DNA of 64,000 nt from an uncultured Bifidobacteriaceae bacterium (lineage in GTDB: Bacteria; Verrucomicrobiota; Verrucomicrobiia; Limisphaerales; UBA11358). Below, in pieces: positions 1-64,000 of this stretch (positions within the stretch are counted from its first letter, which is position 1; the number at the start of each line of letters is the position of its first letter). The stretch is from the NCBI GenBank assembly GCA_964449815.1, contig CAYVGC010000007.1, forward strand, positions 3,948 through 67,947. The letters run 5' to 3'. The notes below the pieces were generated by a model. It saw only the letters and a program-made list of their open reading frames with translations, had not been told where the DNA came from and did not search any database. The position numbers and the translations under genes are program-made.

Positions 1-2
1 AC

Positions 3-530
3 GGCCATGCGGTGTTCAAGGCGCCGACGGTGCCGCTCATCACCCTGGCGGCGCAGCGGACCACCTTCTCAGCCGCGATGACCGAGGGGCACAAGGGCGG
101 CTCGGACCGCATCCGCGCGAAGAACGCGGCCAAGCTGGTGCTCGTGGATTCACTCATCAGCAATGCCCACTACTGCATGTCGCTGGCGCGGCATGATCTG
201 GACCTGCTGCTCTCGTCGGGTTACGAGGTGGTCAGCAAAAACCGCGCGACCGGCCCGCTGGACAAGCCGTCCATTCTGGACGTGTTAAACAACATCAGCG
301 GCCAGTTGCTGGTGCGCGCGCAGGGCGTGCTCAACGGGCGCAACTATCAGGTGCGCGTGAGCACGGACGGCGGCAAGACGTGGGTGGTGATGGGCACGTT
401 CAACAGCCCGCGCCGGATGCTGCTGCAGCCGGTGATCGCGGGCACGACCTACATGGTGGAAGTTTGCGCGCTGGGCGGCAGCACCAACCAGAGCCTGTGG
501 AGCGACCCCATCAGCCGCATGGCGACCTGA
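3..530 (+). CDS. Helical N-domain plus C-terminal fibronectin type III-like domain protein (5' end probably off-window)
   Basis: Frame is open to the left edge. C-terminal beta-rich segment YQVRVSTDGGKTW...GTTYMVEVCALGG...WSDP is an FN3-like pattern. Confidence 0.7.
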   Translation, partial: GHAVFKAPTVPLITLAAQRTTFSAAMTEGHKGGSDRIRAKNAAKLVLVDSLISNAHYCMSLARHDLDLLLSSGYEVVSKNRATGPLDKPSILDVLNNISGQLLVRAQGVLNGRNYQVRVSTDGGKTWVVMGTFNSPRRMLLQPVIAGTTYMVEVCALGGSTNQSLWSDPISRMAT

Positions 531-560
531 ACGGCAAAGAATTTTGCGCTTGGCCAACAA

Positions 561-595
561 CCGCCGGAGCGGGCAGCCGTTCCGGCGGCCTTTTT
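561..595 (+). terminator. Intrinsic terminator
   Basis: 12-bp stem ccgccggagcgg/ccgttccggcgg with a 4-nt loop, then ttttt; lies between convergent genes. Confidence 0.7.
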
Positions 596-610
596 GCCGG
601 CACATTAAAA

Positions 611-1963
611 TTACAAATTCACCACCGCCGGGTCGCCGTAGAGGGTGAAGGAGCCGGTGCGCTCGATCTTCACGTCCATGAGCTGCCCCTGATGGCGGGC
701 GCTGCCGTCGAACAGCACGATGCGGTTGCAGCGCGTGCGGCCCGTGTAACGCGCGGGATTTTTCCGGCTCGGCCCTTCCACCAAAATCTCCACCCGCCGG
801 CCGATGAAGGCGTCGTATTTGCGCGCGGCGATCTCGTTGACGAGTTCCAGCAGGCGATGGTTGCGCTCCTCGCGGATTTTTTGCGGGACTTGATCCGGCA
901 TGTCGGCGGCGGGCGTGTCGCGGCGCGGGGAGTATTTGAAAATGTAGGCGTTGTCGAACTGCACTTCCCGGCAGAGCGAGAGCGTCAGTTCAAAATCCTC
1001 CCCGGTCTCGCCCGGAAAGCCGACAATGATGTCCGTGGTGATGCCGATGCCCGGCCGGGCACGACGGAGCTTCTCCACGATGCCGAGAAATTTTTCGCGC
1101 GTGTAGCCGCGGTGCATCAGTTTCAGAATGCGGTCGCTGCCGCTTTGCAGCGGCAGGTGCGCGCTCTCACACAGCTTCGGCAGCCGCGCGTAAGCCTCCA
1201 CCAGATCATCGCCGTAGCCTTTCGGGTGCGGCGAGGCAAAACGGATGCGCTCCAGGCCGTCAACCTCATGGACGGCTTCGAGGAGCTGAACGAAGGCGGA
1301 TTTGCTGTCAAGCAGCGGATACTCGCGTTTGCCGAAGCTCGTCACAATCTGACCAAGCAAAGTGATTTCGCGCACGCCACGCGAGACAAGTTCGCGGCAT
1401 TCGGCCACGATGTCGGGAATGGTGCGGCTGCGCTCCTCGCCGCGGGTGGCGGGCACGATGCAGAAGGTGCAATGCTGGTTGCAGCCCTGCATGATGCTGA
1501 CAAACGCGGACACGGAGGTCTTCGCGCTGCCGTTGAGCAGGTGTTCGCGGATGGTCGCCTCGCTCTTGGCCTCGGCGGCGACGTCCACGATTTTGTCGCG
1601 TCTGCCGGCGAACAGCTCGTCCAGGTATTCCGCCGCGCGATGAAATTTCTGCGTGCCGAGCACGAGGTCCACGTCCGGCAGTTTATCAATCAGTTCCTGG
1701 CCGCGGCTCTGCGCCATGCAGCCCATGAAGCCGACGATCTGAGCGCGTTTCTGGTTGCGCGCGGAGCCGACGATGTTCTGCATCTTGTTAATCGCCTTCT
1801 GTTCGGCGAAGTCGCGCACGCTGCAAGTGTTCAGCAACACCACATCGGCGGCGGCCTCGGACTTGGCGAGCGACCAGCCCTTGGCGACAAGCTGGGCGGC
1901 GACGGCTTCGCTGTCGCGCTCGTTCATCTGGCAACCGTAAGTTTTTATGAAAACGCTCGGCAT
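611..1963 (-). CDS. miaB: tRNA-2-methylthio-N6-dimethylallyladenosine synthase MiaB
   Basis: IKTYGCQMN, LNTCSVR, radical SAM motif CNQHCTFC, TDIIVGFPGET and a C-terminal TRAM domain. Confidence 0.95.
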   Translation of the reverse strand: MPSVFIKTYGCQMNERDSEAVAAQLVAKGWSLAKSEAAADVVLLNTCSVRDFAEQKAINKMQNIVGSARNQKRAQIVGFMGCMAQSRGQELIDKLPDVDLVLGTQKFHRAAEYLDELFAGRRDKIVDVAAEAKSEATIREHLLNGSAKTSVSAFVSIMQGCNQHCTFCIVPATRGEERSRTIPDIVAECRELVSRGVREITLLGQIVTSFGKREYPLLDSKSAFVQLLEAVHEVDGLERIRFASPHPKGYGDDLVEAYARLPKLCESAHLPLQSGSDRILKLMHRGYTREKFLGIVEKLRRARPGIGITTDIIVGFPGETGEDFELTLSLCREVQFDNAYIFKYSPRRDTPAADMPDQVPQKIREERNHRLLELVNEIAARKYDAFIGRRVEILVEGPSRKNPARYTGRTRCNRIVLFDGSARHQGQLMDVKIERTGSFTLYGDPAVVNL

Positions 1964-2148
1964 GGTTCGAGAGGGAACAACGTTAATTCATCCGGGCGGA
2001 GTTGGAAAGGCGGCAGTGCGGGCGGCGCGATTAAAACTTTTTCAAAATAGGACTGGCAATTTCAGTTGGCCTGCGCTTAATTGGCCATGGTCATGAGAGC
2101 AGCAACCACAGTTCAACGACCGTCAACCTTCAACCTGGAGGACTTCCA

Positions 2149-2403
2149 ATGGACTTGCATCATCCGTTCGTAAAAGAGTTCCCGGCGCACCGCGAAACCA
2201 TCCGCTCGCTCAAGCTGGCGGATGCGAAGTTCCGCGCGGCGTTCGAGGAATATCACACGCTGGACGACGAAATCTGCCGCATCGAGGACGAGGTGGAGTT
2301 CGCCACCGACCAGCAGTTGGACGAACTCAAATTCAAGCGGGCGAAACTCAAGGACACACTTTACACCGCCGTGCAAAAGCACGAGTCGGTGGTGGTGCGT
2401 TAA
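2149..2403 (+). CDS. DUF465/YdcH family small coiled-coil protein
   Basis: RBS ggagga. Pattern F...EEYHTLDDEI..IE......D..LDELK.KR.KLKD.LY. Confidence 0.8.
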   Translation: MDLHHPFVKEFPAHRETIRSLKLADAKFRAAFEEYHTLDDEICRIEDEVEFATDQQLDELKFKRAKLKDTLYTAVQKHESVVVR

Positions 2404-2740
2404 GCGCCGGCGCAACCGTGTGCCATCTGGCATGGCCGCGCATCAGCGGCGCGACAGGCAGAAGATTTATTCCGTTTTTTTTCGCGGCGGCTTTTCTGTA
2501 TTGATGCGGAGCGAAAACTTTCACCCAAGCTGACCAGCGAGGGTTTATTTGGCAAACTTCACGCCATGCTGGTCAGACTTCCTGGCCGTTCTCTAAAATA
2601 AATTCCCCCGGCGTGTCTCTCATCCGTCGGATCAGAAACGTGCGGTCGCTGACAAGTGTGAACAGGGATGGCCACGGTTAACGAACATTACGAAGCCGAA
2701 GTGTCGGGAAAGCCTGACGTTGATTTAACGCGAGAACCGG

Positions 2741-4210
2741 CTACGGTCCGCCGTTGTGGCAGTCAATGCAGCTCGGATTGTCGTCCAGCTCGCCGCCGGG
2801 GTGGATGAACTTCTGACCGGCCGGCGCGAGCTTGTTGAGATCGGCTCCGGCTCCCTGCGCGAGAATGGTGTGACAGGTGTTGCAGTCGTTGGCCTTGATG
2901 GTCGTCTTGCGATCCTCGGTCTTGTGCTGGCCGTCGTGACAGCGGAAACAGCCGGGCCAGATCATGTGGCCGACATTATCTGGGTAGCTGGCCCAGCTCG
3001 CCTTCATTTCGGGAAAGAAATAGTCGGCATAAATCTGCTGAATGGTGGCGGTGGTGGTCTGGACGCGCGGGTCGTTCGGATACTTCGCGGCGAGCGCGGC
3101 GGCGATGCCGTCCTTCGCTTCATTGTCGGTCTGGTATGGCCGGGTCAGGACATACACGGCATTGGTCTTGATCCACGGGATCGTGGGATCAATCTTGCCC
3201 AGCGCCATCTGCTGGTTGACGGCTTTCTCCGGTGAGAGATAGCGGTGCGACGGCCGGTTGTGACAGTCCATGCAGTCCATCGTGCGGATTTCCATCCGGG
3301 TCACGTCGTTGGTGAAATTTTTGGTCTTGAACACGGTGATTTTGCCCTGCGCATCGGTCACGCGCACCCAGGGGATTTTCTGGCGCGCATTGTCGGTCGC
3401 GACGTATTCCACTTTGTTGCCGGGCAGATTGTGCCAGTGAATGCCGCCGACCGGGCCTTGGCGCGGATCGCTGCCGCCAATTTTCAGGAGCAGGCGGATC
3501 GAGTAAGGTGAGTTCGACGCATCGCTCTGGAAATAATTGAACGTGCGGTCGAGGTTGCCGACGAACGACTGCGGCCAGTGACATTCCTCGCACGTCTCGC
3601 GTGCCGGGCGAAGGTTTTTGATCGGCGTCGGAATCGGGCGCGGATATTTGTTGAACGCCACGGCGTAAAGCTGGTAGGAACCGGATATTTTGGACTTCAC
3701 AAACCACGACACGCCCTGGCCGACATGACATTCCACGCAGGCCACGCGCGCGTGCGGGCCGAGGTCGTGCGTGGTTTTCTCCGGCTTCATTACCTTGTGG
3801 CACGTCTCGCCACAAAACGTCACAGACTCGGTAAAGTTAAACGCGTTGTAGGAACCGATGGCCGAGAGCAGCAGAAACACCACGCTGCCCGTGATGAACG
3901 TCACCAGCACCCGGCGGTCGTGCGCATCGTTCAAATCAATCTTCAGTGACGCCGGCCCGACGCCGTGCGCCCGGCGACGCCGCTCCCGCCAGGCCCCGGC
4001 AAAAGCCAGTCCGATGCCGCCGATCAAAAAGACCGGCACCACGATGTAGGTCAAAATGCTGACGTAGGGATTGGCAAATTTGGACAGCGCGTCCAGCACA
4101 AACAGCAGCAGGAAGGAAAAGAGCGCGCCGAGACCCACCACCATGCCGACAAAACTGATCCAGTTGCGGAACACGGATGGGGATTTGCAGGCGGCAGCTT
4201 CAGGATTCAT
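2741..4210 (-). CDS. Membrane-anchored multiheme cytochrome c, NapC/NirT-like N-terminal domain
   Basis: Three N-terminal hydrophobic helices, CGETCH and six CxxCH motifs (CVECH, CEECH, CMDCH, CFRCH, CNTCH, CIDCH). Start placed at MNPEAA (4210). Confidence 0.9.
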   Translation of the reverse strand: MNPEAAACKSPSVFRNWISFVGMVVGLGALFSFLLLFVLDALSKFANPYVSILTYIVVPVFLIGGIGLAFAGAWRERRRRAHGVGPASLKIDLNDAHDRRVLVTFITGSVVFLLLSAIGSYNAFNFTESVTFCGETCHKVMKPEKTTHDLGPHARVACVECHVGQGVSWFVKSKISGSYQLYAVAFNKYPRPIPTPIKNLRPARETCEECHWPQSFVGNLDRTFNYFQSDASNSPYSIRLLLKIGGSDPRQGPVGGIHWHNLPGNKVEYVATDNARQKIPWVRVTDAQGKITVFKTKNFTNDVTRMEIRTMDCMDCHNRPSHRYLSPEKAVNQQMALGKIDPTIPWIKTNAVYVLTRPYQTDNEAKDGIAAALAAKYPNDPRVQTTTATIQQIYADYFFPEMKASWASYPDNVGHMIWPGCFRCHDGQHKTEDRKTTIKANDCNTCHTILAQGAGADLNKLAPAGQKFIHPGGELDDNPSCIDCHNGGP

Positions 4211-4313
4211 GAAACGGAATTCTTCTATAAGGTTTCGCCGGATGATTGCACGACAAAAAAACTGGCTGCCGGACGGAACCATAAACCGCCCGACAGCCAG
4301 AACCACAACCAAA

Positions 4314-4643
4314 TTATTTCTTCAAACCGCGAACATAGGCCACGAGCGTCTTCACTTCATCATCGGACAAAGTGTCGAACGGCTTCATCAATGTTTTGTC
4401 TTCCGGAGATTTCAAACCTTCCTTGATGGCCTTCGTGGCGGCGTCATCCTTCATGTCGGCCTGCACCTTGGCGTCGGTGAAATCTTTGCAGCCAAGTTTC
4501 TGGCCCATCTTGGTGTCGCCTTTGCCTTCGGCCCCATGGCATTTCGCGCAGAGGTTGTCCCAATTCTCCTTGGCATCCGCCGCTTTCGCAGACAGGGCCG
4601 CAGCAAGGCCAAACAGCGTGACTAACAGAATAATTTTTTTCAT
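4314..4643 (-). CDS. Periplasmic monoheme cytochrome c
   Basis: Signal peptide MKKIILLVTLFGLAAALSAKA, CAKCH motif and a distal Met in MKPF. Confidence 0.9.
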   Translation of the reverse strand: MKKIILLVTLFGLAAALSAKAADAKENWDNLCAKCHGAEGKGDTKMGQKLGCKDFTDAKVQADMKDDAATKAIKEGLKSPEDKTLMKPFDTLSDDEVKTLVAYVRGLKK

Positions 4644-4821
4644 CGTAGTATGTCGGTTGATATTCAGGTTGCCGATGCACAGCATCGCGTTCAAGGAGAT
4701 TATTGCCCACAAAACAGAATTCAACCAGCCATTTTTTGACTAAGGGTTGACATTTTTTGATAAGCCGAACTGCCGATCAGCCTTCACGGTCCTCAAAAAA
4801 CTCTGATTCCATCACCAAAAT

Positions 4822-4986
4822 ATGGAACCAAAGTCGAACCCGTCGCCGGGTGAAATAAATGTTTTTTGTGCGTGCCGCCACTTCATCGGCGTTTCTGTGG
4901 CCGAAATCATCGTCAAAATCCGGGGATTGACCGACATCAACATCCAGAGCGAAATCCGGCGACGGCGCTTGACCGCTGTTCGCTAA
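4822..4986 (+). CDS. Candidate 54-aa small protein (below the ORF-track cutoff)
   Basis: Translated by hand: MEPKSNPSPGEINVFCACRHFIGVSVAEIIVKIRGLTDINIQSEIRRRRLTAVR. Second half has many C-ending codons. Confidence 0.4.
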   Translation: MEPKSNPSPGEINVFCACRHFIGVSVAEIIVKIRGLTDINIQSEIRRRRLTAVR

Positions 4987-5010
4987 ACTGCTTTTTCAGC
5001 AAATACGGTT

Positions 5011-5943
5011 TCAGTCCCTGGCACCGCTTGTTTTTCCGGCGGTCAAAACTTCGTTTGTGCTGCCGCGACGGTAGCCCTGCAAATCCAGCGTGACGTGCGC
5101 GTAGCCGATCTGTTTCAACGCGCCGGCGATTCTGTCCGCCACGCCGTCCGCCAGAAATTTGTGCATTTCCGCCGGGCCGACCTCGATGCGCGCCAGATGC
5201 GAAACCGTTGCGGATTGCGGATTGCGGATTGCGGACTGTTTCGCGGCACCGGCTGCCGGATTTTCAGTCTGCAATCCCCAATCGCCGCTCCGCAATTCAT
5301 GGTGCCGCACGCGCACATCATGAAAACCGAGATCGCGCAGCGCATATTCCGCCAGCTCGATCATCCGCAGCTTGGCTGGCGTCACCGTTTCGCCGTAAGG
5401 CACGCGCGAACTCAAACACGCCATCTGCGGCTTGTCCGCCGTCGGCAGGCCGAGCTGCGCGGACAGCTCGCGGATTTCCGCCTTCGTCAAACCGACTTCC
5501 TTGAGCGGCGCGCGCACCTGGAATTCCGCCGCCGCCTGCGCGCCCGGACGGAAATCGCCGATGTCGCTGGCGTTTTCGCCGTAGGCAATCACCGCAAAAT
5601 TTTCCGCCCGTGCCAGCGGCGTCAGTCCCTCGAACAGCTCGTGCTTGCAGAAATAACAGCGGTTCGCCGGGTTGGTGGTGTAATTCGCGTTGTCAAATTC
5701 CCGCGTGCGAAGGATGCGCACGGAAAACGAGAATTTCGCCGCGATGTCGAGCGCCTCCTGCAGTTCGCGGCGCGGCAGACTCGGCGAATCGGCAATCGCC
5801 GCCAGCGCGCGTTCGCCCAGCACCTCGTGCGCGACGTGCGCGAGAAACACCGAGTCCACGCCGCCGGAATAGGCCACCAGACACGAGCCGCAGCTTTTCA
5901 GCAGCGCCCGTAATTTTTCCAGTTTGTTGTTTGCTTCGCTCAT
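5011..5943 (-). CDS. larE: ATP-dependent sacrificial sulfur transferase LarE, with in-frame palindromic insertion
   Basis: PP-loop VAYSGGVDS, NRCYFCK, DFRPG, ACLSSR and VTLDL.GYR.GS; adjacent to larC and larB. Confidence 0.93.
   Translation of the reverse strand: MSEANNKLEKLRALLKSCGSCLVAYSGGVDSVFLAHVAHEVLGERALAAIADSPSLPRRELQEALDIAAKFSFSVRILRTREFDNANYTTNPANRCYFCKHELFEGLTPLARAENFAVIAYGENASDIGDFRPGAQAAAEFQVRAPLKEVGLTKAEIRELSAQLGLPTADKPQMACLSSRVPYGETVTPAKLRMIELAEYALRDLGFHDVRVRHHELRSGDWGLQTENPAAGAAKQSAIRNPQSATVSHLARIEVGPAEMHKFLADGVADRIAGALKQIGYAHVTLDLQGYRRGSTNEVLTAGKTSGARD
5208..5295. repeat. Heptamer-based inverted repeat inside larE
   Basis: (ttgcgga)x4 at 5208-5235. Arm 5265-5295 matches the reverse complement of 5208-5238 at 25/31 positions, with a 26-nt loop. 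Confidence 0.9.
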
Positions 5944-7256
5944 CGCTTCAAATGCTTCGCGGCCTGAACCGCCGCCTCGTAAATCGTTTTCACCGGCACT
6001 TTTTTCTGCGCCGCCAGTTTTCTGGCCGGCTCGAATTCGGGCGCGGACTGAATCACCTTACCACCAAGCCGGCCAATTTTCACGGTCACTTTGCCGAAAG
6101 CGGTTTTCACTTCGGCAAATTCCCGGCGCAGCTTGCGGCGCTCCGCGAAGGTTTTCCGCACGCCGAACGCGGTGGTTTCGCGCAAAATCAATTCGCAGAA
6201 TTTGTCCGCGTCGGCGTCCGCGCACAAAACCGTGAGCAGCACGCTGGGCCGGTTTTTTTTCATCTGGATCGGCGTGTGAAACACGTCCAGCGCGCCGGCG
6301 GCCAGGGCCGTTTCGACAAAGCTGCCGAGAATTTCCCCGGTGCAATCGTCCAGATTCGTCTCCAGCACGGCAATCCGGTCGGTTTCCCAATCAAGGCCGG
6401 TTGCAGGTTGAGGCGCGCCACCGACCTTGGACTTTGGACTTTGGACTTTGGACTGGGTTCCCAGCACCGTCCGCAGCACATTCGGCCGCGTGACATTTTC
6501 CCGCGTGCCGAGGCCAAAGCCGATTTTTTCGGCGACCAGATTTTCCATTGCGCCGAAGCTTTCGACGAATTCCGCCAGCAGCGCCGCGCCGGTGGGCGTG
6601 ACGAGTTCGTGCGGTTCGTCGCATTGCGTGAGACTGATGCCGCGCGCGCCGAGAATCGCCAGCGTGGCCGGTGCGGGCACGGGAAACCGTCCATGCGCGC
6701 AATCAATCCAGCCGGTGCCTTCGATTATCGGCGAGGCGAACACGCGCGGTTTGCCGAGCAGTTCCAGCACGATGGCCGCGCCGACGATGTCCACGATGGA
6801 ATCCACCGCGCCGACTTCGTGGAAATGGACTTCGTTTGGCGGCAGCCCGTGGATTTTCCCCTCGGCTTCCGCGATGCGCGCGAACACGGCGATGGATTTC
6901 TGCTTCACCCAGGCCGACAGCTTGCTGCGCGAAATGAGCTGTTTGATCTCCGAAAAATTGCGCTGGTCGTCATGCGCATGATCCTGGCGGTGTTCGTGCG
7001 GATGCCCGTGGCCGTGGTGATGATGACCGTGATCATCCGCGTGTTCGTGGTGATGCGCATCCGTGAGATGGACGTCAAACTTCACCCCGGCGATGGCGGA
7101 TTTTTGCCGGCGCGAAACATGGAGATGGTAGCCGTCAAGCTTGAGCTTCTTCAACTCGCGTTCGAGTTTGGCGGCATCCACGCCGAGATCCAGCAGCGCG
7201 CCGATGAACATGTCGCCGGCGATGCCGCTGAAAATGTCGAGGTAAAGCGTTTTCAT
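5940..7256 (-). CDS. larC: Nickel pincer cofactor nickel insertase LarC
   Basis: DIFSGIAGDMFIGALLD, His-rich segment, HFHEVGAVDSIVDI, TPTGAALL, ETNLDD and MKKNRP. Confidence 0.95.
   Translation of the reverse strand: MKTLYLDIFSGIAGDMFIGALLDLGVDAAKLERELKKLKLDGYHLHVSRRQKSAIAGVKFDVHLTDAHHHEHADDHGHHHHGHGHPHEHRQDHAHDDQRNFSEIKQLISRSKLSAWVKQKSIAVFARIAEAEGKIHGLPPNEVHFHEVGAVDSIVDIVGAAIVLELLGKPRVFASPIIEGTGWIDCAHGRFPVPAPATLAILGARGISLTQCDEPHELVTPTGAALLAEFVESFGAMENLVAEKIGFGLGTRENVTRPNVLRTVLGTQSKVQSPKSKVGGAPQPATGLDWETDRIAVLETNLDDCTGEILGSFVETALAAGALDVFHTPIQMKKNRPSVLLTVLCADADADKFCELILRETTAFGVRKTFAERRKLRREFAEVKTAFGKVTVKIGRLGGKVIQSAPEFEPARKLAAQKKVPVKTIYEAAVQAAKHLKR
6426..6453. repeat. Heptamer tandem array inside larC
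   Basis: cttggac(tttggac)x3, translated as QSKVQSPKSKV. Confidence 0.9.
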
Positions 7257-7272
7257 GGAAAAATCATTTCAG

Positions 7273-7350
7273 CCACAGATGCATACAGATTAACACTGAT
7301 GGCAATCTTGCACAGCCGGAGCATCGTGTTTCATCTGTGTAAATCTGCGG
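7273..7350. repeat. Inverted pair of ~10-nt periodic (cacagat-type) repeats overlapping the larB stop codon
   Basis: ccacagatgcatacagatt (7273-7291) and catctgtgtaaatctgcgg (7332-7350). Confidence 0.75.
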
Positions 7351-8095
7351 TCAAAGCATTTATTTGCGCCGCCGCATAGCCGGCGCCGAAGCCGTTGTCA
7401 ATGTTCACCACCGTCACGCCGCTGGCGCAACTGTTGAGCATCGCCAGCAGCGCGGCGATGCCGCCGAAGCTCGCGCCGTAGCCGATGCTCGTCGGCACGG
7501 CAATGACCGGCTTGGAAACCAGCCCGGCGATGACGCTGGGTAGCGCGCCTTCCATGCCAGCCACCGCGACGATGACACTGGCTTTTTGAAGGGTTTCCAT
7601 CCGCGCCAGCATCCGGTGGAGGCCGGCGACGCCGACGTCGTGAATTCTTTCCACGCGGTTGCCCATGATTTCGGCGGTGACGGCGGCTTCCTCGGCCACC
7701 GGTAAATCGCTCGTGCCGGCGCAAATGACGGCGATGAAGCCGGGGCGCTTGGGCAGGGGGTTGGTCTCGATGGTCACGCAGCGGGCAAGCGCATGATGCA
7801 CCGCGCGCCTGAATTTTTTCCGCAACGCGCGGGCGTGTTCGGCGGCCACCCGGGTGACAAGCACCGGCTGGCCAAGCTCCAAAAGCTTGGCGGCGATTTT
7901 GACGACCTGTTCCGGCGTTTTGCCGGCGCCAAAAATGACTTCGGGGAAATTTTTGCGGAGCGCGCGGTGCGTGTCCACCTGCGCAAAGCCGAGGTCGGCC
8001 ACCGGCGCGGACTGGAAGGCGCGCAGGACTTTTTCGCCCGGAATTTTTCCGGCGCGAAATTGTTCCAGCAGGCGGGCGGCCTCGGTCGTTGTCAT
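7331..8095 (-). CDS. larB: Pyridinium-3,5-biscarboxylic acid mononucleotide synthase LarB
   Basis: FAQVDTHRALR..FPEVIFGAGKT, AGTSDLPVAEEA, DVGVAGLHR, VAGMEGAL and NIDNGFGA. Confidence 0.95.
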   Translation of the reverse strand: MTTTEAARLLEQFRAGKIPGEKVLRAFQSAPVADLGFAQVDTHRALRKNFPEVIFGAGKTPEQVVKIAAKLLELGQPVLVTRVAAEHARALRKKFRRAVHHALARCVTIETNPLPKRPGFIAVICAGTSDLPVAEEAAVTAEIMGNRVERIHDVGVAGLHRMLARMETLQKASVIVAVAGMEGALPSVIAGLVSKPVIAVPTSIGYGASFGGIAALLAMLNSCASGVTVVNIDNGFGAGYAAAQINALTADLHR

Positions 8096-8280
8096 CGCAG
8101 GACAATGCCTCACGAGACGCCTGCTGTCACGCGGGAAAACCTGGGGCGGCGGCTTTATGCGACCAAGCTCGCACTTTGCCGGTGAATTTGGAACCGCCGG
8201 ATAAAACGCCGGTCATCCCCTGCCCTTCCGCGCCGTTCAGCGGCGAAACAAAAATCCAGGCGGCAACTTTCAAAGATTTT

Positions 8281-9429
8281 TCACCTTCCTTTTTCAACGG
8301 GCAAAAGCGGCTCCAAGGCCTGGGCGAAAATTTCGGCCTGGCGCATGAAGCCGAGGTCGTTCGGATGCGAACCGTCCGTGCTGCCTTCGCCGTCATCGCC
8401 AAACAGATGTTCGCCGGGGATGTAAAACAGATTTTTCACGCCAGCTTTTTTCAGCCGTGTATAGGCGGCCTTCAATTCGGCGCGGTCTTTCAAGTGATAC
8501 CATTCCATGCGGCCGGCGATGAGGAAGGAATCCTGCATCGTGCGGTCTTCGACGAGCACAATCGGCACGTCGGGATGCGCGGCGCGCAATTGTTTCACGA
8601 ACGGCCCGACGCGCTCCTTGATCTCGGCGGCAACCATGTTGGGCAGGCAGTCGAGGACGTAGATGGATGGATCGAGTTCGGCGAGCAGGCCGGCCATTTC
8701 AGGCTCCATTTTGCCGTTTCCGGAAAAACCGAGATTGATCGTCGGCCAGTTGAATCTCCGGCCGAGAATCGCGCTGTGAACCATGCCGGGGCGCGACGCC
8801 GAAAGGCCCTGCAAAATTGAAGTGCCGTAAAAGACGACCGGCTTGCGTTCGCCCGCGCCCCACGCCGGGGCCTTTTCAATGACGGCGCTGGCGGGAATTC
8901 CGAGTTCGACGAATTTCGTTCCGTTGTAAAGCGGCAGATACAAAATGTATTCGCGTTTGCCGGGCAAAAGATTTTCCACGAGCCGCACGTCGTTTGTTTG
9001 CGCGGTGGGCTGGCCGACGGCGAGCCAGCGCCAGCCGTTTTCCATTTTGACATACAAGTCCAGGCCGCTGTTGCCGATGGCGGTTTCGTTGGGCAGATAG
9101 AGCCACGAATTGAGCAGCGCCCAGCGGGCGCGCAGGGTCGTGGCATCCGTCACAAACCGCACGCACATCCCGGCGGAATCGTGGCTCAAATCCCAGACGG
9201 CCTGGCGCACGACGCCTTCAGCTTTCGCGGGCAGACGGTCGTAAAAACTTTTCGTGTCGTCCCAGCCGCGGCCTTCGACGCCGAGCTGACGGAGGTCGGT
9301 CCAGAAAATGTTCGTGGCGGCGGCATCGGGGCTGGTCCCGGCGGCGGTCACGTTTAAGGCAATCATCCGCAGCAGCGCCAGGGCGGCGATGACGCTGGCG
9401 GGTTTGCGGGCAAGCATGTTCTGGCACAT
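8281..9429 (-). CDS. Secreted SGNH/GDSL hydrolase with N-terminal GxDLY-type domain
   Basis: Signal peptide, SGLDLY, FYGTSILQG, NLGFSGNG and DGSHPNDLG. Confidence 0.85.
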   Translation of the reverse strand: MCQNMLARKPASVIAALALLRMIALNVTAAGTSPDAAATNIFWTDLRQLGVEGRGWDDTKSFYDRLPAKAEGVVRQAVWDLSHDSAGMCVRFVTDATTLRARWALLNSWLYLPNETAIGNSGLDLYVKMENGWRWLAVGQPTAQTNDVRLVENLLPGKREYILYLPLYNGTKFVELGIPASAVIEKAPAWGAGERKPVVFYGTSILQGLSASRPGMVHSAILGRRFNWPTINLGFSGNGKMEPEMAGLLAELDPSIYVLDCLPNMVAAEIKERVGPFVKQLRAAHPDVPIVLVEDRTMQDSFLIAGRMEWYHLKDRAELKAAYTRLKKAGVKNLFYIPGEHLFGDDGEGSTDGSHPNDLGFMRQAEIFAQALEPLLPVEKGR

Positions 9430-9580
9430 TTAAGTCTGGCTGGTTTCGCGCAAAATGGCATAAACCAGCCGGCGCAGCTTGTCCTCACTTTACGGGACAT
9501 TACGGCGGACGGCGCCCGGGCTATGTTAAGAATAATTGAACCCGATAATTAGCTGCCACGCAGCATCGAAATTAACCGGC

Positions 9581-9943
9581 ATGGAAAATTTTCTCGGCAA
9601 CAAAAGCGCGGCGGCTCAATCCCGGCTGTTTGTTTGTCTCGCGCTCATCACCGGCGCGCCGGCTTTTGACGGCTGCAGCAGGAAACCGGCGCCCCAGGCC
9701 GCACCTCCAAATGCACCGGTTGCGGAATCGTCCGCCGCCACGGCTGTCCAGCCGGACATGAACGCGGTTCTCGGACAACTGACGCAGGCTTTGCGCAAAT
9801 TCAGTTTTGAACACCGGCATGCGCCCGGTTCGTTCAGCGAGTTTGTCGCCGCAGCCAGCTTGGAACCAATCCCGACGGCGCCGGCCGGTAAAAAATTCGC
9901 GATTGATCCAAAAGCCGTGCAGGTGATTTTGGTGAATCAATAA
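9581..9943 (+). CDS. Putative lipoprotein with pseudopilin (GspG)-like core
   Basis: Hydrophobic stretch ending in FDGC, Pro/Ala linker, then LTQALRKF...P.SFSEFVAAA.LEPIP.AP.GKKF.ID. Confidence 0.55.
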   Translation: MENFLGNKSAAAQSRLFVCLALITGAPAFDGCSRKPAPQAAPPNAPVAESSAATAVQPDMNAVLGQLTQALRKFSFEHRHAPGSFSEFVAAASLEPIPTAPAGKKFAIDPKAVQVILVNQ

Positions 9944-9949
9944 GCCTCG

Positions 9950-10816
9950 ATGAAGGTGAACCGACAACCGATTTGCCGCCGCGCGTTCACGCTGATTGAA
10001 CTGCTGGTGGTCATTGCCATCATTGCCATCCTGGCGGCCTTGCTGCTGCCGGCGCTGGCCGCTGCCAAGCAAAAGGCGTTTCGGATTCAATGCACCTCGC
10101 AGATGAAACAGATTGGTCTGGGTTTCACCCTGTTTACGGGCGACCACGAGGATAAATATCCGCCGGCGGCGTATTCCACCGGAGCCTATCAATACCAACT
10201 GACTTGGGATGATTACTTGAACCGCTACATCGGCGGCTCTGATTCTGATGCCGACCTGATGCTGGGCGCTTCCAGCGCCGGCATTCCAGCCATCTTGAAA
10301 TGTCCGGCCGACCGGATTGAAATCACCATTGCCTGGGCAACTTTCGGCCAGCGCAGAACCTATTCCATGAATGGCGCCGATCAGATTGAAATCGGCGCCA
10401 ACGGCAGCGTGGCCTTGCCGGCCAAACCGACGCACGGCGTGGGCGCTTACCTTTATAAAAGTGACGGGGCGTTGCCGCCGTGGGAGCCGCCGGGCTACAA
10501 AAACAACATTGTGGCCGATCCGGCGGGAACCATCCTGCTGGCGGAGCAGCCGGAAGGCGGAAACATCGCCGGCAATGATTATCCGTCTTTTTGCATGGGA
10601 CCGACCGGGCCGGCCATCGCCGGCGACCAGACGCCTTACCAGATTGTGACTGGCGGATCTCAGGCTTATGGGAGTTCTGCCTACGGCCTGCACAGCCACC
10701 GGTTCAATTATTTGTTCCATGACGGTCATGTGGAAACCCTCAAAATCGAGCAGACCACCGGCATCGGCACCGTCACCGCTCCCAAAGGGATGTGGACCGT
10801 GACGGCGGGCGATTAA
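9950..10816 (+). CDS. Prepilin-type N-terminal cleavage/methylation protein with H-X9-DG motif (DUF1559-like)
   Basis: [26 protein letters not shown] and [15 protein letters not shown]. Confidence 0.92.
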
Positions 10817-10920
10817 TTCGGGTTGCCTTAAAAAACCAGTTTGCGCAAAAATTTTGGAAAAACGTCAAGTCGGTGCAGCCGAACAGTGAATTGAGACCTC
10901 GGCAAAACCGGTTTCAAGTG

Positions 10921-10992
10921 GTAGTGGCGGTCGGTGACCGCCGTGGGTTCCGGCCTTTTCACCTCTCCTCGGCGCTCGGTGAGCGCCGCTAC
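10921..10992. repeat. GTAG-type REP doublet
   Basis: gtagtggcggtcggtgaccgccg ... cggcgctcggtgagcgccgctac; each arm is palindromic and the element has GTAG/CTAC ends. Confidence 0.75.
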
Positions 10993-11134
10993 AGTGGTTT
11001 TGCAGAGGTTTTGATAAATATATGCAGGGAGGGTGAAGACGTAAGGTGGCGCGTGATACAAACTATTTGGTGGCCGACTGCAAGAATTCCCCGAAACCGG
11101 ACTTTGCGTGTTGAACCCCTGAACCGGCGCAGAG

Positions 11135-11237
11135 GTAGCGCTGCCGTCCCCGGCTGCGGGTGCTGACGGCGTCTCGCTGCCAGTTCCATCGCCGGGCGAG
11201 ACGCCCGGCCAACCCGCCGGCGGGACGCCTGCGCTAC
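11135..11237. repeat. Second GTAG...CTAC REP-like element
   Basis: gtagcgctgccgtccccggctgc ... gcgggacgcctgcgctac, with internal ggcgtctcgc/gcgagacgcc inverted repeat. Confidence 0.65.
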
Positions 11238-11328
11238 GCGGTTCATGGGGAAGACTGGCCGGGCGCAAGGATCGGGGCAAAAACGCATGGCCGGGCCGGG
11301 GCCGGATTGGCCAGCCCGGTCCAACTCA

Positions 11329-11688
11329 CTACATCAACACCCGATAAAACCACGCGGGCGCAACCATGCCTGCCGGATCAAGAAATTGATATGGACTCAC
11401 CAGCAGATTGGAAAAAGTTTGCAGCGGCATCCAGTTGGTGCCGGCCAAATCCGGGCTGTATTGCACCATGAAATTGTTGTTCAACATCCCGTTCAAGTTC
11501 AGCAGCGGGTAACGCGCCGTCAATTGCAAGGCCAGCGACGGCGGCACCAGCACCACCAGCAACCTTGCAGCGTCTTCCCGCATACTTGCAGAACATTCCC
11601 GCAAACCTGCAACGTCTTCCCGCAAACCTGCAACGTCTTCCCGCATACCTGTAGAACGCTCTCGCAAACCTGCAGGGTCTTCCCGCAT
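11329..11688 (-). pseudogene. Orphan C-terminal sorting-like module fused to repeat-derived heptads; probable remnant of a secreted protein
   Basis: C-terminal LNLNGMLNNNFMVQYSPDLAGTNW...FLDP...WFYRVLM. The N-terminal part is translated 21-bp repeat, upstream units carry in-frame TAG, and there is no signal peptide. Confidence 0.55.
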
Positions 11689-11880
11689 ACCTGCAGAACG
11701 CTCCCGCTAACCTGCGGGGCCTTCCCGCTTACCTGCAGAACGCTCCCGCTAACCTGCGGGGTCTTCCCGCTTACCTGCAGAACGCTCCCGCTAACCTGCG
11801 GAGCCTTCCCGCTAACTTGCAGAACGCTCCCGCTAACCTGCGGGGTCTTCCCGTAGGTTTGCGGGAAGGCTCTGCAAGCT
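11563..11880. repeat. 21-bp minisatellite, 14 units plus one terminal inverted copy
   Basis: Units acctgcagaacgctcccgcta and acctgcggggtcttcccgctt alternate over 11563-11856. 11857-11880 is a reverse-complement copy. Confidence 0.95.
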
Positions 11881-11963
11881 GGTAAAATGTCCCATCTGGG
11901 GACAGTCCGCATTCAAAAACAGGACAGTGCATTTTTGCCGTGGGCTGGCTGTGGGTTGGCGGC

Positions 11964-12187
11964 TCATGGAAGCCGGGCCTGCGTCCGGGCGATGATTGCT
12001 TCGCGGTCCGGGTGGAGACAATATAGGCGGCATCATCGAAAAAACTGGCGTGTTTGCAATCGCGGGGGCGGTCAGCCAGACACGCAACCATGCCCGGTCC
12101 GTCGGCGCGCAAAGCACGGCAAATGGCAGCATCAGGCAGCTTGGGGGCCGATTCTGAAGCGTCATCGTTGTCCGCTCCAAATAACAT
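11964..12187 (-). pseudogene. Candidate small Cys-rich protein with a 2-nt frameshift
   Basis: DAAICRALRADGPGMVACLADRPRDCKHASFFDDAAY continues as CLHPDREAIIARTQARLP* if 2 nt are removed at tatattgt (~12021). Confidence 0.35.
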
Positions 12188-12641
12188 GCGGACATTATAC
12201 AAACTTACCTTTGTTTGCGCTCTCGCATGAATTAGGGACACGATTAAAACTAAAGCCAGGACGCCGTTGTCGGCTGGAAGCAGCCGGATTCACCTGGGCG
12301 GCCGGCCAAACTGGACTCCGAAGACAAAACCGGGCAACACGACAATATAATCCTTAATGAGGGCTTGTCCTCAATTTTGACGACATGCAGAAACGAATGC
12401 GCGTGCTACATTGTCAATGTTGAAGCCCGACTATTTTCGTTTTTGACAGCAAACATTTGCCGTCAAAATTGAAATCAAAAATAATTACAATTAACAATTT
12501 GCCTGACCAATTAAACCGTGGCACCAAAAAAAAATCGAGTTTCCTCCAGCCCGTGAAACAAAAATGAACATCAGCTTGATTGTAAAGCGAACAGCTTGAG
12601 CCTCGTCAAGCATGCAAAATTCACAGTAAACCAACTAAAAA

Positions 12642-14678
12642 ATGAAAATAAACTTGTTAAAAAAATACATCGGCTTGGGCGCAGCCGCGCTGGCACTCGG
12701 CAGTGCGGGCACGGCGTTTGCGCAAACCGCCGACCTCACGATCAACACCTTTGATAACGATGCCAACAACACTGGCCACGAGTGGGGATCGGGAACGCAA
12801 GCTTGGGATGGATCCAATGGCAATCCTCCCGGCTCGCTCTTGGTCACGGCTGACTTCAGCAACTCATCTGATACTCCCTGCACAACATATTTCTGCCTTA
12901 ACGGAAATCCGTGGTATGTGGGCACCGCGATTAATTTTTCCCAATACAAGGCCATTGAATTCGACATCAAGTGGGACAACACCTCGGATATCACCATTGG
13001 TCAGTTCAATGACCTTTCGACCGTTCCCCTGACGGCTACGAATAGTTCCGGAGCCACCATTCTTAACGCCCAACTGAATGCAGGCCAAACGACCGGACTC
13101 GACATAGATCTTTGCGGCGGGCCGGGCGGTCAAATGGCCCCTTTCATCATCAATACGAATATTCCCTCCGCCGCCTCAAATGGCTGGGTGCATGTGGTGA
13201 TTCCCATAAGTCAGACCATAGCCAATTTGGACGGGTGCAGCGGATTTGTCTTTCATAAATGGGTCAGTCAATACAACAACCAAATTGCCAATGATTTCCA
13301 AGGCCGGTTCTGGATTGACAATGTCATCCTTGAAGGAACCGCCGGTCCGCCGCCGCCGCCGACCGTCAAAGTTCCCACCAAGGCCACCCAGGGTCTGAAT
13401 GTTTTTGCCAACACGGCTGGACTCTATGACCGTGAGGAAGCGGTATTGCGCCAAGAAACCGGCTTGGGCTGGGTTGGCGTGGCCACGCCGGCCAATCCGG
13501 TCACCTATTCCTTCACCATTGCGGGTTATCCCCACTCGGAGAATTGCGAAGCCTATTTGTTTTTGAATCCAAACGCGAATTATCTGGACGGCGCACCCGA
13601 CTGGAATGAAAGCAATAGCGTCGTTATCTACCTTCAGGGAGATCCCAACAATGCGACCCTGCACTTCCAATACAAGGTCAATGATCCAAACGACAATGCG
13701 ATGCTGGGCGGCGGCGGCAGCTACACGAACGCACCGGGAAGCTGGGATGGGGTCACTGCCGGCTACAAAGAAAGTGGCAACTTGGGTTCGGTCACTAATA
13801 ACAGCGTCTTTGGCACTTGGAGCGTCAAGTTCACGTCCGATTCCAACGTGACTCTGATCGCCCCGGATGGCAACAGCACCAACTTGACCATTCCGTCCTA
13901 TAATACCGGCGCTTTTGCCGAGAATGACGGATCCGCCATTCCCTTCACTGTCTATTTGGGCATGCAGGCAAATAACGCGGATGCACAGAACCAAGCGGTC
14001 GTCTATTCCAATTTCGCCATCACCGGCAACGGGCAGCCTTTCAGTGAAAACTTCCTGACAGATCCCGTGCTGGACACAACCAACCTCTGGAATACCGGCC
14101 CGACCACCAGTCCCCAAGGCGTGTTCGTCGCCACCGCCAGCGCGGCTTCTTGGGTGTCTTGGACGCTGCCCGATACAGGCTTTAGTTTACAAGTCGCGCC
14201 TGAGTTGAATAATCCGCTCGGCTGGGCCTCGCCGACCACCGGCCCGATTGTCCCGATGGTTGGCATGCGTTCACAGCTCCTGGCCAGCAATGAAATACCA
14301 GCAGGCGACACGGCGTTCTTCCAGCTCATCAAGCGCCAGTTCACGCAACTGCAGGTGTTGTTCCCAGGCGAGACCAACGCGCCCAACACTCTGACCGGCA
14401 AGACCGGGACCCCGACGCCGGCGAGTCTTTACGGCGAAGTGGACGTGACGATCAACGCGGTTGATAATACATATCACGTCGTCAACGCCACGGATGCGCT
14501 GAATCTGACCACCACCGACACTCAGGCCACGGTGACGACGCCAACTCCCACACTGGCAAATGGAACGGTTACGGTGCCGATTTATTATGGCACTGCCGGC
14601 AGTTGGACGGTGACGGCCACGGACACGACAAGCACGAACATTCCGGCGGCAACCAGTTCAGCCATAACGGTGCAATGA
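12642..14678 (+). CDS. Large secreted beta-rich protein of unknown function
   Basis: Signal peptide ending AFAQ, Asn/Thr/Trp-rich sequence, PPPPP linker, internal module SWTLPDTGFSLQ...L...W...FFQL and a C-terminal Ig-like segment. Confidence 0.8.
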   Translation: MKINLLKKYIGLGAAALALGSAGTAFAQTADLTINTFDNDANNTGHEWGSGTQAWDGSNGNPPGSLLVTADFSNSSDTPCTTYFCLNGNPWYVGTAINFSQYKAIEFDIKWDNTSDITIGQFNDLSTVPLTATNSSGATILNAQLNAGQTTGLDIDLCGGPGGQMAPFIINTNIPSAASNGWVHVVIPISQTIANLDGCSGFVFHKWVSQYNNQIANDFQGRFWIDNVILEGTAGPPPPPTVKVPTKATQGLNVFANTAGLYDREEAVLRQETGLGWVGVATPANPVTYSFTIAGYPHSENCEAYLFLNPNANYLDGAPDWNESNSVVIYLQGDPNNATLHFQYKVNDPNDNAMLGGGGSYTNAPGSWDGVTAGYKESGNLGSVTNNSVFGTWSVKFTSDSNVTLIAPDGNSTNLTIPSYNTGAFAENDGSAIPFTVYLGMQANNADAQNQAVVYSNFAITGNGQPFSENFLTDPVLDTTNLWNTGPTTSPQGVFVATASAASWVSWTLPDTGFSLQVAPELNNPLGWASPTTGPIVPMVGMRSQLLASNEIPAGDTAFFQLIKRQFTQLQVLFPGETNAPNTLTGKTGTPTPASLYGEVDVTINAVDNTYHVVNATDALNLTTTDTQATVTTPTPTLANGTVTVPIYYGTAGSWTVTATDTTSTNIPAATSSAITVQ

Positions 14679-14706
14679 AACGCGGTGCTTTCAAGTGAAA
14701 AATCGC

Positions 14707-14740
14707 AGCAGGCGCCAGCCAGATCTGGCGCCTGCTTTTT
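14707..14740 (+). terminator. Intrinsic terminator
   Basis: agcaggcgccag / ctggcgcctgct stem followed by a T tract. Confidence 0.75.
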
Positions 14741-14782
14741 CGCCGTGAAACAATTGAGCGGCACAACTGATAATCGAAGCCG

Positions 14783-15727
14783 ATGAAGATCCAATCCAAT
14801 CCTCGAAAGGCTGTCGCCTGCCACTCCGGCTTCACCCTGATTGAGCTGCTGGTGGTGATCGCGATCATCGCCATTCTGGCGGCCATGCTGCTGCCCGCGC
14901 TCACGAAGGCCAAACAAAGGGCGCAGAGCATTTCCTGCATGAGCAACACCAAGCAGATCATGCTCGCTTGGAACATGTATGCCAATGACAACAATGATTT
15001 CGTGCCCCCCAATGATTATCCTTATCTCACCGCCTACTTTGGCGCCGGGGCAAACCAGATCAAAATGAAGAACTGGGTGGTCGGCACCATGGAGCAGCCC
15101 GCCGATGCAAACGATCTCCAGAGCAAGACGGGCGTCAGCGAGCTGTTGGATCCCAACACGCTGCTTTCCCCCTACCTACAAAGCAAACCTGTTTATCATT
15201 GTCCGGCCGACAATTACATAGACACCTACGCGGGGAACCAGGTCCATGTGCGCAGTTATTCCATGAACTCTGCGGTCGGCACCACTTGGTCCGCCTTCTA
15301 CCAATATGGTTCACCGACCATCGGCTCCCCGGTTCAAGGCGGCTGGCTGCCTGGAAGTGTCTATAATTCAAGTCAGACAACCTGGCTGACCTACGGGAAA
15401 ATGACCTCTTTTACCCGGCCGGGGCCGGTCAACACCTGGGTAATTATGGACGAGAACCCCTTGACCATTAACGATGGCTCATTCGCGGTGTCAGCCTTGG
15501 CGACTGCGGGAACCACCTATCTCATTGACTATCCGACCGGCCTCCACGGCGGTGCCGGCGGACTGGCTTTTGCGGATGGTCATTCCATCGTGCATAAATG
15601 GCAGGACCAGAGCACCTATACTCCCCCTGCCAGCATGCATGGCCAGGGCGGCGGCGGGTCAACTTCAGAGTCGCCCGGCAACCCCGATCTTCTTTATCTG
15701 GCTCCGCTGACTTCGGCAGCACGCTAA
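14783..15727 (+). CDS. Prepilin-type N-terminal cleavage/methylation protein with H-X9-DG motif
   Basis: [26 protein letters not shown] and [14 protein letters not shown]. Confidence 0.92.
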
Positions 15728-15757
15728 TGCCGCCGGAGTCCAGGACTTGAAACCGCA

Positions 15758-15794
15758 AACCTCCAGTCGCCACGGGACACGGACTGGAGGTTTC
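15758..15794 (+). terminator. Stem-loop, possible terminator or mRNA stabiliser
   Basis: aaacctccagtc / gactggaggttt 12-bp inverted repeat. Confidence 0.55.
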
Positions 15795-15811
15795 TGTTAA
15801 CATACTTCACC

Positions 15812-17932
15812 ATGCAAACTGATTTCCGTTGGGGCCGCGTGGTCCTGTGCGCAGCCCTGATTGCCGGGTTGAACCATGCGAAAGCACAGACCGATTTGTC
15901 CATTTATTCCGACCAGTTGGACAACGGCTTTCAAAACTGGAGCTGGGGCGCGAATAATTTCAGCAGCCCCGCGCCGGTGCATTCCGGAACCAATGCCATC
16001 AGCTTCAGCGGTGTGGCGTGGCAGGCGATCTCGTTCTGGCATCAGGATTTCAATCCTGCGCCTTTCACCAATCTGACTTTTTGGGCAGACGGCGGAGCCG
16101 CCGGCGGGCAGGTTTTGCAGGCATATTGGCAGTATGACGGCAGCACTAACAGCGGGCCCGGTTATCAACTGCCGCCGTTGCCGGCTAATAGTTGGCGGCA
16201 GTTTAATCTTCCGCTAAGCGCATTCGGCGTCGCGGGCGCAACCAATCTTAGCCGGCTGAATTTTCAACTGACCGCATCCGGCACGACCAACACGTTATTC
16301 CTGGATGATATAAGTCTGACCGGCATGGTGCCCCTTTACATCAACGTCAACGCCAGCCAGGCGCTCCGCGCCGCCGACGCCCGCTGGTTCGGCTTGAACA
16401 CCGCCGTCTGGGATGGTTATCTCGACACCACTTATACTTCCAACGCCCTGTGCGAACTTGGCACACAAATCTTGCGTTTCCCCGGCGGCTCGCTTTCGGA
16501 CGATTATCATTGGGCCACCGGCACGACGGACACAAACACCTGGCCGTGGGGCACCGGCTTCAAAAATTACCTTCACATCGCCACCAACGCCGGCGCGGAG
16601 GCGATGATCACCGTCAACTACGGCTCAGGCACGCCGCAGGAGGCCGCCGCCTGGGTGCGCAGTGCGAACGTCACTAATCACTTAAACCTGAAAAACTGGG
16701 AGGTCGGCAACGAGTGTTATGGCACCTGGGAAACCGACACGAATGTCTGTCCGCACGATCCTTACACCTATGCCGCCCGCGCCGCGCAATATATCACGCA
16801 GATGAAAACGGTTGATTCCACGATCAAAATTGGCGTGCCGGTCGTCCCCGGCGAGGATAACAACGCCAACGGCTACACCAATCATCCGATTTACAATGCC
16901 CGCACCGGCACCACCCACTATGGCTGGACGCCCGTGGTGCTGGCGACCTTGAAGTCGCTCGGCGTCACACCCGATTTTCTCGTGCATCATGTTTATCCGG
17001 AGTATCAGAACGACAACGACCAGAATTTGTTGCAGGCGGCCACCAACTGGGCGGGCGACGCCGCCAACCTGCGCCAGCAAATCAGCGATTACTTTGGCAC
17101 CGGCGGAACGAACATCGAACTTTTCTGCACGGAAAACAACGCTGACGCCGGCAATCAAGGCCGCCAATCCACCAGCATCGTGAACGGGCTTTATCTCGCC
17201 GACAGCCTCGCGCAGTTGATGAAGACCGAGTTCAACAGTTTTATCTGGTGGGATCTGCGGAACGGATCAGACACCAACGGTGACTTCAATGCCTCGCTCT
17301 ACGGCTGGCGCACGAACGGCGACCTTGGCATCATCGGCGCTGCCAGCACACGCTACCCCACGTTTTACGGCTTCAAACTCATGCAATACTTTGCCCGCCC
17401 CGGTGACACCGTGCTGAATGCCACCAGCGATTATTTTCTGCTTTCCAGCTATGCGGCGCGCAAGGCTGACGGCGCGCTTGCGCTCCTCGTCATCAACAAA
17501 AACAGCACGGCAAATCTGACCGCCCAGGTCACGCTCACCAATTTTTCCCCATGGTCCGCCGCCACCGTGCGCGCCTTCGGCATTGCGCAGGACGAAGCCA
17601 CGCGCACCAACGGGCCCGCCGCCGCGCAGGACATCGCCACTAACAATTTCACGGGTGTCAGCACCAATTTCGCAGCGACGTTTCCACCGTATTCATTGAC
17701 GCTTTTCACCTTCGCGCCTGCCGCGCCAAAAATGCCGGCCCTCGCCGCCACCGGTGGTAAATTCATTTTCCAACTGCAAGGCCAGGCCGGCGTGCCGTAT
17801 CAAATTCAAACCTCGACGAATCTGCTTTCGTGGGCTTCCAACGCCACCATCATGCTTGCCGGCCCGGTCTGGAACCTCACCAACAATGTTTCTTCCAGCG
17901 CAAAATTCTGGCGGGCCGTCTGGCTGCCGTGA
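15812..17932 (+). CDS. Secreted clan GH-A glycoside hydrolase (alpha-L-arabinofuranosidase-like) with N-terminal CBM-like domain and C-terminal sorting-like module
   Basis: LRFPGGSLSD.YHW, ITVNYGSGTPQEAAAWV, WEVGNECYG, CTENN; terminal YQIQTSTNLLSW...FWRAV. Confidence 0.82.
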   Translation: MQTDFRWGRVVLCAALIAGLNHAKAQTDLSIYSDQLDNGFQNWSWGANNFSSPAPVHSGTNAISFSGVAWQAISFWHQDFNPAPFTNLTFWADGGAAGGQVLQAYWQYDGSTNSGPGYQLPPLPANSWRQFNLPLSAFGVAGATNLSRLNFQLTASGTTNTLFLDDISLTGMVPLYINVNASQALRAADARWFGLNTAVWDGYLDTTYTSNALCELGTQILRFPGGSLSDDYHWATGTTDTNTWPWGTGFKNYLHIATNAGAEAMITVNYGSGTPQEAAAWVRSANVTNHLNLKNWEVGNECYGTWETDTNVCPHDPYTYAARAAQYITQMKTVDSTIKIGVPVVPGEDNNANGYTNHPIYNARTGTTHYGWTPVVLATLKSLGVTPDFLVHHVYPEYQNDNDQNLLQAATNWAGDAANLRQQISDYFGTGGTNIELFCTENNADAGNQGRQSTSIVNGLYLADSLAQLMKTEFNSFIWWDLRNGSDTNGDFNASLYGWRTNGDLGIIGAASTRYPTFYGFKLMQYFARPGDTVLNATSDYFLLSSYAARKADGALALLVINKNSTANLTAQVTLTNFSPWSAATVRAFGIAQDEATRTNGPAAAQDIATNNFTGVSTNFAATFPPYSLTLFTFAPAAPKMPALAATGGKFIFQLQGQAGVPYQIQTSTNLLSWASNATIMLAGPVWNLTNNVSSSAKFWRAVWLP

Positions 17933-18014
17933 ACCGCGCAGCCTGACCCAGGCGCGCAGCCACAACGGCTCGCCGCTTGACGAGCGTTCTTGTTACGGTT
18001 CAAACTTCCCCACC

Positions 18015-19340
18015 ATGAACATGTCATTCCCAAAGCTCAGCCGCCTGGTTTTGCTGACCGCAGTTTTTGCCGCGTTGAATGCGGCCGGTCTGCCCGCCGC
18101 TGAATTCGAGGCCAAGCCGGACAACGCCTATTTTGCCAGGTTTGCGCCGGTGAAAGCGCCTGCGCCAACCGGCTTGCTGCTTCAGCCCGGCGACCGCCTG
18201 GCCATCATCGGCGATTCCATCACCGAGCAAAAAATGTATTCGCGCCTCATCGAAACTTATCTCATCGTCTGTGTGCCGGAACTCAAAATCACCGCGCGCC
18301 AGTTCGGCTGGAGCGGCGAGACCGCCGAGGGTTTTTTGCAGCGCATGACAAATGACTGCCTGCGCTTCCAGCCGACCGTTGCGACGCTGTGCTACGGCAT
18401 GAACGACCATCGCTACCGCGCCTACGACGAGCCGAATGGCCAGTGGTATAGCAACAATTACTCGGCGGTGGCGGCCTCATTAAAAGACTCCGGCGCGCGC
18501 GTCGTGCTGGGCTCGCCGGGCTGCGTTGGCAAAGTTCCGAGCTGGGTTGGCGACCAGAAAGCGTCCGTCGAAGATTTGAATTTAAACCTCTGCCACTTTC
18601 GGAACATTGACATTGAAATCGCCGCGAAGGAAAAAATCAATTTCGCAGACGTGTTCTGGCCCTTGTTCACCACCGGCTTCACCGCGCATCAAAAATACGG
18701 CGCGGACTACGCCGTGTCCGGCCATGACGGCGTGCATCCCGGCTGGGCCGGGCATTTGATCATGGCCTACGCGTTTCTGAAAGCGATGGGACTCGACGGC
18801 GACCTCGGCACGTTCACGGTGGATCTTGGATCAGGCGCGGCCACGGCAAGTTCCGGCCACACGGTGGACAGTTTTACCAACAACACCTTGACCGTCACGA
18901 GCAGCCGGTATCCATTCTGCGCCGCCGGGGCTGCGGACCAGGACAATTCCCTCCGTTCCGGCATGACGCTCGTGCCGTTCAACGCGGAATTGAACCGGCT
19001 CAAATTAGTCGTCACCGGCGGCGCCGCGCAAAATTATGCCGTGACGTGGGGTGATGAAACTCATGATTATTCCGCCGCGCAACTTGCCGCCGGCGTGAAT
19101 CTCGCGGAGGATTTTGCGGTGAACCCGTTTTCCGCCGCGTTCGCCAGAGTGGATGCCGCCGTCGCCGAAAAACAAAATTATGAAACGCGGCAGATCAAGG
19201 ATCTTTTCCACGGACCGGAAGGCAAGGCCGACGCCGACGCCACGGCAGCCTTGACCGAGAAAGCCCGCCGGCCGCTGGCGGATGCCATCGCCGCCGCATT
19301 TGTGCCGGTAACGCACGCAATCAAGATTCAGCCAAAATAA
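18015..19340 (+). CDS. Secreted SGNH/GDSL esterase
   Basis: Signal peptide, IIGDSITE, GWSGET, YGMND and DGVHPG. Confidence 0.88.
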   Translation: MNMSFPKLSRLVLLTAVFAALNAAGLPAAEFEAKPDNAYFARFAPVKAPAPTGLLLQPGDRLAIIGDSITEQKMYSRLIETYLIVCVPELKITARQFGWSGETAEGFLQRMTNDCLRFQPTVATLCYGMNDHRYRAYDEPNGQWYSNNYSAVAASLKDSGARVVLGSPGCVGKVPSWVGDQKASVEDLNLNLCHFRNIDIEIAAKEKINFADVFWPLFTTGFTAHQKYGADYAVSGHDGVHPGWAGHLIMAYAFLKAMGLDGDLGTFTVDLGSGAATASSGHTVDSFTNNTLTVTSSRYPFCAAGAADQDNSLRSGMTLVPFNAELNRLKLVVTGGAAQNYAVTWGDETHDYSAAQLAAGVNLAEDFAVNPFSAAFARVDAAVAEKQNYETRQIKDLFHGPEGKADADATAALTEKARRPLADAIAAAFVPVTHAIKIQPK

Positions 19341-19585
19341 AAAATCCCGGCTCGTGATTTCCAGGCAGGTGGACGCGCAGTTTTGAGGCGGACATTCTCG
19401 CGATTGTGTGGATGGCAACACCGGCAGGCACAGCAATCACGGCACCATCAACGAGAACGAGCCCGACAAAGCGTCTCCCTGCGTCCGTTTAACGGCGAGC
19501 ATCCGTCTCCGGCAAGCGGCGACACGACGATTCATAAATTTCGCCTTTTGCTTTCGCACGGCGCGCTTTAACTTGCACACTGCCA

Positions 19586-20998
19586 ATGGCCCTGAAACTG
19601 TTCAACACCTTGACGCGCTCCGTTCAGGAGTTCGCGCCGCTCGATCCCGCCGGCAAAAAAGTCGGGCTGTATTGCTGCGGCCCGACCGTCTATGACTTCG
19701 CCCACATCGGCAACTGGCGCACGTTTGTTTTCGCCGACCTCGTCCGCCGCACGCTCGAATTCTCCGGCTACGAGGTGAAGCACGTCATGAACATCACCGA
19801 CGTGGAGGACAAGATCATCAAGGGCGTGCGGGAACATAAAGTTTCGCTGCGCGAATTCACCGGCAAATTTGAAACCGCCTTTCTCGACGATTTGAAGGCG
19901 CTCGGCTGCCTTGAGCCGCATGTGAAACCGCGCGCCACGGAACACATTCCCGAAATCATCGCGCTCATTCAAAAACTCGTCGCGCGCCGCGTCGCCTACC
20001 AGGCGAACGACGGCTCGGTCTATTTTTCCATTGAGAAATATCGCGGCGGCGGCGGCAACTACGGCCAGCTGCAAAAATTGAATTTCGACGAAATGCGCAC
20101 CGGCAAACGCGTCTCCACCGATGAATACGAAAAGGAAGCCGTTGCCGACTTCGCGCTGTGGAAGGCGCGCGTGCCGGAGGACGGCGGCGTGTTCTGGCCG
20201 AGTCCGTTCGGCGAAGGCCGGCCCGGCTGGCACGTTGAATGTTCCGCCATGAGCCTTCAGGCGCTCGGCGAAAGCTTTGACCTGCATCTCGGCGGCGAGG
20301 ATTTGAAATTTCCGCATCACGAGGACGAAATCGCGCAGAGCGAAGGCGCGACCGGCAAGCCGTTTGTCAAATACTGGCTGCACGGCGCGCATCTTTTGCT
20401 TGAGGGCAAGAAGATGAGCAAGTCGCTTGGAAACTTTTTTACGCTGCGTGATCTGCTGGCGAAAGGTTTCACCGGCCGTGAAGTGCGCTACCTGCTGCTC
20501 ACGGCGCATTACCGCGAGACGTTCAACTTCACGCTCGAAGGTCTGGCCGGCGCGAAGACGGCGCTGGCGCGCATTGACGAATGTGTCGGCAAGCTGCGCG
20601 AAATAGAAAAAAGTGGGAGTTGGACTTCTGCTCCTCCCGACCCTGTTATTCTGAAAAAATTCTCGGACGCATTGGACGATGATCTCAATGTTTCAGCAGC
20701 TTGGGCCGCAGTTTTTGATTGGGTGCGAGAAATCAATCGGCGAACTGCGGCGGGCACCTTAACCACAAGTGAAGCCGCCACGGCTTTCGCAACTTGGGCA
20801 AATTTTAACAGAGTTCTTGGTTTGGAACTTCGTTATAGTGATAATTTGCCCGAAGAAATTATAGCCTTGGCGGAAGCGCGCACCGCGGCGAAGAAGGCCA
20901 GGGACTTCAAGCGCGCCGATGCCATCCGCAGTGAATTGAAAGCCAAAGGCTGGGTCATCGAAGACACGCCAAAGGGAGTTAAATTGAAAAAATTATGA
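19586..20998 (+). CDS. cysS: Cysteine--tRNA ligase
   Basis: YCCGPTVYD..HIGN, DFALWK, GRPGWHVECSAM, FPHHEDE and KMSKS. Confidence 0.97.
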   Translation: MALKLFNTLTRSVQEFAPLDPAGKKVGLYCCGPTVYDFAHIGNWRTFVFADLVRRTLEFSGYEVKHVMNITDVEDKIIKGVREHKVSLREFTGKFETAFLDDLKALGCLEPHVKPRATEHIPEIIALIQKLVARRVAYQANDGSVYFSIEKYRGGGGNYGQLQKLNFDEMRTGKRVSTDEYEKEAVADFALWKARVPEDGGVFWPSPFGEGRPGWHVECSAMSLQALGESFDLHLGGEDLKFPHHEDEIAQSEGATGKPFVKYWLHGAHLLLEGKKMSKSLGNFFTLRDLLAKGFTGREVRYLLLTAHYRETFNFTLEGLAGAKTALARIDECVGKLREIEKSGSWTSAPPDPVILKKFSDALDDDLNVSAAWAAVFDWVREINRRTAAGTLTTSEAATAFATWANFNRVLGLELRYSDNLPEEIIALAEARTAAKKARDFKRADAIRSELKAKGWVIEDTPKGVKLKKL

Positions 20999-21651
20999 AA
21001 CCAGGCGTGTTCATTTCATTCGAGGGATTGGAAGGCTGCGGCAAATCCACGCAGATTGAACTGCTCGCGCGGCAGTTGCACGCGATCGGCCATCGTGTGC
21101 GCACGTTGCGCGAGCCGGGCGGCACGCCCATCGGCGAGGAAATCCGCCACACGCTCAAGCACAGCGAAAACAATCACGCAATGACCGCCGAGGCCGAACT
21201 GCTCCTGATGAACGCCAGCCGCGCGCAGCTCGTCCGCGAGGTCATCCGCCCGGCGCTGGCCGCCGGCGAAGTCGTGGTGTGCGACCGTTTTTATGATTCC
21301 ACGACCGCGTATCAGGGCTACGGACGCCAACTGGATCTGGCGATGGTCAAGTCGGTCATAGCCATTGCCGTCGGAAACACGCGGCCGGATTTGACGCTGC
21401 TGCTCACCGTGACGCCGGAGATCAGCGAGTTTCGCCGCGCGATGCGCCAGTCCACCCTGCCGTTCATGCGCGACCGCATCGAGGAGGCCGACCGGAAATT
21501 TTTTGAGCGGGTGGACCGGGGCTTTGCCGCCATCGCCGCCGCCGAACCGCAGCGCGTGCGCGTGGTGGAAGCCTCCGCCTCGGTTGACGTCGTTTCCGCC
21601 CGGGTCTGGGAGCTGGTCCGGCCCGTCCTGCCCAAGATCGGGCGCTGGTGA
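20995..21651 (+). CDS. tmk: Thymidylate kinase
   Basis: FISFEGLEGCGKST, REPGGT and CDRFYDST.AYQG. Confidence 0.95.
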   Translation: MKPGVFISFEGLEGCGKSTQIELLARQLHAIGHRVRTLREPGGTPIGEEIRHTLKHSENNHAMTAEAELLLMNASRAQLVREVIRPALAAGEVVVCDRFYDSTTAYQGYGRQLDLAMVKSVIAIAVGNTRPDLTLLLTVTPEISEFRRAMRQSTLPFMRDRIEEADRKFFERVDRGFAAIAAAEPQRVRVVEASASVDVVSARVWELVRPVLPKIGRW

Positions 21652-21657
21652 TTTTGT

Positions 21658-22029
21658 TTGCCGGATTCAAAACGCAGGTTAAGTTTGCTGCAGACCATGA
21701 TCGAAACCACCATCAGCGAAATTGAGGCGAAAATCAGCGGCGCGGAATCCGTGAGCGCCGAGCGCAAGCAGGAATTGTTGCGGCTGCTCGGCACGTTGAA
21801 GACGGAAGTCGCCAAGCTCTCCCAAACCAACAGCGAACAGGCTGACAGCATCGCCGGGTTCGCCCAGCTTTCCGCGCACGAAGCCATGCGCGCCAAGCAA
21901 AACCCCCGGTTGCGCGAACTCTCGCTGCAAGGGCTGCGCTCATCCGTCGTAGACCTCGAACATTCACATCCGCGCCTGGCCCAGATCGTCAACAGCATCA
22001 GCAAGACGCTGTCGGACCTGGGGATTTGA
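21658..22029 (+). CDS. DUF4404-like small helical protein
   Basis: C-terminal E.SHP.LA.IVN.IS.TLSDLGI. Confidence 0.7.
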   Translation: MPDSKRRLSLLQTMIETTISEIEAKISGAESVSAERKQELLRLLGTLKTEVAKLSQTNSEQADSIAGFAQLSAHEAMRAKQNPRLRELSLQGLRSSVVDLEHSHPRLAQIVNSISKTLSDLGI

Positions 22030-22092
22030 TCTTCAACTTGTTCCTGTCGGTGTCATTCTCGATTGCGAGAACATGGGGACGAGGACGTGTTT

Positions 22093-22731
22093 TTAATCCG
22101 CGCGTGGTTCCAGCTTCGCAATCGCCGCCATGATTTCATCCGCGACCTGCTGGTAAATTTCCTTCAGCCGGGGTTTGTCACAGACTTTCGCCTCCGCGCG
22201 CAGCGTGGCAAAATCCAACGGCCGGCCGTATTTCACCATCACCCGGCGCGGCCGCGGAAATTTAATGTGCCGCCCGTAAGCCTCGAACGTCCCGAACACA
22301 CGCACCGGCACCACCGGCGCGGCGGATTTGATGACGGTCAGCCCGATGCCCGAACGCGCCGGCTGCAATTTGCCGTCCTTCGTCCGCGTGCCTTCGGGAA
22401 ACAAAATGATCGCGCCGCCGGCGAGCAGCCGGCCGAGAATCGCCTTCAAGCCGCGCGCGCCACCGCCCTCGCGGTCCACCGGCACGGAATTCCACGAACG
22501 CAACAGCGCGCCGATGCCGGGAAAGCGGAAAAGCGATTCGCGCGCCAGATAATTGATTTCGCGCTTCAAGCCCGCGCCGACCAGCGGCGGATCTAGAAAA
22601 CTGGCATGGTTCGAGGCGAGAATCACGCCGCCTGTCAGCGGCACGTTCTCCGCGCCGAAAACACGCCAGCGAAAACAGGCTGCGTAAGCCGCGCGAAATA
22701 AAATCCAGCCGATCCTGTAGCTCAAATTCAT
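22093..22731 (-). CDS. plsC: 1-acyl-sn-glycerol-3-phosphate acyltransferase
   Basis: NHASFLD and FPEGTRT. Confidence 0.9.
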   Translation of the reverse strand: MNLSYRIGWILFRAAYAACFRWRVFGAENVPLTGGVILASNHASFLDPPLVGAGLKREINYLARESLFRFPGIGALLRSWNSVPVDREGGGARGLKAILGRLLAGGAIILFPEGTRTKDGKLQPARSGIGLTVIKSAAPVVPVRVFGTFEAYGRHIKFPRPRRVMVKYGRPLDFATLRAEAKVCDKPRLKEIYQQVADEIMAAIAKLEPRAD

Positions 22732-22808
22732 TTTTCAACCACGAAGGCGTGAAACCACCATGGTTTAGAAAAGGAAAAATCCGCTGCGTGTCTTTGCTTC
22801 CTGGTGGT

Positions 22809-23474
22809 TCATTTTTTTGCCGGCAGCATTTTGTGGATTTCTTCCAGCAGCCGCTTGCTGGTCTGCTCCGAAGTCATGGCGGAGTTGTTGATGACCTTGG
22901 CTCCCAGCGCGATCATCAGCGGGGCGACCGCGCGCTGGCTGTCGCGCTGGTCGCGGGCGGCGAGATTTTCATTCACGCCGTCGGCGGCGCGGCGGGCGGA
23001 GCGCTCGGCCAGCGAGGCATCAAGGTAAAATTTGAAGTCCGTTTCTGGAAAAACATTTGTGCCGATGTCGCGGCCCTCCATCACGAGGTCGCCAAACTGA
23101 AGGCACTCGCGCTGTTTTTTCTTCATCCAGTCGCGGACCTTCGGCACGGCGGCGACGTGCGAGACGGCGGCGGCGGTCTCCGGCGTGCGGATTTCTTTTT
23201 CGGGAAAATACCCGTCCACCAGCAGATGCACCGCGCGCAGATGATTTTTCTCGACGCACTCCGTGGTCGTCTTCCATTTGCGGCAAAGCGCGGCGATGGC
23301 CTTGTCGTTGTCCACGTCCACCTTTTTCTGGAGGCAATACCACGCGAGCGTGCGATACATCGCGCCGGTGTCCACATAGACATAGCCGAGCGCCTTGGCC
23401 ACGAGCTTGGCATTCGTGCTCTTGCCGCTGGCGCTCGTGCCGTCAATGGCAATGACAATGGGCTGTTTTTTCAA
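22809..23474 (-). CDS. cmk: Cytidylate kinase
   Basis: IAIDGTSASGKST, DTGAMYR and MEGRDIGT.VFP. Confidence 0.95.
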   Translation of the reverse strand: MKKQPIVIAIDGTSASGKSTNAKLVAKALGYVYVDTGAMYRTLAWYCLQKKVDVDNDKAIAALCRKWKTTTECVEKNHLRAVHLLVDGYFPEKEIRTPETAAAVSHVAAVPKVRDWMKKKQRECLQFGDLVMEGRDIGTNVFPETDFKFYLDASLAERSARRAADGVNENLAARDQRDSQRAVAPLMIALGAKVINNSAMTSEQTSKRLLEEIHKMLPAKK

Positions 23475-23490
23475 AGCTTGATCCTTCTCG

Positions 23491-23508
23491 TAATCTTAAT
23501 CCTAATCC
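23491..23508. repeat. Hexamer array (taatcy)x3 at the aroA stop / cmk junction
   Basis: taatct taatcc taatcc; the aroA TAG (23502-23504) lies inside it. Confidence 0.6.
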
Positions 23509-24893
23509 GCAAACAAATCTTCGCCGCTCAATTGCCGCGTGCGCCGGCCGTTTTTAATCTCCCAGATCTCCGCGCCCAGGCCGTGCGGCGGCGGCGCGGC
23601 GAGCTTCTGGAAAAAATTCGGGAACGTCTTTTTAACGCAGGCGGGATTTTTAATTCTTATGCCGGGAACTTTCAATCCCAGAATCGCAAAGCACATCGCC
23701 ATGCGATGGTCGTTGTAAGTTTCAATCTCCGCGCCGTGCAGCGGCGACGGCCAGACCGTCAGCGTATCTCCCTTCTCGACCACTTTCGCGCCGCACTTGG
23801 TCAACTCCGTCCGCAACGCGACGACGCGCTCGCATTCTTGGACACGCAAGCGAGCTAAATCTGTAAAAAAAGTCGAATATGGTTCAGGTGACTTAACCAC
23901 GGTCGTTTTTGGAGGCGCGTCAAAGGGCTTCAAGACAATTGCAGTCATTATAGAATCACCTAAATCAGTCTTTCTCGAAAGTTTTTTCGGAAAACCAAAA
24001 TAGTCTGAAAATTTAGCGTCAATCTGCCAGCCGGAAGTTGGCCAATGCCTGACAATACATTGATTAATATCCGAATTCACACAAGCCAGCCAAACCAACC
24101 ATGCCGCACCCCAAAAATAACTTCCGCTGCTTGCATCCGGCTCGATTTGAAAAGTTCCGCCGTTTTTCGGAAACGCTTCTATCAATTTCGAAGTCATCAC
24201 CACATACGGTGATTCCTCCGCGTTCTCGCCGACGATTTCAATTTCCCAGCCGCCAATTTTGGAAGACAGCAGCAGCGCCGACGCAAACTGCGAGCTGTCT
24301 TCGATGCTGACCTTACAATGCTTCGTCGCAACCGACGTGAGGAGGCTCTGAACTTTTTTAGTTTGAGCCTCGTCACCTCGGCTGCCACCGCCAAAAATTC
24401 TCACCGGCAGCTTGTCGTTGCCCTTTTCCGATTCCACGCGATAGCCGAGTTCGCGCAGCGCCGAAAACAGCGCCGCCTGCGGACGTTCGTGCATCCGCGG
24501 CACGCCGTGCAGACGGTAAACACCGCTGCCCAGACACAGGAACGGGGCCAGAAACCGCGCCGCCGTGCCCGCATTGCCGACAAACAAATCCAGCGGCTGC
24601 GCCGCCGGGCCGCCGCGCGGCACCATGCCGCCCTTGCCATAGACCGTGATGGTGCGGTTGCAAGATTCTGCCGGATCGGTCTCCACATTCACCATGAAGC
24701 CAAGCTCTTGCAAACACTCGACCATGATTTGTGTGTCCTCGCTCCAGAGCGCGCCGCGCAAAATCGTCTCGCCGTCCGCCAGCGCGGCGAGAACCAGCGC
24801 GCGGTTCGTGATGCTTTTCGAGCCGGGCACGGTGATTTCCGCCTGCGCCGGCTTGTCCAGCGGCACAATTTCGATGAGGTCGGGAAGCGGCAT
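23502..24893 (-). CDS. aroA: 3-phosphoshikimate 1-carboxyvinyltransferase
   Basis: PGSKSITNR, GNAGTAARF, RMHERP, SSQFASALL and DHRMAM. Confidence 0.95.
   Translation of the reverse strand: MPLPDLIEIVPLDKPAQAEITVPGSKSITNRALVLAALADGETILRGALWSEDTQIMVECLQELGFMVNVETDPAESCNRTITVYGKGGMVPRGGPAAQPLDLFVGNAGTAARFLAPFLCLGSGVYRLHGVPRMHERPQAALFSALRELGYRVESEKGNDKLPVRIFGGGSRGDEAQTKKVQSLLTSVATKHCKVSIEDSSQFASALLLSSKIGGWEIEIVGENAEESPYVVMTSKLIEAFPKNGGTFQIEPDASSGSYFWGAAWLVWLACVNSDINQCIVRHWPTSGWQIDAKFSDYFGFPKKLSRKTDLGDSIMTAIVLKPFDAPPKTTVVKSPEPYSTFFTDLARLRVQECERVVALRTELTKCGAKVVEKGDTLTVWPSPLHGAEIETYNDHRMAMCFAILGLKVPGIRIKNPACVKKTFPNFFQKLAAPPPHGLGAEIWEIKNGRRTRQLSGEDLFAD
24325..24388. repeat. REP-like inverted repeat inserted in frame in aroA
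   Basis: gcaaccgacgtgaggaggctc / gagcctcgtcacctcggctgc, translated as GGSRGDEAQTKKVQSLLTSVAT. Confidence 0.85.
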
Positions 24894-24900
24894 CGGAAAA

Positions 24901-25785
24901 TTATTCCGGCGAGGTTGAAGCCAAACAGGCGCACCAGTTGTCGCGCCGCTGCCTGGCCGTCTTGAAAAAAAATTCCACGGCCTCGGCGTCGTTTTGTTTG
25001 AGCGCGGACTGGAATTCTTTCAAATCATTCATAAACGCATCAACGGCGCGGGAGAGGTTTTTGCGGTTGGCCAGCGCGATGTCGCGCCACATCTCCGGCG
25101 AGCCGGACGCGATGCGCGTCGCGTCGCGGAAACCGGTCGCGCACAAACCGGCCTGGGTTTGCGGATTCGCCGGATGCAAAACCAGGTTCGTCAATGCGGC
25201 CGAGACGACGTGCGGCAGGTGGCTGGAACGGCTGACGAGCAGATCGTGTTGCGCCGCATCCAGCCGCCGCGTCCGCGCACCAAGTGATTTCCAAAACTGC
25301 TCCAGCTCGCGAATGGCGTTCGGATTGGATTTTTTCGTCGGCGTGACAACGCAGACCGCATTTGCATACAGGTCCGCCCTGGCCGCCCGCACGCCCATTT
25401 TTTCGCCGCCCGCCATTGGATGGCTGCCGACAAAATGCGCGCCGGATTTTCGGACGAGCGATTCCAGTTCGCGCACCACATCGGCCTTCACGCTGCCGAC
25501 ATCGGTGACAATCGCGCCAGCTTTTAGCGCGGGCAAAAATTGCTGCACGAGCGGCCGCATCTGCGCGAGCGGCGTGCAAAGGATGACAAGGTCGGCGTTG
25601 GAAACTGCTGCAAGCAGATCGGTCGTGGCATAATCCACCGCGCCAGCCTGCTCGCAGTCCTTCAAACTGGCCGCGCGCCGGACGAAACCGGCGACTTCGC
25701 GCGCGAGCTTTCGGCGTTTGACGGCCAGCCCGATGGAGCCGCCGAGCAGGCCGACGCCGATGATGGTGATTTTCCGAAATTGCAC
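24901..25785 (-). CDS. tyrA: Prephenate dehydrogenase
   Basis: GVGLLGGS, DVGSVK, HPMAG, SHLPH and TRIASGSPEMWRDI. Confidence 0.93.
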   Translation of the reverse strand: MQFRKITIIGVGLLGGSIGLAVKRRKLAREVAGFVRRAASLKDCEQAGAVDYATTDLLAAVSNADLVILCTPLAQMRPLVQQFLPALKAGAIVTDVGSVKADVVRELESLVRKSGAHFVGSHPMAGGEKMGVRAARADLYANAVCVVTPTKKSNPNAIRELEQFWKSLGARTRRLDAAQHDLLVSRSSHLPHVVSAALTNLVLHPANPQTQAGLCATGFRDATRIASGSPEMWRDIALANRKNLSRAVDAFMNDLKEFQSALKQNDAEAVEFFFKTARQRRDNWCACLASTSPE

Positions 25786-25881
25786 GGGCGGGAAGATAGC
25801 GAATGAAAGTTCATTCGTGAACCGTTAAATCATGAACCGTGAAACCGGCTTGCAACCGCTCCGAAACGGCGTTTTAGCGGC

Positions 25882-26958
25882 TCACAATTTCACGGGGCCG
25901 CCGCGCCGCGCGGCTTTGTGGCAGGCATCCAGAACTTTCTGGGTTTTCAGCGACCACATCGGCCAGTCGTCGTTCAGACTGCCGGAGAAAACCTGGTCCG
26001 CAAAATTGCGCCACATCCGCGCGTCCTGCGCCGTCGCGTGGCCCGGTCTCGCAGCGTCGGCGCCCGGCGGACATTTTACCTTGGCCTCGCAGCGGATCAT
26101 TTTTGCGTTCACCTCGAACACCGGCTCGTAGCTGTCAAACGGATGCACGAAATCCGGCAGGAGCAGCCAGCCTTTTTGTCCGCTGACGTGAACCCATTGC
26201 TGGCCGGCGGCGAGGAATGAAGCGTAAAATTCCACGGAAACACCGCCGGCATAAAACAGTTCGGCGGAAAATTCCGTCGGCGAGGACGGACGATTCGGCA
26301 GCTTCTCGGACTGTGAAAGAATCCGGCCGGTGACTTCGCGCGGCAGCTGCCAGTTCATCGTCCACAGCGCGAAGCGGATGCAATACCAGCCGAGATCGCC
26401 AAGGCTGCCGGCCGGTTCGAGAGCGCCGTTCGCGCGGATGTTGGTGTTGAAAAATTCTTCGCCGGGATAAAAGGTGAACGCGGAAGCGATGCGGCGGATC
26501 GCACCGACGCTTTTGTCGTCGTCCAGGATTTGGCGGACGCGCGCGAGGCGCGGGCTGTGCATGAACATCACGCCGTCCATCAACTGCACGGAATTCTTCT
26601 TGCACGCCGCGAGCATTGCCTCGAGCTCGGCGGTGCTGGCCGCGCAGGGTTTTTCGCAGACGACGTGCTTGCCCGCCGCGGCGGCGCGGAGCACAAATTC
26701 TTTCCGCAGGGCGGTTGGCAGCGGGATGTAAATCGCGTCAATTTCCGGCGACACGATCAATTCCTCGTAGCTGCCCAGCGCGGCGGGAACGCGGCCGAAG
26801 GGATTTTCCGCCTGACATTCACGGATATATTTGCGGCTTTTCTGCAAGTCGCGGCTGGCGACGGCGGCGACGACGCAGTTGCCGGAATTTAAGATAGCCT
26901 TCCAGTTTTTCCTGCCGATGCCGGCGGTGCTTAAGAATCCAATCCGTAGTTTTTTCAT
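25882..26958 (-). CDS. Gfo/Idh/MocA family oxidoreductase
   Basis: RIGFLSTAGIG, HVVCEKP and GSLGDLGWY. Confidence 0.9.
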   Translation of the reverse strand: MKKLRIGFLSTAGIGRKNWKAILNSGNCVVAAVASRDLQKSRKYIRECQAENPFGRVPAALGSYEELIVSPEIDAIYIPLPTALRKEFVLRAAAAGKHVVCEKPCAASTAELEAMLAACKKNSVQLMDGVMFMHSPRLARVRQILDDDKSVGAIRRIASAFTFYPGEEFFNTNIRANGALEPAGSLGDLGWYCIRFALWTMNWQLPREVTGRILSQSEKLPNRPSSPTEFSAELFYAGGVSVEFYASFLAAGQQWVHVSGQKGWLLLPDFVHPFDSYEPVFEVNAKMIRCEAKVKCPPGADAARPGHATAQDARMWRNFADQVFSGSLNDDWPMWSLKTQKVLDACHKAARRGGPVKL

Positions 26959-26999
26959 AATTTCAATTGCTGGTGACGGTGTGAGACATCTCCAACTTT

Positions 27000-27845
27000 T
27001 CAAGTTTGCGTCTCGTCAATAAATGTTTCTTTGATGCGTTCCAAAATCACGTCGGCCAGCAGCGGTTCGGTGCCGACGGACGGTGAATACCAGAAAAGCT
27101 TGCCGTGTTTCTCCGTCGGATTGCGCCAGGTCGGCCGGCCGGCGGCGTGACGTTCTTTTACGATGCGTTCCGGTTCGCCGAGCAGCACCGGAATATCCTC
27201 GACCACATGCAGCCCGTCGCTGATGAAAAACGGCACGACGACGCAGTAGTTTGTCTGCGCCAGCAAATGGCAGATCTCGATGCGCGGTTCTTCTTCCATG
27301 AAAACCGCGCGGACCGCCGCGTAAATTTTTTGCGCGCGGATCATTTCCGCCTGCCGTTCAATGGCCCTGCGAGAATTTTTATTTTTCTCAGTGCCGTGGC
27401 CGGCGATGAAGAGCGTGGTTTCCGCCGGCTTCGGCGCACGAGGGAATGGAAACTTCTGAGCGATCCCGGCAGCGCGCGATAAAATCACTTTCGTCATGCT
27501 GTCGTGCGTGCCGGCCGGGCGGCAGTAAAACAGTGACGAGTGACGAGTGACGAGTGACAGGTTATCCGGAAAACTGAAGCCGAGTCCCTTTGGAATGATT
27601 TCCGTGCTGAAATAGCCTTCGCTGATGAACAGCGGCGCGATGAAGATTCTGGGCGCGGAGATTTCCGCGAGAATTTTTTTGATCTGCGGCTCCTGTTTCC
27701 AGAAGGCCTCGCGCACCTCGCGGAAAATTTTCCGGCGGCGCAGTTCCGCCGCGTGCTGGTAAACCGGCGCGGCGGACTGGTCGTTCAACTCCGTGCCGTG
27801 GCCGAGGACGACGAGCACGGAACCGGAAAATTTCTCACGGTTCAC
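27000..27845 (-). CDS. cbiX: CbiX/SirB-family tetrapyrrole chelatase (two-domain)
   Basis: VLGHGT, PLFISEGYF, second domain AGHGT, PFFISDGLHV.EDIP. Confidence 0.8.
   Translation of the reverse strand: MNREKFSGSVLVVLGHGTELNDQSAAPVYQHAAELRRRKIFREVREAFWKQEPQIKKILAEISAPRIFIAPLFISEGYFSTEIIPKGLGFSFPDNLSLVTRHSSLFYCRPAGTHDSMTKVILSRAAGIAQKFPFPRAPKPAETTLFIAGHGTEKNKNSRRAIERQAEMIRAQKIYAAVRAVFMEEEPRIEICHLLAQTNYCVVVPFFISDGLHVVEDIPVLLGEPERIVKERHAAGRPTWRNPTEKHGKLFWYSPSVGTEPLLADVILERIKETFIDETQT
27532..27559. repeat. Heptamer array inside cbiX
   Basis: (agtgacg)x3 agtgaca, translated as SLVTRHSSL. Confidence 0.9.
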
Positions 27846-28081
27846 GCGCCCAAGTTGGCGCAGTCGCCGCCTGACCGCAAGCCGTGTCTGCCAGACGAAG
27901 CTTTTGACGGCGGCTTAATTTCAAATGGCGGATGCGTCGCGGCGGCGCACAGCGGGGCCGCAACGCCGCGCCACCCAGCTTGCACGCCGCAAAATTTCAT
28001 GCGGGCGCGCAAATTTGGGCGGGATGCAAAAAAGTTCATCTTTTGCTTGGCAAGCCGGCGGCGCAGCGGTTAGCTAGCACC

Positions 28082-29449
28082 ATGCAACCGGTTCTCGATT
28101 ACCTGAAACAGCACCAAGACCGTTTTCTCGCGGAGTTCTGCGACTACCTGCGCTTTCCCAGCATCTCGGCCCAGCCGCAACATAAAAAAGATTTGCACGC
28201 CTGCGCCGAATGGCTCGTCGCGCATTGCCGCGCCATCGGCCTGGAGGCCAGACTGTGCGCGACGGACGGCCATCCCATCGTCGTCGCCAAAACGCCGCGC
28301 GCAAAAAAATCCCGCCAGCCGCACTACCTGGTCTATGGCCATTACGACGTGCAGCCGCCGGAGCCGCTGGAACTGTGGCTGTCGCCGCCGTTCGAGCCGC
28401 GCATCTCCGGCAGAACCATTTACGCCCGCGGCAGCACGGACGACAAAGGCCAGAATTTTGCGCATCTCAAGGCGGTCGAAGCCTATTTGAAAACCGGCAC
28501 GCCCCTGCCCTGCGATCTGACGTTCGTCCTGGAAGGCGAGGAGGAGGTCGGCAGCGAAAGCCTTTCCGGTTTCCTGAAAGCCAACCGGCGGGAACTCGCC
28601 TGCAAGGCGGTGGTCATCTCCGACACCGGGATGCCGGGGCTGAAACATCCGGCGCTCACCTACGCTTTGCGCGGCATCATCGCGTTTGAAATCACGCTGC
28701 ACGGCCCGGCGTGCGACCTGCATTCCGGCGTTTTCGGCGGCGCGGTGGAAAACCCCGCGATGGCGCTCGCCCGCCTGCTCGCCAAGGTCCGCGACGAAAA
28801 CGGCCGCGTCACCATCCCCGGCTTTTACAACGGCGTCGCGCCGCTGTCAAAATTCGAACGACAGCAGGCCGCGCGCTATCCGCTGACGGATGCGCAGTTG
28901 AAAAAACTTCTCGGCCCGCCCAAACTGTTCGGTGAACGCGGTTTTACGCCCACCGAACAACGCAGCGCGCGGCCCACATTTGAAATCAACGGGCTCACCA
29001 GCGGTTATCAAGGCGATGGCAGCAAGACCATCGTGCCGGCGTGGGCACGGGCCAAAATCACCTGCCGCCTCGTGCCGGACCAAAAGCCCGAACATGTCCG
29101 CAAAATCGTCGTCGCGCATCTCAAAAAGATTTGTCCGCCGACGGTGCGGCTGGAAATCAACGCCGGACACGGCGCGGAAGCATATCACGTCTCGCCGTCC
29201 AGCCCGCTGGCGCAGGCGTCGTTGCGGGCCTTGAAACAGGCGTTTGACGCCGAGCCGATTTTGATGCGCGAAGGCGGCTCGATTCCAATTGTTAACCAGT
29301 TCAAGAAAATCCTCGGCGCGGATTCGCTGCTGCTCGGCCTGGGGCTGCCGGACGACAACGCCCATTCGCCGAACGAGAAGTTTCACCTGGATTGTTTTGA
29401 AAAAGGCCAGCGCATGAGCGCGTATCTGTGGCAGGAACTGGCGGCCTGA
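28082..29449 (+). CDS. M20 family dipeptidase
   Basis: YGHYDVQP, ARGSTDDKGQ, EGEEEVGS, GGSIP and HSPNEKF. Confidence 0.92.
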   Translation: MQPVLDYLKQHQDRFLAEFCDYLRFPSISAQPQHKKDLHACAEWLVAHCRAIGLEARLCATDGHPIVVAKTPRAKKSRQPHYLVYGHYDVQPPEPLELWLSPPFEPRISGRTIYARGSTDDKGQNFAHLKAVEAYLKTGTPLPCDLTFVLEGEEEVGSESLSGFLKANRRELACKAVVISDTGMPGLKHPALTYALRGIIAFEITLHGPACDLHSGVFGGAVENPAMALARLLAKVRDENGRVTIPGFYNGVAPLSKFERQQAARYPLTDAQLKKLLGPPKLFGERGFTPTEQRSARPTFEINGLTSGYQGDGSKTIVPAWARAKITCRLVPDQKPEHVRKIVVAHLKKICPPTVRLEINAGHGAEAYHVSPSSPLAQASLRALKQAFDAEPILMREGGSIPIVNQFKKILGADSLLLGLGLPDDNAHSPNEKFHLDCFEKGQRMSAYLWQELAA

Positions 29450-29852
29450 AGACACCCGTCGTTGCTCCCGTTCAAACAAATTGATATTGTGGCAGCACCA
29501 GCCTCCAAACCGGCGGAACCATCGAGTCAACCGAGGTCACGGTGCCGGCAAGCAGCGCTGATTTTCCGAGAAGCTTCACGCTTCAGCCGGTCACTGGTGG
29601 AATTGTGGACAACCGGTCACTTTGACAGCCTGGTCCGGGTTGACATCTGCTGCGCCAGCATCCCGTTTCAATTGGGCTGGCATGCATTTTCCAACAACAC
29701 TGCGGCTGAAAAACCAACACCGGCGCAAGCGCGGCACCATCATCATCAAGCTCGGCAACCCGCACGAGACCATGTCCAGCACTTCCGTCCATGGCTCCTC
29801 GACATCCGACCACCGACGGGCTAAACTTAAAAACCTCTCAGAAAGACGTTCA

Positions 29853-30296
29853 ATGAAAAATCATTTTTACATCTTGATGGCCTGCGCCGCGTTGCTGCCG
29901 CCGGTGGCCGCCACGGCCCAGAGCTATACCATTGACTGGCATAAAATCGCTGGTGGCGGCGGCACCAGCACCGGCGGCGTCTATCAGCTCAGCGGCACCA
30001 TCGGGCAGCACGACGCGGGCGGTCTGATGACCGGCGGGAATTATTCCCTCGCCGGCGGCTTCTGGGCGCTCTACGCCGTGCAGACGCCCGGCGCGCCAAT
30101 CCTGACCATCACGCGTTCCGGCAGCGGCGTGAAAGTTTTATGGCCGTATCCTTCCACCGGCTGGACATTGCAGCAAAATGACAGTCTGACGACGACCAGT
30201 TGGTCCACCGGCGGTGGCGTCAGCAATGACGGGACTAACAATTTCATCCTCGTCTCGCCGCCGGCGGGAAATTTCTTTTTCCGTTTGAAGCAGTGA
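29853..30296 (+). CDS. Small secreted protein with C-terminal sorting-like module
   Basis: Signal peptide, YTIDWHKIAGGGGTSTGG..LSGTIGQ, then WTLQQNDSL...W...FFFRL. Confidence 0.8.
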   Translation: MKNHFYILMACAALLPPVAATAQSYTIDWHKIAGGGGTSTGGVYQLSGTIGQHDAGGLMTGGNYSLAGGFWALYAVQTPGAPILTITRSGSGVKVLWPYPSTGWTLQQNDSLTTTSWSTGGGVSNDGTNNFILVSPPAGNFFFRLKQ

Positions 30297-30359
30297 GGGT
30301 AATTCAGGCGCCCTTGACTTCGTTGTTGCTGCTCATCAACTGCGGGATCGTTTGTGGAA

Positions 30360-30388
30360 TTGACATGGCTGCGCGGCCTCTCTAATTT
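30360..30388 (+). promoter_or_regulatory. Sigma70-type promoter upstream of purA
   Basis: TTGACA (30360-30365), 17-bp spacer, TAATTT (30383-30388). Confidence 0.65.
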
Positions 30389-30474
30389 CTACACGCAAAG
30401 ACCCCGCCGCTTTGCCCCGGATTTCCCTCCGGGGATTTTTATTGGCAACCACCGGCGCGGCTTGCAGAACTTTT

Positions 30475-31746
30475 ATGGCAAACACGATTCTCGTCGGCGC
30501 CCAGTGGGGCGACGAAGGCAAAGGCAAAATCATTGACGTGCTCACCGAGTCGGCGGACGTCGTCGTCCGCTACGCCGGCGGCAACAACGCCGGCCACACA
30601 GTCTGGCTGGGCAAAAAAAAATACATCCTGCACCTCGTGCCGTCCGGGATTTTGCGCCCGAAAAAGCTCTGTGTCATCGGCAACGGCGTCGTCGTGGACC
30701 CCGTCGGCCTCGTGGACGAGATCGAGGGACTGAAAAGACTTGGCGTCAAGGTCAATCCGAAGAACTTTGTGTTGAGCGAGACGGCGCACGTCGTTTTTCC
30801 CTATCACCGCGAACTCGATGCGCAGCGCGAAGTGCTCAAGGGCAAAAACAAAATCGGCACCACCAAGCGCGGCATCGGCCCGGCTTACGGCGACAAGGCG
30901 GCGCGCGTCGGTCTGCGTGTCGGCGATCTGGTTGATCCGGTTCGCCTCGAAGAAAAACTTTCAGTCCGCATCAAGGAAAACAACGTCGTGCTGAAATCAC
31001 TCGGGGCGAAGCCGCTTTCATTCAAACAGGTTTTCGCCGGATACAACCAGGCCGGCCAATACCTCAAGCCGTTTGTAACGAACACCGTGGTTCTCCTGCA
31101 CGACGCGATGCGCGATCAAGCGGACATTTTGTTTGAAGGCGCGCAGGGAACGTTTCTGGACATTGACCACGGCACCTATCCGTTTGTCACGTCGTCGAAC
31201 ACCACGGCGGGTGGCGCCTGCACCGGCTCCGGGGTGCCGCCGCACCGGATTGACCGCGTCGTCGGCGTGATGAAGGCTTACACCACGCGCGTCGGCGAAG
31301 GACCGTTGCCGACGGAGAACACCGAGATTTCCGACCTGCTGCACGGCATGGGCCGCGAATTCGGCGCGACGACCGGCCGCGCCCGCCGCTGCGGGTGGTT
31401 TGACTCCGTCGCCACGCGCCATGCGACGATGGTCAACGGCATTGACGACCTTGCCGTCACGAACCTCGACGGCCTCGACACGGTTGAGAGCATCAAGGTC
31501 TGCGTCGCCTATCGCCACGGCAAGACGCAATACGATTACGTCCCGAACGACGCACAGGTGCTCGCCGCGTGCGAACCGGTTTACGTCGAGTTCGAAGGCT
31601 GGCGCGAGCCGACGGAGAAGTGCAGGACGTTCAAACAACTGCCGCCAAAAGCCCGCGCGTATTTGAAGGCGATTGCCGAGCTGACCAATGCGAAACTGTT
31701 CATCGCTTCCGTCGGGCCGGGCCGCGAGCAGACGATTTTTGTTTAA
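30475..31746 (+). CDS. purA: Adenylosuccinate synthetase
   Basis: GAQWGDEGKGK, FEGAQG and EFGATTGR.RRCGW. Confidence 0.98.
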   Translation: MANTILVGAQWGDEGKGKIIDVLTESADVVVRYAGGNNAGHTVWLGKKKYILHLVPSGILRPKKLCVIGNGVVVDPVGLVDEIEGLKRLGVKVNPKNFVLSETAHVVFPYHRELDAQREVLKGKNKIGTTKRGIGPAYGDKAARVGLRVGDLVDPVRLEEKLSVRIKENNVVLKSLGAKPLSFKQVFAGYNQAGQYLKPFVTNTVVLLHDAMRDQADILFEGAQGTFLDIDHGTYPFVTSSNTTAGGACTGSGVPPHRIDRVVGVMKAYTTRVGEGPLPTENTEISDLLHGMGREFGATTGRARRCGWFDSVATRHATMVNGIDDLAVTNLDGLDTVESIKVCVAYRHGKTQYDYVPNDAQVLAACEPVYVEFEGWREPTEKCRTFKQLPPKARAYLKAIAELTNAKLFIASVGPGREQTIFV

Positions 31747-31802
31747 CGCAAAAACTGGCCGCAGATTTCGTGGCCGAAAACGGACTGGCCCGGAAAGAAA
31801 CC

Positions 31803-33200
31803 CTACCGGCGGGCCAGCCGCTGCAGCAGCTTGCCGTGGATGCCGTCGAAACCGCCGTTGCTGAACACGCAGATGACCTCGCCGCCCTGGGCGTTTTGGG
31901 CCAGATGCGCGACAATGGCGGCCACGTCCGGCAGATAGGCGGCGTCCTTGCCGGCTGTCTTCAAATCCTGCATCAGTTTTTCGGGATTCAACCGCTCGTC
32001 GGCGGGCAGTTGTTCCAGCCGCGCGACGGCCGCCACCACCACGGCATCGGCGTCGGTGAACGCGGACGCCAGCTCCTCCTGGAAGACATTCCGCCGCGTC
32101 GTGTTGCTGCGCGGCTCGAAAACGGCCCAGATTTTTTCCTTCGCGTAGCGGAGGCGCAACGCGCGCAGCGTCTCGCGGATGGCCGTCGGGTGGTGGCCAA
32201 AATCGTCAATCACCGTCACGCCGCCCGCAATGCCCTTCACTTCCATGCGCCGCTTGATGCCATTGAATGTGTCGAACGCGCCCTGAATCTGCTTGTTCGA
32301 CAACCCGCAATGCTTCGCCGCCGCGATGACCGCCAGCGCGTTGCGGACGTTCAATTCGCCGACCATGTTCAGGTGAAACTTGAAGCTGGGGATTTCAAAC
32401 TCCGTCGCCGTGGGGCCGAACCGCAGGTTGAAGCCCTGCACGGCGTTGTCCGCCCCCAGGCCGAAGCGCTTCACCGGGCAGAACGTGACGTTGAGCAGCG
32501 GCGCGAGATTCGCGTCGTCGCCGTTGCCGAGCAGCAGGCCGTTGCGCGGCACCAGGCGGATGAAGTGCGAAAAGGTTTTTTTGTAGGCATCGAGATTTTC
32601 AAAAATGTCGGCGTGGTCGAATTCCAGGTTGTTGATGATGGCGATTTCCGGCGCGTAATGGATGAACTTGCTGCGCTTGTCGAAAAACGCGGTGTCGTAT
32701 TCGTCGCCCTCGATGATGAACCACTCGCTGTCCGTGAACCGGCCGCCCTGCGAAAAATTGTTCGGGATGCCGCCGATGAGGTAGCTCGGATTGAGGCCGT
32801 TGTGCTCGAACACCCAGGCCAGCAGCGACGTGGTGGTGGTCTTGCCGTGCGTGCCGCTGACGACGATCGAGCGCTTGCCGCGGATGAAAAATTCGTGGAG
32901 CAGCGCCGGCAGCGAGCAATAGCGCAGCTTGCGGTCGAGGACGAACTCCGCCTCCGGATTGCCGCGCGAGATGGCGTTGCCGATGACGACGAGGTCGGGC
33001 TGGTGCGCCAGATTCTGTTCCGCGTAGCCGTTCATCACGGGGATTTTCTTGGCGGCAAGGAACGACGCCATCGGCTCATACAGGTTCTGGTCGGAGCCGG
33101 TGATGGCAAAGCCCCGGTCAAACATCGCGGCGGCGGCGGAAGCCATCGCCGTGCCGCCAATGCCGGTGAAATGGACGGATTTGATCTCGGATGAAAACAT
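31803..33200 (-). CDS. mpl: Murein peptide ligase Mpl (MurC-like)
   Basis: GIGGTAM, GTHGKTTT, EGDEYDTAFFDKRSKF and DDFGHHPT. Confidence 0.92.
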   Translation of the reverse strand: MFSSEIKSVHFTGIGGTAMASAAAAMFDRGFAITGSDQNLYEPMASFLAAKKIPVMNGYAEQNLAHQPDLVVIGNAISRGNPEAEFVLDRKLRYCSLPALLHEFFIRGKRSIVVSGTHGKTTTTSLLAWVFEHNGLNPSYLIGGIPNNFSQGGRFTDSEWFIIEGDEYDTAFFDKRSKFIHYAPEIAIINNLEFDHADIFENLDAYKKTFSHFIRLVPRNGLLLGNGDDANLAPLLNVTFCPVKRFGLGADNAVQGFNLRFGPTATEFEIPSFKFHLNMVGELNVRNALAVIAAAKHCGLSNKQIQGAFDTFNGIKRRMEVKGIAGGVTVIDDFGHHPTAIRETLRALRLRYAKEKIWAVFEPRSNTTRRNVFQEELASAFTDADAVVVAAVARLEQLPADERLNPEKLMQDLKTAGKDAAYLPDVAAIVAHLAQNAQGGEVICVFSNGGFDGIHGKLLQRLARR

Positions 33201-33469
33201 CTTTGAAGATTAAACCACCAGGACACCAAGGCACAAAGTTTTTTGGATTCTTGATTTGGCGCCGGAGGGGCGAAAGAAAGCAGCCTGCGGTGAAACCTTG
33301 GGATTGGCGGCCAAACATCCCGGTCGTCGTGCTGATTTATCCGACCTGATCATTTTTACCCGCGTGAAATTCACGCCCCTTGCGTGAGATTCACGCCTTT
33401 TCCGAAACGGTCATCGGCGTTTTTCTCGAAAATCACAGCGGCACGGCCCATGCTATATTCGATCCGACC

Positions 33470-34648
33470 ATGAAAAATCCGCTTGTCCATCGCGGGACGG
33501 GGGCATTCACGCTGGTGGAATTACTGACGGTCATCGCCATCATCGGCATTCTGGCGGCGCTGCTGATGCCGGCGTTGGAGCAGGCCAAGGCCCGGGCCAG
33601 ACGGATTCAATGTGTGGGCAACCAGAAGGAAATCGGCCTCGCCCTCCATTTGTTTGCCAACGACCACAGCGGAAAATTCCCGACGCAAGTCTCCACCAAC
33701 GACGGCGGTTCGCTGGAATTCGTCACCGCCGGGTATCACATCCACGGGCCGTTTTATTTTTCCTTTCAACATTTCCGCCCGCTCGCCGGCACCCTTGGCA
33801 CGCCAAAACTCCTCGCTTGTCCGGCAGATCTGGAACGCTGGGCGGGGACAAATTTCATCCAGTTTAACAACCGGAACTTGAGTTATGAAATCGGGCTCAT
33901 CACGGATGCCGGCAACCCCGGAGTGATTCTCGCCGCTGATCGGAACGCCCCCAGCCATCCCGACCCTGCCTACAATAGTCCGGACATCAGGTTGATACCC
34001 TGCCCGCCCGGCTTAAATCATTGGGGACTGAATTTACATGAAAGAAAAGGCAATTTGCTTTTCTCGGATGGCCATGTGGAAGAATCTTACGACACAATCA
34101 TCGCGTCGGAAGAAACCACGTCCGAAGATCTTGTTTATCCAGAGGTGAAGGCGTCCACCGGATACTCGCCGCCGGGCGGCCCCGGCGGAATGCCCTCCCA
34201 AAACAATCCACTGATCCCGTCGGCGCAAGTGGCGCAAACCCCGTCGCTGCCAGTAATCGTCCGTCAGGGATTTTCCAACCAGGCCAGCGCTGCAAACGCC
34301 AGCAGCCCCGCATCAGGCAATTCAACCTTCTCAAACCAGCCCGCCAGTCCGACGATGGTTGATTTCAATGCCCAGGACCACATGAGAAAATTTTTCACGG
34401 CTAGTCCGGTAACTACCCATGCAACGGTGCCGCAGACGAATCGTGCCATCGTGGCTGTTCAAGTCGCCACCAACATCGTTCCGGCAACGAACGATGCTGC
34501 GGGCATGTCTGATGCAAACCGCCGGCTGGTAAAGATTTTCCAAAAGGTGTTTGGCTGGGGTTATCTGCTGCTGCTGCTGTTTCTGCTGTGGCTCTGGTTC
34601 AAATTGCGGCGGAAATGGCGGCGGTGGCGGCAGCGGCAAAAGTGTTGA
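33470..34648 (+). CDS. Prepilin/H-X9-DG protein with Ser/Pro/Thr-rich linker and C-terminal membrane anchor
   Basis: [24 protein letters not shown] and terminal [29 protein letters not shown]. Confidence 0.85.
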
Positions 34649-34798
34649 GATTCACTGCTGAATTCCGGCCGGGACGCGGAAAAACGAATGCGGGTGAACG
34701 CCCCATGAAATAATCCCGCGCCCATGGGAACGGAAAATGCCCTTCCTCCATCAGATGTGAGACTTGAACCGAAGGTTATAGGAGACAGGCTGCAAGCC

Positions 34799-35266
34799 TC
34801 AATAGCGGATTTTGCCGGCTTTGGCCTGCCACTCGGCAAAGACCTTCAACGCCTCGGACCGCAACAACTGGCGCATGGGGATTTTTCGCCGGGAAACCGG
34901 CCGGGCCACTTCGCGGTAAATCAAATCGTCATCAAACTGGATGCGGGCCGCGTCCTTGCGGGTGTTCGCGTAATAAACCATTTTAAGCCGCGCCCAGTAG
35001 ATGGCCGCCAGGCACATCGGACACGGCTCGCAACTGGTGTAAAGCGCGCAGCCGTCCAGACGGAATGTCTTCAGTTTTTTGCACGCGGCGCGGATGGCCG
35101 TGACCTCGGCGTGTGCCGTGGGGTCGTTGGCGGACGTGACCTGGTTCCAGCCCCGGGCGATAATTTTCCCCTCGCGCACCACAACGGCCCCAAACGGCCC
35201 GCCGCAGTTCGCGCGCATCTTCGCCAGCGACAGCCAGATGGCGGCGCGCATGAATTCTTTCTGCAT
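34799..35266 (-). CDS. Nucleoside/guanine deaminase (GuaD-like)
   Basis: GGPFGA, HAEVTAIR and CEPCPMC. Confidence 0.88.
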   Translation of the reverse strand: MQKEFMRAAIWLSLAKMRANCGGPFGAVVVREGKIIARGWNQVTSANDPTAHAEVTAIRAACKKLKTFRLDGCALYTSCEPCPMCLAAIYWARLKMVYYANTRKDAARIQFDDDLIYREVARPVSRRKIPMRQLLRSEALKVFAEWQAKAGKIRY

Positions 35267-35336
35267 GATGAAATTTAGCCGCAGATGGACACGGATGAAA
35301 CCCGGATTTCTCCGCTGTCCGCGCCATCCTGCCGCT

Positions 35337-37511
35337 TCACCGGCTGGCGTAGTATTTGGTCGTGTATTCCTTGACCATGCGGTCAGTGGTGAACTGCGGC
35401 ACGAGCGTGGCCATGGCGCGGCGGACACGCTTGATCCATTCGCGCGGAATGCCGTTCACGTCGCGGTTAAAGAACATCGGCACCACCTGTTCGGTCAGCG
35501 TCTGGTAAAGGTTCGCGCTGTCCACGCGGTCCTGCTCCTCGACGTTGTCCGGGTGCGAGTCGGGGCCGATGGCAAAGCCGTTCGTGCCGTCGTAGCCTTC
35601 GCGCCACCAGCCGTCCAGAATGCTGAACCCCAGGCAGCCGTGACAGCTCGCCTTCATGCCGCTGGTGCCGGAAGCTTCAAGCGGCCGGCGCGGATTGTTC
35701 AGCCAGATGTCGCAGCCGGCCACCATCTGCCGCGCGACGTGGATGTCGTAGTTTTCAATGAACACCAGATGTCCGGTGAGTTCGCTGTGCTTGCTCAGGT
35801 GAATGATCTGCTGGATGAACCGTTTGCCGGCGTCGTCGCGCGGATGCGCCTTGCCGGCATAAATGAACTGGATGGGCCGCTGCTTGTCTTTGACGAGCTT
35901 CACGATGTTGTCGAACTGCTGGAAGATGAGCGGTGCGCGTTTGTAGGTGGCAAAACGGCGCGCGAAGCCGATGGTCAGCGCGTCGGGATTCAGCAGCCGG
36001 TCGAAGCGGACATAGTCGCCCTGCGTCACGCGCTGGCTTTGTTCGAGCAACCGGCGGCGGGCGTATTCAATCAGCTCGCGGCGCAGCCGGTAACGCAGCG
36101 CCCACAATTCCTCGTCGGAGACAAAGTTCGGGTCGGTCATCTTTTCCCAGAACTCGACATGGTTGACGGCGGAGGCCCAGTCTTCGCCGAAACGCTCGCG
36201 GAAGAATTTCGCCTCGCCATTCGTGCTGTCCGTCAATTTCTTGCGCCAGAACTGGCGGGCGGGGCCTTTCATCCAGCCGAGCAGATGAATGCCGTTGGTG
36301 ATGTGGCCGATGGGCACCTCGCCGGCCTTTTTTCCGGGATACAGCGCCTGCCACATGTGCCGGCTGACCTGGCCGTGAAGTTCGCTGACGGCGTTGGCGG
36401 CGCGGGACAGTTTCAGCGCGAGCACGGTCATGCAAAACGGCTCGTGTTCGTCCGCCGGCTTGACGCGGCCCAGGCCGAGCAGATCATTGAACGGCACTTT
36501 CAACTGCGTGAGGAAACGCTGCATCGCGTAATTCATCAGCTCCGGCGTGAAGCGGTCGTGGCCGGCCTCGACCGGCGTGTGCGTGGTAAAAATACATTCC
36601 GGCTTGGTCAGCGCCTGCGCCTCGGCATAGGTTTTGCCGGCGGCCATTTTTTCGCGGATCAATTCCAGCGTGAGAAACGCCGCGTGGCCTTCGTTCATGT
36701 GAAACGTGGAAGGTTCGATGCCCAGCGTGCGCAGCAGCCGCACGCCGCCGATGCCCAGCAGAATTTCCTGCATGATGCGCGTGGTGCTGTCGCCGCCATA
36801 AACGCGCGTCGTGAGATCGCGGAAAAGCTGTTCGTTTTCGGGCAGGTTGGTGTCGAGCAAGAAGACCGGCACGCGCCCGACGTTCACGCGCCAGACCTGA
36901 AAGTCCACGGCGTTCATGCCGATTTCCACGCTGCAAACCAGCCGGTCACCGTTCGCATCCAGCACCGGCTCAATCGGCACGTTGTGCGGGTCAACCGGGT
37001 TGTAATATTCCGTCTGCCAGTTGTTGGAATCAATCGCCTGCTGAAAATACCCTTCGCGGTAAAACAGCCCGAGGCCGACAAAGCCCAGGCCGAGGTCGCT
37101 CGCGGACTTCGCGTGGTCGCCGGCCAGAATGCCGAGGCCGCCGGCGGAAATCGGCAGCGATTCGTGGAAGCCGAACTCCGCCGAGAAATACGCCACCGGA
37201 TTTTTGTGCAACTGCGGGGCGTTTTGATGGCACCAGGTTTTCCGGTCGTTCAGGTAATTGTTGAAATCGCGGAGCACGCCGCGGACGCGGTCGGCAAACC
37301 CCTGTTCCTGCAGGTGGACGCGCAGTTCGTATTCCGAAACTTCGCGGAGCACGGCCACGGGATTGTGCCAGAGATTCTGCCAGCCGCGCGGCGAGAGCCG
37401 CTGGAACAGGTCCTGCGCCTCCTGGTTCCAGCACCACCAGAGGTTGCGCGACAGTTTGTTGAGGCCGGCCACCAGTTCGTTCAGCTCGGCGCCCGTCAAC
37501 GGTTTTTTCAT
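35337..37511 (-). CDS. glgP: Alpha-glucan phosphorylase
   Basis: YFSAEFG, GGLGILAGDH.KSASDLG, HMNEGH, ARRFATYKR and EASGTSGMK. Confidence 0.96.
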   Translation of the reverse strand: MKKPLTGAELNELVAGLNKLSRNLWWCWNQEAQDLFQRLSPRGWQNLWHNPVAVLREVSEYELRVHLQEQGFADRVRGVLRDFNNYLNDRKTWCHQNAPQLHKNPVAYFSAEFGFHESLPISAGGLGILAGDHAKSASDLGLGFVGLGLFYREGYFQQAIDSNNWQTEYYNPVDPHNVPIEPVLDANGDRLVCSVEIGMNAVDFQVWRVNVGRVPVFLLDTNLPENEQLFRDLTTRVYGGDSTTRIMQEILLGIGGVRLLRTLGIEPSTFHMNEGHAAFLTLELIREKMAAGKTYAEAQALTKPECIFTTHTPVEAGHDRFTPELMNYAMQRFLTQLKVPFNDLLGLGRVKPADEHEPFCMTVLALKLSRAANAVSELHGQVSRHMWQALYPGKKAGEVPIGHITNGIHLLGWMKGPARQFWRKKLTDSTNGEAKFFRERFGEDWASAVNHVEFWEKMTDPNFVSDEELWALRYRLRRELIEYARRRLLEQSQRVTQGDYVRFDRLLNPDALTIGFARRFATYKRAPLIFQQFDNIVKLVKDKQRPIQFIYAGKAHPRDDAGKRFIQQIIHLSKHSELTGHLVFIENYDIHVARQMVAGCDIWLNNPRRPLEASGTSGMKASCHGCLGFSILDGWWREGYDGTNGFAIGPDSHPDNVEEQDRVDSANLYQTLTEQVVPMFFNRDVNGIPREWIKRVRRAMATLVPQFTTDRMVKEYTTKYYASR

Positions 37512-37671
37512 AAGTCAGGTGAAAGTGTTTCTTAAATGCGCCCGCGCCCCGCCCGCGTGCGGACGGAAACTAATTTGTAACGCGCGCCACGGCAAACAAA
37601 AATTTCCGCCGCCCGCATACTTGCGCTTTGCCGCCGCTTTTTCCCGGAGTTTCTCATTTGAATAAACGCCC

Positions 37672-39600
37672 TTGAAGCGACATTATATCCGCGTGCATCG
37701 CAAAATCCATCTGTTCGCGGCGGCTTGCTTTTTGTCGGCGGCGTTGAATCTCGCAGCGCAGGGAACCGCCATCTTCTATCAGGGCCGGCTGAATGATTCC
37801 GGCGTGCCGGCCAACGCCAGCTACGATTTGCGCTTCGCCGTTTACGACGCCCCGACCAACGGCAACTGCGTCAGCCTCTTGCTGACCAATTATGCCGTGC
37901 CCGTGGCCGGCGGCCTGTTCACCGTCACGCTGGATTTCGGCCCCGGCTTTTTCAACGGCACGGACAACGGCTCGAATTATTGGATGGACATCGGCGTGCG
38001 CGCGATTGGCGTCACCAACTTCACCGCGCTGCTGCCGCGCCAGCCGGTTCTGCCCGTGCCTTACGCCCTCTTTGCCACCAGCGCCAGCAACCTGCTCGGC
38101 GCGCTGCAAAGCACGCAGCTCGCCGGCACGATTTCGTCCTCGCTGATTTCGGGGACATATTCCAACGGGGTTGATTTCTCCAACGGCACGAACACCTTTG
38201 CCGGCGCTTTTTCCGGCAATGGCGCCAGTCTGACCACCTTGAACGGCTCGCAGATCACCAGCGGCACGGTGGCCGACGCGCGGCTGACCACGAACGTCGC
38301 CCTGCTCAACCGCAGCCAGACATTCACCGGCACGAACACCTTTGCCGGCACCAATTTTTTCAACGGCGTCAACACCTTCACCAACTGGGGAAACTCGTTC
38401 ATCGGCAGTTTTTTTGGCAACGGCCTCGTCGGCTGGCTGGCAGTGAACGGCCCGGCCACCAATGCGATGCGAGATGCCGGCTATCTGCTGCTCAATCCCG
38501 GGCTGACCACCGTGACGCTGCCGGCGACGACCGCGCTTGCGCCGGGCGACATCGTGCGCATTTCCGGCGCGGGCGCGGGCGGCTGGCTGGTCCAGGGAAA
38601 TTCCGGCCAGTCCATCCTCGGCAACTTCGCCAGCTACCGCAATTCCCTGCTGTTGCCGGGCGCGACCGGCAATGACTGGCGGCGCACCTGCTGTTCGGCG
38701 GACGGCACCCGGATGTATGCGGGCGGCACCGTGGCCAACGGCGTTTATTACTCCACCGATTTCGGCCAGACTTGGAGTCCCACGACCATCTCTGGCAGCG
38801 GTTGGTTTTCCGTCGCCTGTTCGGCAAATGGCAACATCATTTATGCCGCGCCCAACGGCGGCAGCATTCAGGAGTCGGTCAACGGCGGTTTGACATGGAC
38901 AAGCGGCACCAGCGCGAACTGGACGGCGGTCGCCTGTTCGGCGGATGGCAGCAAATACATCGCCGGAGCAACGAGCGGCGGGCTGGTCAGCTCGACCGTC
39001 AGCACCCCGGCGAGCGGCCATTGGACTGCCGTGGCCTGTTCCGGTGACGGGAATAATTTCGCCGCCGCCCTCGGCAGCACCATTTACACCTGGACCAACG
39101 GCGGCTCCGGATGGGTGTTCAGCGGCGTGCCCGGCAGTTGTTCCGCGCTGGTGGCCGCCAGCAGCGGGTTGAAACTCGCCGCCGCCTACAATGGCGGCGT
39201 CGCCACCTCCACCAACTTCGGCGCGAGCTGGACGACCACCACCGGGGGCGCATTCAGTTGTCTCGCCGGCTCCAGCGATTGCAACCGGCTCGTGGCCGGC
39301 GTCAGCAACGGCCTGCTTTACGCCTCCGCCAATTTCGGCGCGACGTGGACCGCCCTCACCACCACCAATCAATATTGGTCGGGCGCGTGCATGACGGCCG
39401 ACGGCAGCAAGTTCGCCGCGACTGCCAGCACGGTTGGCGGCAGCACCGGCGGCATTTACTATTCCGGTGCCAGCGCGCAGCCCAACACCATCACCACCAA
39501 TGCCATCAGTGGCAGCCAGGGTTCGGCGGTGGAACTCCAATACATCGGCAACGGCCAGTTCATGCCCGTCAGCTCCGCCGGCCTGCTGTGGGCGAATTGA
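37672..39600 (+). CDS. Large secreted protein: QGTAIFYQGRL-type N-domain, fiber-like repeats and repeat-rich beta-propeller-like C-domain
   Basis: Signal peptide, repeated W..V(A)CS.DG and S..FG..W motifs. Confidence 0.75.
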   Translation: MKRHYIRVHRKIHLFAAACFLSAALNLAAQGTAIFYQGRLNDSGVPANASYDLRFAVYDAPTNGNCVSLLLTNYAVPVAGGLFTVTLDFGPGFFNGTDNGSNYWMDIGVRAIGVTNFTALLPRQPVLPVPYALFATSASNLLGALQSTQLAGTISSSLISGTYSNGVDFSNGTNTFAGAFSGNGASLTTLNGSQITSGTVADARLTTNVALLNRSQTFTGTNTFAGTNFFNGVNTFTNWGNSFIGSFFGNGLVGWLAVNGPATNAMRDAGYLLLNPGLTTVTLPATTALAPGDIVRISGAGAGGWLVQGNSGQSILGNFASYRNSLLLPGATGNDWRRTCCSADGTRMYAGGTVANGVYYSTDFGQTWSPTTISGSGWFSVACSANGNIIYAAPNGGSIQESVNGGLTWTSGTSANWTAVACSADGSKYIAGATSGGLVSSTVSTPASGHWTAVACSGDGNNFAAALGSTIYTWTNGGSGWVFSGVPGSCSALVAASSGLKLAAAYNGGVATSTNFGASWTTTTGGAFSCLAGSSDCNRLVAGVSNGLLYASANFGATWTALTTTNQYWSGACMTADGSKFAATASTVGGSTGGIYYSGASAQPNTITTNAISGSQGSAVELQYIGNGQFMPVSSAGLLWAN

Positions 39601-39730
39601 ATCGCGGCGTTCCAGCCTGCCTGGCGGGCTGGCGCAAAAGGGTCGGCAACTGTGGCTGATTTTGCCGCCGTGCCGGAAAAGTTGTTTCCTTTTCATCCCG
39701 GCTCATCTGTGCAAATCTGTGTCTGAAAAT

Positions 39731-40702
39731 ATGGCTGCTGAAAATCCCATCATCATCTGCACGCGCGGCAGTGCGCTGGCGCTGGCGCAGGCGAACCTGG
39801 TCGCAGCGCAATGCCGCGCGGCGTTTCCCGACCTGCAATTCGAATTGAAGATCATCAAGACCACCGGCGACAGGTTGCAGAAGGCCTCGATGGCCAAGAC
39901 CGACCCGGGCCTGCCGAAAGGTTTGTTCACCAAGGAACTCGAAATTGCGCTGCTCAATGGCCGCGCCGACCTCGCGGTCCACAGCCTGAAAGACCTGCCG
40001 ACCGAGCTGCCCGCCGGCCTGATTCTCGCCGCCACGCCCAGACGCGAGGACGCGCGGGACGTTTTGATTTATCGCCGCGCGGGCAACGCCACCAGGCGCG
40101 GCTGCAAGGCCAACGCGACGTTGAAGGATTTTCCCAAAGGCGCAACGATCGCCACCAGCAGCACGCGGCGGAAGATGTCGCTGCTGGCAGCGCGGCCGGA
40201 TTTGAACATTGTCGAAATTCGCGGCAACGTGGCCACGCGGATGCAGAAGGTCGCCGGCAAAACGGAAATTGACGCCACGGTGCTCGCGCTCGCCGGCATC
40301 ACGCGGCTTAAGTTTACGATCAAGGCCGACGGCACCCTCACCGGCGAAGATGTGCCGGAGGGCTTGCTCGCCTCGGTGCTGGATTTTGAGGCGATGCTGC
40401 CATGCGTGGGCCAGGGTGCCATCGGCATCGAGACGCGCGCGGACGACGGGCGCATGGCGAAGATTTGCGCCAGGCTGAACCATGCCGAGACGTTTCATTG
40501 TGTGACGGCGGAACGCGCATTTCTGCGCGGCATGGGCGGCGGCTGCCAGAGCCCGGTGGGCGCGTTCGCGGAAATGACGGGGAACGAGATTTTGCTCCAG
40601 GCCATTTCCTTCCGCGATGCCTTGGTGAAGCGCGGCCAGGCCACGCGCCCGACTGCCGAAGCCGCGCTGCTCGGCGAACAGATCGCGGAAGAATTGAAAT
40701 AA
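39731..40702 (+). CDS. hemC: Hydroxymethylbilane synthase
   Basis: TRGSALALAQ, KGLFTKELE, AVHSLKD, TSSTRR and GGCQSPVG. Confidence 0.96.
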   Translation: MAAENPIIICTRGSALALAQANLVAAQCRAAFPDLQFELKIIKTTGDRLQKASMAKTDPGLPKGLFTKELEIALLNGRADLAVHSLKDLPTELPAGLILAATPRREDARDVLIYRRAGNATRRGCKANATLKDFPKGATIATSSTRRKMSLLAARPDLNIVEIRGNVATRMQKVAGKTEIDATVLALAGITRLKFTIKADGTLTGEDVPEGLLASVLDFEAMLPCVGQGAIGIETRADDGRMAKICARLNHAETFHCVTAERAFLRGMGGGCQSPVGAFAEMTGNEILLQAISFRDALVKRGQATRPTAEAALLGEQIAEELK

Positions 40703-40721
40703 TCGCGCCGGCTTATATGAA

Positions 40722-40763
40722 AAAAACACGGCCGGATGAAAATTCATCCGGCCGTTTGCTTTT
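40722..40763. terminator. Bidirectional terminator between hemC and ilvB
   Basis: acggccggatgaa / ttcatccggccgt stem flanked by A and T tracts. Confidence 0.8.
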
Positions 40764-40777
40764 GGCGGAAAAAACTT

Positions 40778-42667
40778 TTATGGCTTCCAGATCATGTCCG
40801 CCACGGTCTTGTTGGCGGGAATGAACGGAATGACATGCGTGCTGTAAGGCGTCACCACGTCGAGCACGTAAGGCTCGTCGGCGTCGAGCATCCGCTGGAT
40901 GGCGGCGCGCAGATCTTTTTTGAACATCACGCGCTCGCATTTCACGTTGAAAGAATTACAGACGCGGACATAGTCGGGATAAATCTCCGGCCGGTGGTCC
41001 GGGTCGCCGAGATAGGTGTGACCGCGGTTGCCGGCGTAGAATTTATCCTCCCATTGCACGACCATGCCGAGGTGCTGATTGTTCAGGATGATGGCCTTGG
41101 CGGCAATCTTCTCGACGTGCGCGGTGGCGAGTTCCTGAATGTTCATCAGGAACGAACCGTCGCCGTCAATGTCAATCACCTGCTTGTCCGGCAGCGCGAC
41201 CTTGATGCCGAGCGCGGCAGGATAGCCGAAGCCCATCGAGCCGAGGCCGCCGCTGGTGATGAACTGGCGCGGGTATTTGTATTTATACCATTGCCCGGCC
41301 CACATCTGGTGCTGGCCGACGCCGGTGGTGATGTAAGCCTCGCCTTTCGTGAGCTCGTAAAGCGCCTCGACGACCATCTGCTGAAGAATCACTTCGTTCT
41401 CGTGGCCCTGCATGTGATCCACCATGTGATCGCTGTTGGCGATTTCGGGCGTGACGCGGTAGGCGAACGGTCCTTTCTTTTTCCATTCGTCAATCTGCGC
41501 GAGCCAGGCGGCATGCTGCTTGGCGATGGGCCGTTGCGCGACCAGCTTGTTCAGGCGCGTCAACGCGTCCTTGATGTCACCGACCACGGGCAAATTCGCC
41601 CGGCGGTTTTTGTTCAGCTCGGACGCGTCAATGTCCAGATGGACGATCGTGCCATGTTTGCAAAACTCCTCAAACTTGCCCGTGACGCGGTCGTCGAAGC
41701 GCACGCCGAAAGCGAGCAGCAAATCCGCGCCGTCCTTTATCTTCACCATCGGGCCGTTCGGATCTTTGCGGTATTCATATTCGCCGTTCACCGCCCAGTT
41801 CGCGAAGGCCGCGCCATGCATGCCGAGCCAGCGGAGCGAAAGCGGATGCGTTTCGGGAAAACCGCCGATGCCCATCAGCGTCGTCGCCACGGGAATGTTG
41901 GTCGCCTCGGCGAATTTTTTCAATTCCGCCGCCGCGCCGCTTGAGATGATGCCGCCGCCGCAATAAATCACCGGCCGTTCCGCCTTCTCAATCAGGCCGA
42001 TGATTTCATTCAACGCCACTTCGTCCGCCTTCAAATCCGGCTGCGTGTAGCCGCGCAGACCTTTTTTGACCTCGTCGAGCGCCGGCCAGACCGGCTGTGT
42101 TTTCTGCTGCTGGAGGTTTTTTGGAAAATCAACCACCACCGGGCCGGGGCGGCCGGATTGCGCGATGTAAAACGCCTCCTTCACCACGCGCGGAATGTCG
42201 TTGATGTCCGTGATGAGATAGCTGTGCTTCACGATGGGCAGCGTCACGCCGATGATGTCGGTCTCCTGAAACGCGCCGCGTCCGATCATCGCCTGATGCA
42301 CCTGCCCCGTGATGGCGACGAGCGGACACGAATCCATATAGGCATCCGCGATGGCGGTGACAAGATTCGTCGCGCCGGGGCCGCTGGTGCCCATGCACAC
42401 GCCGGCCTTGCCCGTCGCGCGGGCGTAGCCTTCGGCGGCGAAACTGCCGCCCTGCTCGTGGCGTGGAAGAATGGTGCGGATTTTTGACCTGGTCAGCGAC
42501 TGATGGATTTCCATGCTCGCGCCGCCGGGATAGGCGAAGATGACCTCGCAGCCTTCACGTTCGAGGGCTTCGACGAAGATGTCGCGCCCGAACATGGCCG
42601 GGCCGACCTCGGCGCGCGGGGTGGCGGATTTGGTTTTCGCTTTTGCGGATTCGGTTGTTTTGCTCAT
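40778..42667 (-). CDS. ilvB: Acetolactate synthase large subunit
   Basis: FAYPGGA, RHEQG, TSGPGATN, GVGQHQMW and ThDP motif GDGSF..N. Confidence 0.97.
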   Translation of the reverse strand: MSKTTESAKAKTKSATPRAEVGPAMFGRDIFVEALEREGCEVIFAYPGGASMEIHQSLTRSKIRTILPRHEQGGSFAAEGYARATGKAGVCMGTSGPGATNLVTAIADAYMDSCPLVAITGQVHQAMIGRGAFQETDIIGVTLPIVKHSYLITDINDIPRVVKEAFYIAQSGRPGPVVVDFPKNLQQQKTQPVWPALDEVKKGLRGYTQPDLKADEVALNEIIGLIEKAERPVIYCGGGIISSGAAAELKKFAEATNIPVATTLMGIGGFPETHPLSLRWLGMHGAAFANWAVNGEYEYRKDPNGPMVKIKDGADLLLAFGVRFDDRVTGKFEEFCKHGTIVHLDIDASELNKNRRANLPVVGDIKDALTRLNKLVAQRPIAKQHAAWLAQIDEWKKKGPFAYRVTPEIANSDHMVDHMQGHENEVILQQMVVEALYELTKGEAYITTGVGQHQMWAGQWYKYKYPRQFITSGGLGSMGFGYPAALGIKVALPDKQVIDIDGDGSFLMNIQELATAHVEKIAAKAIILNNQHLGMVVQWEDKFYAGNRGHTYLGDPDHRPEIYPDYVRVCNSFNVKCERVMFKKDLRAAIQRMLDADEPYVLDVVTPYSTHVIPFIPANKTVADMIWKP

Positions 42668-42702
42668 GATGTTTCTTTTATTGGCGGCGCGGCCAAGGGT
42701 GA

Positions 42703-42739
42703 CAAAAAACCCACAGCCGTTGCCAGCCGTGGGTTTTTG
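42703..42739 (-). terminator. Attenuator terminator of the ilvB leader
   Basis: Minus strand aaaaacccacggc-tggcaacg-gctgtgggtttttt. Confidence 0.85.
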
Positions 42740-42753
42740 TTAAATTATGACGT

Positions 42754-42825
42754 TCAACAAGCGCCAACGGCGTCGCCCACCAGGACGACTACCAGCATGA
42801 CAACTTGCGATACGTTTTTCAACAT
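42754..42825 (-). CDS. ilv leader peptide (branched-chain amino acid attenuation)
   Basis: MLKNVSQVVMLVVVLVGDAVGAC* (8 Val, 3 Leu) directly upstream of the terminator and ilvB. Confidence 0.85.
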   Translation of the reverse strand: MLKNVSQVVMLVVVLVGDAVGAC

Positions 42826-43184
42826 TGCGGAAATAATTTATCCCAATCCTCTGCCCGGTCAAGCTTGAATGTCCCAGGCAAGGTCAACCCCGTTCGGTGC
42901 GCACAGCCGCTTGCCGGCCGCCGGCAGCGATGGACAGCCAGCGTTGAAGCCTGGCTGGAAAAAGAGATTTGCCACAATGAGTCCGGCAACCACGCCGAGC
43001 AGACAACAAGTTGCCACGCGGCCCGGTTGATAAAAGTGCATGCAGCCGCCCGCGTGGCGCAGCTTTGCGCGGCAAAGGTTAACAAGCTGGTGGCGGATTT
43101 CCGGCCGAGTGAGAAAACGGCCCGACGATTTTTTGTCAACAACACGAACCCCTTTATGAAAATGATTATTTTCGAGGCGACGGT

Positions 43185-43562
43185 TTACAGCCTGAATTTC
43201 ATGCGCAATTCCATCAGCAGCGTGTTTTCCCAGGTGCTCACATGACTGTCACTGGTCATGATTTGTTCGACCGCCGCGTAAACCTGCTTCTGCTGGGCGC
43301 GGGTGGTGAATGTCTCGGCCAGCAATAACACCTGCTCCTTGGCCTTATGGATGGATTGCACCGCCGGTCGCATCCGGGTCACTGCCGCATCAAATTCATG
43401 CTGACGGTCGGGTTCTTCGGTGTGGCCCATTGCCGCCAGCAATTTCTGCAACTGCTCGTCCTCGAACGTCGTTAAATGGCCGTCCGCATACATGGCCAGA
43501 ATCAGCAGATCGAAAAGCGCCGATTGTTGTGCGGCCGAAAAACCCGCAAGCTCTATATCCAT
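43185..43562 (-). CDS. TerB-like small protein
   Basis: LLILAMYADGHL...E and a second SDSHV...E..LL motif; start placed at MDIEL. Confidence 0.65.
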   Translation of the reverse strand: MDIELAGFSAAQQSALFDLLILAMYADGHLTTFEDEQLQKLLAAMGHTEEPDRQHEFDAAVTRMRPAVQSIHKAKEQVLLLAETFTTRAQQKQVYAAVEQIMTSDSHVSTWENTLLMELRMKFRL

Positions 43563-43790
43563 GCCGGGAGGATACCGGATAATGCAGTGAATTGATACAA
43601 CTTGCTTTCCGATTTTCAAAAAGTTGACGACGCCATATTTCCGGCGCACCCTCGCCGGCATGGCGAGGAAAGCAGGCGCAAAACCTACCGTCGAGATGCC
43701 GAGTTGGAAAACAGAATTCAGCATCGGAAGCCAGAGATCAGGTTTCCTCTGCGTCTCTGCGGTTAAAATCGTCTTCCCCTCAACCCCTGC

Positions 43791-43885
43791 GTTTATTGCG
43801 GCGATAAACTGGAACAGTTTGCCAAGCTGCCCGACATCTGCGTGGATTTGATTTACATTGCTCCCCCCTTCAACTCCAGAAAATC
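43791..43885 (+). pseudogene. N-terminal fragment of a DNA amino-methyltransferase
   Basis: VYCGDKLEQFAKLPDICVDLIYIAPPFNS resembles the beta-class motif CGD.L...LPD..VDLIYIDPPFNS, with the catalytic D replaced by A. Confidence 0.7.
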
Positions 43886-43899
43886 GTCCTTGCCAAGGT

Positions 43900-45327
43900 T
43901 TAGCAAATCCGCGCGACTTCCACGCCCAGCAGCTTGCCGAGCTTGTCCAGCTTGTCCGCGATGTGACCGACGCCGACGGCGCAATGATGCGCCGGGCCGT
44001 GCGCGTTCCAGTCGTTCGCAAATTTCCGTGCGCCGAGGCTGAAACGGTAACGGCTGTTCGTGTTGCCGATTTCAAGAATCGGGCCGGGCACGGATTCGCC
44101 CTCGGCCACGAGGAGTTTTAATTTCCCATCGGCGGTCTCGACGACGGACAGCAACGTCACCGGACCATGCTTCACGGACATTTCCACTGAAAGTCCCCTG
44201 CCCGCTTTGCCGTGAAAAACTTTCAGCGGACGCACTTTCGTTTTGCCTTCGGCGATTTTGATGTGACCCGGCCCGTCGTGGCCCATCAGCACCACGTCGT
44301 CCGTAAAATCCATTGCATAGTATTCCGTAAACGAGCCGCCGGCGCCGAACGTGTCCATGATTTTCATGGCCTGCACATTCTTGACTTCGTATTCGCCGGC
44401 AACCGGAATTCCGCGCGCGGTCAAAAGCGAATTCCCCAAAATAATCGAACTGATGGCGTCCTCATTTTCCACGTTGCCCGTGCCGCTGTAAAAATACGCG
44501 AGCGAACCGAGGTCATGTATTTTCACCAACCGGTCGAGCGCGACGGACGTCCTGGCGGCACGTTCAAGCTCGGCTTGCGAGCAGCCGGCCTGCACGGCGA
44601 AAACTTTTTTGAACATGGCGGCGCGTTTCTTGATCTGCGCGGCGGAAACGTCGCGGCGCAACGCGGCCAGCTCATCCACCTCCACCATTTCCATGTGCCC
44701 GCCGAACGTGGCGCATTGCAGCGTCGTGTCGGAATAAATGTCCAGCATCCCGCCGTAATAATGCCCCATCAAGCCGAGGCGGTTGTGGAACATCGTGTGC
44801 GCGACGCGGGCCGCCTCGATCCAGGCATCCACCTCTTGCCAGCAAATGGGATCGTCGTGCAGCATCCCGGTGACTTGATGGAAATCAATCTTCGCGCGGC
44901 TGAAAACATTGGCGATTTCCGGCACCGGGCACGCGGCGCAATGCGCCAGCCAGTCGCCGGTCATCGCCGTGCGGTCGCCCAGCGCGTTGAACTTCGCATA
45001 ATCAATCGCCGCCGCCGGCGCGAGGTTCAAAATGACGACGGGAACTTTCGCGCGCTGCACCACCGGCAGAACCGTTGAGGACAGCGCATAAGTTGTGACA
45101 TGGAGAAAAATCACATCCACGTCCGCCGCCCGAAAGGCGTGGCCGGCTTCGAGCGCTTTTCCCGAATTGTCAATCAGGCCGAGGTTCACGACCTCGACGC
45201 CGGGGCGCTCAAGTTTTTTTTGGACGGTGCGGACGCAGTCTTCGAGGCGGGGCTTGAGCCCCTTGAACTGCGGCCAGTAAGTGTCGAGGCCGATGCCGAA
45301 AAGGCCGACGCGGAGATTGCGTTTCAT
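43900..45327 (-). CDS. L-fucose/L-arabinose isomerase family protein
   Basis: AGEYEVKN, SFTEYY, MGHDGPGH and GPAHHCA. Confidence 0.85.
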   Translation of the reverse strand: MKRNLRVGLFGIGLDTYWPQFKGLKPRLEDCVRTVQKKLERPGVEVVNLGLIDNSGKALEAGHAFRAADVDVIFLHVTTYALSSTVLPVVQRAKVPVVILNLAPAAAIDYAKFNALGDRTAMTGDWLAHCAACPVPEIANVFSRAKIDFHQVTGMLHDDPICWQEVDAWIEAARVAHTMFHNRLGLMGHYYGGMLDIYSDTTLQCATFGGHMEMVEVDELAALRRDVSAAQIKKRAAMFKKVFAVQAGCSQAELERAARTSVALDRLVKIHDLGSLAYFYSGTGNVENEDAISSIILGNSLLTARGIPVAGEYEVKNVQAMKIMDTFGAGGSFTEYYAMDFTDDVVLMGHDGPGHIKIAEGKTKVRPLKVFHGKAGRGLSVEMSVKHGPVTLLSVVETADGKLKLLVAEGESVPGPILEIGNTNSRYRFSLGARKFANDWNAHGPAHHCAVGVGHIADKLDKLGKLLGVEVARIC

Positions 45328-45343
45328 TGGGAGGAAATATTTG

Positions 45344-45427
45344 ACCACGAAACACACTGAACACCCGAAATAAAAACGGACGGCTGGGTTCAGTATTCCT
45401 TTTCGTGTGGTTTGTGTATTTCGTGGT
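45344..45427. repeat. Inverted pair of ~10-nt periodic repeats
   Basis: accacgaaacacactgaacacccgaaa (45344-45370) and tttcgtgtggtttgtgtatttcgtggt (45401-45427). Confidence 0.75.
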
Positions 45428-45443
45428 TGATAAATTTTTTACC

Positions 45444-45833
45444 TCAGCCGGAGATTAAAATGGTGTTCGCGTATTGCACCGTGTCGCCGGTGCGGATGAG
45501 GCCGATGGCGTGCGGGACGCGCTTCTTGAATTCCACGTGCGGCTCGAATTTCACCTGGATCCGCTTCAGCGCCTTGGCAAACTTTTCCTGCACATGCTTG
45601 AAATTAGCCTTCTGAAATTCCTTCGCCATGTAAGCCTGCGTGAAATTATGGTTCTTGCGCAGGGCGATGATGAGCTGCAGCACCGTCGGCAAATCATCCA
45701 CCACCGAGACGTCCACCGTTTCAATCATCGGCCAGAACGGAAAGCCGCGGTCGGCGATGACGATGGCGTTGGTGTGGCGCACGCGGGCGAGCAGCGAGAG
45801 AAGTTGCGGGTTGAGAATGCCGGTGTTGATCAT
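45444..45833 (-). CDS. RbsD/FucU family pyranase/mutarotase
   Basis: GILNPQL, HTN.IVIADRGFP and IRTGD..QYAN.IL.SG. Confidence 0.88.
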   Translation of the reverse strand: MINTGILNPQLLSLLARVRHTNAIVIADRGFPFWPMIETVDVSVVDDLPTVLQLIIALRKNHNFTQAYMAKEFQKANFKHVQEKFAKALKRIQVKFEPHVEFKKRVPHAIGLIRTGDTVQYANTILISG

Positions 45834-45845
45834 AGTTTGAAAAAT

Positions 45846-47270
<1,425 letters not shown>

Positions 47271-47373
47271 GCAGCGAGATTGCTCAAAAAACGGCGGCGT
47301 GCCAAGCCTGCTCGAACAGTCGCGGCCCGGCAAATCGCCGACGCCGCGCCGGCTGGTCCTGAACCGTGAGAGT

Positions 47374-48636
47374 TTATTGAACGTAGATGACCGAGAGCAG
47401 GTTCACGCGCAGCCGGACTTCCGGCGGCAGCTTGAATTCCCTGGGATGCGCAGCGGAAAGGTTGGTGAGCATCTGGCCGGCGATGATGTGAAAACTTTGC
47501 GCCCAGGCGAGCGGCGTGTTGTGGCCGGTCAGGCCGCCCAGATACATTTCCGGCACACAGCCGTTCGGCATCATGTTTTTTTCCAGTTGCCCGAAATAGT
47601 GGACAGCTTTGTCGAAAAAGGCGCAACGCTGGGACCAGTCGAGGTGAACCGCCTTGTGGGCGTGGTCAAAATCGCGCCCATGCTCGGCGAGTTTGGCGTA
47701 ACAAATCGCCAGCCACGCGAGGCCCAGCGGCCATTCGGCGGTTTTGTTTTCGCCAGGCACCAGCCCTTTGCCGCAATAAAGATCGCCAGGATACCGCCGC
47801 ACGCCGCGTTCGCCGACGAGGTGCGTCTCGATGTTGTGCAGCAGAGTCTTTTTCGTGTGGAAATCCACGATGTTGTAGGGCCAGATGAGGCTGAGTTGCG
47901 ACATGTCATACGGTCGGCTCTCGGACTCGCGCGGCAGCACGCGCGCCAGCGCCTTCGTGCCGTCGGCGATCATGCGCTCGCTGATGGGAACATAATGGCT
48001 GATTTCGATTTTATGCTTGTATTTGTAATCGTAAAAGCCCTGATCAAACCACATCATCAAACCGCCCAGCACCGCGCCGAAGCTGCTGGAATGTTCCTCC
48101 GGCCCTTCCTCCCACATGCCGTAATCCGGCTCAAACCCCATGTTGAAAATATAATTGCGGATGTGGCTTAAGAGATAAAAATCCTCCTGTTTGAACCGGA
48201 AGCCGTAACCCTTTTTGATCAGGTCGCCCATTTTATACATGAACAGGCCATGGACGTCGAGTTGATGATGGCCCCACGCATCGGTGATGGTGTCGAGCGT
48301 GGTGGGATGCACGCGCGCGGGCATAAACTGGCCGGTCTGATGCCGCACATCCGGCTTGATGATGGACGCCTGGATGATGCGTGCGTGATAGCGCTTGAAA
48401 ATGTCCAGGATGAGCCGGAAGCTTTCCACCATCTTGTCGAAGCAGCCAAGATATTCGTTGGCGTAGGTGGCGAACATGATGTCGCGAATCCAGAAAACAT
48501 TGTAGGCGTCGCCCGAACCGTCCTCGGCGGTATAAGGACTGGCAATGTAACCGCCATTGGGCCGGCGCATCCGCTCCAGATGCTGATGGGAAACATTGAT
48601 GCGCTCCTCCAGCGGGAGTTCGTGAAATGTCTTCAT
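47374..48636 (-). CDS. GH15-like (glucoamylase/phosphorylase-kinase-related) alpha/alpha-barrel protein
   Basis: WIRD, GHHQLD, DYGMWEEG, RRYPGDLY, WPLG and PLAWAQS. Confidence 0.75.
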   Translation of the reverse strand: MKTFHELPLEERINVSHQHLERMRRPNGGYIASPYTAEDGSGDAYNVFWIRDIMFATYANEYLGCFDKMVESFRLILDIFKRYHARIIQASIIKPDVRHQTGQFMPARVHPTTLDTITDAWGHHQLDVHGLFMYKMGDLIKKGYGFRFKQEDFYLLSHIRNYIFNMGFEPDYGMWEEGPEEHSSSFGAVLGGLMMWFDQGFYDYKYKHKIEISHYVPISERMIADGTKALARVLPRESESRPYDMSQLSLIWPYNIVDFHTKKTLLHNIETHLVGERGVRRYPGDLYCGKGLVPGENKTAEWPLGLAWLAICYAKLAEHGRDFDHAHKAVHLDWSQRCAFFDKAVHYFGQLEKNMMPNGCVPEMYLGGLTGHNTPLAWAQSFHIIAGQMLTNLSAAHPREFKLPPEVRLRVNLLSVIYVQ

Positions 48637-48808
48637 GGTATGATCAAGCAGCCGTCGTTAATGACGTTTATTTTTGGCCGCCTCCTTTTATGCGCGAATC
48701 CAAATACGGCGGCAAGTTGCCAGCAAATGTTTTGCGAATCAAGCCTGCTTGTGAAACGACAGCGTCAGATTGCGGAGCCGGGGCGCGCAGGAGAACGCGC
48801 CCACCCTT

Positions 48809-50047
48809 TCACCACTTCAATTCCTGCAACCGCCGCGCGACTTCCTCGGCGTTGGCGCGGCTGTTGAACGCGCTGATGCGGATATAACCTTCGCCCTTCG
48901 AGCCAAAACCGCTGCCGGGCGTGATGACGACATTGGCCTCGTTCAAAATCTTGTCGAACGCCTGCCAGCTCGTGATGCCCTTGGGCGTGCGCGCCCAGAT
49001 GTAAGGCGCATTCACGCCGCCGAAAACTTTCAACCCGGCCTTCTTCGCACCTTTGCGCAAAACTTCCGCATTGCCGAGGTAATGCGCGATGAGCGCCTTG
49101 ACCTGTGCCTTGCCGTCGGGCGAATACAGCGCCTCCGCCGCGCGCTGCACGATGTAGCTGACGCCGTTGAATTTCGTCGTCGAACGGCGGTTCCACAGCG
49201 GATGCAGCGGCTTGAACTCGCCGGTCTTCGTCTGCGCGTTAAGCGATTTGGGGACAACCGTGCAGGCGCAGCGCACGCCGGTAAAACCGCCGTTCTTCGA
49301 GCAACTGCGGAACTCGATGGCGCATTCGCGCGCGCCGGGAATTTCGTAAATGGAATGCGGCAGCGCCGGTTCAGTGATATAAGCCTCGTAAGCCGCGTCG
49401 AACAAAATCACGGACTTGTGCTCCAGCGCATATTTCACCCACGTCGCAAGCTGCTCGCGCGTGGCCGCCGCGCCGGTCGGATTGTTCGGCGAGCAGAGAT
49501 AAATCACGTCCACATGTTTCTTTGGCGGTTCGGGAATGAAACCGTTGCCCGGCTTGCACGGCAGATAAACCAGCTTGGCGTAAGCGCCCGCGTCGTTGGC
49601 CTCGCCGGTGTGGCCGGCCATGACATTCGTGTCCACATAAACCGGATACACCGGATCGCTGATGGCGATCTTGTTTTTCGCGCCGAGGATGTCGAGGATG
49701 TTCCCGCAGTCGCACTTCGAGCCGTCGCTGACAAAAATCTCGTCATCGGCCACATCAAGGCCGCGATCCCGAAAATCATTTTGCGCGATGGCGTGGCGCA
49801 GCCAGTCGTAGCCCTGCTCCGGGCCATAGCCGTGAAATGTTTCGCGCACACCCATTTCATTCACGGCCTGATGCATCGCGAAGACAACGGCGACTGGCAA
49901 TGGCTCGGTCACGTCGCCGATGCCGCAGCGGATGAGGCGCTGGGCGGCGGCGGGATTCGCGTCGCAAAACACCTTCACGCGCCGCCCGATTTCGGGAAAC
50001 AGGTAGCCGGCCTTGAGTTTCAAATAATTGTCGTTGAGCAACGCCAT
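48809..50047 (-). CDS. dapL: LL-diaminopimelate aminotransferase
   Basis: [38 protein letters not shown] and TPGSGFG. Confidence 0.96.
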
Positions 50048-50270
50048 AAAATCGAAGGTCAAGAGGCTAACGAAATTTGCCGCTTCGCGCAAGAAATGAG
50101 AATTATCGGCGGGGCCGACCGGCGGAAAGAAATTTGGCCGTCGCGGAGCGACGCGATGGGAATTAGCCGGCAACGAAGTGCGCACCGGCCAGATTCCGAG
50201 GTCCCTTCAAGGGCGGATTTCGTTTGGACGGTTGTGTCAATACTTGAAATCCAATCCTGAAGCGCAAGAG

Positions 50271-51380
50271 CTAGAACCCTTGGACACACCGAAAGCCATA
50301 GAAGCCTTTGGCGGCGGTCGGGTAATCTCCGGCGCGACCGGAGCACCGCGCGTTGCCGGGGTAGCCGTTCCAACAGCCGCCACGCAATACCCGGTAAATG
50401 CCCGATGCCGGTCCGAGTGGATCGTTGCCTCCGGCATAGGGCGTCCCATACCAATCCCAACACCACTCAAATACATTCCCTGCCATGTCGTAGAGTCCAT
50501 ATCCGTTTGGCATGAAATATCCCACGGGACTCGTATAGGGATATTCTCCGGTCGCGAAGGATGCGTTGTAGCCATCCGGGCCAAAATCATAGCTGTCAAT
50601 GGCAGTGGCACCGAAATAGTTGGCCTGTTTTTCGGAAATCGTGTCGCCCCATGGAAACCGCTGCCCGTTTAAGCCGCCGCGGGCCGCCTTTTCCCATTCC
50701 GCTTCGGTTGGCAGACGATATCCGCTGCTTTTCCAATTGGCATAGACTGCGGTTCCCTTGTCGCCATTGGTATAAACCTGCTGGAACCCCGCATCCGTAT
50801 AATACACCGGCGTCAATCCCGCCAACTGCGACCGGGCGTTGCACCATTTCAAGGCGTCATACCAATCCACCGTCTGCACCGGATGATCCGCCGCCTTGTC
50901 TGCGCCGGCATTGACAAAATCATATCCGTGATTCATGGCGTAGGAATAAACCGTCTGCCATTGACGGTAGCTCACCAAGTTTACATCCATGTAAAACCCC
51001 GAAACCGTCACGTTCTTGGGCAGGGCGTCGCTCTCGCCATCCAAGGTGTCTCCCATCGAGAACACCCCATCCGGAATCAGCGCCATGCCGGCGGGCGGGT
51101 TGAATGCGGCAATGAGGTTGGTGTTGACGGCTTGAGTGACGGAAAGCCGGACATAATCCACCCAATTGCCTCCCCCTGGCAGCGCGGTGCCGGCCTGGAC
51201 GGTATAGTTCGTGCCCGCCAGCGCGTTGCTCCACACCAGCGTGCCATCCGAACGGAACGCGTCAAGAGTTGTCGCCGAAGGACCGGAAATCCGGAAGAAC
51301 TGCATCCCCTGGGCAGCGGCCTGATTGCTGCCAGCGAACAAACCCAGCACGATGAAATAACAAGCGAATTGAGTTTTCAT
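50271..51380 (-). CDS. Secreted FGE/SUMF1-family (C-type lectin fold) protein
   Basis: Signal peptide, HPVQTVDW, YRLPTEAEWEKAARGG, GLYDMAGNVFEW and RGGCW...GFRC. Confidence 0.9.
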   Translation of the reverse strand: MKTQFACYFIVLGLFAGSNQAAAQGMQFFRISGPSATTLDAFRSDGTLVWSNALAGTNYTVQAGTALPGGGNWVDYVRLSVTQAVNTNLIAAFNPPAGMALIPDGVFSMGDTLDGESDALPKNVTVSGFYMDVNLVSYRQWQTVYSYAMNHGYDFVNAGADKAADHPVQTVDWYDALKWCNARSQLAGLTPVYYTDAGFQQVYTNGDKGTAVYANWKSSGYRLPTEAEWEKAARGGLNGQRFPWGDTISEKQANYFGATAIDSYDFGPDGYNASFATGEYPYTSPVGYFMPNGYGLYDMAGNVFEWCWDWYGTPYAGGNDPLGPASGIYRVLRGGCWNGYPGNARCSGRAGDYPTAAKGFYGFRCVQGF

Positions 51381-51731
51381 AGCTTAAAACGGCGATGGAA
51401 GAACCGAGGGCCAAAACTTCCCCCAGGCGGCACGGTGTCTGCGTCTGGTGCGAGTGATGCTTCCGAATATCGCCACTGCCTTCATGAAAGAATACGAGGA
51501 CTTAAATGGAAGGCGCAGAGGTGTCAATCAATTTCGCCAAACCGACCTGCCTGTTGCCGGAAACAGTCAGCCGTTTCCTTGCGGCGGCCACACCAGCGAA
51601 TATCCCAACGATCCGGCCTGGCGGCGGATCGCGGCTGCGCCAGCTTATCCGCCAGCAAAGCGCGTTCGCCGCCGCATCCTCCTTTTCATGGCGGGCCGGC
51701 TCGCGTATGCTTCTGCAAAATTCTTTTGACC

Positions 51732-53348
51732 ATGCCTGAAGCAACACCGATTCCCGCCCGCCGCTGGCCGCCGCAAATCAAGTTCATCGTCGGCAACGAG
51801 GCGTGCGAACGCTTCAGCTATTACGGCATCCGCAGCATCATGGCCGGCTACATCACCGGCAAAGTGGTCGCAGGCGGACTGGGTTTGGAAAAAGACCGCG
51901 CAACGGAAATCATCCACATGTTCGTCTTCGCGAACTATTTCATGCCGCTGCTTGGCGCGTGGCTCTCCGACAAGGTCATCGGCCGCTACCATACGATTCT
52001 CTGGGTCTCGATGATTTACTGCCTGGGCAACGGCGTGCTGGCGTGCAGCGGCCTGGCCGGCGACGTGCATGGGAAAATGCTCTGCCTCTGCGCGGGCCTG
52101 GCGCTCATTGCGTTCGGTTCCGGCGGCATCAAACCATGCGTGTCGGCGTTCATGGGCGACCAGTTCAAGCCGGAGCAGTCGCATCTGCTGCAAAAAGCCT
52201 ACGGCGCGTTTTACTGGGCGATCAACTTTGGCTCGTTCTTCTCGTTCCTCGTGATCCCGTGGGTCAAGGACGAGTCGGGTTACGCCGTTGCCTTCGGCGT
52301 GCCGGGGGTTTTGATGGCGCTGGCCACGCTGATTTTCTGGACCGGCACCCGGTATTACACCCGCGTGCCGACCAACCGCGAGTTGAAGCACGCAGGATTT
52401 TTCACCGTGTTTTGGAACGCCTACCGCGCCGGCACGGAGTTCAAATTCGCCGCGCTGCTCAACCTCGTGGCGACCATCGGCCTGCCGGTGCTGGCGATGG
52501 GGCTGATGACCGTGCTCGGTTTTTCCAGCAAAACCGGCGTTACCGTGCAATTCCTCGGCTGGACCGCGCTCGGCTGCATCGGCCTCTGGTATCTGCTCGT
52601 CATCGTCTTGAGCGTGCTGCGGAAAACGGAGCTGCCGGAGGCGTTCTGGCGCCAGGCGGCGGGCCGGCATGATGAAAAGGAAATCGCCGGCGCGCGCTCC
52701 TTCACGCCGATTTTGTTCATGTTCGCGTTCGTGCCGATCTTCTGGACGCTGTTTGACCAGACGAATTCAACCTGGGTGTTGCAGGGGCAGCAGATGGTGG
52801 CAGTGAAAATCCTCGGCCTCGACATCGGCGCCGAGCAGATGCAATCCATGAACCCGCTCATTGTGATGCTGCTCGTGCCGCTGTTCACGCTGGGGATTTA
52901 TCCGCGCATCGGGCGGTTCGCCGCGCCGCTCAAGCGCATGTCCACCGGCATGTTTCTGGCCGGTGCGTCGTATCTCGTCGTGGCCGCGCTGCAAAACCGC
53001 ATCGAGCACGGCGCGCAGGTGTGCGTGCTGTGGCAGACGATTCCCTATCTGATCCTGACGGCGGCGGAAGTCTTGTTCTCCACCACCGGCTTGGAATTCG
53101 CCTTCCGCGAGGCCGCGCCGGAAATGAAAAGCACCATCATGAGCTTCTGGCTGCTGACCGTTTCGATGGGCGACCTGTTTGTGGTGACCGTGACCAAGCT
53201 GTTTGCCAGCGCCACCGACCAGGCCGCGTCCGTCAGCACGGGGCGGTTCCTGCAATACGCGGGCATGACCTTCGTGGTGGCCATCATGTTCAGCCTCGTC
53301 GCCGCATTTTACAAATATCGTGACGCGGCGGCGGCGCGGGGCAAATGA
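51732..53348 (+). CDS. POT/PTR family peptide:H+ symporter
   Basis: EACERFSYYG, GSGGIKP, INFGS and EFAFREA.PEMKS. Confidence 0.93.
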   Translation: MPEATPIPARRWPPQIKFIVGNEACERFSYYGIRSIMAGYITGKVVAGGLGLEKDRATEIIHMFVFANYFMPLLGAWLSDKVIGRYHTILWVSMIYCLGNGVLACSGLAGDVHGKMLCLCAGLALIAFGSGGIKPCVSAFMGDQFKPEQSHLLQKAYGAFYWAINFGSFFSFLVIPWVKDESGYAVAFGVPGVLMALATLIFWTGTRYYTRVPTNRELKHAGFFTVFWNAYRAGTEFKFAALLNLVATIGLPVLAMGLMTVLGFSSKTGVTVQFLGWTALGCIGLWYLLVIVLSVLRKTELPEAFWRQAAGRHDEKEIAGARSFTPILFMFAFVPIFWTLFDQTNSTWVLQGQQMVAVKILGLDIGAEQMQSMNPLIVMLLVPLFTLGIYPRIGRFAAPLKRMSTGMFLAGASYLVVAALQNRIEHGAQVCVLWQTIPYLILTAAEVLFSTTGLEFAFREAAPEMKSTIMSFWLLTVSMGDLFVVTVTKLFASATDQAASVSTGRFLQYAGMTFVVAIMFSLVAAFYKYRDAAAARGK

Positions 53349-53393
53349 TTCATCCACCGGCGCACCACGTCTCAAACGCTTTGCGGCATCCGA

Positions 53394-54794
53394 TCACCGC
53401 CCGGCGTAAAACGCATCCACCTTCGCCGCGACATCCTTGTAGCCGATGTCAGATTCGTAAATGATCTTGAACTGCTCCACGGCGTCCTCCTTCTTGCCCA
53501 TGCCCTCGAACACGCAGCCAAGGTTGTAAATGAGGTCTTTCTTCTCATCGTCGAAGGCGGGCTTTTCCTTGATGGCGTTCTGCAGGGTGCGGGCCGCGAG
53601 ATCCCACATCTTGCGCCTGGCGAAACATTGCGCGAGGCCGCTCATCGCGGCGAGGCGCTTGTGCGGGTTGCCCTGCGCCTTCTGAAACTCCGCGATGGCC
53701 TCGCCGATCTTGCCCGCCTGAAAATAGAGCTGGCCCAGTTCATAGCGGAGGGCGAGGTCGGTGGGGTATTTCTCCACGCGCTGCCGGGCCTCGGCAAGCT
53801 GAAAAGCGGTCTTCTCCGCCTCGATGGCGGCGGTCTGCTCCGCGAGGTCGGGCGCAAAGGGATTGATCTGCTTGATCTGAAAATCAAACTTGCGCAGCCG
53901 GGTGTCGGCGATGGCGCGGTCGAGCGTGGAGTCGTTGCCCATGTCGGAGGCCTTGATGCGCTGATACAGTTCCAGCGCCGAATCAAAACGGTTTTTCTGC
54001 GTGTAAAGCTCCGCGAGCGAGCGCAGGAGCTTGAGGTTGCCGGGTTCGTTGGGCAGGCGGGTTTCATATTCGCCGATGAGCCGCTCGGCGGTGTCCTCGG
54101 ATTTCTGCACGCGCTTCTCCTGTTCCAGCGACACGGCCTCCTCCTTGTTCCGCAGGACATCACGGAAGGAGCCTTCGCCGCCGGCGAGCGCGCCGTAGCC
54201 GCCCTCGTCCATCGTCTTGTGCGCGGAAAGATTTTTCTGCGCCTGGATCAAATCCGGATCGTAAGGCGTGGTGCGGATCAGCTCGTCGAGAAATTTTTCG
54301 GCGACCGTGGCGCTGACGCCGGAACCGGCGACGGTGTTCGCAAATTCAACGACGAGATCCTTGTCCTTCGGGGAATGATGCACCAGGGATTCGAGCGACA
54401 GCACCGCCGTCTGCGGCAGTTCCAGCGCCTGCGCCGCGTCCACGATGATGCGGTGCGCGAAAGAATTGTTCGGATCGCTGTTCAAGACCTGCTCGGCGAT
54501 GGCCATGGCCTCGGCGGGATTTTTGTGCAGGGCCATTTTCGCCTTGGCGATCTGCGGCGATGAACCGGCGCTGCTCATCATCTTTTTGAAAAAGCCCGTG
54601 CTGGCGCCCGCGCCTTTTCTGGCCTGCGCGATGCGCAGCGCCTGGCGGGCGTCAAAAAAGCCCGGTTCGCGTTCCAGCACCTGGCAGAACAGCGTCATCG
54701 CATAATCATAATTATCCCGCTGCGCAGCGTCAGCGGCCCGGGTGAACAGCATCCGCAAATCGTGCGGAATCTCATTGACTTGTTTTTCTGGCAT
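53394..54794 (-). CDS. Tetratricopeptide-repeat protein
   Basis: Multiple TPR-like helical repeats, e.g. YELGQLYFQAGKIGEAIAEFQKA. Confidence 0.85.
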   Translation of the reverse strand: MPEKQVNEIPHDLRMLFTRAADAAQRDNYDYAMTLFCQVLEREPGFFDARQALRIAQARKGAGASTGFFKKMMSSAGSSPQIAKAKMALHKNPAEAMAIAEQVLNSDPNNSFAHRIIVDAAQALELPQTAVLSLESLVHHSPKDKDLVVEFANTVAGSGVSATVAEKFLDELIRTTPYDPDLIQAQKNLSAHKTMDEGGYGALAGGEGSFRDVLRNKEEAVSLEQEKRVQKSEDTAERLIGEYETRLPNEPGNLKLLRSLAELYTQKNRFDSALELYQRIKASDMGNDSTLDRAIADTRLRKFDFQIKQINPFAPDLAEQTAAIEAEKTAFQLAEARQRVEKYPTDLALRYELGQLYFQAGKIGEAIAEFQKAQGNPHKRLAAMSGLAQCFARRKMWDLAARTLQNAIKEKPAFDDEKKDLIYNLGCVFEGMGKKEDAVEQFKIIYESDIGYKDVAAKVDAFYAGR

Positions 54795-55007
54795 AACGAA
54801 CAAGAATCGGACATCGTGCCGCGGGTTTCAATAAAACTTTGCAGTGCGGGCGATGGGCGAGGTTGCGGAAAAAAGCGGGCGCGGTCAAATGCGGCGTGGG
54901 CGGGGCAACGCCTTTATCTGGAGCGGGCGGATGTTTTCGTGCTTTGCAACCCCGACATTCGCCGCATTTCCGAGCGAGAACCCAATTTTGTTTCCTTTCG
55001 CCGTCCG

Positions 55008-55045
55008 CCCTCACCCTGCCCCGCTCCCGTCCGACGGGCGAGGGA
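55008..55045. repeat. ccctcacc-type palindromic repeat; related copies at 57885-57960 and 58830-58858
   Basis: ccctcaccctgccccgctcccgtccgacgggcgaggga; ggagaaggtgtccgcaggacgggtgaggg; tcacccc...gggtgaggg. Confidence 0.65.
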
Positions 55046-55187
55046 ACGGCAACAGCCGGCTCTTTCTTTGCCGATGAGGTTCCGGCCAATCCCGCCGCCG
55101 GTTTCCAAAGACGCGGCGCACTTTTCTCCCTCTCCGCCAACGGCAGTTGGAGGACCGGATTGGCGCGTCGCATCAAATAGCTTTTGT

Positions 55188-56114
55188 TCACGGCACGACG
55201 ATCGTCCCCGTCTCGCTCGGCGTGGCCTGGCCGGCGTCGTTGGCGGCGATGATGTAAAGTTTCAGCGTCTTGCCGCTGGGCTGGCCGGTCAGCGTGGCGT
55301 CGCTGTCGCTGACGGTGGCGATGTTGATGGGGATGGCATCCGCGCCGTCAATTTGTTTGAACACGCGGTAGCGCATGGCGCGCGGCGGCGTGTTCCAATG
55401 CAGCACCACAATACCCGCCGGGCCGGCGGTCAGCACCAGGCCATCCACCGAATCGGGCAGATTGGTCGCGCCCGGTTCATTCAGGCCGAAGGCCAGCCAC
55501 AGCGGGTCGGTGTCATCAAGCAGGTGGCCGAGTTCGGCAATCAGGCCGCTCAGGCGGTTGCGCAACGCCTGTTCGGCGGCCTCGCGCAGCACCTTTTTCT
55601 TGCCGGCATCCGTGTTGCCGTCCGCCGCGGCGACGCGGGCGGTGGACAGCGCGGTGAACAGCACGCCCGCCTGCGCAGAGGTGACCACGAGCTTGGGCGT
55701 GTTGACTTCGTAGCCGGGGTTGGCGGCGAAAAAGTTCTTGAGCGACAGCAGCAGCGCCTGGCGCTTGAACTGCGTGACGGGCACGGCGGTGGAATGGTCG
55801 GAAAAGCCGGTGGCAACCCAGGCCTGGCTCCAGGTTTCGCCGAGATTGCTGGCCAGCACGCGGCGGGCGGAACTGATGAAGGCCTTGCCGTTGGAATCGG
55901 CCACGGTCACGGCGGTGCTGAAACCGGTCTTGGCGCTCAAGGCGTCCTGGTAGTTCTCCTGCGCGGTGACAGCGGCGTCCAGGTCGGCGCGCACGTCCGC
56001 TTCCAGGTTTTGCTTGAGGCCGATGGCGGTCTGGTGGTTGTGGCAGCCGTCGGCCACGTCTTCGCCGAGGGTGAAGAGGTCGTTCAAGGGTTTGGGCAGT
56101 TGATTTGAGGCCAT
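55188..56114 (-). CDS. Helical N-domain plus C-terminal FN3-domain protein, no signal peptide
   Basis: Start MASNQLPKPL. C-terminal LHWNTPPRAMRYRVF...LKLYIIAANDAGQATPS is FN3-like. Confidence 0.8.
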   Translation of the reverse strand: MASNQLPKPLNDLFTLGEDVADGCHNHQTAIGLKQNLEADVRADLDAAVTAQENYQDALSAKTGFSTAVTVADSNGKAFISSARRVLASNLGETWSQAWVATGFSDHSTAVPVTQFKRQALLLSLKNFFAANPGYEVNTPKLVVTSAQAGVLFTALSTARVAAADGNTDAGKKKVLREAAEQALRNRLSGLIAELGHLLDDTDPLWLAFGLNEPGATNLPDSVDGLVLTAGPAGIVVLHWNTPPRAMRYRVFKQIDGADAIPINIATVSDSDATLTGQPSGKTLKLYIIAANDAGQATPSETGTIVVP

Positions 56115-56122
56115 AGTTTTTA

Positions 56123-56157
56123 GGAGCTGGGTGTTGGGAGCCAGGAGCCAGGAGCTT
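56123..56157. repeat. Heptamer array just upstream of the FN3 gene start
   Basis: ggagctg ggtgttg ggagcca ggagcca ggagctt. Confidence 0.75.
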
Positions 56158-56228
56158 GGAAAATGAGGGAAAAGCTGCATCCCACAGGAAATGAAGCATT
56201 TGCGAACCTATGCGCGTCCGCCCCGGGC

Positions 56229-56528
56229 AAAACGACGGTCGGTTTGGCAGGCGCGGGCGTGCGGCAGGCGGGAAAAGCGCTTTTATGGGCTGGGGCGGAC
56301 CCGCCCTGGCCGCGACGACCGTCGTTTTGGGCGGCGCGAGCCGGCGGCGGGCGATAAAAGCGCTTTTGCCGGCCGGGGCGGAACTTCCCCGGTTAAAACG
56401 ACGGTCGTTTTGGCAGGCGCGGGCCTGCGGCGGGTGAAAAAAGCGCTTTTGCCGGCTCGGCGCGGCCCCGCCGGGGTGAAACGACCGTCGTGATGGGGTG
56501 GGGCGGACCGGCCTGGGGTATAAACGTT
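56229..56528. repeat. Array of two alternating palindromes with 83-bp period
   Basis: Core acgac(c/g)gtcg starts at 56232, 56315, 56398 and 56481; aaaagcgctttt starts at 56273, 56356 and 56439. Confidence 0.9.
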
Positions 56529-56696
56529 GCGGCTGCGGTGGCACTTTTGCGCAGCTACGGCGAAACCATTGAACGTTTGACAACTTTCGCATGGCTTGCG
56601 GGTTCAATTAGCCGATAAAGGCTGAAGGCTGTCAATTTAATAGCCCCAAATACCAATCGGCACCCAGAGAATCACAAGAAAGGGTGAGGCTCCGGC

Positions 56697-57779
56697 CTAG
56701 CCGCACTGCGCGCGCTGGCGCAGCGCGTGATCCACGAGGACGAGCGCGGTCATCGCCTCGACCATCGGCACGGCGCGCGGCAGCACGCACGGGTCGTGCC
56801 GGCCCCGGCCCTTGAGCGTGGCGTTGTGCAAAGCCTCGTCCACCGTGTCCTGCTCGTGCATGACGGTGGCGACGGGCTTGAACGCGGTGCGGAAGAAAAT
56901 GGTTTCGCCGTTGGAGATGCCGCCCTGGATGCCGCCGGAACGGTTGGTGGTGGTGAAAACTTTCCCGCCCTTGGCGCGGAAGGCGTCGTTGTGCTCGCGG
57001 CCCGTCAGCAAAATCCCCGCGAACCCGTCGCCGCTCTCAAAACCTTTGCACGCGGGCAGGCTCAACATCGCCTTGGCCAGATCGGCTTCCAGCTTGTCGA
57101 ACACCGGTTCGCCCCAGCCGGCGGGCACGCCGCGCGCAACGCCTTCCACGATGCCGCCGACGGTGTTGCCGTAGGTGCGCATCTTTTCGATGAGCCGGAT
57201 CATCTTTGCCGCGGCCTTCGCGTCGGGGCAGCGGACGATGCTGGCTTCCACGTCCTTGAATTTCACCTTTTCAGGATCAACCGCGCCGATGATTTTCTGC
57301 ACCTGCTTGACGTAGGCGAGAATTTCCACGCCGAATTTCTCGCGGAGAATTTTTTTTGCAATCGCGCCGGCGGCGACGCGGCCAATGGTCTCGCGGGCGC
57401 TGGCGCGTCCCCCGCCCTGCCAGGCGCGGATGCCGTATTTGGCGAAGTAGGTGTAGTCGGCGTGCGAGGGACGGAACTTGTCCTTCATCTCGTTGTAGGC
57501 CTCGGAGCGCGCGTCCTCGTTTTTCACCCAGAGGCAGATTGGCGTGCCGAGCGTGAGGCCGGTGGTGGAGATGCCGGACAAGATTTGGACCGTGTCGGAC
57601 TCCTGGCGCGGGGTGACGATTTTGGACTGGCCGGGCCGGCGGCGGTCCAAGTCCGGCTGGAGGTCCGCCTCGGAAAGCCGCAGCCGCGGCGGGCAGCCGT
57701 CCACCACCACGCCCACGCCGCCGCCGTGCGATTCGCCCCACGTCGAGATGCGGAACAATTGTCCAAAACAGCTTGCCAT
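56697..57779 (-). CDS. aroC: Chorismate synthase
   Basis: [40 protein letters not shown] and GRHDPC. Confidence 0.97.
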
Positions 57780-58136
57780 GGGGCGAGTGTGCGAAAAATC
57801 TGGCACCCGGTCAAATGCGGTCTCTTCCCGCCCAGGCCGGTTCGCAGGCGTGAAGCGGCGCGGTTGTCAGACCAGATGAAATCGTCACCCCGCCCGGCCG
57901 CGCCACTTGCATGACCCCCGGCCGGCGGATGACAAAGGGTGGCCGCCGGCCGGGTGAGGGCAAAACTTCCAAGCAGCCTTGACGCGCGCCGATAAAAGCG
58001 TAGGTTCACTGGCAATGAACCCGACGCTGAAAGTGATTCTTTCCGAACCGCGCGGCGTCAAAGAGCAAACCCCGTCAATTAAAAGATCATCATCGGCCCG
58101 GTTTCAACTGAACACACCTGGAAGGAGAACACAAAT

Positions 58137-58778
58137 ATGAAACGCAAACTCGCAATGTTTTTGACCTTGGTGCTGGCCACCTTTTTCGCGGCGCACGCCT
58201 TCGCCGGAATTCAATTTGTGGTGAAAATCGCGCCACCGCCCATTGTCGTCTTCGATCAGCCGGCCTGTCCTGGCGACGGTTATATTTGGACGCCTGGCTA
58301 CTATCAATATGGTGATTATGGCTACTACTGGGTGCCGGGGCAATGGGTGCTCCCGCCCAGCGTGGGACTCCTCTGGACGCCCGGCTATTGGGGCTTCGTG
58401 GGCGGCAGATACGCCTGGCACGAAGGGTTCTGGGGCCCGAAAGTCGGTTTCTACGGCGGCATCAATTATGGCAACGGCTACTTCGGCGCCGGTTTCACCG
58501 GCGGACATTGGGAGGGGACCGTGTTCCGGCATAACACGGCCGTCTCGAACGTGGACCGCAGCAAGGTGCATAATACTTATGTGGACCGCTCGGTGGTTCA
58601 AGAAATCAAGGGTCCCAATCACGCGTTCAATGGCAAGGGCGGAAGCAAGGCACAACCATCGGGTGGCGAACTGGAGACAGGCCGTTCTCCGCATCAAGGC
58701 CCGACGCCGGTGCAAGTTTCACATGCGCAGGAGGCGCACAACAACCATCTCGCGGCTCATGGAAACCCGCGCGAGTAG
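58137..58778 (+). CDS. Secreted YXWGXW-repeat protein
   Basis: Signal peptide, APPP, repeated YIWTPGYY / YYWVPGQW / LLWTPGYW / YAWHEGFW. Confidence 0.9.
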   Translation: MKRKLAMFLTLVLATFFAAHAFAGIQFVVKIAPPPIVVFDQPACPGDGYIWTPGYYQYGDYGYYWVPGQWVLPPSVGLLWTPGYWGFVGGRYAWHEGFWGPKVGFYGGINYGNGYFGAGFTGGHWEGTVFRHNTAVSNVDRSKVHNTYVDRSVVQEIKGPNHAFNGKGGSKAQPSGGELETGRSPHQGPTPVQVSHAQEAHNNHLAAHGNPRE

Positions 58779-58908
58779 CCAGTCCGACGGCTGAAACCGT
58801 TTTAATCCGCCGCCCTTCGCCCAATGATCGGAGAAGGTGTCCGCAGGACGGGTGAGGGAATGGTTGATATACGCCCATTCTCTGATTCCAGTTTTCAGCT
58901 TTTGTTTT

Positions 58909-58938
58909 TGTTCCGCACCTGAATGTTCCGCACCTGAA
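58909..58938. repeat. 15-bp direct tandem repeat x2
   Basis: tgttccgcacctgaa tgttccgcacctgaa. Confidence 0.7.
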
Positions 58939-58994
58939 AACTTTTCAAGTGCCATGGCTACCATGCAGCGGAATCAATTTTCCCGGCTCATTCG

Positions 58995-59450
58995 TCATTT
59001 TCTGGAACGACCATGCAATGCCTTGTGAATCCGGCGCAGCAGGCGTTTTTCATTGTTCCGTGAAAGCTCGTGTTCCCAAATCCGCAGCACCTGCCAATTG
59101 GCCCGGCGCAAGACGCGGTTCACCAGCCGGTCACGGGCGAGATTGCGGGCGAATTTGCGTTTCCAGAACGCGCGGTTGCCGGCGGGCTGCGTGCCGTGTT
59201 TAGGACAGCCGTGCCAGAAACAGCCGTCCACGAAGATTGCCGTGCGCGATTTGTGGAAAACAAAATCCGGCCTCACTTTGAATTTCCGCTTTTCGCCTTC
59301 CACTTCCCGAATTTCAAAATGCCTCCTCCATCCGGTGATTTTGTTCCGACGCAGCAATTTCACCAGCGCGATTTCCGTGGCCTGGTTCCCGCGCGAGCGG
59401 ATGCGCGACATCACCTCCGAACGCTTTGCCTTGGTGAAAACGTCTGACAT
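58995..59450 (-). CDS. vsr: Very-short-patch-repair (Vsr-like) endonuclease
   Basis: SDVFT..KRSEVMSRIR, PDFVF, IFVDGCFWHGCP and RIWEHE. Confidence 0.92.
   Translation of the reverse strand: MSDVFTKAKRSEVMSRIRSRGNQATEIALVKLLRRNKITGWRRHFEIREVEGEKRKFKVRPDFVFHKSRTAIFVDGCFWHGCPKHGTQPAGNRAFWKRKFARNLARDRLVNRVLRRANWQVLRIWEHELSRNNEKRLLRRIHKALHGRSRK
59279..59320. repeat. Degenerate heptamer array inside vsr
   Basis: tgaattt ccgcttt tcgcctt ccacttc ccgaatt tcaaaat, translated as FEIREVEGEKRKFK. Confidence 0.55.
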
Positions 59451-59678
59451 CTTGGACACAGATTAACACGGATGGGCACGAATTTTGAACCACAAACCGG
59501 GACGCAAAGGCCGAAAGCGGCAGGATAAAAACGGACCACCGGGGGACTGGCGGGATGCGTTCGCGGCCAACACCTGTTTTTTATTTGCATTCGAAGCCAT
59601 AAGGAGCATGATCACATTGCCTGCGGAAAAAGTTTTATTCCGCACGCAACTTAACCATAAAAGAGAAAGATGAAACAT

Positions 59679-59801
59679 ATGGGAGATAGATCTCCGAAAG
59701 CGAATCAGAAGAAAATCCACCAAAAGCAGTCCAAGCACGACGCCCTTGCCGCGCAGAAAAAAGCGGCGATGGCCAGCAAGCAGACCGTGAGCACGAAATA
59801 A
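59679..59801 (+). CDS. Small basic protein, 40 aa (below the ORF-track cutoff)
   Basis: MGDRSPKANQKKIHQKQSKHDALAAQKKAAMASKQTVSTK*, with purine-rich leader and downstream hairpin. Confidence 0.6.
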   Translation: MGDRSPKANQKKIHQKQSKHDALAAQKKAAMASKQTVSTK

Positions 59802-59816
59802 AGTCGGCCCGGCCAG

Positions 59817-59853
59817 GCATCTCTCTTGAATAAAAATCAAGGGAGATGCTTTC
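59817..59853 (+). terminator. Stem-loop after the small basic ORF
   Basis: gcatctctcttga / tcaagggagatgc. Confidence 0.6.
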
Positions 59854-60132
59854 CAATTCAAGAAACTTCAACTGGGCCAGACCTGGAAATGCGGGAACAA
59901 ACCTGTCCGCATCGGGCCTCGCGAACGCAGCCCGGCAGGCTCCCGCCAGCCGCCGCAAATGAGTCAAGGCCGCAGACGATGGCCTGTCGGAATTCCTCCG
60001 GACATCATAATCGCCGGATGCAAATTTGATTCTGTTCCCGGAGCACGGACGTGTTTTGGACTTTGGCTGAATAGGGATTGCCGGCCTCTTAAAAACGCTC
60101 GACAAAATCCTGAACCGGCCTAATTTCAAAGC

Positions 60133-60882
60133 ATGAGCGGATGCCTGCAAATCAACTCGCAAAAATGGAAACTCTGGGGTTCCGACGGGCTGAAACTGTT
60201 TCTGCCCCGCGAGACACGGGACAGCTGCATCTATTTTCAGACCGACTGGTCTTTCGTCCCGCCCGAGGTGGAGGCGGCCACCGTGCCGGCCGAGGCGCCC
60301 AAGCTGCGGCTCCGCCTCATCGGCTGGGTGCCCGGCTTGAATGACTGGCGCGACCTGGAAAATCTTTTCCTCGGCTACCACGAACCGATTGACGGCAAGG
60401 AATTGCCAGACACCCGCGGGCCGGACATGTGGATCTTTCAACCCGGCGCAACCTCCGACCCGCAGTATGCCAGCTGGGAGACTGATCTGAAATTCGGTGA
60501 ACGGCACGGACGTGAATTTGAATTTTCCCTGGAAGCCCTCCGCCGCAGCGAACGGGCGTCCAAATTCATGATGGACTGCCATGTGAAAGAATTTTTCAAG
60601 CAGCCCCTGCCGCCGGATTGGGAACTGCCCGAATGGATCAACGAAGGCGACCAGTTGAGCTTTGCCGGCCGCGTCGAATTCAGGGAAATCTTTTGCAGCG
60701 CGCCCATCAACAGCGCGCAACCGCTCGAATGGGCCAGACAACTGGCCCGCCGCGAACTGGCCGTGAAGCAATTCGGGCCTTGCACCCTCATCGACGCCGA
60801 CCACTCCGCCGGCAACTATAACCCCAAGGACGGCATCAGCGAAACCGGCCGCCTCGTGGTGCTCCAAATGCCGGCCGGCTGA
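60133..60882 (+). CDS. Hypothetical protein
   Basis: 249-aa ORF with host-like codon usage; no family recognised. Confidence 0.65.
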   Translation: MSGCLQINSQKWKLWGSDGLKLFLPRETRDSCIYFQTDWSFVPPEVEAATVPAEAPKLRLRLIGWVPGLNDWRDLENLFLGYHEPIDGKELPDTRGPDMWIFQPGATSDPQYASWETDLKFGERHGREFEFSLEALRRSERASKFMMDCHVKEFFKQPLPPDWELPEWINEGDQLSFAGRVEFREIFCSAPINSAQPLEWARQLARRELAVKQFGPCTLIDADHSAGNYNPKDGISETGRLVVLQMPAG

Positions 60883-61287
60883 AGCCTGCGGGAAGCGGGA
60901 ATTAAAGTCGAGCCTGCGGCTCGACGCTACCATGAGATGAACCGCGAAAACCGCGATCGGCAGCGCCGCAGGCGCGGCCTATTTGTAGAACCATCCAGGA
61001 AATATATTTCAGCTCCGTCAGAAGCGAAATATGCCGCCCCGGCGCGGCTGGGGATTTTATTGGGGAAGAAATTTTGAAACCGGAGGAAATTCAACACCAA
61101 GACGCAAAGGGGCCGGCGCAAGGTGTGGTTCAAAATCCCATATCGCGGCAGCGCTGCTCCAAGTGATGGCTGATTGTCTGGATGGCCTTGCCAACCAGAC
61201 AATCCTGGCTTGCAGCCATTGTGATCAGGTGGAATTGTCCGCCGTCCGTTTGCAACCGGCCTGTTCGATATTCCGGCGTGGTCAGAT

Positions 61288-61989
61288 TTGACGGGTTGGA
61301 CTATGATTCAAGCCATGCCTGAACTGTTTTACCGGCTGCCCCGCAATGTCATCTCCAGCTTCAGCGGCCGCAATCTCTGGTGGCACGCGCTGGCCATCGG
61401 CCTGACGCTGGTCATCGTCCTGTCTGGCGGCGACTGGACTTATTATCTTGCGACCCGGAGTGAGACGGCTGCCCGGCTCGCCCGCCCGGCCATCGTGCTC
61501 GGCAGCATCCTGCCCATCTTGGGAACATTGATCCTCCTGACAATTGGTGAGGTCGGGAAAAACCGCCGCGTCACCACCACCGCCTGGGCTTTGGGACAGG
61601 CGGCCCTGCTCGGCTATTTGATTTCCTGCGGCTACAAGGCTTTCACCGGACGTCTCCCGCCCCCGTTCCAAGGGTTGCACATGTCGGCGGCGAACGAGGG
61701 TTTGCCGGTGGACAGCAGCCACGGCTTCCAATTCGGTCTGCTCAAAGGCGGCATTTTCTGGGGCTGGCCGTCGTCGCACACCACGGTGACCTTTGCCATG
61801 GCGGCCTGTTTGATCACGCTCTATTCAAAAAACATGAAGCTGGTTTTGCCCGCCTTGGTTTATGCGTGCTACATCGGCCTCGGCGTCTCGGTGAGCATCC
61901 ATTGGTTGTCCGAATTCGTGGCCGGAGCAATCATCGGCAGCGTGGTCGGCAGGGTCGTGGGCAGAAGCTTTCAAACCAGGCTGGCGTGA
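61288..61989 (+). CDS. PAP2 family membrane phosphatase
   Basis: KAFTGR..P, WPSSHT, IHWLSEFVAG and multiple TM helices; the start may be MPELF (61315). Confidence 0.85.
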   Translation: MTGWTMIQAMPELFYRLPRNVISSFSGRNLWWHALAIGLTLVIVLSGGDWTYYLATRSETAARLARPAIVLGSILPILGTLILLTIGEVGKNRRVTTTAWALGQAALLGYLISCGYKAFTGRLPPPFQGLHMSAANEGLPVDSSHGFQFGLLKGGIFWGWPSSHTTVTFAMAACLITLYSKNMKLVLPALVYACYIGLGVSVSIHWLSEFVAGAIIGSVVGRVVGRSFQTRLA

Positions 61990-62081
61990 GGCTGAAAGTC
62001 AGCCGGCGCGATTGCATCAGGCACGATGCAGCAGCGCCTGCCGCGCCGCTTTCATGCTGGCCGCCTGGCCCCGCCAAATCT

Positions 62082-64000
62082 TCAAGGCCGGTTGCCGGCA
62101 AACTTTGGCGCGAAAAGTTTTTCCAGCAGGCCGGCGTCGAGTTCCTGGTCCGGCCTGAATTTTGCCGATCCGGCGTAGGTGTAAAGGCTCGTCAGCCACT
62201 GGCGCACGGCCGGGTCTTTTACCTCCGCCAGATCCAAGCCGCAGACAAGCAGCTGGCCGGCGCCCACGCGCCCCTCGAACACGACGCCGAGCTTGTGGTT
62301 GCGGGCGAAGTTGTCAATCACCTGCACCAGCGGATGGTAATCCGCCGGCGTGTCGTCGAGAATAAAGACCCGTGCGCGCTGCATCAGGTTGAACCATTGC
62401 CAATCGCTGTTCATCTCCGTGGGAAACTGTGCGAACAGCGGGTGCCGCGGATCGCACAGCAGGCCCATCGTGTTCGGCTTCTGGCTGGGAAACCAGACCG
62501 GACTCCAAAAGACCGGCAGAAAACTGCCGCTCAGGGATGTCGCCGGGTTTGCCGTCTGTGGGCAGAAGACAACTTTTTTCCCGGCGGCCAATGCGGCCTT
62601 CGCCTCGTCCCATTTTTCACTGACCACCACGTCCGCCGGCGGCGGCGCAACAATTTTCGCCGGATAAACCCAAATGTTCCAGTCGTTGGCGAACGCGGTG
62701 CCCGGCAATGAAATTGTGACGGCAAATTTGCCCGGCGCGCGGGCGCGGGCGAGCGAGGCTTTGATCTCGCCGAGTTCGGTCAGCTTGCCCGTCGGCACCG
62801 TCAACGACGGAAACTTGCCCGCCGCCACTTCGCGCCCCTGCTCGTCTTTGATGGACCAGACCGGCTGCGTGCTTGGCAGATCAGCCGCGCCGTAATGTGC
62901 GATTTCCGCCGTTGCTAAAAATGGTTCATCGCTCGTGAAAGTGCGTTTGGGCAGCCGCAGCAGCGGCACCGTCGCCGAGCAATACCGGCGGAATGCCTTG
63001 GGCGTGATGAAACCTTTCGAATCCCAGAACGCATCCAGCGGCCCGACCAGCGCCGTGCCTTGCGTCGGATAATCGTGCAGGTCGAGCAATGAAAAACCGC
63101 CGTAGCCGGGCGTGCGCAGCAGGACTTCGATTTCCTCCTTGTAAAGCAGCGTGGCGAACCGGCCGCTCGCCTGGACATACTCCGGTTCCAGGTCGAGCAG
63201 ATTTTTCTTCGCCAGGTCATCGCGGATCAGCCCGAAGTTTCTCAACGCCATGACCCCGGTCCATTTGCTGATCTCCTTGAAATCGGGAAAATACATCCAC
63301 TGGCCGATCTCATGGCCGATGACCGGGGCTGCCCGGCTGGCAACGATGTCGCGCAAATCCCGTTCCGTGTCCGGCCCGCCGATGCCGCGCCCGCCGGCGG
63401 TCTCCGTCCACTGCCGGTTCGTCGTGGTTTGCCCTTCGGACGCCGAGGAATAAAGATGGCGCGGGTCACGCCTGATCAGCATGTCCACCCAGCGCGTCAG
63501 CAATGCTTCCTTGCCGCCGTATTCGTTGCCCAGCGTCATCAGGCAGAACGATGGATGATTGCCGTAGGTGTCCACCATCCGCTTGAATTCCGCCTCGATG
63601 AACTCGTCGCGCCGGGGATCCTCGCCGGCGTCAACATTCGCCATCGGTCCTTCCGCTTGAATCATGATGCCTTCGAGGTCCGCCGCCGCGAACGCGGCTT
63701 CAGGCGGGCACCACGAGTGAAACCGGATGAAATTCAGGCCGTAGGTTTTTTCGATCCGAAAAATCCGCCGCCACGTCGCCACGTCCGTCGGCGGACAGCC
63801 AGTCAGCGGAAACACCGAACATTCCAGCGTGCCGCGCAGAAACACCGGCCGGCCGTTCATCGTGAACTGCGTGCCGCGCGTGGCAAACTGGCGCATCCCG
63901 AAATGAACCGTGCGCTCGTCATCGCCGAGCTTCACCGTCACGTCGCTCAAATTTGGTGAAAACTCATCCCACAATTTCGCGCCGCCCATGTCCACATTCA
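62082..64000 (-). CDS. Glycoside hydrolase family 2-like protein (N-terminus off-window)
   Basis: GMRQF, NGRPVFLRG, YGLNFIRFHSWCPP, NHPSF..MTLGNE and HEIGQW; frame is open to the right edge. Confidence 0.88.
   Translation of the reverse strand, partial: NVDMGGAKLWDEFSPNLSDVTVKLGDDERTVHFGMRQFATRGTQFTMNGRPVFLRGTLECSVFPLTGCPPTDVATWRRIFRIEKTYGLNFIRFHSWCPPEAAFAAADLEGIMIQAEGPMANVDAGEDPRRDEFIEAEFKRMVDTYGNHPSFCLMTLGNEYGGKEALLTRWVDMLIRRDPRHLYSSASEGQTTTNRQWTETAGGRGIGGPDTERDLRDIVASRAAPVIGHEIGQWMYFPDFKEISKWTGVMALRNFGLIRDDLAKKNLLDLEPEYVQASGRFATLLYKEEIEVLLRTPGYGGFSLLDLHDYPTQGTALVGPLDAFWDSKGFITPKAFRRYCSATVPLLRLPKRTFTSDEPFLATAEIAHYGAADLPSTQPVWSIKDEQGREVAAGKFPSLTVPTGKLTELGEIKASLARARAPGKFAVTISLPGTAFANDWNIWVYPAKIVAPPPADVVVSEKWDEAKAALAAGKKVVFCPQTANPATSLSGSFLPVFWSPVWFPSQKPNTMGLLCDPRHPLFAQFPTEMNSDWQWFNLMQRARVFILDDTPADYHPLVQVIDNFARNHKLGVVFEGRVGAGQLLVCGLDLAEVKDPAVRQWLTSLYTYAGSAKFRPDQELDAGLLEKLFAPKFAGNRP

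Follow-up and report, generated by a model that had tools for sequence, protein, structure and literature searches.

Translated seven-base repeats and small palindromes in surface loops of ordinary Limisphaerales enzymes

Surface loops of ordinary enzymes in this genome and its relatives hold translated 7-base repeats of about four units, as well as small palindromes. In the window, the 64-kb stretch of DNA that we analysed, an earlier sequence-only reading had described seven insertions that keep the frame open in six genes. Five exact period-7 arrays in four enzymes and a palindrome in aroA stood up to analysis, whereas the cbiX array is no net insertion, the vsr case is weak and the arrays beside start codons are short. 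The in-frame heptamer arrays are a mostly coding form of a known, unexplained class of bacterial repeat.

Results

Exact period-7 arrays

Head-to-tail heptanucleotide repeats of at least three units are over-represented relative to both chance and other periods. Using an exact-run scan and TRF, we found five exact arrays of period 7 in the window (3.9-4.9 units each), one each in larE, larC and cbiX and two in a phosphomannomutase gene (PGM/PMM). All five lie on the minus strand in open frames (LarE, 5011-5943; LarC, 5940-7256; CbiX, 27000-27845; PGM/PMM, 45846-47333), and their units are all different. At periods 5, 6 and 8-15, the window contained no exact array reaching three units. The arrays also exceeded the codon-matched expectation: none of 2000 within-gene codon shuffles of the five genes contained a period-7 run of at least 21 nt, compared with five such runs observed, and triplet shuffles of the whole window likewise gave no period-7 arrays.

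Across 744 kb (the window plus 80 LarC loci), exact period-7 run lengths were bimodal, the second mode lying at 25-30 nt. In TRF output for 1.5 Mb of related loci, period 7 ranked first with 271 hits, of which 237 (~87%) fell within frames of at least 150 aa; among the 18 arrays that are likely non-coding, 15 had 3.3-5 units and three had about two. The coding strand of array DNA is 33% A, 30% C, 19% T and 17% G.

Arrays and palindromes in individual enzymes

The larE array (TTGCGGA, 4.0 units; TCCGCAA on the minus strand; 5208-5235) reads SAIRNPQSAT and forms the perfect right arm of an inverted-array element (5197-5295, minus strand), joined by a loop of ~29 nt to a degenerate left arm (5265-5295; TTGCGGA GCGGCGA TTGGGGA TTGCAGA on the plus strand). 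This element, with a predicted hairpin energy of -50 kcal/mol, adds 33 aa at a point where L. plantarum LarE has a single residue. The window's array is also present in one relative (L001), seven related loci carry an 18-aa empty allele, VRVRHHEMQKQNLARIEV, and in another relative (L071) one arm alone stays uniform and complementarity is gone. In LarC, the interdomain linker QSKVQSPKSKVGGAPQPATGL (6393-6455, minus strand) comprises a GTCCAAA array of 4.6 units and then a decayed CTCAACC array, of which a single CCTCAACC remains. The larC array, exact as TTGGACT over 4.0 units at 6427-6454 and called by TRF at 6423-6454 (4.6 units), translates to QSKVQSPKSKV, and the linker is about 12 aa longer than that of a solved homologue. 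In one pair of LarC proteins that are 93% identical, the linker is wholly swapped while the flanking DNA aligns almost unchanged.

The cbiX array (AGTGACG, 3.9 units; GTCACTC on the minus strand; 27532-27558) reads LSLVTRHSSL. Because the corresponding loop of the Deinococcus homologue 2jh3 has about the same length, the array replaces native sequence, and a net insertion was ruled out. Among orthologues, the two main unit types are GTCACTC and AAAACTC, each found in all four units. PGM/PMM carries arrays at two sites, with 10 and 5 aa of extra length compared to 1tuo. Site 1 (ATTTCCG, 4.9 units; CGGAAAT on the minus strand; 47134-47167) reads WKSEIGNRKSEI and spans the end of a helix and the next loop, before the strand KVVIGYD; site 2 (TTCGGAG, 4.1 units; CTCCGAA on the minus strand; 46799-46827) reads RLRTPNSELRI and sits in the loop that follows a helix of domain I. 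Gaps relative to solved structures, together with the domain I part of a structure model, locate the arrays in loops.

The palindrome in aroA (gene 23502-24893, minus strand) covers 24325-24388 on the minus strand and reads GGSRGDEAQTKKVQSLLTSVAT. Its two inverted 24-nt arms (24325-24348 and 24365-24388) are 83% complementary and enclose a 16-nt loop, and the segment is missing from solved AroA structures and from 'empty' orthologues. The arms differ at two and three positions from a clade REP, GAGCCTCCTCACGTCGGCTGCTAC, which has 44 matches at up to four mismatches over 34 loci (2.0 Mb of related loci) and forms eight inverted pairs no more than 120 nt apart. The REP consensus has CTAC at its end, which reads GTAG on the opposite strand, and a GTAG tag also occurs in L309; in the window copy the tag is mutated in both arms (GTGG and GCGAC). 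Judged by these matches, the aroA element is probably a REP doublet of the GTAG type, from a family spread across the clade. It had been correctly described as REP-like and in frame, but it is not of the same kind as the heptamers with which it had been grouped, since GTAG-type REP doublets are a separate, known family (PMC3733652). Orthologues have an empty site, a heptamer array or another palindrome at this position.

Other proposed members were weaker. A purine-rich stretch in vsr (about 59274-59315, minus strand; GAAATTC GGGAAGT GGAAGGC GAAAAGC GGAAATT CAAAGTG), taken earlier for a degenerate array, is doubtful, with 18/35 period-7 matches, no TRF report at a score of 30 and only 5 aa more than E. 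coli Vsr. Period-7 stretches do occur at both places named 5' of start codons, but they are short. One (56123-56157, minus strand), located 8 nt upstream of the ORF start at ATG 56115, has 2.7 exact units of GGAGCCA (56137-56155; TRF score 38) between degenerate flanks; the other, a TTCAACC-like stretch (2112-2136, plus strand) upstream of the ATG at 2151, has about 2-3 degenerate units and is absent from TRF.

Alleles among relatives

The comparison set comprised about 240 related loci, all from metagenome-assembled Limisphaerales genomes (Verrucomicrobia subdivision 3). The host of the window was placed as a soil or freshwater member of the Verrucomicrobia. Across these loci the same loops are hot spots: some alleles have no array, and others carry REP palindromes, paired inverted arrays or arrays built from different units. 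As the sequence-only reading had predicted, a given loop holds different heptamers or palindromes depending on the genome and has array-free relatives, at the LarC linker, LarE, GlyRS, both PGM sites and AroA. Peptides varied and DNA periodicity was exact; the reverse pattern, with peptides conserved in orthologues lacking DNA periodicity, was not seen.

At PGM site 1 the motif is fixed at 31 aa (regex span), but the unit depends on lineage (GGAAATC, CGAAATC, AGAAATC, AGAAGTC, CAAAGTC, CGAACTC or CACAGTC) and the peptide changes wholly with it (KSEIGNRKSEI, KSEVQSPKSKV, SELRTPNSEL). Differences at this site and in cbiX are turnover in place of an old resident array, its four units changing together at constant length, rather than fresh insertion. 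Much of the pattern of different heptamers at one site is therefore not repeated insertion, and the earlier wording to that effect was overstated. Several arrays (GlyRS, PGM and cbiX) swap out the native loop at near-equal length instead of lengthening it. Identity was higher among the units of one genome (0.74 and 0.68) than when orthologous positions of different genomes were compared (0.64 and 0.62).

Some alleles differ by exactly 21 nt, or three units: the L429 allele GGAAATCTGAAATTTAC, at 1.6 units, is that much shorter than the 4.6-unit alleles. At PGM site 2 of L430, a block of three diverged units (TTCCGCA CTCCACA CTCCGCA) is duplicated. Three GlyRS units match native sequence beside the array: CCGCAAT and CCTCAAC the right flank, CCGCAACCG (Pro-Gln-Pro), and CGGAAAT the left flank, GCGGAAAT. 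Some units are shared by unrelated sites, CGGAAAT occurring in both PGM and GlyRS, CTCAACC in GlyRS and LarC, and CGAACTC in PGM and CbiX.

The proposed hypervariability of these loops holds between species but not between strains, as cluster members of at least 90% identity had no array differences. Copy-number variation was not seen among these near-identical strains, so present-day rates of array change are not high. A contingency locus or phase variation was rejected on the same grounds and because all PGM (120/120) and CbiX (80/80) orthologues are in frame.

Spread across phyla and search for a mobile agent

Identical (AAATCCG)4 arrays were found in at least 120 stretches from many phyla. 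Of 119 cross-phylum arrays, 108 (~90%) lie in frames of at least 150 aa, and lengths peak at 31-34 nt, with longer (AAATCCG)n arrays of 40, 45, 54-58, 77 and 92 nt also present. In viral contigs, permuted control units gave 4, 7 and 16 hits compared to 25 and 16 for units of this window, where we estimate a chance expectation of ~0.04 matches per 21-mer. Because the permuted units are far above chance, the process depends on period and not on sequence; this, and the top rank of period 7 in TRF, agrees with the earlier description of a sequence-flexible, period-constrained process.

For the 87 (AAATCCG)n arrays whose flanks were listed, we found no target duplications and, outside one Planctomycetes sub-group, no shared flanking sequence, and a MITE or transposon footprint was rejected for this reason. 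Roughly 50 ORFs of the window encode no transposase or RAYT domain, consistent with the sequence-only reading, and no RT domain. A diversity-generating retroelement was likewise rejected, given the lack of an RT domain in these ORFs and variation by whole-unit change that is not adenine-specific.

Discussion

Our preferred reading, to which we assign a probability of about 0.55, is a slippage process in replication or repair that has a 7-nt bias and is filtered by frame and loop tolerance, with REPs occupying the same tolerant loops. Both the enzymatic cause (slippage) and the filter (selection) are inferred. Heptanucleotide microsatellites would arise and turn over in coding DNA through strand slippage or template switching, starting from a seed of ~1.6 units, that is, a direct repeat of 4-5 nt at 7-nt spacing in the local sequence. 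Within genes, only 3-unit changes (21 nt, 7 codons) would keep the frame, so the arrays that survive would stand at about 4.6 units (31-34 nt), and their length would change by 21 nt at a time. Cycles of gain and loss would hold units identical while the unit sequence drifts, resulting in concerted evolution. Selection would then keep arrays that are free of stop codons in all three frames, in the A+C-rich coding-strand orientation that yields hydrophilic Ser/Lys/Arg/Pro/Gln/Asn peptides, and in surface loops or interdomain linkers tolerant of length and sequence change. Inverted array pairs may stem from fold-back template switching, and GTAG-type REP doublets, as mobile palindromes, would be a second, independent in-frame filler that selection confines to the same loops. 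Mrazek 2007, as represented in PMC4679880 and PMC4692102, named heptanucleotide repeats as the commonest class of long repeat in most genomes and had already proposed slippage related to the polymerase footprint.

Several points count against slippage, including the recurrence of units at unrelated sites, the constancy of copy number in near-identical strains and, for pure expansion, the overwriting of native loops at constant length, which it does not predict. Classical slippage adds one unit per step, and out-of-frame intermediates of 2.6 and 3.6 units from a 1.6-unit seed would inactivate essential genes such as that for GlyRS; to our knowledge, a single-step 3-unit jump from such a short seed has no precedent. 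Nor is the frame filter the whole reason for about four units, because our likely non-coding arrays are of similar size, as are the intergenic arrays reported from Xanthomonas and Nostoc (PMC4692102) and Geobacter (PMC2700814).

The arrays, especially the inverted pairs, could instead be non-autonomous MITE- or REPIN-like hairpins, targeted by structure, that land in genes after being moved in trans, for example by a RAYT-type HUH transposase. This would account for the presence and absence of the LarE element between relatives, the swapped LarC linker, the recurring units, arrays within the loops of GTAG-REP doublets (in L309 and an AroA orthologue) and inverted partners within 150 nt for 16 of 114 strong arrays, compared with 0-4 in controls. 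We nonetheless consider it unlikely, given five different units at the sites of one genome, the abundance of arbitrary permuted units, GlyRS units that match their own flanks, the uniform but unpaired arm in L071, the unrelated flanks of the 87 listed arrays and a window free of transposases.

Rather improbable, in our estimate, is a dedicated enzyme that 'writes' a fixed tract of ~31-34 nt over local DNA in many bacterial phyla, such as a repair polymerase, primase-polymerase or reverse-transcriptase-like enzyme filling a resected gap by repeatedly copying a 7-nt template. Near-constant replacement length, the joint change of all four units, the sharp length peak across phyla and the four-unit preference of the intergenic arrays cited above speak for such a writer. 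However, no candidate enzyme was identified, the 21-nt gains and losses and the arrays of 40-92 nt fit ordinary slippage, and with ~90% of cross-phylum arrays in long frames, the frame filter alone can give the peak. Finally, it is scarcely credible that no DNA-level process is involved and that these are low-complexity linkers under protein selection or assembly artefacts: the peptides are hydrophilic and lie in loops, but periodicity is exact even at would-be synonymous positions, peptides change completely with the unit and are not conserved among orthologues, codon shuffles never reproduced the arrays, and these occur in many independent assemblies, including megabase-scale contigs.

Whatever the cause, heptamer repeats have been reported before, as cyanobacterial STRRs and as GGGAATC in Xanthomonas and GGGGA(C/T)T in Nostoc (Rehm 2015, PMC4692102), as elements of four repeats, also inside genes, in Geobacter metallireducens (Aklujkar 2009, PMC2700814) and as TAACTGA repeats in Beggiatoaceae (PMC4679880). 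The arrays described here resemble them in their tandem 7-nt units, preference for about four units, dispersal over the genome, occasional inverted pairs and lack of a linked transposase. STRR-like repeats of Calothrix/Nostoc and Xanthomonas are mainly intergenic, with each genome dominated by a single unit or a few, whereas ~87% of our arrays lie in long frames, undepleted from genes, and their units are many (five in 64 kb). The units also contain no G-tracts, so that their four-unit size cannot be put down to G-quadruplexes. A further difference is that orthologous arrays are traceable across a whole order, with concerted unit change and 21-nt step alleles.

Contingency loci of pathogens, which are phase-variable, also have coding tandem units with a length that is not a multiple of three, but they reside in surface or restriction genes, whereas the hosts here are core metabolic enzymes with alleles all in frame and invariant at the strain level (clusters of at least 90% identity). 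GTAG REPs have been described from the PVC superphylum, and REPs have also been reported within genes (Di Nocera 2013, PMC3733652; Bertels and Rainey 2011, PMC3116915). The aroA element is like GTAG-type REPs and REPINs in its two inverted palindromic units and dispersed family, but the window copy lacks the exact GTAG tag and is translated within an essential enzyme. Rickettsia palindromic elements are likewise small in-frame repeats tolerated at fold-compatible positions of housekeeping proteins; they form one palindromic family, of unrelated sequence and from a different phylum, whereas the filler in these free-living, large-genome bacteria consists mostly of tandem heptamers.

Heptamer arrays in the window

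Using tandem repeat (TRF) and exact-run scans, we found five perfect arrays with a 7-nt period in the window (GC content ~59%), each comprising 3.9–4.9 units. All of them (5/5) are contained in open reading frames on the minus strand, namely those of LarE (5208–5235), LarC (6427–6454), CbiX (27532–27558) and, at two sites, a phosphomannomutase-type PGM (site 1, 47134–47167; site 2, 46799–46827); LarE was assigned by a PDB match (E = 1e-33) and LarC by the Pfam family Ni_insertion (E = 4e-138). These arrays are real and well above chance expectation, with period-7 runs of at least 21 nt occurring in 0 of 2,000 codon shuffles of the genes versus five observed. Exact arrays of at least three units with periods of 5, 6 or 8–15 nt were absent from the window in the same scans.

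A sequence-only reading had proposed that heptamers and palindromes were inserted repeatedly in frame; at its core, that proposal is largely correct. The palindrome it placed in aroA is genuine (arms at 24325–24348 and 24365–24388); its degenerate array in vsr is weak, and the arrays it saw 5' of start codons are present but both short. Inspection of the extra segments of hemC (39434–40702) and an ilvB-like gene (40778–42667) revealed no array or palindrome.

Relative to solved homologues, the LarE element (an inverted-array segment) occupies 33 residues versus one in L. plantarum LarE, the LarC array lies in an interdomain linker ~12 residues longer than in solved LarC, and the two PGM arrays coincide with 10- and 5-residue gaps compared to Thermus 1tuo. 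An AlphaFold model places one PGM array at a predicted helix end and loop of domain I and the other at a predicted loop; domain I alone was used from this model, which is poor overall (mean pLDDT 56, with residues 171–375 below 50).

The window derives from a member of Verrucomicrobia subdivision 3, order Limisphaerales. The closest relatives of its LarC, PGM and CbiX occur only in metagenome-assembled genomes of this group, with the best LarC match (93% identity) on the related locus L001. Several clearly verrucomicrobial contigs with LarC 70–93% identical to that of the window (L001, L022, L024, L028 and others) are titled 'uncultured Bifidobacteriaceae' or 'Klebsiella sp.' and look like mislabelled bins.

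Insertion hot spots and resident arrays

We gathered ~240 related loci for comparison. Across 80 orthologues, the LarC linker varies from ~3 to ~40 residues between conserved flanks and is filled by peptides of at least seven heptamer units, by inverted array pairs or by at least two families of REP-like palindrome, with short array-free forms also present; between the window and L001 the linkers are entirely unlike, with flanking DNA aligned nearly unchanged. For LarE, an empty 18-residue allele is found in seven relatives. The GlyRS gene, which adjoins LarC in many relatives, carries at one site the native GHPGEPQP, one of five kinds of array or one of three kinds of palindrome. AroA orthologues span 433–527 residues, and the site occupied in the window is elsewhere empty, heptamer-filled or palindrome-filled, depending on the genome. 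Different heptamers or palindromes at one loop position across genomes, along with empty alleles in relatives, were thus seen for LarC, LarE, GlyRS and AroA, and the array-bearing loops are hot spots. The sequence-only reading had listed this outcome as one that would support it.

AroA is also prone to insertion around residues 272, 298 and 327–339, hot spots that are filled in 46–68 of 120 orthologues and empty in the window. An AT-rich patch of aroA (23860–24140) has a composition unlike the remaining gene.

The idea of fresh insertion did not survive the comparison for many arrays, which are long-standing residents with constant length and a changing unit, as at PGM site 1 and in CbiX. The PGM site 1 motif measures 35 aa in 118 of 120 close orthologues (31 aa, as a regex span, in 53 of 70 genome loci), and its unit is GGAAATC, CGAAATC, AGAAATC, AGAAGTC, CAAAGTC, CGAACTC or CACAGTC depending on the lineage, with switches affecting all four units at once. 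In CbiX the main unit types are GTCACTC and AAAACTC, each running throughout all four units at constant length. Units are more similar within a genome (identity of 0.74 and 0.68) than they are at orthologous positions of different genomes (0.64 and 0.62). The site is thus a short coding microsatellite whose units evolve in concert. Strain-level hypervariability was rejected as an account: near-identical strains showed no array differences, and cluster members differed in start-codon calls only.

The CbiX array takes the place of a native loop of similar length (compared to 2jh3), the GlyRS segment has 46–51 residues with an array versus 47 in its native form, and PGM site 2 has 32–34 residues with an array versus 37 in the native segment. 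Arrays often substitute for a native loop of like length and are not added onto it. Array length moves in three-unit steps: the PGM allele of one related locus (L429), GGAAATCTGAAATTTAC, holds 1.6 units and is exactly 21 nt below the common form, and in that of another (L430) a 21-nt block made up of three diverged units is duplicated. In GlyRS, native CCGCAACCG can be set against the units CCGCAAT and CCTCAAC, and native GCGGAAAT against CGGAAAT; array units can be traced to local flanks.

Palindromes and other repeats

The aroA element (24325–24388) matches the REP family GAGCCTCCTCACGTCGGCTGCTAC, whose opposite strand starts with GTAG and which, in 2.0 Mb of related loci, has 44 copies and forms 8 inverted doublets. 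On these grounds it fits the GTAG-REP/REPIN kind, of which earlier work describes examples from the PVC superphylum and from within ORFs (PMC3733652). The LarE element differs from it in consisting of two heptamer arrays in inverted orientation around a 29-nt loop. An inverted partner was found for 16 of 114 strong arrays compared with 0–4 in controls, and the loops of REP doublets sometimes hold arrays. Hairpins in the window matched no described RNA family in Rfam at gathering thresholds.

Several other repeats are intergenic. An 83-nt unit is repeated 3.1 times with 75% matches at 56218–56472, in the gap that separates the ATG (56115) of a minus-strand ORF from chorismate synthase (56697–57806), and each unit holds two short palindromes, AAAACGACGGTCGTTTT and AAAAGCGCTTTT. 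A hairpin at 45344–45427 (ACCACGAAACACACTGAACACCCGAAA / TTTCGTGTGGTTTGTGTATTTCGTGGT; 27-nt arms, 81% complementary, 30-nt loop) separates sugar isomerase-like and rbsD/fucU-like genes. The dispersed motif CACAGATGCATACAGATTAACACTGAT ... CATCTGTGTAAATCTGCGG, which looks like a further repeat family of the clade, lies between larC and larB (7270–7350) and upstream of hemC (39700–39735, translated as ...HLCKSVSEN), and a related stretch precedes vsr (~59460–59470). At 11561–11853, a tandem array (~14 copies of 21 nt) in which periods of 21, 42 and 84 nt are nested ends with a 37-nt inverted repeat (11797–11833 / 11840–11876); inspection found no heptamer substructure in it. The surrounding ORF (11245–11856) is probably non-coding, given its low third-position GC and absence of a Pfam match.

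The window also contains a minus-strand nickel-pincer cofactor cluster (5011–8113) of larB (AIRC domain, 7331–8113), larC and larE, multihaem cytochrome genes (2741–4724) and three DUF1559/N-methyl (prepilin-like) genes (9950–10816, 14783–15727 and 33380–34648).

Breadth across phyla

An exact search for (AAATCCG)4, using one genome per species, returned at least 120 stretches. Among the matches listed, these derive from Verrucomicrobiota, Planctomycetota, Acidobacteriota, Chloroflexota, Bacteroidota, Patescibacteria, Proteobacteria and others; 108 of 119 arrays sit in stop-free frames of at least 150 aa, lengths peak at 31–34 nt, smaller classes fall around 40 and 45 nt, and flanks are unrelated except in one Planctomycetes sub-group. 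In viral contigs, 25 stretches matched a 21-mer of the AAATCCG unit and 16 matched one of AAAGTCC, and the counts for three permuted control units were 4, 7 and 16; all five are far higher than our own chance estimate of ~0.04. Because (AAATCCG)4 crosses phyla and permuted units are abundant, the phenomenon is period-specific and not sequence- or clade-specific, which agrees with the reported over-representation of the heptanucleotide class among the long SSRs of bacteria (Mrazek 2007, as relayed in PMC4679880 and PMC4692102). A unit-specific mobile element or fixed clade-specific 'repertoire', under which (AAATCCG)n would be expected in Verrucomicrobia alone, was dropped given its presence in many phyla and the common permuted units in viral contigs.

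Some genomes outside Verrucomicrobia may be very dense in arrays, as suggested by the Acidobacteria MAG SZAS-13, whose nine listed loci (L252, L256, L261, L267, L270, L272, L280, L300 and L320) together hold at least 13 arrays of four or more AAATCCG units, several as inverted pairs ~100 nt apart. Three Planctomycetes / Phycisphaeraceae loci (L286, L290 and L298) carry 6–13 units adjoining a conserved GCGCTAAACCGCAAGCGGTTTATGATTCGAA, the sole shared-flank sub-group among the matches listed; the arrays of L290 and L298 reach the end of the fetched stretch. Compound tracts, in which (AAATCCG)n abuts a second, unrelated heptamer array (TGTCCGA, GGGCCAA, CAGAAGG, TCCTAAT or GCTAATC), occur in six further loci (L243, L251, L275, L277, L308 and L313).

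Discussion

In the best-supported mechanism, short local seeds would be expanded by slippage or template switching that has a 7-nt register. Survivors would then pass a frame filter allowing only steps of ±21 nt (hence 1.6, 4.6 and 7.6 units), and further filters for absence of stop codons in all three frames, for hydrophilic coding with an A+C-rich coding strand and for a tolerant loop or linker. The coding strand of the arrays is indeed A+C-rich. REP doublets would arrive in the same loops independently.

Slippage leaves period 7 and constant-length overwriting unaccounted for, and a 1.6-unit seed must gain three units without lethal intermediates. Four units are also preferred in Xanthomonas and Nostoc heptamers (PMC4692102), and Geobacter has 'four heptanucleotide repeats' both within and between genes (PMC2700814); this preference extends to intergenic arrays. 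Given these points, some probability goes to a mobile hairpin element, which we consider unlikely, and to a dedicated 'writer' of fixed length, which we rate slightly lower still. A little less doubtful, though still improbable, is a widespread bacterial DNA transaction that writes ~4.6 × 7 nt (31–34 nt) by repeated copying of a local heptamer, overwriting instead of lengthening. Were this true, loops in Verrucomicrobiota, Planctomycetota, Acidobacteriota, Chloroflexota, Bacteroidota and Patescibacteria would be continually re-coded, and the four-unit rule of Xanthomonas, Nostoc and Geobacter would bear the mark of this process and not that of G-quadruplex or reading-frame selection.

The arrays are traceable across hundreds of orthologues, so that a repeat class hitherto anecdotal becomes a system whose history can be read (array-free alleles, 1.6-unit seed states, 21-nt gain and loss alleles, and concerted change of all units) and which yields testable predictions on the polymerase or repair step that has a 7-nt register. 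Arrays and REP doublets also add to the length of proteins, give unrelated ones a spurious 'hypothetical' similarity, and flag insertion-tolerant loops usable in protein engineering.

The arrays fall within a class of repeats that is known but poorly understood. A bacterial heptanucleotide excess was reportedly recorded in 1990 (as STRR) and again by Mrazek in 2007; to our knowledge, no mechanism has been supplied since 1990, and publications have mostly viewed these repeats as intergenic regulatory or structural DNA. Our literature search found nothing specific on heptamer arrays in Verrucomicrobia. What is new here is the mainly coding location, the hot-spot behaviour in essential enzymes, and clear evidence for both concerted evolution and 21-nt steps. 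Whereas published heptanucleotide repeats have mostly been treated as intergenic, the arrays described here are mostly translated, at defined loops of essential enzymes.

Follow-up and report, generated by a model that had tools for sequence, protein, structure and literature searches.

Upstream of a gene for a 308-aa protein ending in an FN3 domain, the 64,000-nucleotide stretch of DNA analysed here (the window) carries a tandem array of 83-bp units, and homologues of this gene in unrelated gene neighborhoods are accompanied by arrays of the same period whose unit sequences are often unrelated. As far as sequence comparison goes, nothing but the array and the gene moves as a unit, and the spacing of the array is conserved far better than its sequence. 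The restricted period, the freedom from indels, the high predicted curvature and the lack of a consistent sense-strand G.U signature favor reading the array as a regulatory or architectural element, helically phased and working at the level of DNA on the expression of the adjacent gene, a view that we hold with about even confidence.

The array sits in a 582-bp gap with aroC on one side and the gene for the 308-aa protein on the other. Both genes are on the minus strand, and since the latter occupies positions 55188-56114 on that strand, the array lies 5' of it, 104-383 bp before its ATG. The features of the locus are as follows:

55188 to 56114, minus strand: gene for the acidic 308-aa protein, an elongated helical bundle at the N-terminus followed by FN3 at the C-terminus
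56115 to 56174, minus strand: G-depleted leader with a CATTTTCC motif and a GCTCCTG heptamer repeat
56176 to 56203, minus strand: candidate proximal promoter-like bipartite element, GCAAAT-N16-GATGCA
56218 to 56497, minus strand (the orientation of the downstream gene): tandem array, 3.3 units of 83 bp, from TRF and a register search
56225 to 56236, minus strand: one instance of the oriented core motif GTCGTTTYRCCC
56229 to 56245, unstranded: palindrome A copy 1, AAAACGACGGTCGGTTT, imperfect, nearest the gene
56273 to 56284, unstranded: palindrome B copy 1, AAAAGCGCTTTT, exact
56312 to 56328, unstranded: palindrome A copy 2, CGACGACCGTCGTTTTG, left arm degraded
56356 to 56367, unstranded: palindrome B copy 2, exact
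56395 to 56411, unstranded: palindrome A copy 3, AAAACGACGGTCGTTTT, the sole perfect copy
56439 to 56450, unstranded: palindrome B copy 3, exact
56478 to 56494, unstranded: palindrome A copy 4, AAACGACCGTCGTGATG, right arm degraded, at the distal end of the array
56606 to 56635, minus strand: candidate distal sigma70-like promoter, TTGACA-N18-CTAATT
56697 to 57806, minus strand: aroC (chorismate synthase, by Pfam), the upstream neighbor, outside the cassette

The genes flanking the array were assigned through Pfam to aroC, a TPR protein, a WXXGXW protein, Vsr, an FGE-sulfatase and an aminotransferase. None of the flanking genes scanned (selected ORFs between 48.8 and 59.5 kb) specifies a Cas, Rep or ParA/ParB protein, which agrees with the initial annotation in so far as it had noted no cas or rep gene nearby. 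The gene for the Vsr very-short-patch repair endonuclease (58995-59459, minus strand) implies a cytosine-5 methyltransferase somewhere in the genome.

Each 83-bp unit of the window array is composed of two half-units of about 41.5 bp. TRF delineates the array at 56218-56472 with a period of 83, 3.1 copies, 75% matches and 0% indels, an ungapped register search recovers three 136-nt copies at 56196, 56279 and 56362 that are separated by steps of 83 and 83 bp and share 69-73% identity, and the top autocorrelation lag is likewise 83 (z = 6.1). Palindrome A (AAACGACSGTCGTTT) occurs with two or fewer mismatches at 56230, 56313, 56396 and 56479, against a chance expectation of 0.17 across the entire window, and just one further weak match is present. 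Palindrome B (AAAAGCGCTTTT) is represented by three exact copies and none elsewhere in the window, the chance expectation with up to one mismatch being 0.38. The centers of the two palindromes alternate at 40.5 and 42.5 bp, with a mean of 41.5 bp, and a sub-period of about 20.7 bp is present solely in the form of these alternating, different dyads. The spacers between them are not unique but related to one another, with a 75% match overall. Further instances of GTCGTTTYRCCC occur at 56391-56402 (with one mismatch) and 56474-56485; apart from the weak match just mentioned, motifs A, B and GTCGTTTYRCCC were not found in the rest of the 64 kb or in the non-array parts of 66 loci. The array is thus real and its 83-bp step exact, as the initial annotation had it from four copies of A and three of B, and its other descriptive claims (centers alternating every 41.5 bp or so, and spacers that have diverged while remaining related) are borne out by these measurements. 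The positions that it gave for palindrome B (56273, 56356 and 56439) are exact, whereas those for palindrome A (56232 and its successors) are off by 2-3 nt, although the 83-bp step between them is right.

The protein encoded downstream is acidic (pI 5.2), and its AlphaFold model (pLDDT 91) displays an elongated bundle of helices, two of which span about 54 residues, followed by a C-terminal FN3 domain. Foldseek searches with the full model return FN3 matches only and confirm this domain, in keeping with the original placement of the array upstream of an FN3 gene, and the helical domain on its own yields no usable homologue in Foldseek (best E-value 0.2). At the sequence level, searches of Pfam, NCBIfam, PADLOC and PDB sequences recover the FN3 domain only, or nothing, and a comparison with PHROGs gives one non-significant match (E = 0.11). 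The approximately 280 homologues have a common length of 306-308 aa and an identical start position, and the protein represents a conserved family of unknown function that falls outside all curated families. Viral contigs yielded no relatives, and a phage origin is for this reason unsupported. The family is widespread in Verrucomicrobiota of peat, soil and freshwater and is entirely uncharacterised. It has 2-3 copies per genome, each with its own array, and its members are likely to be under special control of expression.

The comparison encompassed five loci from an exact-protein look-up and 49 from species-representative genomes, whose FN3-family homologues (36-92% identity) lie in unrelated gene neighborhoods. 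The hosts are mostly Verrucomicrobiota, chiefly of subdivision 3/Limisphaerales but also Luteolibacter and Chthoniobacter, with a few bins labelled Planctomycetes or Armatimonadetes; the loci are chromosomal, and often there are 2-3 paralogues per genome. At nearly every locus with enough upstream DNA there is a tandem array with a period of 41, 42 or 82-84 bp, and annotation pipelines place spurious ORFs on them. Autocorrelation peaks at a lag of 41, 42, 82 or 83 in 36 of the 42 upstream regions; in a comparison with controls, the peak lag was one of {41, 42, 82, 83, 84} in 25 of 26 upstream regions and in 7 of 205 control tiles. When TRF was applied to the window and 368 kb of loci, nearly all periods of 12 bp or more came out at 40-42, 82-84 or 123-126, the exceptions to multiples of 40-42 bp being coding repeats. 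The roughly 34 independent arrays solely use 41, 42 or 41+42 bp, with no arrays of 39, 43 or 44 bp seen among them. They range from 150 to 450 bp in length, and their position relative to the gene is conserved, in that they end 40-500 bp from the ATG (the one in L029 extends to -42). This association spans orders and is still present at a protein identity of about 36%.

Close relatives have in common palindromes A and B, a CACGGCCGTG dyad and the oriented core GTCGTTTYRCCC, which in 20 homologous loci is confined to the arrays and invariably reads in the sense direction of the gene. More distant relatives possess entirely different units with an unrelated consensus and no common motif, and even paralogues within one genome differ in unit sequence. 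No neighboring gene is conserved across 48 loci, response regulators or two-component pairs being found upstream in a few only, and an identical protein (P0023) recurs in at least three different neighborhoods; it is on these grounds that the array and gene are taken to be the sole traveling companions. The idea of a cassette with the FN3 gene and a phasing of four helical turns, both raised at the outset, is supported by the outcome of the check that the initial annotation had itself proposed, in that homologues in unrelated surroundings do have phased arrays with this period (41-42/83 bp).

The unit number of the arrays is polymorphic. When compared between strains, as had been suggested initially, the arrays upstream of the identical P0023 show length differences of exactly 41 bp (in L056) or 83 bp (in L061), and two other records of the window's own locus (L065 and L066) are identical to it, with no variation. 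A metagenome scan with an 18-base core located 64 places, nine of them within arrays of 41/42/83-bp periodicity. The gene follows five of these nine, one is without enough downstream sequence to tell, and L085 and L108 have no gene. In L106 (about 4520-4830) the array and leader are followed by just the first eight codons of the FN3 gene and then by unrelated DNA, so that a decayed cassette is left. The link between array and gene is therefore strong yet not absolute. L085 (about 3037-3300) has a single A-type motif and then a 41-bp array of another kind (TCCCGGAG-N-GACTCCGCAATC), and no FN3 gene follows it.

We propose that the array acts as a DNA-level cis element of the helical-bundle/FN3 gene. 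With units of about four helix turns (41-42 bp, or 41+42 = 83 bp), the small intrinsic bend or protein contact contributed by each would fall on the same face of the helix and these contributions would sum. The outcome might be a tract with strong curvature or a left-handed superhelical path, or else a platform for binding on one side, placed directly upstream of the core promoter and the G-poor leader of the gene. Such a tract could set the transcription of the gene through RNA polymerase, or through a nucleoid or regulatory protein for which shape and phasing count more than sequence. Unequal recombination would gain or lose whole units, thereby tuning the element and homogenising the units within an array, so that sequences would drift apart between loci while the period holds and geometry would be the property under selection. 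By two twist tables the array units amount to 3.87-4.02 helical turns, with negligible twist compensation between 41- and 42-bp units, and A4/T4 tracts recur in helical phase in the array; a harmonic analysis of A/T periodicity was uninformative. Curvature was predicted in silico with a wedge model applied to 166-bp windows. In this model the window array ranks second in curvature among the 166-bp stretches of the 64 kb, with an end-to-end/contour ratio of 0.748 versus a median of 0.966, and in 29 of 33 loci the stretch with the highest curvature of the whole locus begins 110-561 bp upstream of the gene. Since curvature is near-automatic for tandem repeats with a period close to whole turns, and since the prediction depends on the wedge parameters used, these values largely restate the period argument and are no independent test of it, and the model is to be read as indicating the size of the expected effect. 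The most curved predicted DNA of the 64 kb (ratio 0.627) is at 4640-4860, where an AT-rich intergenic stretch that contains phased A/T tracts and a TTGACA element precedes a small cytochrome-c-like gene. Two aspects fit the geometric proposal less well: dyad symmetry and the compensated changes in the arms of some arrays are not predicted by pure geometry, and geometry alone provides no reason for four turns over two or three, except inheritance.

Candidate promoter elements are present on both sides of the array. On the gene-proximal side, the bipartite element, a candidate of uncertain status, has the form GGAAAT/GGAAC-N16-GTTGCA in a few close homologues and is confined to the window, L001, L003 and L019, plus L108 as judged by eye. 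Viewed as an ECF-like GGAA-N-GTTGCA element downstream of the array, it is limited to these 4-5 close loci and was set aside. Between array and ATG, 20 of 43 loci display a strand-specific CATTTYCC motif (25 CATTTYCC-like motifs on the sense strand vs 3 on the antisense); its position would suit a core promoter or a transcription start on the gene side of the array. In 22 of 24 loci, G is scarce in the final 60 nt ahead of the ATG. In the window this leader has no Shine-Dalgarno sequence (56115..56174), and its heptamer reads GGAGCCA x2.7 on the plus strand at 56137-56155. Perfect heptamer repeats of 3-5 copies, with differing units, are scattered over the window (5208-5235, 6423-6454, 27532-27558, 46799-46827, 47134-47167 and 56137-56155), and G-poor leaders with heptamer periodicity (CTAACTC, CCTAAAT, CTTTCAA) precede the ATG of many FN3 homologues. 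In the Luteolibacter/Akkermansiaceae loci L036, L043, L053 and L054, a segment of about 100 nt running from array to ATG (-110 to -1) is conserved and includes a hairpin, CCCGCCGG-GTAGGAAAA-CCGGCGGG, with an exposed GGA-containing loop. On the far side, the candidate distal promoter lies about 135 bp upstream of the array and is aimed at both array and gene. A strict sigma70 scan of the upstream regions recovered nothing consistent, and a promoter/terminator consensus scan of 55-58 kb recovered nothing promoter-like and a single terminator-like site, which lies within the gene. A sigma54 promoter and intrinsic terminators were dismissed by eye, the motifs matching poorly, as was a uORF running through the array, 83 not being divisible by 3.

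If the distal candidate is real, the array would be transcribed, and this would count against the DNA-level reading. The structured 5' RNA offered by the initial annotation would then be a leader of about 480 nt, made from a sigma70-type promoter upstream of the array, whose modules (A/U-flanked hairpins and GC hairpins) might stabilise the mRNA or bind an RNA-binding protein controlling translation of the FN3 gene. We regard such a leader as unlikely. In its favor, a sense-oriented TTGACA with a -10-like hexamer 16-18 bp downstream points through the array from 90-230 bp upstream of it in the window and in L001, L003, L006, L007, L008, L013, L016, L025 and L036, and the reach of the L029 array leaves scant room for a promoter downstream. 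However, the TTGACA-N17-TTTAGT/TTTAAT-like form of this element is a property of close relatives only, and over the upstream regions of all loci TTGACA occurs at the frequency expected by chance. The array folds better than shuffled sequence in the sense direction (z = -4.9), but the antisense folds no worse (z = -5.7). Long stems with proper loops and either compensated changes or many G.U pairs are seen in L033, L032 and L017; against these, many dyads are palindromic through the center with a loop size of 0-1, too small for a hairpin in RNA, and several arrays have no significant dyad whatever. Mismatches within the dyads speak in neither direction: G.T against A.C is 26 vs 42 in one motif set and 46 vs 26 in the other, conflicting and non-significant results that pool to 72 vs 68, with no consistent sense-strand excess of G.U. 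The ratio of 18 to 3 in L017 would fit RNA pairing and would equally fit the G/T skew of that strand. The arrays are without strand skew, unlike the G-depleted last 60 nt of the true leader, Rfam 15 gives no match for the window at the gathering score (a permissive scan returning only chance-level ones), and a role in RNA would furnish no ground for an indel-free period of 41, 42 or 41+42 nt. Structured RNA, one of the three mechanisms first put forward, has no positive support but keeps a small probability.

The palindromes invite another explanation, namely that they serve a dimeric DNA-binding protein as sequence-specific sites of the operator, centromere or iteron type, with either a trans-encoded regulator or the FN3 protein itself binding cooperatively along one face for the autoregulation, partition or replication of a mobile cassette. 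Palindromes A and B at fixed phase, dyads significant at p < 0.05 in the consensus units of 7 of 23 arrays, the array-bound GTCGTTTYRCCC of 20 loci, an array-then-gene order resembling iterons followed by rep, the occurrence of the cassette in differing contexts and a likeness to sopC (see below) are all in line with such sites. We nevertheless think this quite improbable: a gene for ParA, ParB, Rep or another DNA-binding protein is not conserved in the vicinity, genomes have 2-3 chromosomal copies each, no relatives turned up on viral contigs, and a shared binding sequence is at odds with the differing units of paralogues in one genome, the motifless distant arrays, and the asymmetric decay of half-sites and differences between units within arrays. 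Binding by the FN3 protein, which the initial annotation proposed to test, looks unlikely, since the protein is acidic and without a nucleic-acid-binding fold, its helical domain having no significant structural match. The array might also be a neutral minisatellite that hitch-hikes with the gene, its period kept only by unequal crossing-over of whole units. Polymorphic unit number, homogenisation within and divergence between arrays, the same-family arrays lacking an intact gene (L106, L108 and L085) and a different 21/42/84-bp array at 11561-11853 that has no FN3 gene would agree with this. A neutral repeat is, however, expected to be lost or to drift to other periods, whereas here an array precedes nearly every member of the family across orders, with the period restricted and the position relative to the gene conserved, and we see very little chance of a neutral origin. 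Of the mechanisms listed by the initial annotation, phasing or bending at the DNA level is the one favored, on the four grounds given at the outset.

If the DNA-level reading is correct, the arrays would be a natural regulatory DNA in which helical phasing has been kept over deep evolutionary time while the bases were left free, and a shape-based readout would be directly testable. Variation in unit number could possibly constitute a population-level expression switch. More tentatively, and with the chances tilted against it, the arrays might define a class of cis elements in PVC-group bacteria for which geometry, in the form of the four-turn unit, is the sole conserved property. Its members would be copy-number-tunable curved or superhelical scaffolds, or co-assembly tracks for a protein that reads phasing, controlling one orphan gene family and possibly other genes; element and gene would then amount to a self-contained cassette that relocates within and between genomes.

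We found no published description of such arrays in bacteria in the literature, and they differ in telling ways from the systems that they most resemble. The sopC centromere of the F plasmid consists of 12 repeats of 43 bp in tandem, and SopB binds a 7-bp inverted repeat within each. Like it, the window array comprises tandem direct repeats of about four turns with a dyad per unit (A and B every 83 bp) beside the gene served; unlike it, it is without parA/parB-type genes in the flanks of the window and across the 48 loci, is chromosomal and multicopy, lies upstream of an orphan acidic protein, and has unit sequences that vary by locus and a period of 41-42 rather than 43 bp. The iterons of theta-replicating plasmids are 17-22-bp repeats spaced at about 22 bp next to a rep gene. 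They share with the arrays helically phased direct repeats of variable copy number directly upstream of one linked gene, but the period of 41.5/83 bp is twice as long, and the adjacent protein combines a helical bundle with FN3 and has no Rep-like winged-helix fold or plasmid context. Curved upstream DNA with phased A-tracts, or UP-like activating regions, is exemplified by Escherichia coli rrnB P1 and Clostridium perfringens plc. The window array is comparable in its helically phased A4/T4 tracts, in the net curvature just upstream of the gene that the wedge model predicts in silico, and in the suspected modulation of promoter strength through DNA shape; it departs from them in its complex GC-rich 41-42-bp unit in place of a 10-11-bp A-tract period, in its length of 150-450 bp with variable copy number across loci, and in that distant arrays have no A-tracts at all.

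REP/BIME elements of enterobacteria and BOX elements of pneumococci are also extragenic mosaics with alternating palindromic units in tandem, but those are dispersed in hundreds, mostly after genes and in alternating orientation, whereas the motifs here are confined to arrays, in one orientation, 5' of one gene family. CRISPR arrays too have regularly spaced short palindromes; the "spacers" of the window array are, however, mutual copies (75% match; 69-73% identity between the 136-nt register copies) and not a record of unique sequences, its period is only 41.5 bp, and no cas genes were seen in the flanks scanned. With MIRU/VNTR minisatellites the arrays share intergenic units of 40-100 bp and whole-unit copy-number differences between strains, and the P0023 arrays of L056 and L061 behave as VNTRs in the general sense of a 10-100-bp unit with strain differences in copy number. 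The distinction is that here it is the period, not the sequence, that is conserved across a gene family and across orders.

The window and some related loci harbor additional repeats. A second non-coding array at 11561-11853 has a period of 21/42/84 bp with the unit TTCCCGCWWACCTGCRG...; its helical arithmetic is alike, its sequence is unrelated, no FN3-family gene is near, and it falls outside the most curved predicted regions. Beside it, at 11083-11230, is a 148-bp dispersed repeat without an Rfam match, which recurs in L108 (3841-3988, 98% identical to the window copy) directly after the FN3-type array that lost its gene, and in L024 (about 2043-2151). A 560-bp tile at 33601-34160 has a top autocorrelation lag of 42 (z = 3.1), TRF finding short repeats only. 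Finally, a distant paralogue subfamily (35-37% identity) is associated with 42/84/126/168-bp arrays situated 0.9-2.4 kb upstream with genes intervening: L041 has two (559-920 and 1598-2050), L044 one at 325-640 and L050 one at 1800-2112. One of the intervening genes in L041 specifies an IS200/RAYT-like transposase, and L044 and L050 have XRE-type regulators, accompanied in L050 by a two-component pair.
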